Positions 1 through 64,000 of a stretch of DNA of 64,000 bases are shown here, piece by piece. Source of the stretch: Bdellovibrionales bacterium (GTDB lineage Bacteria; Bdellovibrionota; Bdellovibrionia; Bdellovibrionales; JAGQZY01); contig JBGSNK010000022.1 of the NCBI GenBank assembly GCA_041739665.1, forward strand, positions 75 to 64,074. Reading direction: 5' to 3'. The first letter of the stretch is position 1. Each line of letters starts with the position of its first letter. Made by a program: the position numbers and the translations under genes. The notes under the pieces were generated by a model. That model saw only the letters and a list, made by a program, of their open reading frames with translations. It was not told the DNA's origin and searched no databases.

Positions 1-1
1 T

Positions 2-406
2 TTGGGAATGTTAAGTCTCAAATATTACGCAGAGATGGAGCAGGGTCACATTATTAATATTGGCAGCAACGCCGCTCATGTTGAAGGAGTCGCTTATGAG
101 TATATGGGATTGGCATCAACGTACTATTCAATGACCAAAAAAAGCGTAAAGGAATTCACTTTAACTTTAGCCGACACTCACAGGAACCCGGCTGTGAAAG
201 TCACTTTGCTAGAGCCCGAATTTGTCAATGGTGGCATGGAGCATTCTGAGAACATTGAAAAGACTCTTGAACTTTTGGATAAGGAGTACTTGGCAAGTGT
301 TGTTGCATGGATCCTTAAGCAACCTCCTGAGGTGGAGGTGACACACCTTCGTTTGCGGAACAAACGTTTGTTGAGACAATCTTTTGGTCATAACGTGCAA
401 GAATGA
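2..406 (+). CDS. Short-chain dehydrogenase/reductase, C-terminal part (truncated at window start)
   Basis: GHIINIGS strand followed by catalytic YxxxK (YSMTK) and VKVTLLEP motif typical of SDRs. Confidence 0.75.
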   Translation: MGMLSLKYYAEMEQGHIINIGSNAAHVEGVAYEYMGLASTYYSMTKKSVKEFTLTLADTHRNPAVKVTLLEPEFVNGGMEHSENIEKTLELLDKEYLASVVAWILKQPPEVEVTHLRLRNKRLLRQSFGHNVQE

Positions 407-429
407 GTTGGGAATAGCTTAAAAATTCC

Positions 430-1212
430 TTAGGGTGAGATGCGAGGCCCTTCATATTTGTTAACTTGCTCTTCTAAAAAACTCAGCAAGGCCTCATCGG
501 GAAAATTGAAATAGGGTATGATTGTTAATCTTGGGGTTTGACCTTGATTCCAAAAATCATGGTCATGCCAACTGTTGAAAAGGTAAATTTTCCCCTCTTT
601 ATAGTGTTCAGCATAAATTGGGCCGTCGTCTTTTAATTTGTAGTCTCTGACTCGATGAAGGCATTGATTATTGGTATACAAGGGAATATTGAAAATACAA
701 AGGCGCAGATAGGAAACATCATAAAGTCCATTGTGGTGACTATGCCAAAAAATACCTCCGCCGGGAGCTGTTTTTATAATTCGTGTCCGATTGATATAAG
801 GGGAAATTTTCTGCAAAACCGAAATAGTGTAGGGCATCTTTTGACCCAACGGTGTGACAAAAAATTTTAAGCGTCCCATTTCGTCAAATTGAGCATCAGG
901 TTCTTCAAACAAATGCCCAGGGGCATCTGCCATGCCGTAAAAGTTGTCCGGTATATAATCAACAAGACACTGGCCCTGAAAGCTAGAGTGGTGTTGTTCC
1001 ATATACCATTCTGGCAGTTGTTTATTTGTATGCAAACGGTGGGGATAAAAATCGGTGACTAGAGTCGCCTCTTCACGAAGACGGTTCAGGTCAATGTCGA
1101 GATGTATGGGAAGGTGGGGGATGGATTTTAGCTCGGTGACAAGCCCCTTCCAGCGTTCGAGAACAGCACGCTCCTCCTCTCGCATCAATTCAATCTGCGT
1201 CGTTCTATTCAA
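430..1212 (-). CDS. Fe(II)-dependent DSBH oxygenase, aspartyl/asparaginyl beta-hydroxylase-like
   Basis: RTRIIKTAPGGGIFWHSH...HDFWNQGQTPR cupin pattern; TTG start 1 nt after the upstream stop (alternative ATG at 1185). Confidence 0.6.
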   Translation of the reverse strand: MNRTTQIELMREEERAVLERWKGLVTELKSIPHLPIHLDIDLNRLREEATLVTDFYPHRLHTNKQLPEWYMEQHHSSFQGQCLVDYIPDNFYGMADAPGHLFEEPDAQFDEMGRLKFFVTPLGQKMPYTISVLQKISPYINRTRIIKTAPGGGIFWHSHHNGLYDVSYLRLCIFNIPLYTNNQCLHRVRDYKLKDDGPIYAEHYKEGKIYLFNSWHDHDFWNQGQTPRLTIIPYFNFPDEALLSFLEEQVNKYEGPRISP

Positions 1213-1213
1213 G

Positions 1214-1930
1214 TTACAACTTCACTCTTTGGTAGGGACCTTCGACCAGTTCGATAGTTTTGTCAGTCATCCAGCCAGTCACAATCATGGTCACACGGGC
1301 GGACTTTCCTGCATTAGCTGTGCAATGAACCACATCGCGACTTTCAAAATAGGCCACATCTCCAGCTCGCCATTGTTGCCAGGGAGCATTTCCAAAATTC
1401 CAAAAATGGCCCCAGTCCCAGTCCGTCAACTGAATAACAAATCGTCGCATCATTGAAATTTCAAGGGTTGGGTCCTTATCCATTGCGGGGTGGGAACAAA
1501 AAGTGTCGACATGGATGGGGGCCACCATTCCGGGTGTTTGTCGGTGAATACGTACATCGGGATGTTTCAAGTGAAGTTTTTCGGCCACCTTCATCAGTTT
1601 TTCTGGAACATCATAGGTGCGGTCATACTGCAACATTCCTGTATTGTAGCCCCACTCAACAAAATCATTTTCAATTATGGAATCATGATCTTTACCTTCA
1701 AAGCCATAGTTAGTTGTGCTGACCTGAATGGGGTACTCTAAGCTGGCGATTTCTTTTTGCCAATCCCCTTCGATTCCAAGAAAAACCTTATAGCTATCTG
1801 TTTCTTTCTGCCATTTATCAAAGTGCCATTGGCTGACAGCTTTAGTGTATTCCCATTTGCTAGAAAAATTCTTACGAGCCAGATTATTGCGGCTGATTTC
1901 GTCGCGATTTTGATATTTGATAAAGCCCAT
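1214..1930 (-). CDS. 2OG-Fe(II) oxygenase family protein
   Basis: PGMVAPIHVD (HxD), distal HCTAN, and R in ARVTMIVTG; GGAG precedes the ATG at 1930. Confidence 0.7.
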   Translation of the reverse strand: MGFIKYQNRDEISRNNLARKNFSSKWEYTKAVSQWHFDKWQKETDSYKVFLGIEGDWQKEIASLEYPIQVSTTNYGFEGKDHDSIIENDFVEWGYNTGMLQYDRTYDVPEKLMKVAEKLHLKHPDVRIHRQTPGMVAPIHVDTFCSHPAMDKDPTLEISMMRRFVIQLTDWDWGHFWNFGNAPWQQWRAGDVAYFESRDVVHCTANAGKSARVTMIVTGWMTDKTIELVEGPYQRVKL

Positions 1931-2017
1931 CGTCAGAACTCCCATGAAAGCTTGAGTGAATAAAACGGTCTTAGGTTATGGTTTTTTACATTGAGAGACA
2001 ACCAGATTTTATGGGTC

Positions 2018-3142
2018 TTAATCCCTATCAAGACGCCCTCTCCACTCCAGGAGGCGATTCTTGGCAAAATTGGGGAAGTTGGCATTGTCCTCACGGGCTA
2101 TCTGGAATTGTGGATTTTTCTTGAAAGAGGGAAGACTGTAGCTGACCGTGGCAACCTCTTCACAAGTCCAATTGGCCGAAAACCCCAAAAGAGTTTTTAA
2201 AGACTCCTTGCAGTAATCCAGGCCACGACTCTGAATAGCTTGCATCAGGCCTTCAGCTCCCACATTGAGATTGACGTCAAGAATGTAGGGTTTGCCATCC
2301 TTGTCGATAAGGATGTCCGGAGAGAGGTGACAGTTGTAGAGGCCAATTCTATCTGCAATATCTTGAAAGATTTTTTCAAGCTGTCTAGGAATAGGAACCG
2401 GGCCCAGATGTGCATAGGCTTCACAGCCACTTTCGTTGACAAGGATTTCAGCACTATGAATCAGCTTCACCTGGCCCTGATGGATAAAAATCTCGATACC
2501 GAGTTGCCACTGGTGAATAAGGTACTCTTGTACAATGAAACCACCTTGCTCATCATAGTCTTGATTTTGTTTCAAGAGGTTTGCCAATTGAAGGGGTTGC
2601 CCTGAATTTTCATTCAAAAGAGTTCCTTGAATCAGTGAGGAGTACAGCTCATCAATATTTTCAAATACAAATGTATTTACGGCTCCAGTAGAAAAAGAAG
2701 GTTTTAATACCACAGGCGTACGGCCCCAAAGTTGACTAGAAAAATCAGACTCTTGGGTAGGGAGAATTGTTTTTGGTGAGGGCAGATTCATCTGTTCAAG
2801 AAAGCGGTGCCACCGATCTTTATAGGCTAAAATCTCGGCGGCTTCTTTGCTGTAGAGATTGATGCCAAGTTCCTTAGCGAGGGTTGCCAGGAAGGGGGTG
2901 AGCCGGCAGTTTTGAGTCATCACAAGCGTAGGCTTTGATTGGTGAGCTATTTGTTTCAAGGCCTGCCAGTCATGTAAAGGAACGACATAGTTTTCATCGG
3001 CACATAAAAGCTCATCGTTGCTTTCATGAGATACCAAAACGGATTTTATGTTTAGCTCCCGACAGGCCTTAAGAAAAGGGGTGTGTTTTTCAATGGAACT
3101 AGAACTACTTAATGCCCAAATAAACAATTGAGGAGTCGTCAT
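2018..3142 (-). CDS. ATP-grasp domain ligase
   Basis: KDRWHRFL..PSPKT, VVLKPSFSTGA, FIVQEYL and C-terminal DILIDKDGKPYILDVN motifs; 4 nt overlap with the citrate synthase stop. Confidence 0.75.
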   Translation of the reverse strand: MTTPQLFIWALSSSSSIEKHTPFLKACRELNIKSVLVSHESNDELLCADENYVVPLHDWQALKQIAHQSKPTLVMTQNCRLTPFLATLAKELGINLYSKEAAEILAYKDRWHRFLEQMNLPSPKTILPTQESDFSSQLWGRTPVVLKPSFSTGAVNTFVFENIDELYSSLIQGTLLNENSGQPLQLANLLKQNQDYDEQGGFIVQEYLIHQWQLGIEIFIHQGQVKLIHSAEILVNESGCEAYAHLGPVPIPRQLEKIFQDIADRIGLYNCHLSPDILIDKDGKPYILDVNLNVGAEGLMQAIQSRGLDYCKESLKTLLGFSANWTCEEVATVSYSLPSFKKNPQFQIAREDNANFPNFAKNRLLEWRGRLDRD

Positions 3143-4245
3143 AGTACAGAAAAAGTTCCTGTGTATCTGGCACTGGGTCGGATAATGCGATTATTGAGAG
3201 CCTGCTCTCGAATATGGGCACACCAACCCACATAGCGGCTCATTGTGATAAGGGCTGTATGGTATTCGACAGGAAAGCCAAGAAGGTAGTAAAAGGGGGC
3301 TGAGGCCAGATCCAAGTTTGGAAAAATGGACTTTTTCTCTGAAACCAGTTGAATCAGTTGTTTGACAATGTTTAACCAGCGATCATTCTTGAGTTCGGTA
3401 GAGGCCAACTCTAGAACGTTGAACATCATTGCAAACCTTGGGTCGGGTTGATTTTTGTAAAGGCGATGACCAAATCCGGGAATTCGTTCGCCACCTTGGA
3501 TTTTTGCGTTGAGCCAAGGTCCCACATTTTGCGGACTCTCAATTTCAAGGAGCATTTTCATAATCTCTTCAATAGCCCCGCCGTGAATCTCACCTTTTAA
3601 AGCGTTGATAGCGGCCACCACAGCGCTGCCAAAATCCGATTGGGTCGAGGTGACAACACGAGCGGTATAAGTTGCGGCATTAAATTCATGTTCGGCGTAG
3701 ACAATTCGAGTTTGGTCAAAGGCACGTAGTAAAGAGGTCGAGGGCCTCTCGTTAAAAAACATTTTAAATAGATTGTCTGACTGTTTTAGATTTTTATCGG
3801 GTGTGACTTCTAGCATCGAGTTCTTGAGGCGAAAAGAAGAAGCTAAGAGAGTTGGAATTTTTCCCCACAAGCGGAGCACCTCGCTCTCGAACCGTTGCTC
3901 CTCTGATGTGGGTGAAAAGTTCGCAGAGGAATCAATAGAAATCACTGCACTTAAGAGTTTCATTGGAGGTTGTTCAAGCAATTCCTTGTGCGTCAGAAAA
4001 GAACGCCACGAGGAAGGAAGGTCGCGGTTGGTTTGCTCTATTTTCCAGAAAAAATCAGTGACAGTTGAATCTATGGGAAGTTTCCCTTTTAATAAGAGAT
4101 AAGCTACCGCTTCGAAATCCAAGTCCGAGCGCAGAAGCTCATCTAAGGCATAACCACGATAATAAATTTTAGCATTGTCTACATCTAAGAAAGAGACACT
4201 TGTTTCGTCGACGATTGTCCCTGCTAGGCCTTTGGGGATCTGCAT
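3139..4245 (-). CDS. Citrate/2-methylcitrate synthase family protein
   Basis: KGLAG, YRGY, EHEFNA, HGGA, GFGHRLY, PNLD and IIRP motifs, with catalytic His/His/Asp present. Confidence 0.9.
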   Translation of the reverse strand: MQIPKGLAGTIVDETSVSFLDVDNAKIYYRGYALDELLRSDLDFEAVAYLLLKGKLPIDSTVTDFFWKIEQTNRDLPSSWRSFLTHKELLEQPPMKLLSAVISIDSSANFSPTSEEQRFESEVLRLWGKIPTLLASSFRLKNSMLEVTPDKNLKQSDNLFKMFFNERPSTSLLRAFDQTRIVYAEHEFNAATYTARVVTSTQSDFGSAVVAAINALKGEIHGGAIEEIMKMLLEIESPQNVGPWLNAKIQGGERIPGFGHRLYKNQPDPRFAMMFNVLELASTELKNDRWLNIVKQLIQLVSEKKSIFPNLDLASAPFYYLLGFPVEYHTALITMSRYVGWCAHIREQALNNRIIRPSARYTGTFSVL

Positions 4246-4347
4246 GGGCGGGTTATATATGATGTGAATTTGCAAGTCTATGTCTTATTTAAAAGCATTT
4301 GAAGGGGGCAAGGGAGAATGATATTAAAAGAAAAAGGAGGGGGCGCT

Positions 4348-5238
4348 ATGAAATTGTATGAGAATGATTTCATTGAATATAATTGGTCAAATCGACCCCA
4401 TCGATTCGACGACAATGACGAATTTTCCATTCGCTACAGGCCATGCTCCAGACAACCCCACAATTTTCGCGAAGAGTGTATTGATGTGGCTCGTAAGTTA
4501 GCCCACCAAGCTTCTCAATTAGACCTCCCAATTCGCGTTCTTTTGTCCGGTGGGGTTGATGGCGAGGTTGTCTGTCGCTCTTTTTATGACGCTGGTATCC
4601 CCTTTCAAGCGGTGACAATTCGTTACAAACGCTATCATTGGAGTGAGTGGGATCACGCCGTTCGTTATTGCAAACGCTACGACATTCCCCACTCTGTGAT
4701 TGATGTGGATGAAGACAAGATTCTCCAGGAAGAAGTACCAAAAATTGCGGCCGAATTTCTCTGCAAAGATCCCTATGTCACTTTTGATATCTATCGATTT
4801 AAGTGGGCCGGTGGTTTTCCTGTATTTGGTACTGGAGATCTAGTTTTAGAAAAAAAAGAGAACGGAATTATAAGTCAGGAAACGGGATCCCTCAATGTTC
4901 CGCGTCAGTATCAATTGAAATATAAACAGCCAGGCTGTTATCAATTTTTTCAGTACACGCCAGAAATCATGCTGGCTTTTCTTGAGGATCCTATTATTCA
5001 AAAATGGATCGAGTTAGCTCCGGAGTTAGGCTTTGATGATATTCGATATTTTAAGACTTATATGTACAAGAGCCATTGGCCGGATATGGAAGCCCGCTAT
5101 AAGTACTACGGTTATGAACGTTTTGCCGACAAGTATTTTAAACTCAAAGAGGAGTTAGCAAGGTCCTATTCCTATAAACGAGAGTCTGTGGATATCCCTC
5201 TCACAACACTCTTAAGACAACTTAAAGGCGAGGAGTAA
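4348..5238 (+). CDS. PP-loop (adenine nucleotide alpha-hydrolase / asparagine-synthase-like) protein of unknown function
   Basis: VLLSGGVDG PP-loop; strong AAGGAGG RBS; no glutaminase domain. Confidence 0.6.
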   Translation: MKLYENDFIEYNWSNRPHRFDDNDEFSIRYRPCSRQPHNFREECIDVARKLAHQASQLDLPIRVLLSGGVDGEVVCRSFYDAGIPFQAVTIRYKRYHWSEWDHAVRYCKRYDIPHSVIDVDEDKILQEEVPKIAAEFLCKDPYVTFDIYRFKWAGGFPVFGTGDLVLEKKENGIISQETGSLNVPRQYQLKYKQPGCYQFFQYTPEIMLAFLEDPIIQKWIELAPELGFDDIRYFKTYMYKSHWPDMEARYKYYGYERFADKYFKLKEELARSYSYKRESVDIPLTTLLRQLKGEE

Positions 5239-5286
5239 TTTTAAGTGACCTGCACATTTGCTGGCTACAAATTTTCTTGCTCAGAT

Positions 5287-6564
5287 TTATTTTTTGAAGA
5301 AAGCTTTCACGGCTTGTCGATTGATAGGCTGGGTATAAATTCCAAGTTTCTCCCAAAAGGGATTCTGAATAGTTGGGTCGGGCTCTGCCGTTAAGGTGTC
5401 GGCTTCAAAAATCCACGGATCTTTATCTTTAAATCTTAAAAACAAAGCCCATTCTCCAGGACTTAAATTATCAATAATTTGTTCCAACAGTGGGCTGGCT
5501 TTAAAGATCTTCAATGGAGTCTCGCCCTTTTCGATTTGGTATAAAGCAATTAGAGTGAACAAGTCGGTGCGGCGAGTTTTTTGTAAAATGTGAATTAAAT
5601 CCTTATAAGCTAGATCGAGTCGACCCATGGAAAAATAAGCTTGCGCGCGTAAACGAATAAAAGCCAGACTAGTTTGATCGCCCTTTAAAAGGTCGGCTGT
5701 CTGAGAAAATTCGCCTTTTAAAAGATGAAGAGAACTTTGATAAAAGATCTTCGCTTGTTTCCCCATCTTTGAAATGGCGTTTTCAATAGATGGTATGTCT
5801 CGCACGACAAAGAGGGCAGACATTTTTTGTTGAAAAAAGAGAGTTTCGTGAGGCTTCAATTTTTGAGCCTGAGTGATATGGTAAAGGGCCTGGGTTGGAT
5901 CATCCATTAAAAAAAGAAGGCGTCCTAACTGGCTGTGAGCCATGGCATCGCGCTCATTGAGCTCAAGTAACTGTCGCCATTTTTGTGCGGCTTTTTCTAT
6001 ATGACCATGCATATTCAAAAGTTTGGCTTCGATAGAAAGCATATGAGTCAGATGCTCAGGTGAGGCGTCGAGTTGCATAATCGCCTTTTCAATTTTCACC
6101 ATTTCTGTCAGTGTTTCCATTAACTTTTGCGTTTGACCAGTTTGCTCGTAAAGTTCAACGAGATACCCCAGCTCAATTCGGGGATGAAAAGACAGTTCCG
6201 CTGCTTTTTTGTAAAAAGTCTCTGCAAATTGAATAAGACCCAATTCCATCGAGACATTTCCAAGTAACAACAGGTTATTGTAATGATGGGGGTTCAATCG
6301 GTAAAGGGCGAGTGCCAACTGCAGAGCTTCTTTGAACTCTTTAGACCCATAGGCCACAACAGCTCTCTCAAATTGCGAGTGTTCATCGACTGCAATTGGC
6401 CTTCTGAAAGGCTTATCAAGAAATTGAAGGGTGTACTCTTTGGCAGGTTCTGAAGGCCAAGATTGAACGGCAAAGATATCCTGGCATCGCAGGACTTGTG
6501 AAAACGCGCGGTCGGGTTTGAGTAGAGATAAAATAAGGAATACAATAATTACAAATTGCACCAT
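5287..6564 (-). CDS. Secreted tetratricopeptide-repeat protein
   Basis: Hydrophobic N-terminal signal peptide; multiple TPR-like helical pairs (LGNVSMELG..AETFYKKA; LGRLLFLMD..AL). Confidence 0.7.
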   Translation of the reverse strand: MVQFVIIVFLILSLLKPDRAFSQVLRCQDIFAVQSWPSEPAKEYTLQFLDKPFRRPIAVDEHSQFERAVVAYGSKEFKEALQLALALYRLNPHHYNNLLLLGNVSMELGLIQFAETFYKKAAELSFHPRIELGYLVELYEQTGQTQKLMETLTEMVKIEKAIMQLDASPEHLTHMLSIEAKLLNMHGHIEKAAQKWRQLLELNERDAMAHSQLGRLLFLMDDPTQALYHITQAQKLKPHETLFFQQKMSALFVVRDIPSIENAISKMGKQAKIFYQSSLHLLKGEFSQTADLLKGDQTSLAFIRLRAQAYFSMGRLDLAYKDLIHILQKTRRTDLFTLIALYQIEKGETPLKIFKASPLLEQIIDNLSPGEWALFLRFKDKDPWIFEADTLTAEPDPTIQNPFWEKLGIYTQPINRQAVKAFFKK

Positions 6565-6775
6565 GATAATATCTATAGACCCTCTGGGAGGGGTGGGCAA
6601 ACAATACGTCATTCAATGAAAAAAAGACCAGTTTATTCTGTTTCAGTTGTCGTATTGGTTATCCGCACGTCTTAAAAACAATTCGCTCCATGCAAATTTA
6701 TGGGGTAAAACTTATCGTCGTGTTTTTCTTGAAGCAATTTAATAAGATGCACAATGAGAAACGAGGAGAAATGAC

Positions 6776-7537
6776 ATGAGCGAGCTCAATAATATCTTTA
6801 GCAGCGAAAATACCCATCGAGAGCTAGCCAGCCCCGTTAACTCCGAGGAATTCTGTAAAGTTGTTCGCTCGCGCAGGAGCGTGCGCCGCTTCAGTCAAAA
6901 AAAGATTCCAGAGCCTGTGATGCGAGAGTGTTTAGAATTGGCTCTTCTTGCTCCCAATTCTTCAAACCTTCAGCCCTGGGAGTTTTATTGGGTTCGCGAT
7001 CCAGAAACACGAAAAAAGATCAATCCAGCATTTTTGAATCAGCCTGCTGTCACAACCGCAGCGGAAGTCGTGGTTGCCGTGGCGCGAACTGCTACATGGA
7101 AAAACAATTCCAAAAAGATGATCCAGATGCTTGAAAAAAGTCAGGCCATCGGCGCGATCAAGTATTACAAAAAAATTGTCCCCCTTGCCTACAGTATTGG
7201 TTGTTTTGGAATTCTTGGTTTTTTTAAAAAAATCTTTTTATATTCTATGGGTTTGTTTCAGCCAATGCCTCGCGAAGTGACCAGTCGCGCTGAATTGCAA
7301 ATTTGGGCGGTCAAGACCACAGCCTTGGCCTGTGAAAACCTGATGCTCAGCTTGCGCGCTTTTGGTTTTGACTCTTGCCCGATGGAAGGGATGGATTCAC
7401 GTCGCCTCAAAAAGATTCTCAATCTTCCCAAAGATGCAGTTGTGGTGATGGGGATCAGTGCAGGGGAGCGGGCCGAGGATGGAGTTTATGGTCCGCAAGT
7501 TCGCTTTCCAAGCAATGAATTTATTCGCGAAGTCTAA
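6776..7537 (+). CDS. Nitroreductase family protein
   Basis: RRSVRRF, APNSSNLQPWEF and GFDSCPMEG motifs; GAGGAG RBS. Confidence 0.9.
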   Translation: MSELNNIFSSENTHRELASPVNSEEFCKVVRSRRSVRRFSQKKIPEPVMRECLELALLAPNSSNLQPWEFYWVRDPETRKKINPAFLNQPAVTTAAEVVVAVARTATWKNNSKKMIQMLEKSQAIGAIKYYKKIVPLAYSIGCFGILGFFKKIFLYSMGLFQPMPREVTSRAELQIWAVKTTALACENLMLSLRAFGFDSCPMEGMDSRRLKKILNLPKDAVVVMGISAGERAEDGVYGPQVRFPSNEFIREV

Positions 7538-7543
7538 AGCTTA

Positions 7544-7714
7544 AAAATGGGTCCGCATTCCTTTTGAAATTTCTTGAACCTCAATTTTAGCTCTCAGCCG
7601 GGCTCCTTGCCCTTACTGGTATTTCACCCTACGGGTGAAAACGCGTCCAGCTTGCCAGAGCTAAGAACTACAATTGAGGTTCAAGAAATTTCAAAAGGAA
7701 TGTGGACCCATTTT
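7544..7714. repeat. Palindromic intergenic element with 43-bp arms and a structured core
   Basis: 7544-7586 is the reverse complement of 7672-7714 (1 mismatch); core hairpin tttcaccc-tac-gggtgaaa at 7622-7640; lies between convergent genes. Confidence 0.95.
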
Positions 7715-7723
7715 AATTCTTGA

Positions 7724-8335
7724 TTAGCGCGATGAAGTGCTAAAGTGAAAGCTTGTTTCCACTTCTATGAAGCGACCTTTTAAGGATTCCGGAAGTGGGG
7801 AGTGTCCGCTACTCTTTCTCAGACTGTCAATAGCTGCGCGATTGAGGATCTCAGATGAGCTGGGTTGGGTGATTTGGATATTTTGAATGGTACCATCGCG
7901 GAGAACACGAAAGCGAACTTTCACAATCCCTTGTACCTTGAGTTTGCGCGCAAAGAGCGGATAGCGTTTGTTTTGTTCGAGCTGGTTGTAAAGATTCTGT
8001 ACATACTCGTTGTAGGCGCGACCGCCACCCCCATAGGACTGAAAGCCGGTTTGTCCACTGTATGTGGAATTTTGATGGGATCCTTGATCAATTTCCTTTT
8101 TTCCAGAAGTTGTAGGGTCTGGCAAAGTCGCCAGTCGACTATTTTTTGATTTTTTGTCTGTTTGCGGTGAAGTTTTTTGAAAGCCTATTATCTCAAAAGT
8201 GCCACCGCCGATGCGAGCTGGATATTGCCCCTCTTGTCCCAGTCCGCCAAAGTAGAGCACTGTGGCGACGAGGCCATGGATTCCCAAGGAAACTAAGAAG
8301 GGGTGTATAGTTATATTAAACTTCAATGAGTCCAT
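7724..8335 (-). CDS. TonB family energy transducer (C-terminal TonB domain)
   Basis: N-terminal TM with SLGIH motif; YPLFARKLKVQGIVKVRF...SSSEILNRAA TonB_C pattern. Confidence 0.85.
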   Translation of the reverse strand: MDSLKFNITIHPFLVSLGIHGLVATVLYFGGLGQEGQYPARIGGGTFEIIGFQKTSPQTDKKSKNSRLATLPDPTTSGKKEIDQGSHQNSTYSGQTGFQSYGGGGRAYNEYVQNLYNQLEQNKRYPLFARKLKVQGIVKVRFRVLRDGTIQNIQITQPSSSEILNRAAIDSLRKSSGHSPLPESLKGRFIEVETSFHFSTSSR

Positions 8336-8341
8336 TTTGCC

Positions 8342-8368
8342 TCATCGACTTTTTTTTCCATTCAATGA
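8342..8368 (-). promoter_or_regulatory. Putative sigma28-like promoter of the TonB-family gene
   Basis: TCAT-N15-GTCGATGA on the minus strand, 6 nt before the ATG. Confidence 0.45.
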
Positions 8369-8406
8369 AGTCACTTGTCTCAATTCGATACAATAGAAAC
8401 AAAAAC

Positions 8407-8862
8407 TCAAAGTTGCAGTTTTTTTCGGATAGCTTCAACGCGGTTTCGATTGGCACCCAAATCGGAATAACCCACCCGTGACTCGGACTTGATATGAATG
8501 ATGCCGTTTTCTCGATCCAACAAAAATTCCACATCATCTACAAACTTAAGTAAGGGTGTTTTTGCTGTGCAATGAATGTAGTTTTCTTGGCTCGTCACAG
8601 GAGTGAGACCTAAGTCGTGGAGGCCCATTTGTAAATTGTCCCAGACCACTTCGATATTATCGGCGTGCAAAGGCTTGATGAAAGATTTGTGACTTTGCGA
8701 GGAGAGACTAGAAACACAATTCGGTTTGTCGGAACACTCCTTTAACAAGCCCTGTTCAATTCCTGTATTTCCAGGGTTCGTACGACTTTTAATTGCCTGC
8801 CAAAACATAGAACCTCCAAAGAGTGCGACGACAAGAAACAAAATACCAAGAAAGATTTTCAT
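8407..8862 (-). CDS. DUF1499 family protein
   Basis: CSDKPNCVSS, FVDDVEF and SESRVGYSDLGANRNRVE signature. Confidence 0.9.
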   Translation of the reverse strand: MKIFLGILFLVVALFGGSMFWQAIKSRTNPGNTGIEQGLLKECSDKPNCVSSLSSQSHKSFIKPLHADNIEVVWDNLQMGLHDLGLTPVTSQENYIHCTAKTPLLKFVDDVEFLLDRENGIIHIKSESRVGYSDLGANRNRVEAIRKKLQL

Positions 8863-10016
8863 AGAGAAAGCTCAAAAATTTGTTGCGATTTTTTAAGGTC
8901 GATTTTTCGATTTTCTCCAATTTGGGTAAAACCTTTATCATTCAAACGCTCTACCATGGTGGCTATATCCTGCTGACTGACACCGTAATAGCTCATTTGA
9001 GTTTTGATACCCATGGCTTCAAAAAAACTTTGGGTTTTATCGATCGCCTCGGCAATCACTTCGGACTCGTCTTCGCCTTGAATGTTCCAGACGCGACGGG
9101 CATACTGCAAAAGTTTGTCTTTCTTATCCACACTCATCACACGCAATGTGCTTGGTAAAATGATGGCCAAGGTTGTGCCGTGGGCTAAGCCAAACTCGGC
9201 TGTGAGTTCGTGACCAATCATATGAGTGGCCCAATCTTGGGGAACACCACAACCAATAACTCCGTTTAAAGCCATCGTCGCGCACCACATAATATTGGCA
9301 CGAATGTTATAATCTTCAGGAAGAGCCAGTGCCTTTGGGCCCTCTTCAATAAGGGTGGTGAGTATGGATTCAGCAAATCGATCTTGCAAAGGAGCATGAA
9401 CCGGGTAGGTCAGATACTGTTCGGTGACATGTACAAAAGCATCGACGACACCATTGGCAATTTGTTCCCGAGGTAGTGAGTAAGTGTATGTAGGATCCAA
9501 AATGGAAAATTGGGGGTAGAGGTCCCGGTGCATAAAGCCGCGTTTTTCTTTGCTAGCTTTGCGGGTGATGACCGAGGCGCAATTCATTTCGGAACCTGTG
9601 GCAGGAAGAGTGAGAACTGTCCCAAAGGGAACCTTGTGCCCCTTGGTGTCCACGCTCTCACTGACAATTGTCCACTCATCACCTTCAAAGGGAGCGGCGA
9701 CAGAGACAAACTTGGTTCCATCAATCACCGAACCGCCACCCACAGCGAGTAGAAAATCCACTTTTTCTTTACGAACTATCTCGACGGCTTTCATCAGGGT
9801 TTCAAAAGTGGGGTTGGGCTCAATACCGGAAAACTCGACAACATCATATTCCGCTAAAGCCGAGCGGACAGCCTCGTAAACTCCATTTTTTTTGATCGAT
9901 CCACCGCCATAAAGGAGCATAACCCTATTCTGTTTGGGAATTTCGCTGTGCAAATGCTGCACTTGCCCTTCGCCAAAGTGAATGCGAGTGGGATTCCAAA
10001 GCGTAAAGTTATTCAT
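8859..10016 (-). CDS. yqhD: Iron-containing NADPH-dependent alcohol/aldehyde dehydrogenase
   Basis: NPTRIHFG, GGGS, GGGSVIDGTK, ATGSE and DWATHMIGHELTA motifs. Confidence 0.9.
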   Translation of the reverse strand: MNNFTLWNPTRIHFGEGQVQHLHSEIPKQNRVMLLYGGGSIKKNGVYEAVRSALAEYDVVEFSGIEPNPTFETLMKAVEIVRKEKVDFLLAVGGGSVIDGTKFVSVAAPFEGDEWTIVSESVDTKGHKVPFGTVLTLPATGSEMNCASVITRKASKEKRGFMHRDLYPQFSILDPTYTYSLPREQIANGVVDAFVHVTEQYLTYPVHAPLQDRFAESILTTLIEEGPKALALPEDYNIRANIMWCATMALNGVIGCGVPQDWATHMIGHELTAEFGLAHGTTLAIILPSTLRVMSVDKKDKLLQYARRVWNIQGEDESEVIAEAIDKTQSFFEAMGIKTQMSYYGVSQQDIATMVERLNDKGFTQIGENRKIDLKKSQQIFELSL

Positions 10017-10032
10017 AAAGACTCCTTAAAGC

Positions 10033-10398
10033 TTAGATGAATTTGTATTCAACAGTCAGTATGGCCAATAAAACCAAAGCCATGAGAGACAAAAGAGGCA
10101 GTTTGCTGCTGGGGTTTTGTTTGTAAAAAATAACAGGGTACATGCCAAGAATAAGCCAAATAAGAATTTTAATGTAGGGCCAACCCATTGTGAATTGAAA
10201 GCCACCTCGAGCCATCAATCCAAAACCTGCAACAAAAGAAAGCAGAAGACCGATGCCGTGGAAGGCCGAAAAAAACTTTCGGTTTTTAAAGTTTTCTTTG
10301 CTGCCGCCCTGCAGTCGGTGAGAGGCGATGGCCCCTAAACTCATGAGCATTAAAAATAGGCCAGAAAAGTGTAGAATCTTGTAAAAAGTGTAAGACAT
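10033..10398 (-). CDS. Small four-TM membrane protein (SirB2-like)
   Basis: YKILH...HGIGL...W..IK pattern; four hydrophobic segments. Confidence 0.6.
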   Translation of the reverse strand: MSYTFYKILHFSGLFLMLMSLGAIASHRLQGGSKENFKNRKFFSAFHGIGLLLSFVAGFGLMARGGFQFTMGWPYIKILIWLILGMYPVIFYKQNPSSKLPLLSLMALVLLAILTVEYKFI

Positions 10399-10607
10399 TT
10401 GCCGTCTCCCGTTGGTGTTTTCTCAATTGTTTTAGACACTAAACCCTCTCGTAGAGACTGGCAATAAGGACCGAGTTTAGTGGCTATTGCCGCCTTGCAT
10501 TTAGCCTTTGCTGGGACATCAAATAAGTGACTTCCTCGTTGACAATCGCGTCAAACCCAGCGACACAAGGGTCACTAAAAACCAATTGAATATAAGGAGT
10601 ACGAACC

Positions 10608-12668
10608 ATGTCTCAGATGATTGAGCAGATTGGAATTGTTGCACCTGTTGCTGGCGGACTGGGTTTAGTCTTTGCCATGTTCCTCTACATGAGAAACATG
10701 AAGCTATCTACAGGTGATGAGAAAATGACGGCCATTGGAGAAGAGATTCATCTCGGTGCCATGACCTTTATGAAAGCCGAGTACAGACTGTTGGCGATCT
10801 TTGTTGTTGCTGTCACAGCAATTCTTTACCCGGTTAAAGGTTGGGAAACTGCCGTAGCCTTTTTGTTTGGTGCTGTCACTTCTGGGACAGCTGGTTTCAT
10901 TGGTATGAAGGCGGCCACACGCTCAAATGTTCGCACCGCCACAGCGGCTAAAGAAGGTGGTATTGGTCCGGCTCTTCTCGTTGCTTTCCGCGGCGGAGCT
11001 GTGATGGGCTTGTCTGTTGCCTCTCTAGGACTTGTTGGTTTGGGTGTCTTCTACTTTATTTGGGGCCAGTATGTGGACACGGTTGGTGTGATCTCTGGTT
11101 TCTCTATGGGAGCTTCTTCAATTGCTCTTTTTGCTCGCGTGGGTGGAGGTATTTTCACCAAAGCTGCCGATGTGGGCTCCGATCTAGTTGGTAAAATCGA
11201 AGCCGGTATTCCCGAAGATGATCCTCGTAATCCAGGTGTGATTGCCGATAACGTTGGCGACAACGTGGGTGACGTCGCCGGTATGGGTGCCGACATTTTC
11301 GAATCCTATGTGGGAGCCATGGTGGCCACAATTGCAATTGCGGCCACTATGGGTAGCGATGCTATGGCCCTTCTTCATCCCGGTGGAGAACCTGCCAGAG
11401 CTTTGATTATGGCGCTTCCTTTAACTCTTTCGGTTTTGGGCTTAGCCTCTTCTTTTGTTGGAATCATTGGCATGAACATTTTCAAATCGTTGCCTCCAGC
11501 AAAAGCTTTGCACGTCTCTGAGTACACCGCAGCTATTGGTTTTCTGGGTTTAACAGCTTTGAGTATTGTCACTTTGGGCTTTGAGTTCTCTGTGTTTTAT
11601 CCCATTCTTGCTGGTACAATTGCTGGTCTTGCTATTGGTTATGTCACTGAGTATTACACGGCAAAAGGTCCAATCCTTCGCATTGTCGAAGCTTCTAAAA
11701 CAGGTCCTGCAACGAACATCATTACTGGTTTTGCTGTGGGCCTTGAGTCTTGTGTGTTCCCCTTGATGATACTTGCCGCCACTATTTATGTTTCAAACAA
11801 TGTGGCGGGTCTCTATGGTATCGCCTTGGCTGCGGTTGGAATGCTTGCCACTGTGGGTGTAACTATGACCATTGATGCCTATGGACCTGTTGCGGACAAC
11901 GCCGGTGGTGTTTCAGAAATGGCTGGTCTTGGTCCGGATGTCCGCAAAATCACCGATGAGTTGGATGCGATTGGAAACACGACAGCTGCCATGGGTAAAG
12001 GTTTTGCCATTGGCTCAGCTGCCTTAACAGCTTTGGCTCTTTTCGTCGCTTATGGCTCATCCGTGAATGCCCTTCGTATAGCCGCTGGTATGAACCCTCT
12101 CACTATGGACATTACCGATCCCGTTGTTGTGATTGGTTTATTCTTAGGTGCTATCGTTCCTCTGTGGGCAGGTGCTATGACCATGACCTCCGTTGGAAAA
12201 GCAGCCGGCGCTATGGTCACTGAAATCCGTCGTCAGTTCCGCGAAATTCCTGGTCTGCTCGAGGGAACGGGTAAGCCCGATACAGCACGTTGTGTGGAAA
12301 TTTCCACCAATGCGGCTTTGCGAGAGATGGTCTTGCCTGGCCTTCTTGCTGTGGTGGCACCGGTTGTTGTGGGCTTAGCTCTCGGACCGGCCGCTTTGGG
12401 AGGAATGTTAGCCGGTGCGACAGTCACGGGTGTTGTTTTGGCTCTTTTGATGTCAAATGCAGGTGGAGCTTGGGATAATGCTAAAAAAGCTATTGAAACA
12501 GGATCTATCCCTGGCGAGAAAAAAGGATCAGACGCTCATAAAGCCACCGTTGTCGGTGATACTGTGGGCGACCCGTTCAAAGATACGACGGGTCCTGCGA
12601 TGAACATCCTTATCAAGTTGATGTCCATTGTGGCCCTTCTCTTGGCATCTGTTATCGCTTTAAATTAA
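10608..12668 (+). CDS. hppA: Membrane-bound K+-dependent (probably Na+-translocating) pyrophosphatase
   Basis: [40 protein letters not shown] (Ala signature of K+ dependence) and [11 protein letters not shown]. Confidence 0.95.
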
Positions 12669-12685
12669 TTCGTTGTTATTTTAAG

Positions 12686-12705
12686 AGGGGTGTTTTAACA
12701 CCCCT
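12686..12705 (+). terminator. Hairpin after hppA
   Basis: aggggtgtt-tt-aacacccct stem followed by a short T run; abuts the next ATG at 12709. Confidence 0.55.
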
Positions 12706-12708
12706 TTA

Positions 12709-13725
12709 ATGGCTGTTGTAAGTTCCCTACAAATTCCCCACGAACTCGATGCTCCTGCGGCACTTAATTGGTTTCAAAAATCGATTTTTCAAGACATTCC
12801 GCCCTATTTTATGACCCACTGGAAGACGGGTAAACGTTTTTTCTATGCTGGAGATGCCCTTATTGCCTTTGAAGAAACTAAAAAGTACTTTGTTGTGGCT
12901 GGTGAGCCATTAGTGGCCGCTGGTTCAGAGGATGTTGAGATCCTGCGCGCCTTTGAAGAGTTTGCGCGTCGACAAAACAAACAGATTTGTGGTTACTATG
13001 TGAGCCAGCAGTGGCGTTGGCCAAGCTTTGTGAAAAAACCACTTGGAACCAGTATCCGCATTGACTTAGCAGACTTTGATTTAAGTTCTCCAGAGGCTTC
13101 CGAGGTGAGACGGGCCCTGCGCAAGGGCCAAAAGTTAGATTACAATGTCATTCCCATCTACCAAAGACAGCGCAAACACGACACAAAAGTCAGTGTTTTA
13201 TTTAAGAGTTGGCGCAAATCAAAAGCCCCTTTTTACCTCAAGTTTTTCTTATCTAAACCAAAAGCCTCTAGCCCTGTGTCCTCCTACGAAGAGTGGTTTA
13301 TCGTCGAAAAAGAGGGCAAGGCCTTAGCCTTCTGTAGTTTGTTGCCCTATTTGCGCGATGGAGAGTTGGGGTTTTATATGGACCACTTGGTTCATAGTCC
13401 CGGTCAAGATAGCCAAGCTCTGAGTTTCTTAATTTCTTTTTTAATCGAAATATTAAAAGAAGAGGGTGTGCGAGAGCTCAATCTTGGTCTCAACCCTTTT
13501 GCCAAAATCGAGAAAAAGGGATGGTTCGAACGACTTTTTTCTTGGTTCTATAAGTTTCCATTTTTGTATCGCCCGCAAGGTCTTCATTTTTTTAAAAAGA
13601 AGTTTAGCGGCATTGAAGAGAACGAGTATTGTTTTTTTCAAGCGAATAAAAGCAAATGGTCGGGGCTAGCCCATATGGCGCGGGTGACCCTTATCAATGG
13701 TATACCTTCCAAAGGAAAGTTCTAA
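12709..13725 (+). CDS. Stand-alone phosphatidylglycerol lysyltransferase C-terminal (DUF2156, MprF-like) domain protein
   Basis: VVAGEPL, LGTSIRIDL, LNLGLNPF and YRPQGLHFFKKKF motifs; no flippase TM domain. Confidence 0.75.
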   Translation: MAVVSSLQIPHELDAPAALNWFQKSIFQDIPPYFMTHWKTGKRFFYAGDALIAFEETKKYFVVAGEPLVAAGSEDVEILRAFEEFARRQNKQICGYYVSQQWRWPSFVKKPLGTSIRIDLADFDLSSPEASEVRRALRKGQKLDYNVIPIYQRQRKHDTKVSVLFKSWRKSKAPFYLKFFLSKPKASSPVSSYEEWFIVEKEGKALAFCSLLPYLRDGELGFYMDHLVHSPGQDSQALSFLISFLIEILKEEGVRELNLGLNPFAKIEKKGWFERLFSWFYKFPFLYRPQGLHFFKKKFSGIEENEYCFFQANKSKWSGLAHMARVTLINGIPSKGKF

Positions 13726-13913
13726 TGATTTATCTTGTCGTCATAGGATTTGTTATCTTTCTGACCCTCGGTTATTTTTTCTTGATGTTCGTTTTTCCCG
13801 AGTGGGTTGGGATTTCTGGCGAAGATACTAAAAAAGCCATCGATTCCCATCGAGGCGATGCTTCCAGCGAGACCAATCCTTCACCGCAATCATCTGAACC
13901 GGAGGACTTCTAA
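13725..13913 (+). CDS. Small membrane protein
   Basis: TAATG coupling with the upstream stop; N-terminal TM helix followed by FPEWVGISG. Confidence 0.6.
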   Translation: MIYLVVIGFVIFLTLGYFFLMFVFPEWVGISGEDTKKAIDSHRGDASSETNPSPQSSEPEDF

Positions 13914-13971
13914 CCTTTCACATTTCAATTTCTTGAAAGACAGCAGTTAACCAGCGCCTTTTTGCTTCTCA

Positions 13972-16900
13972 CTATTGTGGTTCTAAGCAAATGCGCATCA
14001 AGCCCCAGTCTCCGTCGGATGGCGACGTCAAATTGAAACCTAGGATAACACGATTCAGTTGATCTTTGACCATTGAGACTGAGGTCGCATTCACACCTCC
14101 CGGCCATGGATGATAAATGTAACCCGAGCTACCAAAGCTAGTGTCTAAAGTTCCGTTGCTATTGATTTTTGCAATACCCAACTGCTGTTGGGAGCTAATC
14201 GTGGTGGTAAAGAAAAAATAGAGACTACCATTCACAATTTCTTGGCCCGCAATATCTCCACTTGCAGAGCCAGAAGGAGTCAGCGACATGATGCCGGTTG
14301 TGTTCCACGAGGTGTCGAGTACGCCTGAGCTGTTCGCCTTAATTAAATAGATTGTATTACTGCCAACGGCCTTCCCACTCACATAAATATTCCCAGCTGA
14401 ATCCTGCACTAATTTTCTGGCCAGAGCAGGCTCGCCAACATAAACAAGCAATTCACCATTTGTTCCAAAACTTGTGACAACGGATCCATCACTTGTGTTG
14501 TATTTTTTGATCGAAAAATGCCACCCCGCAGGGTTACGCTCTGAAGTTATATACATTTGTGAATTATCCGCTGTGAAATCGGTCTGGTATCCAAACTCGT
14601 CACCGGCGAGTGACGACATGAGGTAACCACTCACTCCAAATCCTGACACAATCGATCCTGATGAGGAATCAAAGCGGGTCGCCGCCATATCTGCTGCGTT
14701 TGGAACGGTCATGGTAAGTACGTGACCCGTTTGTAACAGTATTCCATTTGAACTGACATAAAGCCCATCGCCACTGGTAACATTTGGATTACTTGCGACA
14801 CCACTTGTACCAAAACCAGTTATTAGGTTTCCATTTAAGTCCATTTTAGCAATTCGCCTACCACCGCTACCGTTAACACCGACATAGATTTCGTCATTGT
14901 AAATTTGTATACCTTTTCCATTGCTGCCAACTCCAAAATCATGGACTCTAAAACCGCTAGTGCCAAAACTGGTGTCGATGTTTCCCTGCTGATCAAGTCT
15001 CGCAATGACGAGATCGTTATAGGTGCCGTTACTCGCCCAACCGGACAGATAGATCCTACCCATAGAGTCACGGGCAAAAATCGACGAGGTGTATTGGTTG
15101 AGGTTGCTGACCGAGCCATAGTCAATCTGGGCAAAGCCATTGGTGGCAAAGCTGTCGTCCACAGCACCATTGATACCGTGGCAAAGTTCCACCTTTGTTT
15201 CTTTTAAGTTATCACCAAGCTGCGCAGTCGAGAGACGAGAGACATTGTCCCCAAGGCCCAATTGACCCATTTGGTTGTCCCCCCAACACTTAAAGCGACC
15301 GTCTGTTGACAAAGCGCAAGCATGACTATTGCCAAGAGACACCTTGGTTGGAATAAAGCCAGTTCCTAGGTCTATGGGGCTTTGGGCCGCGATCTCTCCA
15401 GTGCTGTCTCCAATATGCTCAAATACATCTCCATATCCAAGAAAACCATTAGTATTATATCCCCAGCACTTTAGGGCGTCATCACTCATGATGGCGCAAA
15501 ACTTACCGCCGTCTGCGACCGAATCCTGGCCATAAATTTTTTTGACAAGTCCGGTGCCTCCAAAATCAATATCCGGAATATTTTGCATTTCACCGGGGTC
15601 GTTGCCAATTTCATCATTGGCAGGATAGCCAAGTGCACCGGCCCAATCGTCGCCCCAACACTTAACTTTCCCATTGGAAAAAAGTGCGCAATTGGTTTTG
15701 TGGTTGCTCGCGATGTCGATGACATCCATATCGATTCCAAAATCGATGACCGGGGTATTTGCAATTTCAGCATCGCTGATGGTCAGCGTGTTGCCTTGTC
15801 CATTTTGACCGTCTGCAGAGACACCAAAGCATTTAACCCGAAGGTTACTGAGAAGGGCACAGCGCCCCGATATTTTAAGGGCATGCAAACCCACTCCCCA
15901 ATTGATGGGATTGTTGACATTATGGGCGGGGTTCCCCCAACACCTAGTTTCGTTGTCCTCAAGAATGACACAGCCATCCGGACCTGGCCAGCCATCATGG
16001 TAGGAGACCTGGCGTATGCCTTTGCCAATACCAAACTGAAGGGGATCAAGATTGTCGCCAAGTTCACTGGGTGTACTGCCGAGACCACGACCCATAATTT
16101 CCGAACTGCTAGCACCACCAAAGGCACCATTTTGATCGAGACCATAACAGCGCAATTCCCCAGTGGTTGTCACAGAACAGGTTTGACGGTAGTAGTTTGT
16201 GACACTTTTGACAAGCACGCCCGTTCCCCAGTTGATAAAGTCCATGGATTCTAATTCGTCGGGTTCGTCCCCTTTGTTAAAAATTGCGGTGAAACCATCA
16301 CTCCCAAGGTGTCCAACAAAATCTCCGAGGCAGCTCACTTGGTTATTGTCTAATACAAAACAATTTGTCTCTTGCTCGCTAAAGTTTTTAGCGCCTAAAG
16401 ACAAAAGTTTTCGACCAGAACCTAAATTAAAATAAGGAAGGTTGTCTCCCATTTCCAAGGGATCATCACCAACATATGTTCCAAAAGAAAGGGGGCCCGC
16501 TTCACCAGATGCATTTTTCCCCCAACATTTCATCAGGTCATCAGCGGTTCTCACACAAGTGGAGCCTGCATTGATTTTGATATCCTTCACAACAATGGGG
16601 GCGGAAGCAGAGGTGCCAATGTCGACAAAGGGAATGTTGTCACCAATCGTAGTCGGTGATTGTCCGTAGGGAGTCCCACCTTCGGACCCAAGGAGACCGC
16701 CCAAGGACCCCCAACATTTAACCCTGTCATTCCCAAGAATAGCACAAGAGTGATCGCGACCGGCCACCACTTTTTTAACGGTCCAAGGTTGTCCAAAGCC
16801 GTCGTTACCCAGATCGACAAAGGGAAGGTTGTCACCCATAGTGCCATCTTGGTGTCCACGTGTGTTAGTGTCACCATATCCAAGGCGGGTGCCGCGCCCC

Positions 16901-19125
16901 CAACACTTAATCCTATCATTATCTAAAATAGCGCATTGATGCTCTAAACCAACTGATATGGATTTGACGGTGCGACCAGTGCCTAAGTTAAGGTTAGTTA
17001 AGTTATTTCCCATATCAGAAATCGTATCGCCAATCTTATCATTGTTCTGATAACCCATGCCGTATGTACTAGGGGGAGAGCCCCAGCATTTGACTTGATC
17101 TAAATTGGTGATCACACAACACCTTCTTTCACCGCAAGAGATGTCTTTAGCCGTTAATCCCGTCCCAAAATCCACGTAGGGGAGGTTATCACCCATGTTA
17201 CTCGGGCTGGTCCCCAAAGAGCCTACGCCAGGTTGTCCCAACTGGTAATGATTGTTTCCCCCCCAACATTTGACTCCGGCATTATCCAAAAGGGCACAAA
17301 AGTTACGTTGGCCGCCAGTTAGTTTTTGCGCTGTTCTTGAGCTTCCCAAATTAATAATGTTTAAGTTGTTGCCCATTTCCCCGAGATTATCCCCTAAATT
17401 GCCAAGGTCCTGTCCATTACCATTGGACTCATTATTTCCCCAGCATTTAACCTGACCACTGGCAGTCAGAGCACAAACTGCAGAACCACTGCCCTCCACG
17501 TCTACGGCATTAAAGCTACCAAGATCTATGAGGGGAAGATTATCACCGGTTTCATCATCTGTATCACCAAACAGGTTTCCATCGGTGTGCCCAAGAGCGC
17601 CAAAGACACTTTCTCCCCAGCACTTGGACTTGGATCCATCGTAAAGAGCACAAGTGGCATTGTATCCAGCTTGAATGTCTTGAACAAAATTTTCGCTGGC
17701 GTCGTTATCAAGAATTTCAACACGTAGACTAGCGGGAACACCCTGGTTGTCATGTATTTTTGTGGCTACGACAAGATAGTCTTCGGTCAATTCTGAAACA
17801 GAGTCATCGAGGGTCACAACAGCTGCCGTTTGAGTGGTATTGTTGGCCGCAATCGTCAAGGTCCCAGAAGCGTCAGTGTAATCTGAAGGGGCCACAGCCG
17901 TCCCATTGATTGTGCGATAATCAAAGCTTAAGTCCACAGGACATGCTGACCCTAAGGTGAAAGTGAAGTTTTGGGTGTTCCCCTCAAAAACAGCCGAAGA
18001 ATCCACACTGACCGTAACCGTTGGCACATCGTTTTCAACAATCTCAATTGAGGCACTCTCATCACCGGGTGTTGCGACTGTGGCGTTTGCAATTGCAGAA
18101 AGAGTGGTCGTCAAATTCTCTCGCAACTCGCATTGAACGGCATCATCAATGGTTGTAATAGGGATCAGAGTGGAAAGATTGTTTGGCAAAATTGTACCAC
18201 TCCCTCCGGTCACAGATGTAAAGTCGCCAGGCGCTACGGCTGTGTCGTCAACAGTGTCGTAATTAAAGGCTATACTCCATTCGCTTAGAGCACTTAAAGT
18301 GACAACGAGATTTGCGATTTCGCCCTCGGTTACGCTCGTTCCAGACAGATAAATATTGGGCGGATCATCGTTGTCTAAAATATTTTGAGTGGCCGTTGAC
18401 GAGCCAAGCGTTGCATTTGTTGCATTTGAGATCACGATATCAAAATTTTGCGCAGGCTCATCAATAGCATCGTCAAGAGTGTTGACACTGATATCAAGGC
18501 TTGTGACACCTGGAGCAAGACTTGCCGGAGCACCGACAAGGGCCACATAATCGCTGGCGGAAAGAGCTGTTCCGTTAGCAGTGCTCACATCAAAACTAAC
18601 TGTTTTGTTATTACAGGCTGCAGACAGACTGACCGTTGCAACGGCATTGATCCCCTCAACAACGTCGGCTCCGCTACTAATCGACAATACGGGCAAATCA
18701 TCGTCTTGAATGGTCCCGATGCCAAAAGTATTTTTAATCACTCCATAGGTGGGGTTAGAAAGTTCTAAGTTAAATGCGACATCATTTTGACAAACAGTTA
18801 AAACGTCTAAGGATGAGACAGTAATAGTTCCACTTGTATCACCTGGAGCAATCACCAGAGTGCCTGATGTCGCGCTGTAATGGGTCCCAGCCAGCGCTGT
18901 GCTGTTTGAAGCCATATAATCCACGCTGAGTGGTGCCGATGCTTTGCGATTAAGACTCACCGTAAAAACTAAATCATTTCCCTCGACCTCAGAAACATCA
19001 TCAATCGAAATCTCAATGGCCGCCCGGCCCCAAATGGCAAACGGAACAAACTGGCCCAAAGCCCGAACAGCAAGGAGGCTACATAGAGTTATAGCCAGTG
19101 AAAATGGGATTAATTTTAGGCTCAT
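13972..19125 (-). CDS. Large secreted protein: Calx-beta repeats, RCC1-like repeats and C-terminal delta-60-like beta-propeller
   Basis: Signal peptide; about 4 Calx-beta units (V.EG...DY...SGTL.I); about 14 C.....VKCWG repeats with GD..GEMGDNLP; repeated LDTSFG..G units. Confidence 0.85.
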   Translation of the reverse strand: MSLKLIPFSLAITLCSLLAVRALGQFVPFAIWGRAAIEISIDDVSEVEGNDLVFTVSLNRKASAPLSVDYMASNSTALAGTHYSATSGTLVIAPGDTSGTITVSSLDVLTVCQNDVAFNLELSNPTYGVIKNTFGIGTIQDDDLPVLSISSGADVVEGINAVATVSLSAACNNKTVSFDVSTANGTALSASDYVALVGAPASLAPGVTSLDISVNTLDDAIDEPAQNFDIVISNATNATLGSSTATQNILDNDDPPNIYLSGTSVTEGEIANLVVTLSALSEWSIAFNYDTVDDTAVAPGDFTSVTGGSGTILPNNLSTLIPITTIDDAVQCELRENLTTTLSAIANATVATPGDESASIEIVENDVPTVTVSVDSSAVFEGNTQNFTFTLGSACPVDLSFDYRTINGTAVAPSDYTDASGTLTIAANNTTQTAAVVTLDDSVSELTEDYLVVATKIHDNQGVPASLRVEILDNDASENFVQDIQAGYNATCALYDGSKSKCWGESVFGALGHTDGNLFGDTDDETGDNLPLIDLGSFNAVDVEGSGSAVCALTASGQVKCWGNNESNGNGQDLGNLGDNLGEMGNNLNIINLGSSRTAQKLTGGQRNFCALLDNAGVKCWGGNNHYQLGQPGVGSLGTSPSNMGDNLPYVDFGTGLTAKDISCGERRCCVITNLDQVKCWGSPPSTYGMGYQNNDKIGDTISDMGNNLTNLNLGTGRTVKSISVGLEHQCAILDNDRIKCWGRGTRLGYGDTNTRGHQDGTMGDNLPFVDLGNDGFGQPWTVKKVVAGRDHSCAILGNDRVKCWGSLGGLLGSEGGTPYGQSPTTIGDNIPFVDIGTSASAPIVVKDIKINAGSTCVRTADDLMKCWGKNASGEAGPLSFGTYVGDDPLEMGDNLPYFNLGSGRKLLSLGAKNFSEQETNCFVLDNNQVSCLGDFVGHLGSDGFTAIFNKGDEPDELESMDFINWGTGVLVKSVTNYYRQTCSVTTTGELRCYGLDQNGAFGGASSSEIMGRGLGSTPSELGDNLDPLQFGIGKGIRQVSYHDGWPGPDGCVILEDNETRCWGNPAHNVNNPINWGVGLHALKISGRCALLSNLRVKCFGVSADGQNGQGNTLTISDAEIANTPVIDFGIDMDVIDIASNHKTNCALFSNGKVKCWGDDWAGALGYPANDEIGNDPGEMQNIPDIDFGGTGLVKKIYGQDSVADGGKFCAIMSDDALKCWGYNTNGFLGYGDVFEHIGDSTGEIAAQSPIDLGTGFIPTKVSLGNSHACALSTDGRFKCWGDNQMGQLGLGDNVSRLSTAQLGDNLKETKVELCHGINGAVDDSFATNGFAQIDYGSVSNLNQYTSSIFARDSMGRIYLSGWASNGTYNDLVIARLDQQGNIDTSFGTSGFRVHDFGVGSNGKGIQIYNDEIYVGVNGSGGRRIAKMDLNGNLITGFGTSGVASNPNVTSGDGLYVSSNGILLQTGHVLTMTVPNAADMAATRFDSSSGSIVSGFGVSGYLMSSLAGDEFGYQTDFTADNSQMYITSERNPAGWHFSIKKYNTSDGSVVTSFGTNGELLVYVGEPALARKLVQDSAGNIYVSGKAVGSNTIYLIKANSSGVLDTSWNTTGIMSLTPSGSASGDIAGQEIVNGSLYFFFTTTISSQQQLGIAKINSNGTLDTSFGSSGYIYHPWPGGVNATSVSMVKDQLNRVILGFNLTSPSDGDWGLMRICLEPQ

Positions 19126-19131
19126 TTAATG

Positions 19132-19158
19132 ATATCGGATTAAACCACTGTATGTTTA
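19132..19158 (-). promoter_or_regulatory. Putative sigma28 (FliA)-like promoter
   Basis: TAAA-N15-TCCGATAT on the minus strand, 6 nt before the ATG at 19125. Confidence 0.65.
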
Positions 19159-19234
19159 GGATTGGAGGACGTTTTCTCAATCTAAAACAAATAAAAAAAG
19201 CTCAGCAACAGAAGCTAGTTACCTAACGCGCTCT

Positions 19235-19503
19235 TTCTTCTTTTTGTTGCCATGTGGATAACTAGCTAAAACTATTGTGCATGAATTTACATGAAGCCGT
19301 TCCCGAATCCAAATATCTGTAGAAAGAGGCACGAAGAGGACCAGCTGCAGATTTATGTCTTTTGTGGTAAATCCTTGAAAAGTTAAAAAAACATAGGGAG
19401 GCTTCCATACAAGCCCCGTAGCCTGACTCGTTTTTGCCCGCAGGGCAAAATGCTGGCAAGGTCAGGATGTCCGCCCAGACTAATAAAAACTTATCCACAG
19501 ATT
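19235..19503. repeat. Inverted, internally deleted copy of the 35991-36486 repeat
   Basis: Three consecutive blocks match the reverse complement of 36388-36486, 36171-36276 and 35991-36065; DnaA-box sequences at 19253-19261 and 19491-19499. Confidence 0.95.
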
Positions 19504-19566
19504 GGCACCCGAAAAGAGAAGAACCTACCTAACGTTGAATGGTTGGGTAAAGCAAGGCGGGTCTAG

Positions 19567-20643
19567 CTACTGAAACTCTTCTGGAAAAAGATGCCTTAAT
19601 ATTCGATTCACCTGTTTTCGCAAAGTTGGCAAGTGCGCTAGTGAAGTGGCTGATTTAAGGTGGTCTTTTAATGGGATGACCGGGAAGCCACCGTAGGCTC
19701 CAGGTTTTGCAATGGAACTTGTGATACCCGAGCGAGCGGCGACGTTCACATTGTCGGTGACTTGAATATGTCCTGTTATGCCCGTTTGTCCACCGCAAAT
19801 AAAATTGTCTCCCAAAGTGGAAGATCCGGCCATGATAGCGCCGGCTGTGAGCAAACCATTTTTGCCAATGATAGAATTGTGAGCAAAGTGGCAGAGATTA
19901 TCAATTTTTGTGTTTTCTCCGATAATCGAGTCGTCAAGAGTCCCTCGATCGATGGTAGAGAGCGCTCCCACATGCACATAATCTTTTAGAATAACTCGAC
20001 CCGTGTGTGGAATTCGGTGATGGTGGCCTTTGGCATCGTGAGCGTAACCATAGCCCTCAGAGCCTATAACGGCCTGGGGTTTGATTTCACAAAAACGTCC
20101 CACTAGGCAAGAGTGCCCAATATAAACGTGGGGATGAAGAGTGCTTCCCTCAGCAATGACAACATTTTCTTCAAGAACACAGTGACTCCCGATAAAACAA
20201 TTGTCCTCGATCACACAATTCTCACCAATCACAGCAAGCGGTCCGACGACAGCACTGGCGGCAATGCGAGCAGTCGGTGCCACAACTGCTGTGGGGTGTA
20301 TACCGGTGAGAGTAGAGGGGCGGTAGGGAGTTGCAAAAACAAAGTTTGTTTTAATTTTTTGGGCAGCAAATTCAACGTTATCGCAAAAGATCCAAGTTTT
20401 CTTCGAACCCTTTTCAGAAATTTGGGCACGAAATTTGGTTGGGGCTAGGATACAGGCCACAGCAGAGGTTTCTGCCGTCTCAATCCACTTCTCTTGATTA
20501 ATAAAGGCAAAAGACTCGGGCTTATCACTGCCCGGCAACTCAAAACTCTGAATTTGAGTACTGGCGTCTCCTAGTAAGGCAACTGAATCCAGTTGCAAAA
20601 AGTCAATGAGATCACCAGCTGTGGTTGATTTTTTTAGTTCCAT
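19567..20643 (-). CDS. lpxD: UDP-3-O-(3-hydroxyacyl)glucosamine N-acyltransferase
   Basis: IHPTAVV hexapeptide repeats; IGSEGYGY, TIDRG and KIDNLCHFAHN motifs. Confidence 0.95.
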   Translation of the reverse strand: MELKKSTTAGDLIDFLQLDSVALLGDASTQIQSFELPGSDKPESFAFINQEKWIETAETSAVACILAPTKFRAQISEKGSKKTWIFCDNVEFAAQKIKTNFVFATPYRPSTLTGIHPTAVVAPTARIAASAVVGPLAVIGENCVIEDNCFIGSHCVLEENVVIAEGSTLHPHVYIGHSCLVGRFCEIKPQAVIGSEGYGYAHDAKGHHHRIPHTGRVILKDYVHVGALSTIDRGTLDDSIIGENTKIDNLCHFAHNSIIGKNGLLTAGAIMAGSSTLGDNFICGGQTGITGHIQVTDNVNVAARSGITSSIAKPGAYGGFPVIPLKDHLKSATSLAHLPTLRKQVNRILRHLFPEEFQ

Positions 20644-20802
20644 AGTTTGGTTCTAGAGGATTTCAAAGTGGCTTGAAAGGAAAAAGCAAGTGGCTTATTA
20701 ACGTTGCGCATAATAAAAGCCCTCCTCAGAGGGGTTTTGACTGGTTGGGACTGGAAATCATCTTTGAAATTGCGTAAGAACTATGAATAATTTTAGGAGC
20801 CT

Positions 20803-23205
20803 ATGGAACACAAAAGTCTTGAGAATTTTTTTGTAGAGCGTCTTTCAGATATCAACTGGAAGTCTGCTAAAGCCGTTATTGATCTCACCTCCGAAGGTGC
20901 CACTGTTCCCTTTATTGCGCGTTACCGAAAAGAGAAAACCGCGAATTTGGACGAAGTTCAAATTCGCTCTGTTATAGAAACGGAAAACGAATACCAAGAG
21001 ATCATTAAAAGAAAAGAATTTGTTTTAAAAGAAATCAATGAACAAGGCAACCTCACACCCGAGCTTAAAAAACGCATCCTCGCCTGTTGGGATTTGGCAG
21101 CCCTAGAAGAACTCTACCGTCCCTACAAAAAGAAGAAAAAGACAAAAGCCACTTTGGCCCGTGATGCCGGCATTGGGCCTTTTGCCGATTGGATTTGGCA
21201 ATTAGGACGCGAAAAGCCAGAAGGCCCTGTGCCCACTCTTGAGGTGAAAGCCAAAGAATTTTTAAATCCCTCTCTTAAGTACGCCACATACGACGAAGTC
21301 CTTCGTGGGGCTCAACATATTTTGGTTGAGAAAATTGCCAATGATCCTGATCTGCGAGAAAAAGTGCGGGACGATTTTTTCACCCATGGAGTTCTCGATT
21401 CGAAACCTGGAAAGAAGGTCAAACCAAAGTCCAAATACGAAACTTACTTTGCCCACATCGAAAAGGTGACCTCACTGGTTGAAAAGAAAAACTCTCATCG
21501 CTACTTGGCCATGCGCCGGGGTTGGAAAGAAGGCGAGCTCACAGTTGTCGTCACCAGTCCTAATGAAGAGGCTTTGCACTCTGAGTTTATTCATTTCGCA
21601 TGTCCGCTGCAGGATTCAAATGTGAAGAACTTTTTAGAAACAGCTGCTAAAAGTGCTTTAACCCTCCACGTGATCCCTTCGGTCACCAATGAGGTTCACA
21701 AGAAACTCAAAGATTGCGCAGATATTTTTGCTATCGAAGTCTTTGCCGAGAATGTCAAAAAGCTTCTCTTAGCCAGTCCCTTTGGGGCGCGCTGTGTGTT
21801 GGGACTTGATCCGGGGCTCAGAACCGGCTGCAAAGTGGCCTTGGTTGATAAAAAGGGTCAATTTATCTCTCATACTGTTTTGAAAACTCAAGGTGAAAAG
21901 GCCGAAGAAAACGCAAAAGCCCTTTTCTCCGAAGTTTTAAAACAAATCGAAATAGACGCTATTGCAATCGGAAACGGAACCGGCGGGCGCGAGGCCGAAG
22001 TGTTTATTCGCAAAGTGCTGAGGGATTTAGATAAAAATATTCCTATTGTTTTGATCAACGAGTCTGGCGCGAGTGTTTACTCAGCGTCAGATGTGGCAAG
22101 ACTCGAGTTCCCTGATTTAGATTTAACCGTACGTGGGGCCATCTCCATTGCTCGACGCTTGCAAGATCCCCTGGCTGAGTTGGTTAAGATTGAACCGAAG
22201 AGTATCGGTGTTGGGCAGTACCAACACGATGTTTCCCAAAGCACTCTCAAAAAGCGTTTGGATTCGGTTGTCGAAGACTGTGTGAACTTTGTTGGGGTGG
22301 ACGTGAACACCGCCTCTGAACATCTCTTGCAACATGTGGCAGGGATCGGCCCTGGTATTGCCAGTCAAATAGTGAAACATCGACAAGAAAAAGGACTTTT
22401 TAAAAGAAGAGACGAACTCACCAAAGTCCCAAACTTCAGCTCCAAGGCTTTTGAGCAGTCTGCTGGCTTTTTGCGAGTTGTGGGCGGTGAAGTTCCCTTG
22501 GATTCGACCGGTGTCCATCCAGAGCGTTACTCAGCCGTGCGCGACATGGCTAAAGAAGTAGGAGAAAGTGTTTCAAGTCTACTTGGACAAGGTTCTGCCA
22601 AGTTGAAACAGCTCAAAGAAAAATGGTCTGAGCTTATTGGCGAGTTCACTTTTGATGATATCGTTAATGAATTACAAAAGCCTGGGCGAGATCCTCGAGA
22701 CCCTTTCAAAGTGTTCCAGTTTCGCGAAGATATTTTTACAGTGAACGACCTAAAAGAGGGTATGATTTGCAATGGAATCGTCTCTAATGTGACCAACTTT
22801 GGTGCCTTTGTAGACATTGGTGTTCACCAAGACGGATTGGTTCATATTTCTGAAATTGCCAACCAATTTGTTAACGATCCACAAAAGATGTTGAGCCCAG
22901 GTGATCAAGTCCAAGTGCAAGTGAAGTCTGTGGACAAAGAAAAGAACCAGATATCCTTAACTATGAAGTTTGGCGAAAAAGCAGTCGCGTCTTCAAAAGG
23001 TCCGCGCAAGAAGCCTCAATCAAACGAACGCCCTCGTGCGGCCCGTGCGGCAAGGTCTTCTGGGGACAGCAGCAAAAAGAACGACCGCAATAAGAAGGGC
23101 GGGCGGAAGCCTCAACGTGGCGGAGGCAGTGGGGCCGATAAGCCCCGTCGTCCCTCTCAGCCCTTCAACAACCCCTTTGCGGCCCTTGGAGAGTTGAAGA
23201 AATAA
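20803..23205 (+). CDS. tex: Tex (YhgF) RNA-binding transcription accessory protein
   Basis: GATVPFIARYRKE, GLDPGLRTGCK, SIARRLQDPLAELVKI, C-terminal S1 domain. Confidence 0.95.
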   Translation: MEHKSLENFFVERLSDINWKSAKAVIDLTSEGATVPFIARYRKEKTANLDEVQIRSVIETENEYQEIIKRKEFVLKEINEQGNLTPELKKRILACWDLAALEELYRPYKKKKKTKATLARDAGIGPFADWIWQLGREKPEGPVPTLEVKAKEFLNPSLKYATYDEVLRGAQHILVEKIANDPDLREKVRDDFFTHGVLDSKPGKKVKPKSKYETYFAHIEKVTSLVEKKNSHRYLAMRRGWKEGELTVVVTSPNEEALHSEFIHFACPLQDSNVKNFLETAAKSALTLHVIPSVTNEVHKKLKDCADIFAIEVFAENVKKLLLASPFGARCVLGLDPGLRTGCKVALVDKKGQFISHTVLKTQGEKAEENAKALFSEVLKQIEIDAIAIGNGTGGREAEVFIRKVLRDLDKNIPIVLINESGASVYSASDVARLEFPDLDLTVRGAISIARRLQDPLAELVKIEPKSIGVGQYQHDVSQSTLKKRLDSVVEDCVNFVGVDVNTASEHLLQHVAGIGPGIASQIVKHRQEKGLFKRRDELTKVPNFSSKAFEQSAGFLRVVGGEVPLDSTGVHPERYSAVRDMAKEVGESVSSLLGQGSAKLKQLKEKWSELIGEFTFDDIVNELQKPGRDPRDPFKVFQFREDIFTVNDLKEGMICNGIVSNVTNFGAFVDIGVHQDGLVHISEIANQFVNDPQKMLSPGDQVQVQVKSVDKEKNQISLTMKFGEKAVASSKGPRKKPQSNERPRAARAARSSGDSSKKNDRNKKGGRKPQRGGGSGADKPRRPSQPFNNPFAALGELKK

Positions 23206-23346
23206 TCTGGGTAGTTCTTACAGAGACATAGCTTTTTTACTAAAATATTTTCAAACGACCTTATTATAAAACCTCATTTTTGGTATGAAGTTTTCCTAAT
23301 CACTATTCCTGATTTGGGTTTTGGGGATATCAAGCAAGTGGGTATT

Positions 23347-25197
23347 ATGGGTCGTTCTGTTTGTCTGTCATTCGTATTTATCATATTTTCAGTCTCAACT
23401 GTGTGGGCTCAAACCGACGAGCAAAAGGAATCTTGGATCAAAACCGGTTACGGAGTCGATGCACTCTATCTAGAAAAAGATTTTAGAGCTCCAAACTGTT
23501 TCAGGTCACCCAAGCTTTTTACCGCTTGCTTAGAAGCACTTAATTTTCTTTTAAAGCAAGACAAAGACAACCCCCAAGAACTTGTTTGGAATGCCACCTC
23601 CCAAAAGTATTCACTTCAAAAAGCTACGCCACTGGTGGATCTAGATTTTAAAATATATATGCAGGAAAAGCGTCTTCTGCACAATGAACTGCAACAGGGT
23701 TTTCAATTTGTCGAGCTGGATCATATAGAGAATCTTTTTACCACTGTTAAGAAATATGTGGAAAGTAATGTTGAGACGGACCTTTTGCCCTACGTTGCTG
23801 GTCAAGCTTATGCCGAATTTATGCGCAACGCCTATGACCCTCATAGCCGTTTTATGCCAGAATCCGATATGAGACCCAAGCCCAATAAATACTTTGGTAT
23901 TGGTGCCAATATTTTTAAATATGAATCTGCGGGTGATTACAATGGGGCTTTGACAGTTTCTCCAATGGCTGGTTCCCCAGCTTTTAAAGCAGGACTCAGA
24001 AAAGGTGATCTAGTTTTATCAGTCGACGGGCAGGACATTCGTGAAATGAGTGTCAATGAAGCTGTGGCCCTGATCAAGGGACCAGCGGGCACAGAAGTAG
24101 AGATTCAACTAGCAAGCTTATGCAGTCAGACCGTTCAGACAATCAAAGTCACGCGGGGGCCGATCAGCCATCTGGCAAACTGGATGGAGGAAAGCCACTT
24201 TATCAATTTAAACGACCCAAGCAGTTCAGATCCGGTGATGCAAATTTGTGACGAGCAGGTTGATAGCAAGAAGGTTATTGCTGGTCAGCCCCAAGCTTTT
24301 TACGTGCCTTTGACGACTTTCCTTGAGGCGGAGGGGCAAAGTCTGTGTGATGATTTTATTCAGCTTCAGATTCAGGATCTCCAAAATCCGGACAGTGTCG
24401 GGATGATCATCGACCTGCGCGGTAACGGTGGCGGAAGTTTAAATGCTGTCGCATGTATGTTAGACACTATTATCTCCACAAATGGTCCTCTGGTTGGTCA
24501 AGTGGATGTGGTTGATGGTGAGGTGATCGGTGCCGAGCCAGTCATCACCCATCGTTTTAGTGAGAGTGGGGGTATAGCTGTTCTCATGCCAGTGTTGGGT
24601 GAAATTGCTGGCTATATTAACTACGAAACTAAATTCATCACTTACAATAAAAATATCGTGGTCTTGGTTGACGGCGGATCAGCGAGTGCTTCCGAGATTT
24701 TTGCCGGTACCATTCAAGAGCAACAAAGAGGTTGGGTGGTTGGAGACAGAACCCTAGGCAAGGGAAGTGTGCAGAGTTTGCGACAACACGTCAACGTCCT
24801 CGCAAAGTCTCGTGCTTTTGGAGAGTCTTTGGTGATGGGGCGGACAACGGCTATATACACTTTGGGCAGCGGTCGATCTCCTCAAAAAGTCGGTGTCATC
24901 CCTGACTTTTTGTATGACCAATTGGGCGAGGCCATCGTGCACGGCGAAGACGATCTCACAACGGAAGCGCAATATTTGGGAAGTATTTCCTATCAAAATA
25001 GTGAATGGGTTCAGTCGCGGCCAAATGAAGTTGCCAGTTTAGAGTCTTGTGCTAAGGCTTCGGGCTCGCGCAGCGACTCCTTTAAATTGCGAGCTCTAGA
25101 AGATGAGCGCTACAGACGTCCTTTTGTGAGTTCTTACCAATTAAATTTGGCTCAAGATGTTCTACTTTGTAGCCCAGAAAAAAGTGCCGCGTTTTAA
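23347..25197 (+). CDS. Secreted S41 family peptidase with PDZ domain (divergent)
   Basis: DPHS, GSPA..AGL PDZ, IDLRGNGGG, SASASE (Ser) and GKGSVQ (Lys); signal peptide. Confidence 0.85.
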   Translation: MGRSVCLSFVFIIFSVSTVWAQTDEQKESWIKTGYGVDALYLEKDFRAPNCFRSPKLFTACLEALNFLLKQDKDNPQELVWNATSQKYSLQKATPLVDLDFKIYMQEKRLLHNELQQGFQFVELDHIENLFTTVKKYVESNVETDLLPYVAGQAYAEFMRNAYDPHSRFMPESDMRPKPNKYFGIGANIFKYESAGDYNGALTVSPMAGSPAFKAGLRKGDLVLSVDGQDIREMSVNEAVALIKGPAGTEVEIQLASLCSQTVQTIKVTRGPISHLANWMEESHFINLNDPSSSDPVMQICDEQVDSKKVIAGQPQAFYVPLTTFLEAEGQSLCDDFIQLQIQDLQNPDSVGMIIDLRGNGGGSLNAVACMLDTIISTNGPLVGQVDVVDGEVIGAEPVITHRFSESGGIAVLMPVLGEIAGYINYETKFITYNKNIVVLVDGGSASASEIFAGTIQEQQRGWVVGDRTLGKGSVQSLRQHVNVLAKSRAFGESLVMGRTTAIYTLGSGRSPQKVGVIPDFLYDQLGEAIVHGEDDLTTEAQYLGSISYQNSEWVQSRPNEVASLESCAKASGSRSDSFKLRALEDERYRRPFVSSYQLNLAQDVLLCSPEKSAAF

Positions 25198-25224
25198 TTT
25201 ATAGAGTTAAATCGAAGCTTCGAG

Positions 25225-26070
25225 TTAATTTGAAGCTTTCACAACATGATCGGCAAATTCAGCAAACCCCTCGCCACCTTGACTGGGACATATAAACTGG
25301 GGCTTGAACTTGAGTTGTTTTTCAAAATCCTTGATGTTAGCAACCGCAAAAGAGTTTTCAAAAAATTCAAAAAGCGGCTCGTCGTTAGGTGAGTCGCCAA
25401 TAAAGGCACAGCTTTCAAGATTGTCTCCCAGCTCCATCCCAAATTGATCTCTATAAAAAATTTCACACATTGTTTTTTTATCGTAATCACCAAACCAACC
25501 GTTCACGTGGATAGAGCTTACTTTAGCGGTCGCTCCATGTTTTTTAAAAATGGAAACAATTTCGTTCACATCTTTTTGTGATAGAGGTTTGACGTCTTCA
25601 CAAAAATCAATGGCCAGATCAAAAAGACGGCAGAACTGATCGGAAGCCAAAGCGCTTCCGCTCACCTTTTGAAGAACTTCTGTTTCTATATTTTTTAATT
25701 GTTTTTGATGGATCAGCCGTTGATCTTCATCAATAGCAAAAGCTCGTTTCATTTTTTTATTTTGGTATTGAAAGTAAAAGGCCCCATTTTCACCAATCAC
25801 TGCACAAACAGGCCACATTCTAGCGATCATCTCACACCAACCCGCAGGGCGGCCGGTTACTGGAACCACTTGCACACCTTGTTCATGCAACTCCCAGAGC
25901 TTGCTGTAGGCCCTTGTACCTAACTGACCCTGTGAGGTGAGGGTGTCGTCAATGTCCGTAAAAACCAGATTTATTTTTTTATTAAATTGGCTGAGGGCTC
26001 TCAAAGGGTCTCCTTTGCGTCGCGTCGCTATCTGCTGTTTACTATATTGCGTTATAAAAGAGCCTTGCAA
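25225..26070 (-). CDS. HAD-IIB family hydrolase (start uncertain)
   Basis: DIDDTLT, VTGR, ENG and GDSPND motifs. Confidence 0.85.
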   Translation of the reverse strand: MQGSFITQYSKQQIATRRKGDPLRALSQFNKKINLVFTDIDDTLTSQGQLGTRAYSKLWELHEQGVQVVPVTGRPAGWCEMIARMWPVCAVIGENGAFYFQYQNKKMKRAFAIDEDQRLIHQKQLKNIETEVLQKVSGSALASDQFCRLFDLAIDFCEDVKPLSQKDVNEIVSIFKKHGATAKVSSIHVNGWFGDYDKKTMCEIFYRDQFGMELGDNLESCAFIGDSPNDEPLFEFFENSFAVANIKDFEKQLKFKPQFICPSQGGEGFAEFADHVVKASN

Positions 26071-26132
26071 GCTGAAACTTGAGGTTTCATTGTAGAGACG
26101 TAACAGAGCATTATATAAGGACAGCCCTTTCT

Positions 26133-28871
26133 ATGAAATTAGTCATCGTTGAGTCTCCGACGAAAGCCCGCACCATTAAAAAGTTTCTTGGACCCGATTA
26201 CCATGTGGAATCTTGCATGGGCCACATCCGAGATTTGCCCCAATCGGCCAAAGATATCCCAGAAAAGTATAAAAAAGAAGAGTGGTCGCGTTTGGGTGTC
26301 AACGTAGAGCAAGATTTTGATCCTATCTACTGTATTCCCAAAAATAAAACCAAAGTGGTGCGCGACCTCAAAAACCTACTCAAGGATGCGGATGAATTGA
26401 TTCTCGCAACCGATGAAGACCGTGAGGGAGAAAGCATCAGCTGGCATCTTGTGGAAGTTCTCAAACCAAAGGTGAAAACCAAACGTATGGTCTTTCACGA
26501 GATCACCAAACCGGCGATCAAAAAAGCCCTGGAAGAGTTTCGTGAAATTGACATGGATTTAGTGCGTGCCCAAGAAGCTCGCCGCATACTCGATCGCCTG
26601 GTCGGTTACACTATTTCTCCTTTGTTATGGAAAAAAGTGGCTTATGGTTTGTCGGCGGGTCGTGTGCAGTCAGTTGCAGTTCGATTGATTTCCGAAAGAG
26701 AAACCCAGCGTTTGAAATTTAAAAATGCCCAGTACTGGGGTGTTTATTCGCGCAACAATAAAGACAAAAAAACTTTTGAAAGCCGTTTGTGGAGTTATCA
26801 AGGCAAAAAATTGGCCACGGGTAAAGATTTTGATGCGGATACTGGCGAATTGATCTCGGGCAAAGCTGGAGACATCCTTTGGTTGGATCAAAAGTTGGCC
26901 GAGAAAATTAAAGACAGCGTTCTAAAAAATCCATGGGTGGTTCAGTCGGTCGAAGAAAAACCAGTGAGTCGTAAGCCCGCCCCTCCTTTTATCACTTCGA
27001 CTCTCCAGCAGGAGGCCAACCGCAAGCTGGGCTTAAGTGCCAAAGAAACCATGCAAGTGGCGCAAAAGCTTTATGAACAAGGGCATATCACCTATATGAG
27101 AACAGACTCCAACGCCCTGTCCACACAAGCTATCGATGCCGCTCGTATGCGCATCAAAGAGCTTTTTGGCGACAAATACCTCACTCCCGAGCCGCGCACT
27201 TACAAAGGAAAAACAGCCAAAGGTGCGCAGGAGGCTCACGAAGCGATACGACCGGCTGGTACAGAGATGCTGCCTCCGGAAGAAACCAAATTGCGTGGTA
27301 TCAACCTGGCTCTTTACGAACTGATTTGGAAACGAACGTTGGCGTCTCAGCTACCCAATGCTCAACTCAAACAAGTTAACGCACGCATCGCCGTAGGTGA
27401 TGCCGTGTTTGCTGCCTCTGGGCAGTCCGTTGAATTCCCCGGTTTTTTAAAAGTTTATGTGGAAAGTACGGATGAGGACAGTGAATCGAAAGATGAAGAA
27501 AACAGTTTGCTCCCGCAAATGAAAACAGGCGACACCATTGAGTGTGTCGGTGCCGAAGCCAAGGAACATGAGACCAAGCCACCTGCCCGCTACACAGAAG
27601 CAAGTCTTGTGCAGATGATGGAAAAAGAGGGGATTGGACGCCCTTCCACCTATGCCTCGATTATCAGTACTATTATCGACCGCGGTTATGTGCATAAAAC
27701 AGGAAATGCATTGGTCCCCAGTTTTACAGCCATGATTGTGTCGCGACTTTTAAATGAACATTTGCCCACCTACGTGGATCTTGGCTTTACCACCGAGATG
27801 GAAAATAAATTGGATGATATTGCCAGTGGAGACATGAACTCTCACCAGTTTTTAAAAAATGTTTATTTTGGTAAGACTGGTTTGAAAGAACAGGTGGAAA
27901 CCCAAGAAGAGCAGATCAATCCCGAACGCGCACGCCAAATTGAATTTGAGACTTTGCCAAATTTAAGTTTTCGCGTCGGTCGTTATGGTGCATACGTTTG
28001 CCGAAAAAGTTCGGGTGAGGAGCAGTGTGCTTCTTTGCCAGATTCTCAAGCCCCCGCCGATATCACTCCCGCAGATTGCGACAAGTTGATTGATCAAAAA
28101 ATTAAGGGAGCTGACGCTTTAGGAATTGACCCAGAAACCAAAGAGCCCGTCTATGTTCTCACCGGTCGTTACGGTCCCTATGTGCAAAGGGGTGACGCCA
28201 GTGATGAAAATGCCAAGCCAAAGCGGACGACACTGCCCGCGGGTCTGGAACCCGAAGATGTGACCATCGAGCAAGCCCTTTATCTTCTGTCTCTACCTTT
28301 GAATCTTGGCGACCATCCCTCTTTAGGCAAAGAAGTGCGCGTTGGAATCGGCCGTTTTGGACCCTTTGTTGTTTGCGATGGCGATTTCCGCTCTATTCCA
28401 AAAGGCACATCCCTGTTTGAGGTGAGTTTTGATTTTGCGATGGATCTTTTGTCCCAACCCAAAAAGGGGCGGGGACGTTCGGCTCCACTCAAGGAGCTAG
28501 GTCAGCACCCTCTGACTGAGGAAGAAATGAACGTCTTCAACGGACGCTACGGACCCTATATTAAAATGGGTAAGATCAACGTTTCAATTCCCGACGACAT
28601 GGAAGTGGACAACGTGACTAAAGAGTTGGCCATCGAACTTTTAGCCGACAAATTAGATGAAGCTAAAGATAAAAAAGGTAAAAAGAAAAAAACTTCAAAG
28701 GCGACTCCAAAGTCCGCTCAAATTCCCGACACAAAGGTGACTGGAAAAGCGAAGGCCAAGGTGACCAAGTCCACTTCTAAGGTGAGTAAAAAGAAAAAAA
28801 CGGCATCCCCAAGTAAAGAGAAAAAAGCCACAAAAACGGTGATTAGGAGATCGGCCACTTCGGAATCATGA
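26133..28871 (+). CDS. topA: DNA topoisomerase I
   Basis: LVIVESPTKA, ATDEDREGE, SAGRVQS, ITYMRTD (catalytic Tyr) and GIGRPSTY; C-terminal GRYGPY repeats. Confidence 0.97.
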   Translation: MKLVIVESPTKARTIKKFLGPDYHVESCMGHIRDLPQSAKDIPEKYKKEEWSRLGVNVEQDFDPIYCIPKNKTKVVRDLKNLLKDADELILATDEDREGESISWHLVEVLKPKVKTKRMVFHEITKPAIKKALEEFREIDMDLVRAQEARRILDRLVGYTISPLLWKKVAYGLSAGRVQSVAVRLISERETQRLKFKNAQYWGVYSRNNKDKKTFESRLWSYQGKKLATGKDFDADTGELISGKAGDILWLDQKLAEKIKDSVLKNPWVVQSVEEKPVSRKPAPPFITSTLQQEANRKLGLSAKETMQVAQKLYEQGHITYMRTDSNALSTQAIDAARMRIKELFGDKYLTPEPRTYKGKTAKGAQEAHEAIRPAGTEMLPPEETKLRGINLALYELIWKRTLASQLPNAQLKQVNARIAVGDAVFAASGQSVEFPGFLKVYVESTDEDSESKDEENSLLPQMKTGDTIECVGAEAKEHETKPPARYTEASLVQMMEKEGIGRPSTYASIISTIIDRGYVHKTGNALVPSFTAMIVSRLLNEHLPTYVDLGFTTEMENKLDDIASGDMNSHQFLKNVYFGKTGLKEQVETQEEQINPERARQIEFETLPNLSFRVGRYGAYVCRKSSGEEQCASLPDSQAPADITPADCDKLIDQKIKGADALGIDPETKEPVYVLTGRYGPYVQRGDASDENAKPKRTTLPAGLEPEDVTIEQALYLLSLPLNLGDHPSLGKEVRVGIGRFGPFVVCDGDFRSIPKGTSLFEVSFDFAMDLLSQPKKGRGRSAPLKELGQHPLTEEEMNVFNGRYGPYIKMGKINVSIPDDMEVDNVTKELAIELLADKLDEAKDKKGKKKKTSKATPKSAQIPDTKVTGKAKAKVTKSTSKVSKKKKTASPSKEKKATKTVIRRSATSES

Positions 28872-29608
28872 GTCAGGCTCAGAGTTTTTACATATTCGAT
28901 TTTGACGACAACATGATCCATACCGGGTCCATGACCTATCTTTACCATAAAGAAAGTGGTGAAGAGTTAGGCCTTCCCTCGAGCCAGTTTATATTAGAGA
29001 GACACCGTATTGGAGTTGAGGGTCTTTATAAGGACTACATTATTGACCCGGCTCCTCTGCGAACATATCGCTCTTTCGGAGATAGTGAGCCACATGGTCA
29101 CTTTCCCTTTCTCGAAGATTTAAAGCAAGCCGTGCAACAAGAGAATTGGCAAGGGCCATCTTGGCAGCGTTTTGTGAAAGCTGTCAGTCGCAAGCGCAGC
29201 ATCGCCATTATAACGGCCCGTGGCCACCACCCCAGTCGCATCGAAGAGGGTTTGCAATGGATGGCCTCGCAAAAACTTTTGCCTCAAGAACCACAAATTC
29301 AGCAAATCTACGCAGTCACTCATCCTTATACCAAGCAAATGATACGCTGGACGGGTGAAGATATTATATGGGCCATGAAAAAACAGGCTTTGCATCACTT
29401 TATTGAATTGGCTTATCAAGAGTACGGACACGAGCCGGCTCATCGCTTTGGTTTCTCCGATGACGACCCTCGCAATATACTTTCTACGCGGCAAAAATTT
29501 TTGGATCTCAAGATGAGGAACCCTCACCACAGCTTTTTTCTCTACGAAGCTCGACCAAAGCAGGTCATCGAAGAAGAGGTTCTCTTGTCTCAGGCTGAGA
29601 CCCGTTGA
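28868..29608 (+). CDS. HAD-superfamily hypothetical protein
   Basis: FDFDDN (motif I), ITARGH (motif II), K, and GFSDDD (motif IV); ATGA overlap with topA. Confidence 0.7.
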   Translation: MSQAQSFYIFDFDDNMIHTGSMTYLYHKESGEELGLPSSQFILERHRIGVEGLYKDYIIDPAPLRTYRSFGDSEPHGHFPFLEDLKQAVQQENWQGPSWQRFVKAVSRKRSIAIITARGHHPSRIEEGLQWMASQKLLPQEPQIQQIYAVTHPYTKQMIRWTGEDIIWAMKKQALHHFIELAYQEYGHEPAHRFGFSDDDPRNILSTRQKFLDLKMRNPHHSFFLYEARPKQVIEEEVLLSQAETR

Positions 29609-29782
29609 GTCGCAAATCAGGGCCATCTGGCCTTAAGCGGCTAGAAGTCCTATACTAAGTGCGAGAGATTTGGTTTCTAGGTGTCTAGTTTTTTATATGG
29701 GGCCAGATATCCAAAAAGTGAGTCAAAAAAAAAGCCGATACCAGTTATAATCAAAAAGACTTACGTTAAAAAAGGATCGTCT

Positions 29783-31852
29783 ATGAAATTTCTTTCCCTT
29801 TTACTCACATTTAGCATGTTCTTCTCTTTGACGGCGCAAGCCCAGTGGAACCTTTTCACTCCCGAAAAGAAAACAATGCTCAAGTGTGAAAACTTGCGAG
29901 ATATTAAGAAAGGCTTCTTGATTGCTCACATAAATACCAGCAAGCTCACCCCCACCCTAGAGTCGCGAACCATTCAAAGGCATATTGAAGCTCTCGATCC
30001 CATGCGCGTTTACTTTTCTCAAGATGATGTCAACACTCTTACCACAAAAATGAAAAACATTTTTAAGAGATTGGAAACGGGTGCTTGTGATCAACTCTTT
30101 GATATTCAAGATTTTTATATTTCTAAAGTTCAAGAGCGCGTCCAATTTGCCAAATCTAAACTCGATAAAAATTTTAAATTCGATAAGTCTATCCATATAG
30201 TTTTAGATCCCAAAAAACGTGGTTATTCAAAAAATAAAAAAGAGCTACAAAAAATACAGGAGAAATACATTCACTTTCAAGTCTCCAATCGTTTAATTAC
30301 CGGCAAGGATCTCAAAGAATCCGTTCAACTTGTTTCAAAGTCATATGATCGTGGTGTTAAGAAGCTGAAGAAATACAAAAAAGAAGATGTGCTTTCTGGC
30401 TATCTCAATAGTTTTGCCCATTCGTTAGATCCACACACAAGCTACTTTTCATCCGACGCCCTCGAGGATTTTGAAATCCAGATGAGTCTCTCTTTAGAGG
30501 GGATTGGCGCCACTCTGACTCCCGAGGATGGTTTCACAGTAGTCGATTCTCTTGTAAAAGGCGGAGCCGCTGAGCGATCTGGCAAAGTGTTCCCAAAAGA
30601 TAAAATCATAGCCGTTGGACAATATAAAGACGGAAAGCCCGAGCCCTTTGAAAACGTGGTCGAGTGGGACCTGCGCGACGTGGTTCGCTTGATTCGTGGT
30701 AAGAAGGGTTCACAGGTTCGCCTTAAAATTCTTCGTCAGCGCAAAGGCAAAGCCGAACACCACGCTGTGACTTTAGTGCGCGATGAAATTAAACTCGAAG
30801 ATGAAGCTGCCCAGTTGACCACTGTCGATAAAGAAATCAACGGTGTGAAAAGAAAAGTGGGGATTATTAATCTTCCTTCCTTCTATGCTTCAAGCAAGGG
30901 TGATCGATCCAGTGCTCGTGACGTAAAGGATCTGATTAAAGAAGCGCGGGTGAAAAAAGTTGATGGTCTTGTTTTAGATATGTCCCAAAATGGGGGAGGT
31001 AGCCTAAGCGACGCCGTCGATCTTGCCGGTCTTTTCTTTAAAACTGGCAATGTGGTTAAGCAGACTTCTAAAAATCCACGATTGAAGCCCATCCCATTAA
31101 AAGATGAAGATCCGGCAGTGGATTGGAATGGCCCCCTTGTTCTTTTAACCAGCCGAGTGAGTGCCTCTGCTTCTGAGATTGTAGCCGGCACCCTTAAAGA
31201 TTACGAGCGCGCCGTTATTGTGGGTGCCGATCACACTTTTGGTAAGGGAAGTGTTCAACAGGTGATTCCTCTTTCTCGCGGTCTTGGAGCTTTGAAGGTC
31301 ACAGTGGGGATGTTCTTTACCCCAGGTGGTTTTTCTACCCAACACCGTGGTGTGGACTCTCACGTGGTTCTTCCGACTTCTTTTGATGAAAGAGACATTG
31401 GCGAGAAAACCCTGGACTATTCGCTCCCGCCGCAAAAAATTGATCCCTTTATTTCTCCAGATGCATTTGTCATGACTGGTAAAGATGCTTGGCAAAAGAT
31501 TCCTCAAAAGACAATTCAGACCCTAGCTGCTCGTTCACAGAAAAGAGTTGCTAAGGACAAAGACTTTCTGGAAATCATAAGCGAAGTTAAAAAAGCGAAG
31601 GCCGAAGAGGACAAAGGCTTGATTTTGGGCGAATCGTTTGATGAACGAAAAGACAAACAAGAAGAATTCGATAAAATGAAGACCTTGAGCAAAGCCGAGC
31701 AAATAAAAGAGTATCACAAGCGTGCCGACATCCGCGAGGCCGTCAATGTACTTGTGGACTTGATCGATGTGCAAAGTAAGGTGCCTTTGAAGCTCGCTCA
31801 TGAGTCTAAAAAAAAAGCACCCGCTAGTGCGCCAGACACCCCAGATATCTAA
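29783..31852 (+). CDS. prc: Carboxy-terminal processing peptidase (Prc/Tsp type, S41)
   Basis: LDPHTSY, SLEGIGA, PDZ, SASASEI, GKGSVQ and STQHRGV motifs. Confidence 0.9.
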   Translation: MKFLSLLLTFSMFFSLTAQAQWNLFTPEKKTMLKCENLRDIKKGFLIAHINTSKLTPTLESRTIQRHIEALDPMRVYFSQDDVNTLTTKMKNIFKRLETGACDQLFDIQDFYISKVQERVQFAKSKLDKNFKFDKSIHIVLDPKKRGYSKNKKELQKIQEKYIHFQVSNRLITGKDLKESVQLVSKSYDRGVKKLKKYKKEDVLSGYLNSFAHSLDPHTSYFSSDALEDFEIQMSLSLEGIGATLTPEDGFTVVDSLVKGGAAERSGKVFPKDKIIAVGQYKDGKPEPFENVVEWDLRDVVRLIRGKKGSQVRLKILRQRKGKAEHHAVTLVRDEIKLEDEAAQLTTVDKEINGVKRKVGIINLPSFYASSKGDRSSARDVKDLIKEARVKKVDGLVLDMSQNGGGSLSDAVDLAGLFFKTGNVVKQTSKNPRLKPIPLKDEDPAVDWNGPLVLLTSRVSASASEIVAGTLKDYERAVIVGADHTFGKGSVQQVIPLSRGLGALKVTVGMFFTPGGFSTQHRGVDSHVVLPTSFDERDIGEKTLDYSLPPQKIDPFISPDAFVMTGKDAWQKIPQKTIQTLAARSQKRVAKDKDFLEIISEVKKAKAEEDKGLILGESFDERKDKQEEFDKMKTLSKAEQIKEYHKRADIREAVNVLVDLIDVQSKVPLKLAHESKKKAPASAPDTPDI

Positions 31853-31883
31853 TTTCTGATAGCTCTGTATTTTGATTCTAACT

Positions 31884-31909
31884 AAGGCCTGTCGAAGACG
31901 GGCCTTTTT
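31884..31909 (+). terminator. Rho-independent terminator after prc
   Basis: aaggcctgtc-gaa-gacgggcctt followed by a T run. Confidence 0.8.
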
Positions 31910-32058
31910 CTTCTATTGTTAGGGTTTTCAGGCTCCTGGGCCTCTAACGCCTGGCGAAAAACCTGAATTCAGTGGGCAAAACCTTGATAAATCACCTTGA
32001 TGTGAGAAAACTTTGTAGCCCAACATTTTCATTCTTAGGGTGTTTTCAAGGGGATAAG

Positions 32059-33243
32059 ATGCAGCTTACGACCGAAACAAAGAGGGGCCCCAAAGCTATG
32101 GCCGCAGCAAAAAAATCCAAAGCCAAATCCAAGACAAAAGCAAAGTCCAAGCTCAAGCCTAAAAATAAAACCACTGAGATGAAATCTAAAGTGAAAGCGC
32201 AAAGTGCGTCCTCAAAATCAAAGCCCCAATCTGGACCAACTATTTTCTCTAAACTCAAACTCGATAAAAAACTATTACTGAAAATATACGATCTTATGGT
32301 TCAGTCTCGTGTTCTAGAAGAGCGCATGATTCAGGTCTACCGCAAAGGAGGCGCTTACTTTTGGATTGGTGCCCCCGGAGAAGAAGCTTTTGGCGTCCCA
32401 TTGGGGTTACTGGGGCAAAAGGGCCAAGGACCTCAGTTCGACTACTGGCATTTGCATTACCGTGGAACTCCCACACTCTTGGCTCTCGGAATGGACCCCG
32501 CTGACGCCCTTCGCTTGATTATGAATAAAGCCACTGATCCGTGCACGGGTGGCCGCAATTTCTCGAACCATTACTGTTACCCTCAGTGGAATGTGGTGCC
32601 TGTGACCTCTCCTATCGAGGTTCAATACTCCACGGCTATTGGCACAGGGATCTCTCAGCGTCGTCACAAGTCCAAAGGGATTAGCATCGTAACCGGCGGC
32701 GATGCGGGCAGTGCCGAGGGGGATTTTGCCAGTTGTTTAATCTGGTCCACGCGCCCAGGTTTTGAACTTCCTCTGTACATAACCGTTCAAAACAACCGCT
32801 GGGGTATTTCCACAGACTACGCCAGCCAGCACGCTGAAAAGAGTGTGGCCGATCGCGGTCAGGCTTTTAACATGCGCACGCGCAATTACAATGGCAACGA
32901 TCCGTTTGAAACCTACTTGGGCATTCAAGAGGACATGCAGTACATACGTAAAACGGGTCGCCCTGTTTTGGCCGAGTTCCGTGTTTCTCGTCTCTACGGT
33001 CATTCCTCTGCCTCGGGTGCAAACCGCATCGAAGGCGAAGAGTGTTGTCTCGAAACCTTTGAAAAGAAACTCATGGATCAAAAAGTCATAACAGCCGCGA
33101 CTATTAAAAAAATCAGAGCGGATCACTTTGAAGACATCAAAAATCTAGCAGAGAAGGTATTCAGCGAAGCCGATCCAACTGCAGATACGCTTTGGAATCA
33201 CACTTATGTGAATAGTGAGAATGCCGATTGGAGGTTATTCTAA
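32059..33243 (+). CDS. 2-oxoacid (branched-chain/pyruvate) dehydrogenase E1 alpha subunit (alternative start 32098)
   Basis: ThDP motif GDAGSAEGDF...NNRWGIST; RLYGHSS; Lys-rich N-terminus. Confidence 0.9.
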   Translation: MQLTTETKRGPKAMAAAKKSKAKSKTKAKSKLKPKNKTTEMKSKVKAQSASSKSKPQSGPTIFSKLKLDKKLLLKIYDLMVQSRVLEERMIQVYRKGGAYFWIGAPGEEAFGVPLGLLGQKGQGPQFDYWHLHYRGTPTLLALGMDPADALRLIMNKATDPCTGGRNFSNHYCYPQWNVVPVTSPIEVQYSTAIGTGISQRRHKSKGISIVTGGDAGSAEGDFASCLIWSTRPGFELPLYITVQNNRWGISTDYASQHAEKSVADRGQAFNMRTRNYNGNDPFETYLGIQEDMQYIRKTGRPVLAEFRVSRLYGHSSASGANRIEGEECCLETFEKKLMDQKVITAATIKKIRADHFEDIKNLAEKVFSEADPTADTLWNHTYVNSENADWRLF

Positions 33244-34301
33244 TGGCAAATATGGCTCAATCTATTCGAATGGCTTTGCATTTTGCAGAAAAAAACCTGG
33301 ACCTTGTCGATGTTTTTGGACAGGACGTGGGCGCGCCAATGGGGGGCGTTTTTACAGCCACCCAAGGTGTGGGGTGCGCTTGGAATGCACCTCTTGACGA
33401 GCGTGGAATTGTTGGGGCGGCCATGGGTCTGGCTTTGGCCGGCGATCGTTGTGTGGCTGAGATTCAGTTTTGTGATTACATCTTCAATACCATCGACCTT
33501 CTCAAAATGGCGGGCAATACCTTGTGGGTAACCAACGGCAATTATCCAATGCCGATGACCATTATGACCCCAGTTGGAGCTGGGATACGCGGCTCTATTT
33601 ATCACTCCCATAGTTTTGATGCTTGGGCGACACGACTTCCGGGTTGGAAAGTGGTGATGCCATCTACACCTCTTGATGCCTACGGCCTTTTGCTCGCGGC
33701 GATCAAAGACCCTAATCCCGTCTTGTTCTTAAAACCAAAAGCCCTTTTGCGAGTGCGTGGAGAAGAACTGATTCCAGGCGAACCCGAGAGCGAAAAAGAA
33801 TTGAAAGCCATGATCGATGCTCCTCTTGGAGATCGTAGTAAATGGAAGCCCAATTGGCCGCAAGTTGAAGATTACACCATCGAAATTGGAAAAGCGAAAA
33901 TCACTCGTACTGGTGACGACATAACTTTAGTGACCTATGGTCGCCATGTTTTGATGGCGAATCAAGTGGCCGACCAATTGAAAAAAGACTCGGGCATTAC
34001 AGTTGAGGTGATTGATCTGCGCTCTCTCTATCCTTACGATTGGGCTTGTATTAAAAAATCCGTCGAGAAAACAAAGCGCGTCGTCTTTTTAAACGAGGAC
34101 ACAGAAGTGACAAACTTCGCCGAGCACCTTTGTTATCGTGTGACCCAAGAATTATTTTATCAATTATTGGCACGCCCTAAAGTCTTGGCAGGTAAAAACC
34201 TGCCTGGAATTGGCTTACACGCTGTTTTAGAAGAAAATACTGTTCCACAACCATCTGACATCCAGGGGGCTCTACTTGAAGTTCTTAATGAAATCCCGTG
34301 A
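33243..34301 (+). CDS. 2-oxoacid dehydrogenase E1 beta subunit
   Basis: GQDVG..GGVF.AT, PLDERGIVG, AEIQF.DY, HSHS and EVIDLRSL motifs; TAATG coupling. Confidence 0.9.
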   Translation: MANMAQSIRMALHFAEKNLDLVDVFGQDVGAPMGGVFTATQGVGCAWNAPLDERGIVGAAMGLALAGDRCVAEIQFCDYIFNTIDLLKMAGNTLWVTNGNYPMPMTIMTPVGAGIRGSIYHSHSFDAWATRLPGWKVVMPSTPLDAYGLLLAAIKDPNPVLFLKPKALLRVRGEELIPGEPESEKELKAMIDAPLGDRSKWKPNWPQVEDYTIEIGKAKITRTGDDITLVTYGRHVLMANQVADQLKKDSGITVEVIDLRSLYPYDWACIKKSVEKTKRVVFLNEDTEVTNFAEHLCYRVTQELFYQLLARPKVLAGKNLPGIGLHAVLEENTVPQPSDIQGALLEVLNEIP

Positions 34302-35175
34302 AGCTGATTCACAGGAAAAATCAAAAAAAACGGCTAAAGAAAAATCTAAAGACAAGTCTAAGTCTAAGGATAAAAACAAGAAAGATAAACACAAAGAGTT
34401 CGATAAGTACTGGTACTATAACAAGTCCGTGCAGTCGGCCGATGTGGATGTCATCTTCTTCAGAAAAACTTTTAACGAATTGCGCGGGCGTGACCCCGAA
34501 GTTTTTCGGGAAGACTTTTGTGGAACCTTTAAACTCAGTTGCGAGTGGGTGAAACTCAAAGACAGCTTTAAGTCTATTGGTGTGGATTTAGATCTTGAAC
34601 CCATTGAATATGGCAAATCTCACTACCTACCTAAGCTCACCGAGGGGCAACAAAAACGAGTTGATATCGTACAAGGTAATGTCCTGGACACCAACCTTCC
34701 AAAGGCCGACATCATTGCGGCTTGTAACTTTAGCTATTTTATTTTCAAGCAGCGAGCAATGCTGAAGCAATACTTTTCTAATTGCAAAGACGCTCTCAAT
34801 AGTGAAGGTCTGTTTATCCTCGATATCTTTGGTGGTTCTGAGTGTTATGAACCCAACGAAGAGGAGACTGAACACAATGATTTCAGTTACTTTTGGGACC
34901 AGGACTCTTACGATCCCGTGACCAATGAGGCCACTTTCTATATTCACTTCAAAGCCAAAGGCCAAAAGAAGGTTAAAAAAGCTTTCACCTATGATTGGCG
35001 CTTGTACTCCATCCCTGAAATCAAAGACATTCTCGAAGACGTGGGTTTTCAAAATGTTCATGTTTATTGGGAAGGAACTGATGAGGATGGGGAAGGCGAT
35101 GGTGAATTTCAGCGCGTCACCCAAGGTGAAGACTGCGAGAGCTGGGTCGCCTACATCGTTGCCGAAAAACCCTGA
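34288..35175 (+). CDS. Class I SAM-dependent methyltransferase
   Basis: REDFCGT, GVDLD, NFSY, GLFILD and FTYDWRL motifs; overlaps the E1 beta 3' end. Confidence 0.8.
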   Translation: MKSREADSQEKSKKTAKEKSKDKSKSKDKNKKDKHKEFDKYWYYNKSVQSADVDVIFFRKTFNELRGRDPEVFREDFCGTFKLSCEWVKLKDSFKSIGVDLDLEPIEYGKSHYLPKLTEGQQKRVDIVQGNVLDTNLPKADIIAACNFSYFIFKQRAMLKQYFSNCKDALNSEGLFILDIFGGSECYEPNEEETEHNDFSYFWDQDSYDPVTNEATFYIHFKAKGQKKVKKAFTYDWRLYSIPEIKDILEDVGFQNVHVYWEGTDEDGEGDGEFQRVTQGEDCESWVAYIVAEKP

Positions 35176-35315
35176 GTTAGAATTGGCGCGCCTCAAAGCA
35201 AGCCTCACTTTTTAGTAGATAAACCTGTGTAAAAAATACAAGTTTTAAACCTACTAAGCCATTCCTTGTTCAAAATCTAACCATAAGATAATTTAGGGTT
35301 GTTTGTTGGGGGGCG

Positions 35316-35942
35316 ATGATGGGTTTATCTAATTTTTTTATTCTGTTTTTAATTTTTCTAAATCTTGCGTTTTCTACGCCACTTCAGGCAAAAAGTTTTT
35401 TTGATAGTCAGCTGACAGCGGATTGTGAAGAGTGGGGTTCCTTTTATTTCTGTGGCGACATGAAGCACGCTGAGGCTTTACAAAGCTGGTTGGATGAAAT
35501 TCAAAAAACAAGGGTGGGTCAAAAAGTCTTTAAAAAAATTAGTGAATCTCAGCATAGATTGCTCATCCGCCATAGTACACACAGTGTTTTCACGGCAGGT
35601 AAAACCCTAGCCCCTCTCACATTCAATTTAACCAATGGAATTGGAGAAGATGTTGTTATTCAGATGAATTTTAATATGCCAGAGCGTGGATCTCACCTTG
35701 TACGCGGACTGGTTTCTAAAGATTATATTCCTTTTACAGCCGTTCAAAATCTTTTTCATGAGTTTGTTCATGCCAAACATAAAATGCTGGGAACTCTAGA
35801 GATCAGTCGAATTGAGGAGCAAGCAATTACCGAGGAGAATATATTTCGAGTCGAGACATCCGAAGAGGCCTCGACATATCTCCGAGATGTTAGGGCTCAC
35901 GAAGACGGGGTACAAATTTGGTTTCCTGCACAGCAAGATTAA
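35316..35942 (+). CDS. Secreted HExxH zincin-like protein (M91-like)
   Basis: Signal peptide; LFHEFVHA followed by EEQAITEENIFR. Confidence 0.6.
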   Translation: MMGLSNFFILFLIFLNLAFSTPLQAKSFFDSQLTADCEEWGSFYFCGDMKHAEALQSWLDEIQKTRVGQKVFKKISESQHRLLIRHSTHSVFTAGKTLAPLTFNLTNGIGEDVVIQMNFNMPERGSHLVRGLVSKDYIPFTAVQNLFHEFVHAKHKMLGTLEISRIEEQAITEENIFRVETSEEASTYLRDVRAHEDGVQIWFPAQQD

Positions 35943-35973
35943 TATAGTTAGTTACCCACATGGCAAAAAATTG

Positions 35974-36128
35974 GGCTCTTTTCATTTAAAAATCTGTGGA
36001 TAAGTTTTTATTAGCCTGGGCGGACATCCTGACCTCGCCAGCATTTTGCCCTGCGGGCAAAAACGCTTCCTGCTTGCTGGACCCAGTCTAGTAAAAACTT
36101 ATCCACAGATTTTTAAATGAAAAGAGCC
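35974..36128. repeat. Palindromic element A with perfect 37-bp arms
   Basis: 35974-36010 is the reverse complement of 36092-36128; core ttttgccc-tgc-gggcaaaa; TTATCCACA in both arms. Confidence 0.95.
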
Positions 36129-36295
36129 TCCATTTTGCTGTGTGGTTTGATTTCATTTCTTTGAGCTAAAAAAAACGACTCAGGCTTTGAGGCTTGTATG
36201 GAAGCCTCCCTATGTTTTTTTAACTTTTCAAGGATTTACTCCAAATGACATAAAGTCTGCAGCTGGTCCTCTTCGTTTCGCTTTCCACTGAATGA

Positions 36296-36422
36296 GTTCC
36301 CGAATCCAAATATCTGTAGAAAGAGGCCTCCAGTAAACGTGATGTGATTTGCCCGTAGGGCAAATACTGGCAGAGCCCATGGAGGGGCGTGCTTCTTTCT
36401 ACAGATATTTGGATTCGGGAAC
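36296..36422. repeat. Palindromic element B with 32-bp arms
   Basis: 36296-36327 is the reverse complement of 36391-36422 (1 mismatch); core tttgccc-gta-gggcaaa in opposite orientation to A. Confidence 0.95.
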
Positions 36423-36595
36423 GGCTTCATATAAATACATGCTCAATAGTTCTAGCTAGTTATCCACATGGCAACAAAATGAAGAAGGCTCCGGCAAACT
36501 GTAAGAATTTTTGACAAGTTAGTAAAGACTTCACACAAAGTAGATATGAAACATGAGAGCATATAAAGTTAGTATCTATTCAAGGAGTCGTCGTA

Positions 36596-37672
36596 ATGAA
36601 ACCATTTCTACTTTCCCTCCTTTTAACATCCCTGTTTTTAACTTCCTTAGAGTCCCTAGCTGAAATTCATTTTATAAAACCTAAAAATGAAGCCTGGAAA
36701 CAAGAAACCTTGGCCTTAATCCACAAAATGAATGATTTCTTACCGGAGAGTATTAAAAAGCCCAATACATTCAATGTCGCTTATGTTGAAGGTGCCGATG
36801 CAGCTTACTATCACCGCTTCAATTTCATTGACGAAAACGGGGCCTTTTCGGGTATCGATAGGGTCATCATTGTGGGCGATCAATTAGAGGGTTCATTCAT
36901 CCATGAATATGGACATCTCATTTTCGACAACCATCTTAGATTCACCTTTCCGCTATGGCAATTTCATGTCATTTCTAGCGAAGTCGCCTCAAGTGACTTG
37001 GAACATACTGCTAAAGATTTCGAACAAGCAATCGTCTCTCTCATGAAAGGTGCCGAGAAATATAAATTGGTACTCGAAAAAGATGAAAACGATGCCTTTG
37101 CTAAAAAAGCTTTGAAAAACATAACGCGTAGCTTAGATACTTATGTTCCGAGGGTGGCTCGATTAAAGCACGCTATTAAAATCCAAGCAGATTACGAAAT
37201 TGATCTTAGCACCATTAATCAGTTCACACATTTGATTAGCTATAATGAGCTTTTTGCTGATTTTTTTGCAGTGTCTTTTGCGAAGGATTGGTCTTATATG
37301 AAAAAGAGTGTCATTCAGTCTGTTGAATCAGATAACGACCCCACTCGATTCACTTTTCCTCCAGCCGAGGATTTTGAAACTGCTGTGGAGTTAATGGGAC
37401 AAATGCGCGACTTCAGATCTGATATTGAAGTCGCTAGCTATCAGTATCGGGACTGGGAGAAGAATTCTCCCTATTGGGAATTTTCACCAACCAAAAGCTA
37501 CCTTCGTCAAATGGTCGAAGGAGGGACAGAAAGTCAAATCGCTCTACAATGTTTGCTCAATTCAATAATGAGTATTCACCAAAACTGGGTCGAGTCAGGA
37601 GCCAATTTTACACCCACTCTCCTCGAAAAAAATGATTTGCTAATAGGTAACGTCAGATCAAGCTGTCTCTAG
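36596..37672 (+). CDS. Secreted gluzincin-like metallopeptidase
   Basis: Signal peptide; IHEYGH plus downstream NELFAD; AAGGAG RBS. Confidence 0.6.
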   Translation: MKPFLLSLLLTSLFLTSLESLAEIHFIKPKNEAWKQETLALIHKMNDFLPESIKKPNTFNVAYVEGADAAYYHRFNFIDENGAFSGIDRVIIVGDQLEGSFIHEYGHLIFDNHLRFTFPLWQFHVISSEVASSDLEHTAKDFEQAIVSLMKGAEKYKLVLEKDENDAFAKKALKNITRSLDTYVPRVARLKHAIKIQADYEIDLSTINQFTHLISYNELFADFFAVSFAKDWSYMKKSVIQSVESDNDPTRFTFPPAEDFETAVELMGQMRDFRSDIEVASYQYRDWEKNSPYWEFSPTKSYLRQMVEGGTESQIALQCLLNSIMSIHQNWVESGANFTPTLLEKNDLLIGNVRSSCL

Positions 37673-38187
37673 GATTGTTTGAGCTGATCCATAGTAAAGA
37701 GGCTTTGCAGCTCTAGCTTTGCTGCCCTCAGCTGAGAGTGGTCGCCCAAGCTGCGGTCGATCACAGCCACGACGTTTTCAATGAAGGCACCTTGTTCACG
37801 CAACATTCCAGTGCTGATGACCACCTGACCTCCGGTCGTTATGACATCTTCAATAAGACAAATCTTTTTGCCCTTGATTTCGGGGCCCTCGGCAAATTTG
37901 CTTGTTCCATATTTTTTAGCTTCTTTTCGAATAAAAACCATGGGACGACTTGTTTTTAAACTGATGGCGGTGGCAATTGGGATGCCCCCCATCTCCATAG
38001 CTCCAAGCAAGTCAAAGTCTTTTGGGAGAAGAGGAATCAGAGCGTCGGCTAAGGCATCCAAAATATCAGGCCTGGCTTCGAACTGATATTTATCAAAATA
38101 CTCGTCCGAAGTTTTCCCAGAGCGCAATAAAAATTCACCCCTCAGGTGGGCCACCTCAAATACCTGCTTCGCCAAGGTCTTGTTCAC
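37669..38187 (-). CDS. pyrE: Orotate phosphoribosyltransferase
   Basis: GEFLLRSG, YFDKY, RKEAKKYG and PRPP motif LIEDVITTGG. Confidence 0.92.
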   Translation of the reverse strand: MNKTLAKQVFEVAHLRGEFLLRSGKTSDEYFDKYQFEARPDILDALADALIPLLPKDFDLLGAMEMGGIPIATAISLKTSRPMVFIRKEAKKYGTSKFAEGPEIKGKKICLIEDVITTGGQVVISTGMLREQGAFIENVVAVIDRSLGDHSQLRAAKLELQSLFTMDQLKQS

Positions 38188-38400
38188 AATATTCTCCTTA
38201 TGAAGATAAAGTCATAATTGAAAATGATTAAAATTGCCACTCTAAGCATTCAAGAGGCTAGACAGGCTGATTCTTGGGAATAGCAACTAAAAATACTGTA
38301 TTATTTTCAATATAAAATAATTAAAAAAATATTGTTTTTTCAAGACAACATGAGGTTTTCCTAATTAAGTGCCATGTTGCTCTCTTCAGGGGGGGCTCCA

Positions 38401-39048
38401 TTGAAGACCATTCTATTTTTTGTTTTCTTATTTCCTGTTGTTTCCATGGCGAACAAAAGCTTCGTTTGCCCAGAACACAATACTGTTTATAAGGGTGTCA
38501 CTTGCTGCTTAGATGCAATTTCTAAGCAAGATTGCCAAGCCTTAGTGGACCAGCAACTTCCTCAGAAAGTAATCGATGCTGTTTCGAACGTTCAAGAAAA
38601 TTATAAGGCTCAGGCCTATGATTATGGGCGAGTTCCCAATTGCTTTTGGCAAGTGGGTGTGTTTGCGAATTTAGTAGAATTTGATACCCACGACCAGCCA
38701 TTGGAATCCTATGACATTTTAGATTTATTGCAGACTCAACAAGGTTTTCATATTCAAGAGGACAGTGCTTTCCATTTCGGTGATATTCTGATGTTCTATG
38801 CCGTGGGAGAAATTCGTGAGGAAATTATCGAGAACCATATTCCAAAAAGAAAGTGGTATCCCCTCACTTCAACTGAGCATGGTGCTATTTCCTTAGGTGG
38901 CGGACTCCTTTTCCAAAAGGAAAACATTGGCAGTTCCGTATTTAGTATCGACTCTATAGAGCACACTCAAAAAGTGTATGAATCTGCTTGGAATAAAAAT
39001 CCCCAGTTACGTGGTTCTTTTCACGTCGAGGTTTGGCGAAAAAGATGA
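38401..39048 (+). CDS. Secreted hypothetical protein, possible NlpC/P60-like Cys-His fold (alternative start 38374)
   Basis: Signal peptide; PNCFW...GDILMF...EHGAISLG spacing. Confidence 0.45.
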   Translation: MKTILFFVFLFPVVSMANKSFVCPEHNTVYKGVTCCLDAISKQDCQALVDQQLPQKVIDAVSNVQENYKAQAYDYGRVPNCFWQVGVFANLVEFDTHDQPLESYDILDLLQTQQGFHIQEDSAFHFGDILMFYAVGEIREEIIENHIPKRKWYPLTSTEHGAISLGGGLLFQKENIGSSVFSIDSIEHTQKVYESAWNKNPQLRGSFHVEVWRKR

Positions 39049-39067
39049 ATTTCCTTTTATCCCCTAT

Positions 39068-39409
39068 TCATGGGGGAGAACAGGTTTGCTCCACGACCCA
39101 CTTGTAAAAGTGTGGCTCACTTTCCAACTTGTGAAAGAGAATGCAGGGAGTTTCAAAGGGATGAAGCTCAAGAATGCGTTTTTCTAATGAGTCCTGCAGT
39201 GAGATTTGGCTTTTTAAAATCATAGCCCACTCCATTTCGTTTTTCATTTTCCCTTGCCATGAGTAATAGGACTGGTGGGGCTCAAAGAGGTTTGCGCAGG
39301 CAATCTGTTTTTCAGTAAGTAGGGTTTGGGCGATGGCCTCTAGAGATTCTTTAGACGGGCCTGTCATATAGACTGTCAGGATCGAGGAGCGTGACACGAC
39401 AGGGCTCAC
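39068..39409 (-). CDS. cutA: Divalent-cation tolerance protein CutA
   Basis: IACAN, SYYSWQG and HPFETPCI motifs. Confidence 0.9.
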   Translation of the reverse strand: MSPVVSRSSILTVYMTGPSKESLEAIAQTLLTEKQIACANLFEPHQSYYSWQGKMKNEMEWAMILKSQISLQDSLEKRILELHPFETPCILFHKLESEPHFYKWVVEQTCSPP

Positions 39410-40461
39410 TTGATTTGGGTAGCGGGTTCGGCACCACGCTGTTTTTTACGCTTCTTCCACTGCTCAAGGGCATAGGCTCTTAAGTCGGCCACAGAGTCAA
39501 ATTCGTCGATGATCTCAACGCCAAGTAAAGTTTCAATGGCGTCTTCTAAAGTGACCAGACCCATGGTGGAGCCATAATCATCAACTACTATAAAAATATG
39601 ATCGTTGCGATGAATGAGCTGATCTAAACAAGCGGACACCGAAATATCTTCGGGTACGGTGTGGACGTTGGTCATTAATTCTGCCATTTTGATGGTGTCT
39701 TGATCGTTACTGGAAGCCTCAAGAATCTGATAACGATGCACAACCCCTTCAATATTGTCCAGGTTTTCACGATAGACAGGGATGCGCGAGTAGCGAATCG
39801 GTTTATGTTCTTCAATAACTTCCTCGATAGTCATATCGGCCGGCAAGGCCATGAGGACGGATCTCGGTGTCATGATGTCGTAGACAAATATATTGTCGAG
39901 CATCAAAAGGTTTTTGATAATATTGGATTCACGCTTTTTCAAAGCTCCATGGCCCACACCCATTTCGGCAGTGGCAATCATCTCTTCACGGGTGAAGGTG
40001 TACTGCACGTCGCCGGCAAAGATTTCAGAGATTTTCTCCATTAAATAAACCAAAGGGTAGAGGACTAAAATCATCAAACGAATGGAATATGCAGTAAAGG
40101 GAGCAAATGTCTTCCACTTTGAAGCTCCCAGAGTTTTGGGAATAATCTCTGAAAAGACTAGCACAATAAAAGTCAAAATCGCAGAAGCTAAGGTAAGGTG
40201 TTCATCACCATAGAGTTTGTTGACTTCAGCACCCACACCCGCCGCTCCAACGGTGTGAGCAATGGTGTTGAGAGTGAGGATGGCAGCTAAGGGACGATCG
40301 ATGCTGGTTTTGAGTTCACCGAGAATGCGGGCGTATTTCTTGCCGTTGCTGGCCTCTGTACTTATGAAGCTTGGTGAGACCGATAAGATGACGGCTTCAA
40401 ACAAAGAGCAAAGAAAAGAAACGACGACAGCGACAAAAAGATAGGTCAACAGAAGTGTCAT
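39406..40461 (-). CDS. CNNM (DUF21) + CBS domain membrane protein
   Basis: SFLCSLFEA, ILTLNTIAHTVGA, SEIIPK, IMTPR, YSRIPVY and GLVTLED motifs. Confidence 0.92.
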   Translation of the reverse strand: MTLLLTYLFVAVVVSFLCSLFEAVILSVSPSFISTEASNGKKYARILGELKTSIDRPLAAILTLNTIAHTVGAAGVGAEVNKLYGDEHLTLASAILTFIVLVFSEIIPKTLGASKWKTFAPFTAYSIRLMILVLYPLVYLMEKISEIFAGDVQYTFTREEMIATAEMGVGHGALKKRESNIIKNLLMLDNIFVYDIMTPRSVLMALPADMTIEEVIEEHKPIRYSRIPVYRENLDNIEGVVHRYQILEASSNDQDTIKMAELMTNVHTVPEDISVSACLDQLIHRNDHIFIVVDDYGSTMGLVTLEDAIETLLGVEIIDEFDSVADLRAYALEQWKKRKKQRGAEPATQIK

Positions 40462-40629
40462 CTTGCAACTAACTTGGAGGGGTAAAAGGATTTATCAGGA
40501 CCTAGGGGATCTTCCATATAGAGATTAGAGAATAACAGCTCTGACCAGCAAGGGGCTAACGAAAAGCAGCGCATGACGCTCCGCCAAATGAGCCCTTTGT
40601 TCTGACAATTGTCCTTAATAAACAAGGGT

Positions 40630-41169
40630 TTAGGCTTGATTTTCAGAATCCTTCCAAACCCGTGAACCCACAGAGCGATTTTGCCCCTGATACTTGCCGC
40701 GATAAGGGCTCAGCGCATCGGCATCCATCAAACCAAAGACCAGCTGACAAATGCGTCGGCCCGCTTCAAGTTGAATCGGAAGTGAGTTGGCGTTGTAGAG
40801 TTCGAGGGTGATTTTACCTTCGAAACCAGGATCCACCCAGCCCGCGTTTTGGATAAAAAGTCCCATTCTTCCGATGGAGGATCGGCCCTCAACGAAAGAG
40901 ACCATATTGTTGGGAAGTTTAATATATTCCATTGTGGTTGCTAAAAGAAAAGAGTGAGGCGCGATTGTGATGGTGTCGGCCACCACCTCTTTGTATTTAA
41001 TTTCTTCAGACATAGAGATCACATGACTTTCTTGTGGTTCAACCACAAGAAAGTGATTTCCTAAACGGCAGTCTATGGATGCCGGCTGAACCGACTCTGG
41101 TGTGAGGGGGTCAATAACAAGTTCCCCTGATTCCAAAAGTTTTCTCAGTCCCCCATCCGAAAGTATCAT
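40630..41169 (-). CDS. dcd: dCTP deaminase
   Basis: MILSD, QPASIDCRLG, EGRSSIGR, AGWVDPGFEG.ITLE and RICQL motifs. Confidence 0.95.
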   Translation of the reverse strand: MILSDGGLRKLLESGELVIDPLTPESVQPASIDCRLGNHFLVVEPQESHVISMSEEIKYKEVVADTITIAPHSFLLATTMEYIKLPNNMVSFVEGRSSIGRMGLFIQNAGWVDPGFEGKITLELYNANSLPIQLEAGRRICQLVFGLMDADALSPYRGKYQGQNRSVGSRVWKDSENQA

Positions 41170-43274
41170 TACTTTTTCTCCGCCGCTCTTTGCTCTTGGT
41201 ACTTCTTTGCAAGTTCGTCTTGGATGTTACGAGGTACAGGTGAGTACTTTGAAAATTCCATAGTGAACTCACCCTTACCTTGTGTGGCCGATCGTAAATC
41301 CGTTGAGTAGCCAAACATTTCGTTTAGGGGGACTTCGGCCGTTACAACCACAAAACCTTCTTGAGTGTTTGTGCCGGCAATCATTCCGCGACGCTGGTTG
41401 ATCTGTCCCATCACCGAACCCTGGAACTCTTCCGGAGCCGAAACTTCCACTTTCATGATAGGCTCAAGAGCTGTGGGCTTGGCTCTTTCGTAGGCTTGTC
41501 TCATCGCAGCCATGGCGCAAATCTTAAAGGCCATCTCGCTGGAATCCACATCATGGTAAGCGCCGTCTTCAAGATCCACTTCCACATTAACAATGGGAAA
41601 GCCGATAAGAGTCCCTTTAGTCAATTGGTCTTGGAAACCTTTTTCACAAGCTGGGATATATTCTTTAGGAATACGACCACCGACCACTTTGTTGTTAAAG
41701 CGAAAGTTGGTTTCTTCTTCGGGTGGGATCGGACGAATCTTGCCCACAACTTTTGCGAACTGCCCAGAACCACCGGTTTGCTTTTTGTGAGTGTAATCGT
41801 AATCAGCTTCGATACCAATGGTTTCGCGGTAAGCCACCTGAGGCTGACCGGTGACAACTTCACAACCAAATTCACGTTTCATTCGCTCGACGTAAACCTC
41901 TAAGTGAAGCTCACCCATTCCAGAAATAATCGTTTCATTGGATTCCTCGTCGCGATGAACCCGGAAAGTGGGATCTTCTTTTCTGAACTTCTGAAGAGCT
42001 TTAGAGAAATTGCTTGCGCCCGATTTGTCTTTTGGAGCCACGGCAAGAGAGATAACCGCTTCTGGCACGTGCATAGAGGTCATGGCGTAGTTGACTTTTC
42101 CGTCGGTGAACGTATCACCAGAGGCACAGTCCACACCAAAGAGAGCCACGATGTCTCCAGCGTAGGCCACGTCCACATCTTGCATTTCGTCTGAGTTCAT
42201 TTTAACTAAGCGAGGCACTTTCAACTTTTTGTCGTTGGTCGTGTTAAATATGAACTCGCCCTTTTTCATGGTGCCCTGGTAGACGCGCATATAAGTCAGC
42301 TGACCATAGCGACCGTCTTCCAATTTGAAGGCCAAAGCGACCAGGGGTTTATCGTTATCTGTAAACAGTTGAACTTCACTCTCGCCTTTATCCAAGTCGA
42401 GAGCTTTGTTGTCGATTTGATCGGGACTGGGCAAGTAGCGAGTCACAGCGTTCAACAAAAGCTGAACACCTTTGTTTTTATAGGCAGAGCCCATGAAAAC
42501 AGGTGTCAGAGCTAAAGATATAGTGCCCGCACGAACGGCCTTGTGAATCAAGTCTTGCGGAATGTCTTCGCCGTCGAGAAGTTTGTTCATCAACTCGTCG
42601 TCAAACATAGAGACAGCTTCCAGCATTTCTTCGCGATATTTTTCAGCGTCCGCTTGCATATCTTCAGGAATGGGGCCTTCAATGATTTTTTCACCATTGT
42701 CTCCCTCAAAAACATAGGACTTCATAGTGACCAAATCCACCACACCTTTATGGGCGTCTTCAGCGCCTATGGGAATTTGCATCATCACGGCATTGTGAGC
42801 CAATTTCTCGCGCAACTGTTGAGTCACACGGTAAGGGTTGGCCCCAGAGCGATCCAGCTTGTTGATGAAGGCCAAGCGAGGAACACTGTAGCGGCGCATT
42901 TGGCGATCCACTGTGATGGACTGGGACTGAACACCCGATGTTCCACACAGAACGAGAATAGCGCCATCGAGAACGCGTAAAGATCTTTCCACTTCGACAG
43001 TGAAGTCCACGTGTCCGGGGGTGTCGATAATGTTAATGTTGGTGTCGCCCCAAAAGACGTTGGTGGCGGCGGATTGGATCGTGATACCGCGCTCTCTTTC
43101 CAGTTCCATGGAATCCATTTTGGCACCCACACCATCTTTTCCGCGAACGTCGTGGATGGCGTGAATTCGGCCTGTATAAAAAAGAATACGCTCGGTGAGA
43201 GTTGTTTTACCCGAGTCGATGTGTGCCGAAATACCGATATTGCGGACTTTTTCCATTTCCCACTTTTGTGCCAT
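41169..43274 (-). CDS. fusA: Elongation factor G
   Basis: [30 protein letters not shown] and YHDVDSS motifs. Confidence 0.98.
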
Positions 43275-43443
43275 AATCTCTATTCCTCTGTCAGAATGCT
43301 TGCGCCCACCGAGGGGTCGTCCCCATTGGGCTGTGAATTTGTTGTTCTATTCAAAGGAGCTTTGTTATCATGTCTTGACGAGCAGTGCAAAAAAAATGCA
43401 AACAAGATTGAGACAAGAAACTTAGCTGGAAGGGTGCAGCATT

Positions 43444-44856
43444 TTGCAAGATAAACAATATCAATGGGCCCAGACACTCCTTAAAAAGCATTGGGGTTAC
43501 GATGTCTTCCGTCCCCTGCAGGCGGATGTGATCGAACACCTGGGGGCAGGTCAAAATGCCCTGGTTCTGATGCCCACTGGCTCAGGTAAGAGTCTCTGCT
43601 ATCAGGTGCCGTCCCTTATGTTTGAGGGCCTGGTCGTGGTCCTCTCGCCCCTGATTGCCCTCATGAAAGACCAAGTGGATGAGGCTCGTAAACGGGGGCT
43701 GGCCACCCAATTTATCAACTCGAGTCTGAGTCGCGAGCAGCGTGAGAAGGCCTATCGAGATTTAAGCAGCGGCAAAATACGATTGCTCTACGTGACTCCC
43801 GAGCGCTTTCGCAAAGCCGACTTTGTAGAGATCTTACAAAATTTGCAGGTCTCTTTAATGGCCGTCGACGAGGCTCACTGTATTTCCGAGTGGGGTCATG
43901 ATTTTCGCCCCGACTACACTCGAATGAAAGAAATCCGACAAGTCTTAGGAAATCCTCCGGTTGTGGCCTTGACCGCTACGGCCACTCGTGAGGTCCGCGA
44001 GGATATTTTGAGAAAACTGGGACTTGCCGCCGATACCAAAGTTTTTTGCACTGGTTTTGAAAGACCCAACCTGGAGTTAGAAGTGCTAGAAGTGGTGGGA
44101 CTTATGGATAAAGTACGCGCCTTTATGTTTTACGAGCACCGATATCCAGGAGCTAAGATTATTTACTTTTCCCTTGTCGACACCCTTAAAAAGTTTTCCA
44201 TGGAATTAGAAAAACTCAACAAAGAGCATTTGATTTATCACGGTCAACTCTCTAGCTCCGCTCGTCGTTTCAATCAAAAAACATTTCAAAAAGAAGAGAA
44301 CCCTTTGATTTTGGCCACCCCTGCTTTTGGCTTGGGAGTGAACAAGGCCAATATTCGATCGGTTATCCATGCTGAACTGCCTGGTTCTATTGAGTCCTAT
44401 TACCAAGAAGTGGGCCGCGCTGGACGAGACGGGGAGCCCGCCCACTGTGCCTTGCTCTACGATGGGGATGACATCAGCATCCAAATGGATTTTATCAAAT
44501 GGGCCCACCCTGATCCTAGCTTTATTCGTCAGGTTTATCGCTTGATCGAAGACAATTATTTGCAAGTTCGGCAAGGGGGCTACGATTTCTTACGCGAAAA
44601 AATGCACTTTTATCACAAACGGGACTTTCGCGTGGAGACGGTGATTAAACTTTTTGATCGCTGGGGGGTTCTCGAAAATTTTCATACCCCGCGACTGTGG
44701 GAGTTGGTTTCGGAAATTCCCGATCATTTACTAGAGGAAGAAAGTCACAAACGACACCTTCTGGTGCAGCAGCAAAAACTGTTGACTATGGTACAGCTTT
44801 GTCAAAATCCAGAAAATATTAAAGAGAAAGTGGTGAGTTACTTTGAAGTTTCCTAA
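43444..44856 (+). CDS. recQ: RecQ-family ATP-dependent DNA helicase (short form)
   Basis: MPTGSGKSLCYQ, VDEAHCISEWGHDFRPDY, LTATA and YYQEVGRAGRDG motifs. Confidence 0.88.
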   Translation: MQDKQYQWAQTLLKKHWGYDVFRPLQADVIEHLGAGQNALVLMPTGSGKSLCYQVPSLMFEGLVVVLSPLIALMKDQVDEARKRGLATQFINSSLSREQREKAYRDLSSGKIRLLYVTPERFRKADFVEILQNLQVSLMAVDEAHCISEWGHDFRPDYTRMKEIRQVLGNPPVVALTATATREVREDILRKLGLAADTKVFCTGFERPNLELEVLEVVGLMDKVRAFMFYEHRYPGAKIIYFSLVDTLKKFSMELEKLNKEHLIYHGQLSSSARRFNQKTFQKEENPLILATPAFGLGVNKANIRSVIHAELPGSIESYYQEVGRAGRDGEPAHCALLYDGDDISIQMDFIKWAHPDPSFIRQVYRLIEDNYLQVRQGGYDFLREKMHFYHKRDFRVETVIKLFDRWGVLENFHTPRLWELVSEIPDHLLEEESHKRHLLVQQQKLLTMVQLCQNPENIKEKVVSYFEVS

Positions 44857-45475
44857 CCCAGAAAGTGCGGGCCCCGCTGGTCTTCTCGCTTTAGGAAGAG
44901 ACCTTCTGCCCCAAACATTAGAACAAGCCTATAGCCAGGGGATTTTTCCTTGGCCCGAGAAAGGCAAACCTTTGTTGTGGTTCTCGCCAGACCCACGTGG
45001 AGTTTTATTTTTTGATCAATTCAAATTGCCCAAAAGCACGCGCAAAACCATGCGCGATAATCGCTTTATCCTGACCGAGAACAAAGCTTTTCGTGAGGTT
45101 ATTGAAAACTGTTCGACCCGTCCACGCAAACTTGAAAATCAGACATGGATCTTGCCCGAAATGGTAGAGGCCTACGTGGAGTTGCACCGACTTGGTCATG
45201 CTCAAAGTGTAGAGGCTTGGCTGGGTGATAAACTTGTGGGAGGCATATATGGCGTGCAGTTTCGAGGAGTCTTCAGTGGCGAAAGTATGTTTTATAAGGA
45301 GAGTGAGGCCTCAAAGGTCTGTCTTGCCCATTTGGTACAGATTTTAAGTCGGCAGGGACACCAATGGATAGACATTCAAATGGTCACACCTCTTTTGGCA
45401 CAACTAGGTGCGGTGACAGTGCCTCGCAAAAAATATTTACACATGTTATTAGAAAGGCAGCAACAGTATTCTTGA
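44843..45475 (+). CDS. aat: Leucyl/phenylalanyl-tRNA--protein transferase
   Basis: AYSQGIFPW, WFSPDPRG, TWI, GGIYG, FSGESMF and ASKV motifs. Confidence 0.95.
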   Translation: MKFPNPESAGPAGLLALGRDLLPQTLEQAYSQGIFPWPEKGKPLLWFSPDPRGVLFFDQFKLPKSTRKTMRDNRFILTENKAFREVIENCSTRPRKLENQTWILPEMVEAYVELHRLGHAQSVEAWLGDKLVGGIYGVQFRGVFSGESMFYKESEASKVCLAHLVQILSRQGHQWIDIQMVTPLLAQLGAVTVPRKKYLHMLLERQQQYS

Positions 45476-45486
45476 AGGAGTTGGAC

Positions 45487-45978
45487 TTGATTATTGGTAA
45501 AGATCGCGTGGTGACCTTGGCTTATCAATTGTTTTCCCTAGGAGAAGGTCAGCAGCCTATTTTAATCGAAGAGCGCACGATCGAAGAGCCCCTTGAATTT
45601 CTCTTTGGTCAAAATACTCTCTTGTCGAAAGTCGAAGAGATGTTAAAAGGCAAGACGCGAGGGTTTCAGGGGAGTGTGGACCTTCACCCAAACGATGCCT
45701 TTGGCTTGCATCAAGAAGAACTTGTCGCAGAATTGGATCGTCAGAAGTTTCCGCAAGAACCCGAACTAGAATTGGGTATGAAGTTTCAGACCCAAGGACC
45801 CAATGGCGAAGTATTATCTGTAATTGTTAAAGAGATAAATGACGACAAAGTTCTCGTCGATGGCAATCACCCCTTGGCTGGCTTGCATTTGCGCTTTGAG
45901 CTCAATGTCTTGCGCGTGCGCGAAGCTCTGCCAGAGGAAATAGCCAACAAAGAAGTCAAGATCACCCATCTTCACTAA
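45487..45978 (+). CDS. slyD: FKBP-type peptidyl-prolyl isomerase (SlyD-like)
   Basis: KDRVVTLAY, PLEFLFG, VDGNHPLAG and VREA..EE motifs; AAGGAG before the TTG start. Confidence 0.85.
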   Translation: MIIGKDRVVTLAYQLFSLGEGQQPILIEERTIEEPLEFLFGQNTLLSKVEEMLKGKTRGFQGSVDLHPNDAFGLHQEELVAELDRQKFPQEPELELGMKFQTQGPNGEVLSVIVKEINDDKVLVDGNHPLAGLHLRFELNVLRVREALPEEIANKEVKITHLH

Positions 45979-45983
45979 CCAAA

Positions 45984-46008
45984 AAACCTCTATAAATGAG
46001 AGGGGTTT
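45984..46008. terminator. Probable bidirectional terminator
   Basis: Imperfect aaacctct...agaggggttt hairpin between convergent genes. Confidence 0.4.
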
Positions 46009-46034
46009 GAGCACATCAGATCAAACCCTATTAT

Positions 46035-47087
46035 TTAAGGTTGGGTAATGGTGTTTTTAAGTTTCATAACCATTGTCTCTTGCATGCGGGGCAAGCCCAT
46101 GGAGAAACCCTCATCGCGGTTATAAATACTTTGGCCCATCAAGATTGTTCGGGCATCTAAAAACGAGCTTTGCAATTTATCTAGATCATCTTTCTCAAGG
46201 GCAATTGCCGATTGAACAACAAGCAAAGATTGAGAGTCTGAATAAGGGTGAACAGACACCACTACCTTGGTGAATTGAATGAGCGTATTTGCAAGAAAGC
46301 CATTGAGAACCAAGACACCCTCGGTGGCTCGCTTCAAATGTTGAACCGCCGGTTGTTGGCTTGCTGAGCTAGCGACATTGTCGACATAAATTTCAGCAAA
46401 CTGTACGATTGTCGAAGGCATTTCGGAAAATGTTTGCATAGGTAGAGCACTGATTGTTTGCATCAATCCCGACCAATTCTTATCAAAATTCACTTGTGAT
46501 GAGATACACTCCATACCAGGATTGGAACACCAATTGGCTTCTTGATTACTCATCCATTGATTTTCAAGTGCTTGACGAGCTTGTTTGTAACCTTCCTCAC
46601 TCAATGGATCTACCAATCGATTGCGACGGTACTCCAATGTTTCGAGAGCAGACTCGTAATCCGCATCAAGCTCATTTTGAAATGTTTCATTCACCTTTTG
46701 AGCGGAAAGGGGACTGTGGCTGAAACCAACATCCATTTGTTCTAAAATTTCGAGGCCAGAGTGAGAATTAAAAAAGGATTTAACCTTGTTAAGATCAGCG
46801 ACAAAAGCGGCCTCGAATCGAAACACTTCTAGGTTTTCCGAGCCGTCCACGGGATTGTAGTTTTTAAGAGAGCGATAAGACTTCGTCGGGCGAAGAGATT
46901 TTTCCCCATAGCCTTGGCTCCATTCCCTCTCGGAGACCAAACCAGATGCTAACAAAATCTCATCCGATCCAATTTTCAAATCCTTTTGAACGAATCCCAA
47001 ATCTTTGCGAATAATAGTCTGTGCCAAAAGGTTTGGTGAGTAAAAGACAAAGTATGCAATGACAGTTAAGAATATAAAGTTTTTCAT
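46035..47087 (-). CDS. Secreted hypothetical protein
   Basis: Signal peptide (…NLLA-Q); AAGGA RBS; 11 nt downstream of the PBP stop. Confidence 0.65.
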   Translation of the reverse strand: MKNFIFLTVIAYFVFYSPNLLAQTIIRKDLGFVQKDLKIGSDEILLASGLVSEREWSQGYGEKSLRPTKSYRSLKNYNPVDGSENLEVFRFEAAFVADLNKVKSFFNSHSGLEILEQMDVGFSHSPLSAQKVNETFQNELDADYESALETLEYRRNRLVDPLSEEGYKQARQALENQWMSNQEANWCSNPGMECISSQVNFDKNWSGLMQTISALPMQTFSEMPSTIVQFAEIYVDNVASSASQQPAVQHLKRATEGVLVLNGFLANTLIQFTKVVVSVHPYSDSQSLLVVQSAIALEKDDLDKLQSSFLDARTILMGQSIYNRDEGFSMGLPRMQETMVMKLKNTITQP

Positions 47088-47098
47088 AAAGGTTTTCC

Positions 47099-50000
47099 TT
47101 AATTAGTGGTTTCTAATAAATTGTCAATTTTCAGTTTCATTCTTTGCCATGAGTCCTCGCGTAAGACATCTTGCATCTCAGAACTCATTTGTAGGGGATC
47201 CTCGCTTCCGAAATCATCAAAAATAGGAGCTGAAGGTAATGTCCGCACTGTAATTTCAGCCCGGCTGGAATCCATTGTAGGGCGCGGATCGTCGATAAAA
47301 AAATCATTTTCTTTAGTGGTTGCGGAATCAGAGTTTCTAAACATATCTGAAAATTTAGACCTTTGAAAAAGCGGTAGATCTGCCCAGTCCGGTGCACCTA
47401 GCTGAGTGATTTGTTCGCTCCAAATTTGATCAAAAACGTATTGCTGAGGTTCAAAGTTCAAGGGTGTGCCAGGGTCGATACTGATTACTCTGGTGTCAGA
47501 GATCGAAAACAAAAAGTCAAAAATATCGCTGACCATAGGGGCGACAAGTCGTCCGCCTGTGCTCTCGCTGCCCATACTCAATGCGACCAAAGATCCGTTT
47601 GGAAGTCGTAATCTTTTTTCATCGTAACCCATCCATGCAACCACCACATGGTAATTGGAGTAGGCTGTAAACCAAGCATCTCGATAATTTGAAGACGTCC
47701 CAGTTTTTCCAGCGACGCGTCCTTGATGCTTGTTCAGAGCAAATCCTGTTCCATAACGAACTACTTTAGATAGTATTTCACTGAGCTGAGCAATGGAAGA
47801 GCGACGATAACTTGTCAACGGCTTTGCCCAAAACTCTGTTCTCTCTTTTTTAAGAAAGGTAGGTGAAACGAGCCAACCGCCATTGGCAATAGCAGCGTAG
47901 GCCTTTGCCATTCGTAAAAGAGAGACCTCTTTGCTGCCGAGAGTAACCGGGTAACAGATGGTCTCATCTTGTTTGTAATCGTAAAGTCCAAAACTGACCA
48001 TGGTGTTATAAACAAGTCTTAAAGAGTCTTGGGGGTCACGTAAGATTTCGTTTAAGAGTTGAGTTGTGACCTGGTTGTTGGAATGGATCAAACCATTTTC
48101 AAAGGTGACAAAATCCGAAGTTGTGCGTGTGTAGTTTTGCGGGGACCATGGGGTGCAACCTGGAATTTTTGAAAAAAAGAGCGGTGCATTTCTAATCGGT
48201 TCAAAAGGTTGAAAACCTTGCTCCAGGGCGGCCAGGTAGGTAAAGGGTTTGACAGTAGAGCCTGGCTGGCGCAGAGCTTTTATTGCACGGTTATAGGGAG
48301 CCAAGCTGTAATCGAAACCACCATTGAGCGCTTTCACTTCACCTGTATTCACATCCATAACTAAAATGGAAGCTTGCAGTGTCGGTTGCACACGGAAATA
48401 AAAACCACTTTCCTTTTTTTCAGCAAAAATGACGTCGCCGACTTTTAATTGCGGTCGAATCGAGGCGTACCAGCTACCACCTACGTCACCAAAAGAAAGG
48501 TTTGTAATCTGCGCCTCACCTTGGTCATCGATATAGCCAACTCGGTAGTCCCCCTGATTTTTAAGAAGGACCATAACTTGCCAATTCACTCCAGTGAACA
48601 GGCTTTGGCTTTTGATAACTTCATCTTTCCAAATCGCAATTTCTTGCTCGAGATCGGGAAAGGGTTGCCGTTTACGCCACAAATAGGAAATATTTCGCAA
48701 AGGACCACGCCAGTAGACCTTGTTATTTTGCATTTCATAATCGGCGAGATATTTTTGCACAGATTGGTCTACAAAGTTTTGCAGATCTCGATTTTGACTG
48801 CTCACAATTTTCTCGGGAGCCTTAAGGGTGGCAGGTGTAGTTGTCAAATACTCGGAAGATGCTGCCTCTTGAAAATAACTGGTTTTGGGAAACTCTAGGG
48901 GTTGAAATGCCAAGGTTTCATCTAAGGCCGTGCGAGCTTCGTCTTTACCAATAACTTTGGCAGTGACCATTTCATCCAAAACATAGGATTGACGCGCCTT
49001 GATTTTTTCTGGACTAGTGAGGCTTGGATTGTAGCGGTTGGGGCTATGGGTAATGCCGGCAAAGAAACTGGCTTGGCTCAGGTTCACAGAATCGAGACGA
49101 GCCTGTTTACCAAAATAGCGTTCTAGGGCCGATGCCACACCAGTCGCTCCACGTCCTAGGTACACAATATTCAAATAAGCTTCTAGGATTTGATCTTTGC
49201 TCAGTTGATCTTCAAGGCGACGAGCAAGAAGCATCTCACGCGCCTTGCGATCCAAAGAGACTTCATTGCCAAGGATTAAATTTTTGACTAATTGTTGTGT
49301 AATTGTCGAACCGCCCTCAACGGACCCATCGCGCAAGTATTTAAAAAAACCGCGCATTATTCCTTGGGCTTCAATTCCTCGATGGCTGTAAAAGTTTTTA
49401 TCTTCAGCCGCAATAAAGGCCTGTCGCACCACGAGTGGAATTTTCACTAGAGGGACAAATCGAACCACTCGGCCCTTGTCCATAAAAGGACCTATCAATT
49501 GACCATCTTCAGATACAATATCGGCACCGCGGCTGGTTGTGTAATTTTTGAGAAAGCCAATATCAATAGCTTGAGTTTCGAGCAAGAGACTATTGTAAGT
49601 CTCGAGTAAGGATTCATCATTGATGATTTTTGGAGGTGGGCCATTTTGGGTTGGGCTACAATAAGCATCCCAAAATTCTATCAAATCGGGGATACGAAAA
49701 TCGCCAAAAAGTTTAAGTTGGCTCTCCAGTGGATTTTCTTGGCCGTTACTGAACTCTTTAGCAAACTCCTCGCGGGCTAACTCTTTATCACAAGCCAAGT
49801 CCAATTCTGGTTCGGGAACATCACGCTTCGGTAGTGTTTCTTCAATTTGTGCTATTTTTTTGGGGGGAGGGTTGAGCCAATTCAAAAGCAGTGCTTGTTC
49901 CAGTGTTGATTTAGTCTGTTCCTCGCAGTGCTTGGCAATAAATTCTTCTTCACGTTTTTCTAAAAGGTTAAGACTTTCTCTCTGGAACTCGATCAACTGA

Positions 50001-50176
50001 GCAATGTCGATATCGGCTAATGGGCCAGTTTTTGAGAGACGTTCACAGCTTTGTCTTAACACCTGCTGCACTTCTTTAGCATCAGTAAGGGGAGTCAATG
50101 GACCCGTGTTTGTTTCTTGGCTAAGTTGGCCAAGGATTAAAAAAATGAGAAAAACACTAGAGGCAGAAAAAGACAT
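47099..50176 (-). CDS. Class A penicillin-binding protein (PBP1A family) with N- and C-terminal extensions
   Basis: Transglycosylase motifs AAEDKNF, GGSTITQQLVKN, RKARE; transpeptidase motifs STVK, SNN, KTGT. Confidence 0.92.
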   Translation of the reverse strand: MSFSASSVFLIFLILGQLSQETNTGPLTPLTDAKEVQQVLRQSCERLSKTGPLADIDIAQLIEFQRESLNLLEKREEEFIAKHCEEQTKSTLEQALLLNWLNPPPKKIAQIEETLPKRDVPEPELDLACDKELAREEFAKEFSNGQENPLESQLKLFGDFRIPDLIEFWDAYCSPTQNGPPPKIINDESLLETYNSLLLETQAIDIGFLKNYTTSRGADIVSEDGQLIGPFMDKGRVVRFVPLVKIPLVVRQAFIAAEDKNFYSHRGIEAQGIMRGFFKYLRDGSVEGGSTITQQLVKNLILGNEVSLDRKAREMLLARRLEDQLSKDQILEAYLNIVYLGRGATGVASALERYFGKQARLDSVNLSQASFFAGITHSPNRYNPSLTSPEKIKARQSYVLDEMVTAKVIGKDEARTALDETLAFQPLEFPKTSYFQEAASSEYLTTTPATLKAPEKIVSSQNRDLQNFVDQSVQKYLADYEMQNNKVYWRGPLRNISYLWRKRQPFPDLEQEIAIWKDEVIKSQSLFTGVNWQVMVLLKNQGDYRVGYIDDQGEAQITNLSFGDVGGSWYASIRPQLKVGDVIFAEKKESGFYFRVQPTLQASILVMDVNTGEVKALNGGFDYSLAPYNRAIKALRQPGSTVKPFTYLAALEQGFQPFEPIRNAPLFFSKIPGCTPWSPQNYTRTTSDFVTFENGLIHSNNQVTTQLLNEILRDPQDSLRLVYNTMVSFGLYDYKQDETICYPVTLGSKEVSLLRMAKAYAAIANGGWLVSPTFLKKERTEFWAKPLTSYRRSSIAQLSEILSKVVRYGTGFALNKHQGRVAGKTGTSSNYRDAWFTAYSNYHVVVAWMGYDEKRLRLPNGSLVALSMGSESTGGRLVAPMVSDIFDFLFSISDTRVISIDPGTPLNFEPQQYVFDQIWSEQITQLGAPDWADLPLFQRSKFSDMFRNSDSATTKENDFFIDDPRPTMDSSRAEITVRTLPSAPIFDDFGSEDPLQMSSEMQDVLREDSWQRMKLKIDNLLETTN

Positions 50177-50952
50177 CAGATACCCTCGCTTTTACAATCA
50201 ATCGAGACAAAGAGAGGGTTGAAGTTGAAAACAGCACGTGAAGTTGAAAAGTAGCGATCTGTCATAACACTGGCAAGTTCAAGCCGGCTAGTCATATCGA
50301 CGATTTTGTAGAGAACAAAATGTTCGGTTGAGCGATACATGAGTTGAAAATTTGCCGTTTCAAAAGCCGCTTGCCATTCATCAGAAGGTGCTTCAATTGG
50401 AAAAGCAAAGTGCTTAGTTTCCCTACTGGAGGTGGTCCAAAGAGCAAAGCATCTAAGCGGACGAGCTGTGAGCTCTCTTAAAGATTCTATTGAGCCTTCG
50501 CACTGAGCCCAACCACCAATATCTGCTTGTCGGATGCCCGCTTGTAGAAAACCGTGAAAGGGTTCTTGTTGAACGCTAAAAAGGAGGTTGATATCTTTTT
50601 TAGAGCGTAAAGAGAGGGTGGCAAGGTCTTCATTTTTTGAAAAAGAACTGATCAGTTCCAGCTTGTCGTTGCTGAGCACCTCTGTTTTACCATCGTAGAG
50701 CCAATTGGCTAGATCCAGCTCGTGGTCAAATTCAGAAAGTCGTTCTTCCTGTTGAGATTTATCAAAGTTCTCACCGACACAATTAAAAAGATCAGGTGGG
50801 TTTTGGGTTTTGGGGGTTTCGGTCTCAAGAGGTGAACCTTGAACAACTGAAGGTTCGGGTATTGCTGTTTTCGCTTCTTTGTCTGAGTCAGAACAGGCGA
50901 CTAAGAACGGAAGAAGTACTCCCGAGCAGACAAGGCTCCATTTTTTGGTCAT
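50176..50952 (-). CDS. Hypothetical lipoprotein (alternative start 50982)
   Basis: Lipobox LVAC; TGATG coupling to the PBP gene. Confidence 0.65.
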   Translation of the reverse strand: MTKKWSLVCSGVLLPFLVACSDSDKEAKTAIPEPSVVQGSPLETETPKTQNPPDLFNCVGENFDKSQQEERLSEFDHELDLANWLYDGKTEVLSNDKLELISSFSKNEDLATLSLRSKKDINLLFSVQQEPFHGFLQAGIRQADIGGWAQCEGSIESLRELTARPLRCFALWTTSSRETKHFAFPIEAPSDEWQAAFETANFQLMYRSTEHFVLYKIVDMTSRLELASVMTDRYFSTSRAVFNFNPLFVSIDCKSEGI

Positions 50953-51110
50953 CAAACATTTTACGTTCCACATAAGAAACACTTGTTACGGCCTTGGATG
51001 ATGTGCGTCAATAGGCGTCATAAAAGCGTGTAGTTAATTCAGGATTGTGAATTTCAAATCTTGCTTAATCAAATCCATGGGATTTAGGAAAACAGATAGA
51101 TTCTAATGTT

Positions 51111-51596
51111 TTAGAAGCAGGTGACAGTGAGCCCCTCACTGTGAGCCAGATCATAATCCAAAGTGATCGTGCGGTTTTCAAAATCCTTTATCATATAGGT
51201 GCCCAATTCATAGGTCTCTAGGCGCTTTCCCTTTTTATCGAGAAGGTCGTAGGGAATCATCGCTAAACGTTTGAGGTCGGTTTCAAGGTCGGAGCGTGGG
51301 CCCATCCAAACAGACTTGAGTTTATCTTTTTCAAACTTCAGTTGGAACCAATCGAGATTATAACGACGAGCCGCCGCTTTCTTTAGATCCCAAATTTGTT
51401 CATCGCCTAAGCGCGGATCATTGCCTTCCGTGATAGTAAAATTGGTTTCACGTAGGGCCATAATTTTTTCGACAAGTCGAGGATACTCGGAACAGGTCTT
51501 GCGAACATCAATCAATTCCCCGTCTTTGAGCGGGTGCGTGTGGGTGCAAGAAATCAAAAAAAAGGGGGTGATAAAAGTAAGAAGTGCGCGAAACAT
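51111..51596 (-). CDS. Hypothetical lipoprotein
   Basis: MFRALLTFITPFFLISC lipobox; TATAAT 6 nt upstream of the ATG. Confidence 0.6.
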   Translation of the reverse strand: MFRALLTFITPFFLISCTHTHPLKDGELIDVRKTCSEYPRLVEKIMALRETNFTITEGNDPRLGDEQIWDLKKAAARRYNLDWFQLKFEKDKLKSVWMGPRSDLETDLKRLAMIPYDLLDKKGKRLETYELGTYMIKDFENRTITLDYDLAHSEGLTVTCF

Positions 51597-51667
51597 GGTC
51601 CTATTATAAGGAACTGCAGCTGAATGTCCAGCCCGGTTGAATGTAATATAGCCCAATACGATTGCGC

Positions 51668-52165
51668 TTATTTTTTTCTCAGATTTTTTGTACCGTGAAT
51701 AAGACGGTTCCATAGATTGACAATGCGCCATTGCCACTTCAGCCAGCGTTGTTCCCTGCGATATTCCTCTTGTTGTTGACGAAAGCGTTCGCTTAAACCT
51801 TGAGCTAGGATTTGTTTTTGTAGCGGATGGATTTCCGTGTACTCCACAGCGACAAGTTTAAAAGTCTGGGGTCGTTGATCCTGGCTGTAGGTTTTATGCA
51901 GCTCCACACGGACCACCTTGGCAAAGCAAGCAATCGGCGGAGTATTCGGTGCTGTGAATTCAATTTTGATCACTTCTTGCTCTTCGGGAGCAGTTTGAGA
52001 GGGGGTCAAAAAAGCCATGCCTGATTCAGAAAGGTTCACAATCCGGGTGTGCATGGTTTTGGAACCCTTTGGCAGTTGGGCAAAGCGCACCACCTCGGCA
52101 TCGCCGATTTCGATGACGTAGCGCGGAGCCCGTGGATAAAGGTCTTCTAGATTTCTTGTGCCCAT
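51668..52165 (-). CDS. PilZ domain protein
   Basis: RAPR(Y) and NLSESG c-di-GMP-type motifs; AKVVR and AVEY strands. Confidence 0.8.
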   Translation of the reverse strand: MGTRNLEDLYPRAPRYVIEIGDAEVVRFAQLPKGSKTMHTRIVNLSESGMAFLTPSQTAPEEQEVIKIEFTAPNTPPIACFAKVVRVELHKTYSQDQRPQTFKLVAVEYTEIHPLQKQILAQGLSERFRQQQEEYRREQRWLKWQWRIVNLWNRLIHGTKNLRKK

Positions 52166-52171
52166 TTGTTC

Positions 52172-52198
52172 TTATCGGCTGTGCGCGTGGAGGACTTA
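52172..52198 (-). promoter_or_regulatory. sigma28 (FliA)-like promoter of the PilZ gene
   Basis: TAAG-N15-GCCGATAA (perfect -10), 6 nt before the ATG. Confidence 0.75.
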
Positions 52199-52281
52199 AA
52201 ATGTCTCAACTTGAAGCAGGGGGTAAAAATGAACCTTTTTTTCTCTGTGACCAAGCTGTTGGGCTGAGGTATGAGAACAGC

Positions 52282-52890
52282 ATGGAAAATTGGATCGACC
52301 TGCAAGCTAACCCTTTTGAGATTTTTCAGGACTGGTACGAACTTGCCCAAAAGCACAACACCTTTGAACCCACACAGGTGACTTTAGCCTCCATAAGTGA
52401 TCAAGGCTGGCCTTCGGCGCGAGTGGTTCTTCTCAAATCCTACGATGACCAAGGCTTTTGTTTTTTTACCAATTATCAGAGTCGCAAAGGTATGGAGCTC
52501 GATCGGCAAAAAAAAGCCGCTTTGGTCTTCCATTGGCCCTTACCATCCCATCGTCAAATTCGCATTCAGGGCTGGGTCGAAAGAACCACACCCCAGGAAT
52601 CCCAGGAATATTATCAAACGCGCGCACGCGGCAGTCAGATTGGCGCTTGGGCCTCTCCTCAAAGTCAGCCCATCCAGGGGCCTGGCGAGCTCACTCAACA
52701 GGTGAAAGAAGTTGAAGAGCGCTTCTCCGGGCAAGAAAGTTTGCCTTGCCCTCCTTTTTGGGGTGGTTACAGGGTCCTGCCCCTAAGAATTGAATTTTGG
52801 GAAGCCGGTGAGTTTCGCCTTCACAAGCGCATAGAGTTCCACCGTGCTCAATTGAGCGAGCCATGGAAGAGTCGTTACCTGGCTCCCTAG
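52282..52890 (+). CDS. pdxH: Pyridoxamine 5'-phosphate oxidase
   Basis: RVVLLK, FFTNYQSRKG, RQIRI.G, SQIGAWASPQS, WGGY and EFW..RLH.R motifs. Confidence 0.95.
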   Translation: MENWIDLQANPFEIFQDWYELAQKHNTFEPTQVTLASISDQGWPSARVVLLKSYDDQGFCFFTNYQSRKGMELDRQKKAALVFHWPLPSHRQIRIQGWVERTTPQESQEYYQTRARGSQIGAWASPQSQPIQGPGELTQQVKEVEERFSGQESLPCPPFWGGYRVLPLRIEFWEAGEFRLHKRIEFHRAQLSEPWKSRYLAP

Positions 52891-52967
52891 CTTATGTTGC
52901 TCCGAGCTTTGCCTCTGACTTGAACATTGGGTAGCGTAAACCCTTAAATTCTTCAAAGGAGAAAGTC

Positions 52968-53264
52968 ATGAATAAAGTATTCACTCTAATGAGCCTTACG
53001 CTGACGCTATTTGCTGTTTCTTGTTCTCATGGATACGGTAAAAAAGATCACCACGATCATAAAAAAAGTCATAAGTCTAAAATGTGGAAAAAAATGGACA
53101 TTGACAAAGATGGCGCTGTTAGCAAAGAGGAGTTCGACACTTTTCACGCCAATAAGTTCAAAAAAATGGATGCCAATAAAGATGGCAAAGTGACTCAAGA
53201 AGAAAAAATGGCTTATAAAAAGTCGAAGTGTGCCGAGAAAAAAGAAAAGTGCACGAACTGCTAA
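52968..53264 (+). CDS. EF-hand lipoprotein
   Basis: Lipobox AVSC; two EF-hand loops DIDKDGAVSKEE and DANKDGKVTQEE; AAGGAG RBS. Confidence 0.8.
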   Translation: MNKVFTLMSLTLTLFAVSCSHGYGKKDHHDHKKSHKSKMWKKMDIDKDGAVSKEEFDTFHANKFKKMDANKDGKVTQEEKMAYKKSKCAEKKEKCTNC

Positions 53265-53276
53265 GAAAAGGTTCTA

Positions 53277-54083
53277 ATGTCTGTTGAATTGTTCCCTGAA
53301 GGGTGCCCCGTTTGTGAAAAGAGCACGTCCACTCAACATCATTGTCAAATGGGTGGGCACAGCTACATTCAGTGCAAAAGTTGTGAGTTGATTTATCAAA
53401 CGGGCTCATCGGATATTGATACGATGATCGCCTGTTACACAGGCGGTCCAATTAAGCGCTTGCGTCGTCAATTGATCAATGGCTTTCGTCGTATCGAAAA
53501 CCAGAGAGATTTTGATTTGCGCATGTCTCGGGCTCGCAAGATTGTGGATTTCTCTACAAAGTATGCCAAAGAGCCCGGTGTCTACTTAGATGTGGGATGT
53601 AACAAGGGTTTCAACCTCTATGCCGCTGAAGAAAAAGGCTGGAAGGTTTATGGTAACGAATTGATCAAAGAGATCTTGCTTCCCATTCAAAACTCCAAAC
53701 CCCATCTTAAAGACAGGATTAAAGTAGGCAGTTTTGTGGATCTTGCCGAAACTTACTCCCACAATTTTTTTGATCTCATCACTTGCATCGATGTGATCGA
53801 GCATTTAACACGCCCTAAATACGCTATGGAACAAATGATACGCATTCTTAAGCCAGGTGGTGTTGTGGTTTATCAAACTTGTGATGCCACTCCCGACAAA
53901 ATGGCCATGCATGAAAACTGGAAGGCTTTGAAGCCCAACGAACATCTGCTTCTTTACAATCAAGAGAATTTTAAGATTCAAGCCCTCAACGCCGGATTTG
54001 AAAAAGTTGAGTTTGCGCCAGAACCCTTTGAGGTCTGTGACGGAAACTTTGTGGCCATATGTTGGAAATCTGCTCAACAGTAA
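53277..54083 (+). CDS. Class I SAM-dependent methyltransferase with N-terminal Cys cluster
   Basis: CPVC...CKSC; LDVGCNKG; DVIEH; LKPGG. Confidence 0.85.
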   Translation: MSVELFPEGCPVCEKSTSTQHHCQMGGHSYIQCKSCELIYQTGSSDIDTMIACYTGGPIKRLRRQLINGFRRIENQRDFDLRMSRARKIVDFSTKYAKEPGVYLDVGCNKGFNLYAAEEKGWKVYGNELIKEILLPIQNSKPHLKDRIKVGSFVDLAETYSHNFFDLITCIDVIEHLTRPKYAMEQMIRILKPGGVVVYQTCDATPDKMAMHENWKALKPNEHLLLYNQENFKIQALNAGFEKVEFAPEPFEVCDGNFVAICWKSAQQ

Positions 54084-54084
54084 T

Positions 54085-55029
54085 TTGGTGGCGAGGAGAT
54101 TTGCGTTGTTGATAAACGGTGTTTGGAACTTGCTCTTCCTTCCTTTTTATTTGGTTTATCTTTTACCTGCAAAAGTCCAAGAGTTCCTGGGTCGATTGAT
54201 TGGACTCTTTTGGTTTGATGTTTTGCGTGTTCGCAGGAAAACGGCCATTGAGAATATCAAGCTCGCCTATCCCCAGCTGAGTCATGCAGAGGCTGTGCAG
54301 ATGGCGCGTCAGTCGCTCATTCATATGGGCTACAATATCATCGAAATTTTTTGTTTTCCGTTTCTCGATTGTCAGACTATTTTAAAAAATAGTGATTTTA
54401 AAGATCTCAATAAATTAGAGGATGCCCTTAAGGAAAAGCGTGGGGTGTTTCTTTTAACCGCACATATTGGCAATGGCGATTATGCGACAGCTGGATTTTC
54501 TTGCCAAGGTCTGAAGATGAACCTTATTTCCAAAGAGTTTAAATACAAAGGACTCAATAACTTTTGGTTTCAGGTGCGTAAAAAATTTGGCACTCAAATG
54601 ATTGCTCCCAAGAAAAGCACCTACGAAATATTAAAGGCTTTAAAAAGACAAGAGACAGTTATTTTTGTTTTGGATCAGTACACCGGCCCACCCAATGGAA
54701 TTGTCACCGAGTTTTTTGGCAAAAAAACTGGCACTGCCTTTGGCTTGGCCTTACTGGCGCAAAGGGCGGGAGCTGTGGTTGTGCCAGCTTACACCTACCG
54801 TAAAGATTTTTCTCAGCATGTGATTCAGATTCTGGATCCTGTGCAATGGGTTGAGCCTGCAGAGGCAGAAGAGGCTATTCTAACCAACACTCAAAAGTAC
54901 TGTGATGTGGTGGAGCATATGATTCGCCAAAAACCCGAACAGTGGATGTGGGTGCATCGTCGCTGGAAAAATCACTGGGTACAAACGGAATCTGGCGATT
55001 ACAAAATTATCAAACCCAATCCCATTTGA
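54085..55029 (+). CDS. lpxL: Lipid A late acyltransferase (LpxL/HtrB family; start uncertain)
   Basis: AHIGNGD (HxxxxD), DQ, FFG and PEQWMWVHRRWK motifs. Confidence 0.85.
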   Translation: MVARRFALLINGVWNLLFLPFYLVYLLPAKVQEFLGRLIGLFWFDVLRVRRKTAIENIKLAYPQLSHAEAVQMARQSLIHMGYNIIEIFCFPFLDCQTILKNSDFKDLNKLEDALKEKRGVFLLTAHIGNGDYATAGFSCQGLKMNLISKEFKYKGLNNFWFQVRKKFGTQMIAPKKSTYEILKALKRQETVIFVLDQYTGPPNGIVTEFFGKKTGTAFGLALLAQRAGAVVVPAYTYRKDFSQHVIQILDPVQWVEPAEAEEAILTNTQKYCDVVEHMIRQKPEQWMWVHRRWKNHWVQTESGDYKIIKPNPI

Positions 55030-55038
55030 GTTCTTTTC

Positions 55039-56481
<1,443 letters not shown>

Positions 56482-56539
56482 ACTTTTAATGAAGAAACTC
56501 TTTCTGTGGAACAAATAGAGAAATCGAAAAGGAAAAAGC

Positions 56540-56570
56540 GAAAAGGAGCCAAGAGGATTGGCTCCTTTTC
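56540..56570. terminator. Bidirectional terminator
   Basis: gaaaaggagccaa-gagga-ttggctccttttc perfect 13-bp stem between convergent genes. Confidence 0.85.
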
Positions 56571-56581
56571 TAGGGGATAAG

Positions 56582-57325
56582 TTATTTGATGAGATTCGAG
56601 ATGAGACTTAATATTCCACCAAGCAGTGGATTGCTTCCTGCCAACACGCCTCCAATTGTGTTAACAATACGGCCAAATTTACTGCCTGAATCTTGATTGG
56701 GTTGTTGGGGCTGAGCAGGTTGGGGCTCTGGCTCACCCGAATTGGCTGGCGGAAGAGTATTACCCAAACCTCCAGAACCTAAAATTTGCTCAAAAATAGA
56801 GCCATATGGAGTTTTGCTTAGAAACATACTAAAAGCACCGCGCACAAGGGTTCCAAACAAGTTAGAAAAATCGGCACGACGATTGTCACTCTTAATGAGT
56901 TGAGCGCCCACTTGAACCAATTGGATGGCTGGAATTCCAAGAATATCCACGCCTTCTAACTGAGAGGTCACCAAAGAGGCGATCAAAGCTTGAAAAGAGT
57001 TTGGATCTTGCACTAACTCAGTGGCCACTTCAATACCATTAATAATCATGGCTGTTTCTTCGGGGACACCATTTAAGTTATCAATAAAATCAATAAGAAG
57101 CTCGGCACCACCTAACTTCATCATTATAGAATTTGAGCCCATATCGGCCATTTCTACAGTCTCATTGAGTAGAGTTTCGTCATCTAAGATGAGTTCATCG
57201 CTGTTTATACTACCATTGGCTTCCATTTCAGAAAGTACACTGCCTGCAGAAGAGTTATTGGTTTGCATTTCACCACAACCAATTAGCATCAAAGCTGGTA
57301 GTATTAATATTAAAAGCGCCTTCAT
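56582..57325 (-). CDS. Hypothetical lipoprotein
   Basis: AGGAGG RBS; lipobox LIGC; Pro/Gln-rich linker; amphipathic Gly-rich C-terminus. Confidence 0.7.
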   Translation of the reverse strand: MKALLILILPALMLIGCGEMQTNNSSAGSVLSEMEANGSINSDELILDDETLLNETVEMADMGSNSIMMKLGGAELLIDFIDNLNGVPEETAMIINGIEVATELVQDPNSFQALIASLVTSQLEGVDILGIPAIQLVQVGAQLIKSDNRRADFSNLFGTLVRGAFSMFLSKTPYGSIFEQILGSGGLGNTLPPANSGEPEPQPAQPQQPNQDSGSKFGRIVNTIGGVLAGSNPLLGGILSLISNLIK

Positions 57326-57654
57326 TAGTCCTCCTTTAAACATTTAGAATGGCTATACCAAGACTTCGGATCAGTTAGACTTTAGTTGAAGGGGGGGCAT
57401 CCTTTTTGTTTCTCGATTGATTAGAAATTCAACAGTACTGGACTAAAATCACAAAAGGTCTAGTGTGTTTTTAGTGATACTTGTAGAAATCTTAATCAAT
57501 TATCAATTTGAAGCGAGAAGTTATATTGCCAGAAATTGTAAGAGCTAAAAGTTTAGTCACTTTCTTGAAGATCTCTCTACCTTTGTCGATCTCTAATATA
57601 GAGTTAACACTTTAACTACACATAATAACAACCGATAGACAATGTAGCATCACG

Positions 57655-58557
57655 ATGGAGTTCCTAAATATGGGTCGTTATTATTTTATCTTTGTGACAG
57701 GAATGTTTGTGGCTTTGTTGAGCCAGGGGATTGACTGTCTAGACGCGGAAAATAGTTTTGAGACCGTTCACTCCCTTACATTAGATGATATTGATCAGGT
57801 CGAAGTGGCCAATCACTTTTCAGGCGAAGGTTGGTTATCCGAGAAAATGGCAACTGACCTTTTAGATATCAACGGTTACTACCAAGAAAACGCTTTTATT
57901 CAAAAACTCACCGATCGCAGCCAAGTGAAGCTTTATAAAAAAGGTTATGCCACTTGGATCGAAGAGCGCACGTGTCCCCAGTCACCTTATATTGAAGAGC
58001 CACTTCGATCGAGCATGACCAGTCGCTATGGACGACGCGTGCATCCGGTCTCAGGTCGTCGCCATGTGCACGCCGGTGTCGATTTTCGCGGTCGCACAGG
58101 AACTCCGGTTTATGCCAGTTCTGCCGGTCGGGTGAAGTTTGTGCGTCGCAAGGGAGCCTACGGCAAAGCTGTGATTATCGATCACGGGGATAAATTCACA
58201 ACCCTCTACGGACATTTATCCGGTTACGCCGTTAAAGAAGGGCAGTGGGTAAACAGAGGGCAAACAGTCGGCTTTATAGGTCGCACCGGTCGCACCACGG
58301 GACCCCATTTGCATTTTGAAGTGCGCTGCCACAATATTCCTGTCAATCCATTAAAATACCTGGGCAAGTCTGGTTTGTCGGCCGAAGTGAAAGTGCACAA
58401 GCGCATGCGCAATCTGGCCCCAAGAAGATCACCTCGTCGTATTGCCAGTCAAACGCCTCGTCATGACCCCAATTACTACACTCGTATGATGAACATGAAA
58501 ACTCTTGAGAATTTAAATTCTTCAGAGAATTTGAGCTCTAGCGAGAAAAAGTTCTAG
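57655..58557 (+). CDS. M23 family metallopeptidase
   Basis: HAGVD (HxxxD), YGHL and TGPHLHFE motifs; N-terminal hydrophobic segment. Confidence 0.9.
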   Translation: MEFLNMGRYYFIFVTGMFVALLSQGIDCLDAENSFETVHSLTLDDIDQVEVANHFSGEGWLSEKMATDLLDINGYYQENAFIQKLTDRSQVKLYKKGYATWIEERTCPQSPYIEEPLRSSMTSRYGRRVHPVSGRRHVHAGVDFRGRTGTPVYASSAGRVKFVRRKGAYGKAVIIDHGDKFTTLYGHLSGYAVKEGQWVNRGQTVGFIGRTGRTTGPHLHFEVRCHNIPVNPLKYLGKSGLSAEVKVHKRMRNLAPRRSPRRIASQTPRHDPNYYTRMMNMKTLENLNSSENLSSSEKKF

Positions 58558-58562
58558 AAAAC

Positions 58563-59564
58563 CTACTGACAGGTTTGGATGATAAAGTTCTCAAGCCAGA
58601 TATGGCTTGAGACTGGAGATGATTTCAAGGCGCGATCGGTGTCGCAGAGAATCTTATAAGTTTTTTCGATCTTTCGTTCACTCCAAGAGCGTGCTTGGGA
58701 AGTGTACTCTTTCAAGAAAAAGTAGGGAACGCCAGCATAGCTAGAAAGATCGCGACCATTGAGTCCTTGTTGTTCGCCCACTTTAGTTTGGCGTAAAAGA
58801 CGAATATGACGATGAACCATTGCCAAGATACTCACCTCGTTTTGACCATCATCTAAAAGATCAGCTAAACACATCAAGGCTCGAGCCTGATCCCCTTGGC
58901 CAATGGCCTTTGTTAAATCAAATACATTCTGCAATTTGATCCGTGAGGCAACTGTCATCACATCACTGCTGGTGATCGCCATGTCGTTGCCTTTATATTG
59001 GTGCAACTTTAAGAGCTCGTTTTTCAACTCTAAAAGATTAGGTCCCACAATTTGCATCAACAAATGAACGGCGTCGTCTTCAATCAAAATTTTGTATTTT
59101 TTGGCAATGTACTTAAGCCATTGGGGGTATTCTCGATCAAAGGGTTTAATAAAATGAAAATGCTCACTGTTTTTTAAAATATCTTTAGTGATATTTTTGC
59201 GACTGTCTGGCTTGTCGCCTAAAAAAACTAAAAAAGTGGAAGGCACTGGATTGGAGATGGCCGGCATCAGATTTTTCCAGTCTTTGTCGCGCAGTTCATG
59301 GGCCCGCCGCACGATTACTAAACGTGTGGATGACATCATAGGTAAAGTTTCAATGATATCAAAAATGCGAGAGGCTTCGGTTTCTTTGCCATAAAAGACA
59401 TCGTAATTAAAATCTTTTGAGCTTTCGTCCAAATACTCTTCTTTAATATACTCAATGGCTTCTTCAAGAAAAAACTCTTCGTCGCCGGATAGGTAGACGA
59501 TAGTGCCTTTTTTTAAGGTCAGGAAATTTTTTAATTCCAGAAGAGAATTTTTTTGTTTGGCCAC
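58563..59564 (-). CDS. holA: DNA polymerase III delta subunit
   Basis: YLSGDE, TLPMMS..RLVIV, NELLKL, VFDL and TDRALKS motifs; downstream of lptE. Confidence 0.9.
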   Translation of the reverse strand: MAKQKNSLLELKNFLTLKKGTIVYLSGDEEFFLEEAIEYIKEEYLDESSKDFNYDVFYGKETEASRIFDIIETLPMMSSTRLVIVRRAHELRDKDWKNLMPAISNPVPSTFLVFLGDKPDSRKNITKDILKNSEHFHFIKPFDREYPQWLKYIAKKYKILIEDDAVHLLMQIVGPNLLELKNELLKLHQYKGNDMAITSSDVMTVASRIKLQNVFDLTKAIGQGDQARALMCLADLLDDGQNEVSILAMVHRHIRLLRQTKVGEQQGLNGRDLSSYAGVPYFFLKEYTSQARSWSERKIEKTYKILCDTDRALKSSPVSSHIWLENFIIQTCQ

Positions 59565-60142
59565 TAAAAAGTCTCCGTAAAGCGGTCAAATGCTTCTTGC
59601 ATCATCTCTTGGGCGATAAGTTTGATAGTCTGCGCCCTTCTCGATTGATTGTAAAGGACATTTGACGAGCGGACACCTTGCTTTGTGAGCTCACTGCCGC
59701 GATAGGTTTTTCGCCCATTGAGACTAGTCTGCCAAATTAATTTTTGATCGCGGGAGCGGATAGCTTTTAAATTGGCCAGTACATTTAAATCAAATGATCG
59801 AAACAGGGTGGCGTTATAGGGCCGAGAAGTTCCAGCGCTGTGATCGGCCGTGTAAAAGCGTTGGATAGGGGCGCTATCATTGCTGTAAATAGTAAGCAGA
59901 GTGCCCTCAATGACTAATTCTGCAGCATCTTTGCTAGTGACAACCGCAAAACCAGAACGTTGCAACTCTTGTATAAGGGCTTGAGTGAAACTAGCCTCAG
60001 CCCCCACTTCGGCGGAGTTATTTTTGAACATTTCGATATAAACGGTTTTGTGCCCTTCAGGTAGCGAACGGGTGCTATGGCCAAATTGGTAGGCGCAACG
60101 GGTGAAGCTCAAAAGAGCGGCAAGTAAAACCAATATCTTCAT
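59564..60142 (-). CDS. lptE: LPS assembly lipoprotein LptE
   Basis: Signal peptide + CAYQF; LP....VYI..F.N; adjacent to holA. Confidence 0.75.
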   Translation of the reverse strand: MKILVLLAALLSFTRCAYQFGHSTRSLPEGHKTVYIEMFKNNSAEVGAEASFTQALIQELQRSGFAVVTSKDAAELVIEGTLLTIYSNDSAPIQRFYTADHSAGTSRPYNATLFRSFDLNVLANLKAIRSRDQKLIWQTSLNGRKTYRGSELTKQGVRSSNVLYNQSRRAQTIKLIAQEMMQEAFDRFTETF

Positions 60143-60222
60143 GAAATGACGGTAGTCCGACCCCCTCTTTTTTTCAACTCTGAAATTGAAAAAGCTCGGA
60201 AAGCCCACTATGGTGGCTCAAG

Positions 60223-61293
60223 ATGATTCCAAAAGATTTTTCCACAAAGAAAATAATGACTCCAGGGCCAGTGCCTTTGCCCGAGTACGTCAAAAAAAGT
60301 TTGCACGATTACGAGTGCCATCACCGCATGGCCGCTTTTTCCGAGATTCTGGTGCAAGTGTTCGCAGATCTCAAAAAAGTGTTTCAGACCGAGCAGCATT
60401 GTTATGTTTTGGCTTCAACGGGTACCGGGGGATTAGAGGCGGCTTTTATCAATACTGTTTCTACTCAAGATAAAATTTTATATATCAACGCGGGCAAATT
60501 TGGCGAGCGCTGGGGGAAAATTGCCAACGCTTTTCGCGTTCAGGCCGACCCAGTGCTCGTGCCATGGGGCAAAGATGTGGACCTCGACATCATTGAGGAC
60601 CTTTTAAAAAAGGGTCATTATCAAGGCTTAGCTTTTCAAGCTTGTGAGACCAGCACGGGGGCTTTGTTGCCAGTTCAAGAGCTGTGCAGCTTGGCTCAAA
60701 AATACAATGTTCTCAGTATGGTCGATGGCATTACAGCTCTTGGTGCTATCAGCTTACCCATGGATAAATGGGGTATCGATGTTTTAATTGGCGGCTCTCA
60801 AAAAGCTTTTATGTTGCCAACTGGCCTGTCCTTTCTTTCTCTCTCAAAAAAGGCAGAGCAAAGGCAATCGGACATTCCCTCTTTTTATTTCAACTTAAGA
60901 GCCGAGAAAAAACAAAATGAAGAGGGGAAGACCTGCTGGTCCACGCCGACCCATCCAGTTTTAGCCTTAAGTTTGGTCCTCGACGATATTCTCAACAGCG
61001 TCGGTTTGCATTCATTTTTTGCAAGCATTCAAGAGAGGGCCGATTATTTTCGTCAGCAAGTCGGTCTTCCACAGTTTCCTCAAACCAGTTCCCCTAGTCT
61101 GAGCTGCTTGAAAGTGCCAGAGGGTACCAGTGCCAAGCAAATTGTAAAAAAGGTTTATCAAGACGGCTATATGATCGTGGCCGGACAAGACCAACTTGAG
61201 GATCAAGTTTTACGAGTGGGACATATGGGCGACATGTCTTTTAAAGATCTCTCTGCTGTTGCCGAAAGTATCAAGACTCATATTCATGGTTAG
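60223..61293 (+). CDS. Class V PLP aminotransferase (alanine/serine-glyoxylate type)
   Basis: MTPGPVP, GKFGERW, ETSTG, VDGI, SQKA (PLP Lys) and RVGHMG motifs. Confidence 0.9.
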   Translation: MIPKDFSTKKIMTPGPVPLPEYVKKSLHDYECHHRMAAFSEILVQVFADLKKVFQTEQHCYVLASTGTGGLEAAFINTVSTQDKILYINAGKFGERWGKIANAFRVQADPVLVPWGKDVDLDIIEDLLKKGHYQGLAFQACETSTGALLPVQELCSLAQKYNVLSMVDGITALGAISLPMDKWGIDVLIGGSQKAFMLPTGLSFLSLSKKAEQRQSDIPSFYFNLRAEKKQNEEGKTCWSTPTHPVLALSLVLDDILNSVGLHSFFASIQERADYFRQQVGLPQFPQTSSPSLSCLKVPEGTSAKQIVKKVYQDGYMIVAGQDQLEDQVLRVGHMGDMSFKDLSAVAESIKTHIHG

Positions 61294-62257
61294 CGATTCT
61301 CGTCCACTCGTCCTGATTACTCAACGATTTGACCACTCTGTTTTATTGCGTGCTGCGCGTTCAACAGAAGTTCACTTTCAATACGAAAAAAATCTATTCA
61401 GTCGTTTGGACTTATTGGAAAAGGCCCAAGGAATTATTTTGCGGTCTAGCCAAGCAGTTGACAAAGATTTTTTAAACAAATGTCCCCAGCTTAAAGTTTT
61501 GATAACGGCCACCAGCGGCTTTGACCACTTGGATCTAAAAGAGCTGCAAGCGCGGTCGGTCACCTGCTACCATGTGCCCGAAGCCCAAATGGAAGCGGCT
61601 TCCGAGCTGACTCTCCTGCACATCCTAACGTCACAACGTCGTTTTTCCTTAGCGCAAAAACAGTTGCAATCGGGCCAGTGGGAGCGCTCTCTCCTTGTGG
61701 GTCGTGAACTTTCTGGTCAAAGACTTGGCTTGATCGGCTTAGGGAGAGTGGGGATGAGGGTAGCCGAAAAAGCCCTGGCTTTGGGGCTTGTGGTGAGCGC
61801 CTACGACCCGTTTTTGCCCGAGCACGATTCGCGTATCGAGATGCTCGGCTTTGAAGAACTCATGCGATCGAGCGACATTGTCAGTCTGCATGTGCCGTTG
61901 ACCACCAAAACCCGCCATATGATCCAGGCGGGAACACTGAAATGGATGTCTTCTGATGCCACACTCATCAATATGTCTCGTGGCGAGGTGGTCAACGAGG
62001 CCGAACTCATCGAGCATTTGTTTAAAAATCCACAATTTCAAGCCGGTTTAGATGTCTTCAATCGCGAACCACTCTCAACTGAATCGCCTCTTTTGAGCCT
62101 TAAAAATGTAAATCTCACGCCCCATATAGGAGCCTCGACTGAACAGGCCCTAAAAAAAGCCTCAGAGGCTGCTGTGGAGCGTACCCTTTCTTTCTTTGCA
62201 GGAAACCCCTCCACCGAGGGACTTTTGCCACCTCAAGCTCCTTGGTTTGAAGGATGA
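61286..62257 (+). CDS. D-3-phosphoglycerate dehydrogenase-like D-2-hydroxyacid dehydrogenase (no ACT domain)
   Basis: GLIGLGRVG, HVPLT, INMSRG, LDVF..EP and TPHIGAST motifs. Confidence 0.85.
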   Translation: MVSDSRPLVLITQRFDHSVLLRAARSTEVHFQYEKNLFSRLDLLEKAQGIILRSSQAVDKDFLNKCPQLKVLITATSGFDHLDLKELQARSVTCYHVPEAQMEAASELTLLHILTSQRRFSLAQKQLQSGQWERSLLVGRELSGQRLGLIGLGRVGMRVAEKALALGLVVSAYDPFLPEHDSRIEMLGFEELMRSSDIVSLHVPLTTKTRHMIQAGTLKWMSSDATLINMSRGEVVNEAELIEHLFKNPQFQAGLDVFNREPLSTESPLLSLKNVNLTPHIGASTEQALKKASEAAVERTLSFFAGNPSTEGLLPPQAPWFEG

Positions 62258-62315
62258 CAGAGGGCACCACTCTTTTTTATATAAATCACTGCCGAGTCTT
62301 GTTAAATCCTAAAGC

Positions 62316-63653
62316 ATGTCAGCATTTGTCGTGATTGGCGCCCAGTGGGGCGATGAGGGTAAGGGTAAATTAGTCGACGCCATGGCCAACCAATGCCATG
62401 CAGTTGTCCGCTTCCAAGGTGGGGCCAACGCCGGCCACACCCTGATCGTCGATGGTAAAAAGACAGTTCTCCATTTGATTCCCTCTGGAGTGTTGCACTC
62501 CCATGTGACTTGTTTGATCGGTAACGGCGTTACCTTGGATCCTTTTGAAATGGTCTCTGAGATCCAAGGTCTTAAGAGCAGCGGTTATTTAAAGGACGAC
62601 AGCCAATTGATGATTTCAGACGGAGCCCTTTTGGTTATGCCCTATCACCGCGAGTTGGACAAAGCTCGTGAAGCTCAAACGACGGGTACAAAAATCGGAA
62701 CCACCGGTCGTGGCATTGGCCCCTCTTACGAGGACCGCGCTTCTCGAAAAGCATTGCTGTTTCGCGATCTCTACAGCACCGACTTAAAAGACAAACTCTC
62801 CCAGGCTTTAAAAGAAAAAAACATTCTCTTGTCTCATTACGGACAAGAGACCATAGATCTTGACGAAACTTACAAACAACTCTTAGACGTAGCCCAAAAG
62901 CTCAAAGCACACCGCTGTGAGAATATGAGTGCGTTACTCAACGGATGGTTGCGCTCTGGGAAAAACGTTCTCTTTGAAGGCGCCCAAGGGGTTCTGCTCG
63001 ACAACTTGCATGGCACCTTTCCCTTTGTGACAAGCTCGTCCACTGGCGCCGCGGCGGCATGTTTGGGAGCGGGTGTCAGTCCGCGCATGATCGATGGCGT
63101 TTACGGCATCACCAAGGCTTACTGCACTCGCGTAGGTCAAGGCCCCTTCCCAACTGAGTTGACTGATGACATTGGCGAAAAGTTGCAAAAGCTAGGTCAC
63201 GAGTTTGGTGCGACCACCGGTCGCCGTCGTCGCTGCGGATGGTTGGACCTGGTCGCCCTTCGCTATGCTATTGATGTGGGTGGGATTGATCAGTTGATTC
63301 TAACCAAGCTTGATGTTCTCAGTCACTTTGACGAGATTCAAGTTTGCACTCACTATGAAGTCGGCGGGCAGAAGCTCTCCGATTTTTCTTTAATTAGCGA
63401 GCAAATCTTCAATGTGAAGCCAGTCTACAAAACTTTTAAAGGTTGGAAGACAGACATCACCAGTTGCCTCAGCTTTTCTGATCTGCCCAAAGCTGCGCAA
63501 ACTTATATACGCTATATTGAAGAGCAAGTGGGCTGTCAGGCCACCGTGATCTCTGTGGGGCCGGATCGAGAACAGACTATCTATCAAGGTGAAATCTTCC
63601 ATAAATTACCGATTCAAAGTGCTAATATTCTAAGCGAAATAGCGGTTAACTAG
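62316..63653 (+). CDS. purA: Adenylosuccinate synthetase
   Basis: GAQWGDEGKGK, GGANAGHT, IGTTGRGIGP, FEGAQG, TTGRRRRCGW and TKLD motifs. Confidence 0.98.
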   Translation: MSAFVVIGAQWGDEGKGKLVDAMANQCHAVVRFQGGANAGHTLIVDGKKTVLHLIPSGVLHSHVTCLIGNGVTLDPFEMVSEIQGLKSSGYLKDDSQLMISDGALLVMPYHRELDKAREAQTTGTKIGTTGRGIGPSYEDRASRKALLFRDLYSTDLKDKLSQALKEKNILLSHYGQETIDLDETYKQLLDVAQKLKAHRCENMSALLNGWLRSGKNVLFEGAQGVLLDNLHGTFPFVTSSSTGAAAACLGAGVSPRMIDGVYGITKAYCTRVGQGPFPTELTDDIGEKLQKLGHEFGATTGRRRRCGWLDLVALRYAIDVGGIDQLILTKLDVLSHFDEIQVCTHYEVGGQKLSDFSLISEQIFNVKPVYKTFKGWKTDITSCLSFSDLPKAAQTYIRYIEEQVGCQATVISVGPDREQTIYQGEIFHKLPIQSANILSEIAVN

Positions 63654-63722
63654 CTCTTTTCAAGGCCAAAAAGGTGTTGACTTTAGGTCCCCAAGATCAG
63701 AAAACGAATGCCTGTTAAAAAT

Positions 63723-63798
63723 GATCCGTTAGCTCAGTCGGTAGAGCATCTCCCTTTTAAGGAGAGGGTCCTTGGTTCGAGCCCAAGACGGGTCACCA
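63723..63798 (+). tRNA. tRNA-Lys (anticodon TTT)
   Basis: 76-nt cloverleaf; acceptor gatccgt/acgggtc; anticodon arm tctcc-cttttaa-ggaga; GTTCGA; encoded CCA. Confidence 0.97.
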
Positions 63799-63811
63799 TT
63801 TTTCTTTCAGC

Positions 63812-63887
63812 GTCCCTATCGTCTAGAGGCCTAGGACATATCCCTTTCACGGATAAGACACGGGTTCGACTCCCGTTGGGGACGCCA
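63812..63887 (+). tRNA. tRNA-Glu (anticodon TTC)
   Basis: 76-nt cloverleaf; acceptor gtcccta/tggggac; anticodon arm tatcc-ctttcac-ggata; GTTCGA; encoded CCA. Confidence 0.97.
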
Positions 63888-64000
63888 TTTCATAATACCA
63901 GATATCCCGGCTCTTCTCACTTAACTGTTGGTAGCCACCAAAACCTTAAAAAGCACAAGCATTTAGCAAGACTCGTCGGTAGTTTTTGAACTGCCTATAT

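Follow-up and report, generated by a model that had tools for sequence, protein, structure and literature searches.

Three long palindromes lie between genes in the 64,000-nt window, the whole stretch of DNA analysed here, which belongs to genome G000. They raise the question of what kind of element this is and what could have spread it. The preliminary description saw in each a pair of long inverted arms around a shared fold, and all three cores sit where it placed them, with the stems and loops it gave (Table 1). Its arm lengths of 43, 37 and 32 bp hold for the third copy, while the first two have longer arms (55 and 47 bp); complementarity is 51/55, 45/47 and 31/32 in copies 1, 2 and 3. What had been described as a 12-nt one-sided bulge contains a 2-bp mini-hairpin, and its loop motif is that of the 5' hairpin, which in copy 2 contains one A.A mismatch. 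The nitroreductase gene at 6776-7537 has its stop codon 6 nt before the left arm of copy 1, and on the other side the right arm comes to within 9 nt of the stop of a TonB gene (7724-8335) that runs convergently on the minus strand. The left arm of copy 2 includes a 9-mer (35995-36003) that we take to be DnaA-box-like.

Table 1. Copies of the repeat and their parts, in window positions
Feature	Position	Strand	Details
Copy 1 left arm	7544..7598	+	55 bp
Copy 1 core	7599..7659	+	61 nt
Copy 1 hairpin 1	7600-7612	+	TCC loop
Copy 1 stem P2	7616-7621/7653-7658	+	
Copy 1 hairpin P3	7622-7640	+	loop 7630-7632, reads GNA on minus strand
Copy 1 mini-hairpin	7643-7651	+	
Copy 1 equivalents of nested-insertion sites	after 7609; after 7650		
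Copy 1 right arm	7660..7714	+	
Copy 2 left arm	35974..36020	+	47 bp; belongs to largest arm family
Copy 2 core	36021..36081	+	61 nt; model match 82.8 bits
Copy 2 right arm	36082..36128	+	
Linker between copies 2 and 3	36129..36295	.	co-duplicated with elements elsewhere
Copy 3 right arm	36296..36327	-	32 bp
Copy 3 core	36328..36390	-	63 nt; 60.9 bits; orientation opposite to copy 2
Copy 3 left arm	36391..36422	-	
Fourth, decayed copy	19235..19518	-	degenerate duplicate of 35945-36486 composite

The linker co-duplicates at C107, at C43 and at 19.3 kb in the window, and a flank of about 60 nt outward of the copy 3 left arm (to 36486) is common to other copies. What remains of the decayed copy is the left arm and, from a copy-2-type core, the two-thirds at the 5' end, with a model match of 41.5 bits at 19405-19481; the copy-3-type core is gone and two deletions end in short repeated words. 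Contigs from three DNA sequencing runs, compared over 35300-37000, contained other copies and no joint. The Pfam scan of the window covered 18 of the 82 listed ORFs.

The element is about 120-175 bases long, with no gene inside, and consists of variable arms of 30-55 bp around a conserved, branched apex of about 60 bases, built of four helices and carrying two TCC/GGA loops that match each other. That it is a multi-copy, non-autonomous structured element is supported by a profile scan of the genome and a covariance-model scan of the order. G000 has about 50 copies (48 profile hits and two with long spacers), 40 of the 50 with arms of at least 24 bp, and among the Bdellovibrio-like predatory bacteria of the order Bdellovibrionales 50 genomes out of 151 contain the repeat, with from 1 to at least 31 copies per positive genome by models (R1 and R2) that miss subfamilies. 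Such inverted repeats are not a product of chance, because 24 were found in 1.56 Mb of contigs against none in either of two block shuffles, and because this core sits in 34 of the genome's 36 long inverted repeats that have spacers of 30-110 nt. An Rfam scan of the window returned two tRNAs only, and a scan of ten loci gave five weak matches far under the gathering thresholds. Phage and plasmid collections held no match, and two patterns of the repeat had none in viral contigs. Literature searches found no description of it; the supplements of PMC6006769, which cover structures of class 3 and of the atypical class 2.6, and those of PMC3733652 could contain related repeats. We regard it as an undescribed variant of the REP/REPIN-like miniature elements, with a mechanism that we infer.

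The covariation claimed from three copies extends to the family: both partners vary in 24 of 28 pairs, the count being 203 cells against 22-62 in slid controls, and stems P2 and P3 are 98.7% and 97.6% paired. Folded alone as single strands, the window cores had only a modest advantage over shuffles (z -2.1 to -3.2). Inspection of alignments A1 and A2 showed that the foot of the hairpin has no conserved GT(A/G)G tetranucleotide, and a degenerate loop-1 pattern allowing two mismatches performed no better than its reversed control.

The arms had been called unrelated. This is true among the window copies, whose inner 30 bp have 7-10 of 30 bases in common without gaps, but across G000 the arms group into families. 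At least 12 loci have one arm family in common, with shared mismatches and outer flanks, and so the arms travel with the core. This argues against a scheme in which the core alone moves and adjoining host DNA is copied backwards on insertion to give the second arm. Arms also change in place at orthologous sites, and among 40 copies just one has an arm that overlaps coding sequence by more than 3 nt. The scheme would suit the tandem arrays, in which the unit is left arm plus core (period 97-121) and only the last unit has a right arm. It would also suit site L110, where 16 of 17 bases at the outer end of the right side are a mirror of the host terminator's 3' half, although this mirroring is ambiguous because the 'empty' genome G093 carries a similar short word there. 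We consider core-only movement very improbable. The flank shared by the largest arm family has a fixed left limit and a variable right limit, and together with the tandem arrays this resembles one-ended copying.

In 14 orthologous pairs, arm differences were mirrored in 86 cases, one-sided in 16 and unpaired double in 5, with the mirrored counts inflated by indels in three pairs and the pairs not independent. Mirrored changes fit template switching, which is reported to homogenise arms (PMC5941160) and to invert spacers (PMC8604942). The core is inverted relative to its flanks at C101:4344 and between G067 and G075. At orthologous sites the core is 95% identical and the arms 80%, against 59% at fourfold-degenerate sites; in one pair the arms match at 28 of 28 positions and the fourfold sites at 134 of 292. 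Conservation of the arms above fourfold-degenerate sites means that selection acts on them too. The repeat is also a natural record, at many loci, of arm homogenisation. The arms were also considered as guides or captured spacers and rejected as such: of 35 compared with the rest of G000, 32 had longest matches of 12-17 nt, like shuffles, two had matches of 23 and 28 nt and one had none.

Which strand folds, and whether as DNA or RNA, can be judged from mismatches and loops. Read on the GGA strand, 114 arms hold G.T 88 times against 46 for A.C, and G.A 87 times against 32 for C.T, in counts that take related copies as independent. The P3 loop (n=131) is GNA in 96 cases and NNA in 127, with a C-G closure in 123. 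Read on the other strand, it is a TNC loop followed by G, which could be taken as an RNA UNCG loop. P2 is Watson-Crick in 771 of 810 cells, with just 9+9 wobble-type cells. The GGA strand is likely to be the folded one, judging by these sequence patterns. The C-GNA-G triloops (96/131) favour DNA as the likely folded molecule, d(GNA) triloops closed by C:G being very stable in DNA (PMC3201870). Of the two possibilities first raised, structured ssDNA and ncRNA, the evidence leans to the former. Copies show no replication-strand bias (23/41), which differs from IS200/IS605; 33 of 46 are oriented one way, mostly explained by a preference for gene ends.

The same loops suggest the main rival, that the GGA strand acts as a structured RNA with two CsrA/RsmA sites on a branched scaffold and serves, under selection on the RNA, as a regulatory element or a CsrA sponge in dispersed form. 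Among 135 copies loop 1 is A(N)GGA in 123 and C-ANGGAN-G in 40, and such a hexaloop on a stem matches the form of the high-affinity site, ANGGAX (PMC4005645). G.U and G.A excess on the GGA strand would suit RNA too, csrA is present in G000 and in 143 of 151 genomes, and conservation in both arms and cores exceeds that of neutral sites. However, loop 2 is GGA in only 65 of 135 copies and TGA in 64, the core stems are nearly free of wobble pairs, the P3 triloops are of DNA type, and element-positive genomes G015 (8 copies) and G079 lack a csrA match. In tandem gene contexts the TCC strand is sense in 16 cases and the GGA strand in 7 (p 0.09). The RNA reading leaves dispersal and site-exact DNA insertions unexplained, and we think it unlikely.

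Those insertions involve a separate 40-42-nt hairpin, which follows the same loop G in all 13 complete in-element cases, nine in loop 1 and four in loop 2, from four genomes. It inserts in one orientation and without duplication, and in 12 of the 13 cases the insert-free junction is present elsewhere over 18-40 nt. Four copies of the hairpin are located outside the element. It may be moved by an enzyme without any connection to the repeat.

Site-exact insertion points to a strand-transfer enzyme. It gives indirect support to the trans-acting enzyme first proposed, while the REP/RAYT link finds no support in G000, whose only Y1 protein is tied to another repeat, in 50 Y1/Y2 loci, none of which has a copy alongside, or in the layout, which is the reverse of a REPIN. 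On balance, it seems probable that this is a gene-less repeat of gene ends that folds as GGA-strand ssDNA and is copied by a strand-transfer enzyme, probably of the HUH (Y1) kind. The GGA strand would form a long stem capped by the branched tip, and the enzyme would copy it to new sites. The two matching loops of the tip are candidate nicking or recognition sites, suggested by the nested insert at a fixed G, and the insert marks a candidate cut site to the base. One arm may be recopied onto the other by template switching, which would let the arms drift, whereas a binding protein would hold the tip constant. The family separates a recognised part, the tip, from a freely drifting part, the arms. 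The long stasis of some copies suggests that the host keeps them, probably as transcript-end hairpins.

Copies are intergenic and patchily distributed among genomes, and filled and empty sites adjoin gene ends and terminators. The distance from an arm to the nearest stop codon is often under 30 nt, and gaps between convergent genes are filled by elements. Neighbours include housekeeping genes, with no cassette arrays on inspection, and among 435 neighbouring ORFs no recurrent gene appeared besides an HNH gene. Empty orthologous sites, all at species-level distance and none at strain level, carry a plain terminator-like hairpin. Another rival needs no dedicated enzyme: accidents of replication and ectopic repair from copy to copy would have spread the repeat, which would be kept as a terminator or mRNA-end protector. 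The position of arms near stop codons, the filled convergent gaps and the terminators at empty sites suit this explanation, as do the short repeated words at which the decayed copy in the window suffered its deletions and the fact that no enzyme tracks the family. Yet a terminator has no need of a conserved four-helix tip with two matching loops, one site holds four different cores in four genomes, and fixed left flank limits and exact nested insertions suggest site-specific chemistry. Spread by accident alone seems to us quite unlikely. In predatory bacteria the repeat may influence where transcripts end and how genes turn over. Its polymorphic sites occur in genomes whose chromosomes are complete, so that mobility, RNA function and the correction of arms can be tested directly.

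No cognate enzyme was found among the candidates tested. Copies flanking a RAYT/TnpA(Y1) gene were looked for, as first suggested. The single Y1 protein of G000 is TIRYT-like and tied to its own repeat: its gene (L001) is flanked by a different 25-bp repeat, and TIRYT was rejected as partner because its terminal inverted repeat differs from ours. The repeat adjoined Y1/Y2 genes at 0 of 50 loci and further Bdellovibrio-type Y1 genes at 0 of 25. Element-positive genomes G000, G002, G003, G008, G009, G011, G138 and G142 have no strong match to the Bdellovibrio-type Y1, and PF01797 matches nothing in G138, a genome that is 99% complete and has 20 copies. In G074 one of eight Bdellovibrio-type Y1 loci has an element, and in G107 a sister family with the same two loops flanks such genes at four of six loci examined. 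Y1 genes are present in 45 of the 50 genomes that have the element and in 72 of the 101 that lack it (Fisher p 0.012, with kin not independent).

IS91/ISCR Y2 is found in 10 of 26 genomes and absent from G002, G003, G009 and G011, and the Y2 of G000 has its own 127-bp end family. For relaxases, the MOB_P oriT/nic site motif is the reference pattern; PF03432 was above cut-off in none of five element-rich genomes. A retron origin was dismissed, with reverse transcriptase PF00078 in one of these five and none in G000, as was a DDE insertion-sequence MITE, since there are no conserved terminal inverted repeats and outer arms differ between families. It is extremely unlikely that the multi-copy gene for a 266-aa HNH endonuclease is the autonomous partner. 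In G074, 13 of its 16 loci have an element within about 1 kb, and at some the stop codon abuts an arm, but none of the eight closest homologous loci in G008 and G136 has one, the G000 homologues have no adjoining element, and G002, G003 and G009 have no match at 1e-8. Cargo, or a hot spot common to both, is the better reading of this gene. Joint travel with elements is limited to a single genome for Y1 genes (G107) and to another for HNH genes (G074). How REP-like repeats spread is still poorly understood (PMC8266576). A bolder reading, possible though doubtful, is that the Bdellovibrionota have an undescribed ssDNA strand-transfer system, with an inside-out miniature element bearing two nick-site loops, arms that rewrite each other, co-amplified neighbours (Y1 genes in G107, HNH genes in G074) and loops parasitised by the 40-nt hairpin.

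Among known systems, integron attC sites are folded single strands with a variable paired stem that lie just after a gene, with outer ends conserved and apex variable. Our repeat resembles them in folded strand, stem and position, but is conserved at the apex, and on inspection outer core boxes and cassette arrays are absent. CsrB/RsmZ-type RNAs also present A(N)GGA loops on short stems (PMC4005645), whereas the repeat has two loops only, the second often TGA, is dispersed in dozens of copies within long inverted arms and has no Rfam match. With REPIN/REP/BIME-RAYT elements it has in common a length of about 100-170 nt, a palindromic form, an extragenic position, a patchy distribution and long persistence at orthologous sites, and like them it is likely handled as folded ssDNA. 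REPINs (10.1101/2021.07.10.451892, PMC6006769, PMC8266576) have conserved ends and a variable spacer, the reverse of our layout; the repeat also lacks a GTAG foot, and in G000 it flanks no Y1 gene. PMC3733652 describes CGTC-type REPs, repeat families lacking a known transposase, and some REP dimers at the centre of longer palindromes, both of which recall our repeat; CGTC-type REPs are simple hairpins of 20-40 nt, whereas here there is one asymmetric four-helix core with drifting arms. G000 also has a TIRYT system (subclass 2.1 in PMC6006769; see also PMC3733652). Its TIRs form a separate sequence family, conserved at the stem base and without a branched core, but TIR dimers likewise have variable paired arms, and they sit at the same post-terminator site in two genomes.

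The three palindromes of the window belong to an inside-out hairpin repeat of the Bdellovibrionales, in which a conserved branched tip (the core) sits on variable inverted arms. The three cores with arms match the preliminary description; its arm lengths of 43, 37 and 32 bp do not, as we measured 55, 47 and 32 bp (51, 45 and 31 complementary), so only the last agrees. Copies 2 and 3 form a composite, a decayed fourth copy of which also lies in the window. Scanning the 2.64-Mb genome (G000) for further copies gave 48 loci in a profile search and two long-spacer copies, 50 in all, with arms of at least 24 bp in 40. Of the genome's 39 long inverted repeats, 36 have a spacer of 30-110 nt, and 34 of these contain the core; 1.56 Mb of contigs held 24 such inverted repeats against 0 and 0 after block shuffling. 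All copies are intergenic, often with a stop codon within 30 nt. A DnaA-box-like 9-mer occurs 87 times in G000; the sequence surrounding elements, 0.6% of the genome, accounts for 27 of these.

Coordinates of the repeat, its neighbours and related loci (plain numbers are window positions)
Feature	Location	Strand	Remark
Copy 1	7544-7714
Copies 2 and 3	35974-36128; 36296-36422		composite 35945-36486
Decayed composite	19235-19518
1717-aa protein	13972-19125	-	directly downstream of decayed copy; RCC1-like, Calx-beta, DUF5122 repeats
Peptidase_M91-family ORF	35316-35942	+	flanks composite
358-aa ORF	36596-37672	+	flanks composite; no Pfam match
DnaA-box-like 9-mer	35995-36003; 36099-36107
tRNA gene pair	63723-63884		adjacent
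TIRYT-like Y1 gene	L001:1350-2199 (G000:C15)		perfect 25-bp inverted repeats either side
IS91/ISCR-type Y2 transposase	L155 (G000:C32)		adjoins tyrosine-recombinase-like gene; 127-bp end on several other contigs
Nested insert outside element	L138, L139, L141, L144
G107 sister family	L188, L321, L322, L324, L364
G074 266-aa HNH gene	L202, L252-L267
Other arms-plus-core families	L275, L278; L211:2752-2913; L343:2184-2292		L275, L278 upstream of second gene

On the TCC strand (TCC and GGA being complementary readings of the two small loops) the order is arm, hairpin 1, stem P2, hairpin P3, mini-hairpin, P2', arm. The supposed one-sided bulge contains a 2-bp mini-hairpin. The proposed covarying core was borne out: in a set of 39 sequences, two-sided changes affect 24 of 28 pairs, in 203 cells against 22-62 in slid controls, counts inflated by related copies. 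In this set the paired fraction is 98.7% for P2 and 97.6% for P3, which varies in length and is sometimes absent. Both small loops carry the identical motif in the identical direction. Arms reach at least 22 bp at 114 of 136 unique cores, with length modes near 32 and 50 bp and mismatches concentrated 3-12 bp from the core.

Across 14 orthologous pairs, 804 of 846 core positions and 319 of 400 left-arm positions are identical, as are 1671 of 2830 fourfold-degenerate sites of neighbouring genes (12 pairs). Differing arm positions were mirrored (86), one-sided (16) or double but unpaired (5); three indel-bearing pairs inflate the mirrored count, and some of the 14 pairs have genomes in common. 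Arm change is episodic: one pair has arms identical at 28/28 positions while fourfold sites match at 134/292, and another at 19/28 with a fourfold match of 217/255. This stasis shows that selection acts as well. Block-wise mirrored change and core inversion fit template switching (compare PMC5941160 and PMC8604942). No distant source of arms was found within G000, and arm families common to several copies show that arms travel together with the core. The data favour arms that drift where they stand over arms copied from host DNA.

Orthologous sites in one genus (g35) show the turnover. Site 1 holds the element in five genomes and a plain terminator-like hairpin in three; site 2 is filled in four, with four different cores and arms, and empty in two; site 3 has the element in four, a TIR dimer in two and nothing in one. 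Across genomes, site 4 has an intact element, one that is both inverted and truncated, one shifted to the far side of an inserted gene, a single remaining arm, or no element. In tandem arrays the recurring unit is left arm and core, with a period of 97-121, the right arm appearing in the last unit only. In the largest family of G000 the left limit is fixed, about 24 nt beyond the arm, and the right limit varies.

We infer from arm mismatches, loop sequences and pairing that the element folds as single-stranded DNA. When the GGA strand is read, G.T outnumbers A.C among arm mismatches (88 vs 46) and G.A outnumbers C.T (87 vs 32). P3 has a GNA loop in 96/131 and NNA in 127/131, with C-G closure in 123/131; 771/810 P2 cells are Watson-Crick. 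PMC3201870 describes C:G-closed d(GNA) loops as very stable in DNA. Counting against single-stranded DNA, there is no replication-strand bias (23/41), and the P3 loop letters, read as RNA on the other strand, would also allow UNCG. Loop 1 also fits a CsrA site in RNA, having in 123/135 the A(N)GGA form given for such sites in PMC4005645, but loop 2 departs from it, being TGA in 64/135. The presence of csrA cannot discriminate because it is found in 143 of 151 genomes; two element-positive genomes gave no match.

A separate 40-42-nt hairpin is nested in some copies, always in a single orientation and directly after the loop G in all 13 complete in-element cases, nine in loop 1 and four in loop 2, in G000, G002, G008 and G011. 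This count omits three further copies, which are decayed, truncated and chimeric, respectively. In 12 of the 13 complete cases the insert-free junction exists elsewhere over 18-40 nt, so nothing was duplicated on insertion. Y1 strand transfer yields exact insertion without duplication. Four copies lie outside the element, that at L141 in the loop of a different small hairpin. The enzyme moving this insert need not be the element's mover.

The REP/RAYT-type link proposed initially drew no support from 50 Y1/Y2 loci, none of which adjoins the element. G000 encodes a single Y1 protein, TIRYT-like and bracketed by a different 25-bp repeat (for Y1 and TIRYT context see PMC6006769 and PMC3733652). 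That repeat has dozens of G000 sites of its own, many of them immediately 3' of a tRNA-like end, and also occurs as dimers; at other TIRYT genes inner TIR parts vary yet stay complementary across ~750 bp. The single IS91-type Y2 has its own end family; G012, with 85 matches to Y2, lacks the element. G000 gave no match above cut-off to the relaxase family PF03432 and none to the reverse transcriptase family PF00078. Taking all kinds of Y1 gene together, 45/50 element-positive vs 72/101 element-negative genomes have one. In 4/6 G107 loci a multi-copy Bdellovibrio-type Y1 is flanked by a sister family that shares both loops, lacks P3 and is present in 1/5 genomes searched. This Y1 has an element beside it in 1/8 G074 loci and 0/25 further loci, and eight element-positive genomes, near-complete G002 among them, have no strong match to it. 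In G074 an HNH gene clusters with elements at 13/16 loci vs 0/8 close homologous loci elsewhere. Similarity among the more than 20 copies of this 266-aa gene breaks off with the stop codon and declines gradually on the upstream side, a pattern like that of a one-ended mobile unit.

Like a REPIN, the element is long-lived, extragenic and miniature, and likely handled as single-stranded DNA; it departs from REPINs in layout and foot motif and probably in its partner gene. It is probably an inside-out non-autonomous palindrome: recognition would be of the tip, and each arm would be recopied with the other as template. That the mover is an HUH enzyme is a guess, which we favour slightly less than its negation.

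Relatives also carry the repeat. Covariance model R1 matches 50/151 genomes of the order, with 1 to at least 31 copies per positive genome, and R2, in a phylum draw, 16/151, five outside the order (two inspected, one with 32-bp arms); both undercount the family, additional subfamilies having been met in g35 and G107. An exact pattern, run over a single genome from each species, hit 45 loci, every record titled Bdellovibrionales or kin. No Rfam family matched, nor did phages, plasmids or viral contigs, and no published description was found in the Bdellovibrio repeat literature, most subscription papers lying outside coverage. Further families, in which arms of 23-51 bp enclose unrelated cores of 60-67 nt, suggest that the arms-plus-core layout is general in this order.
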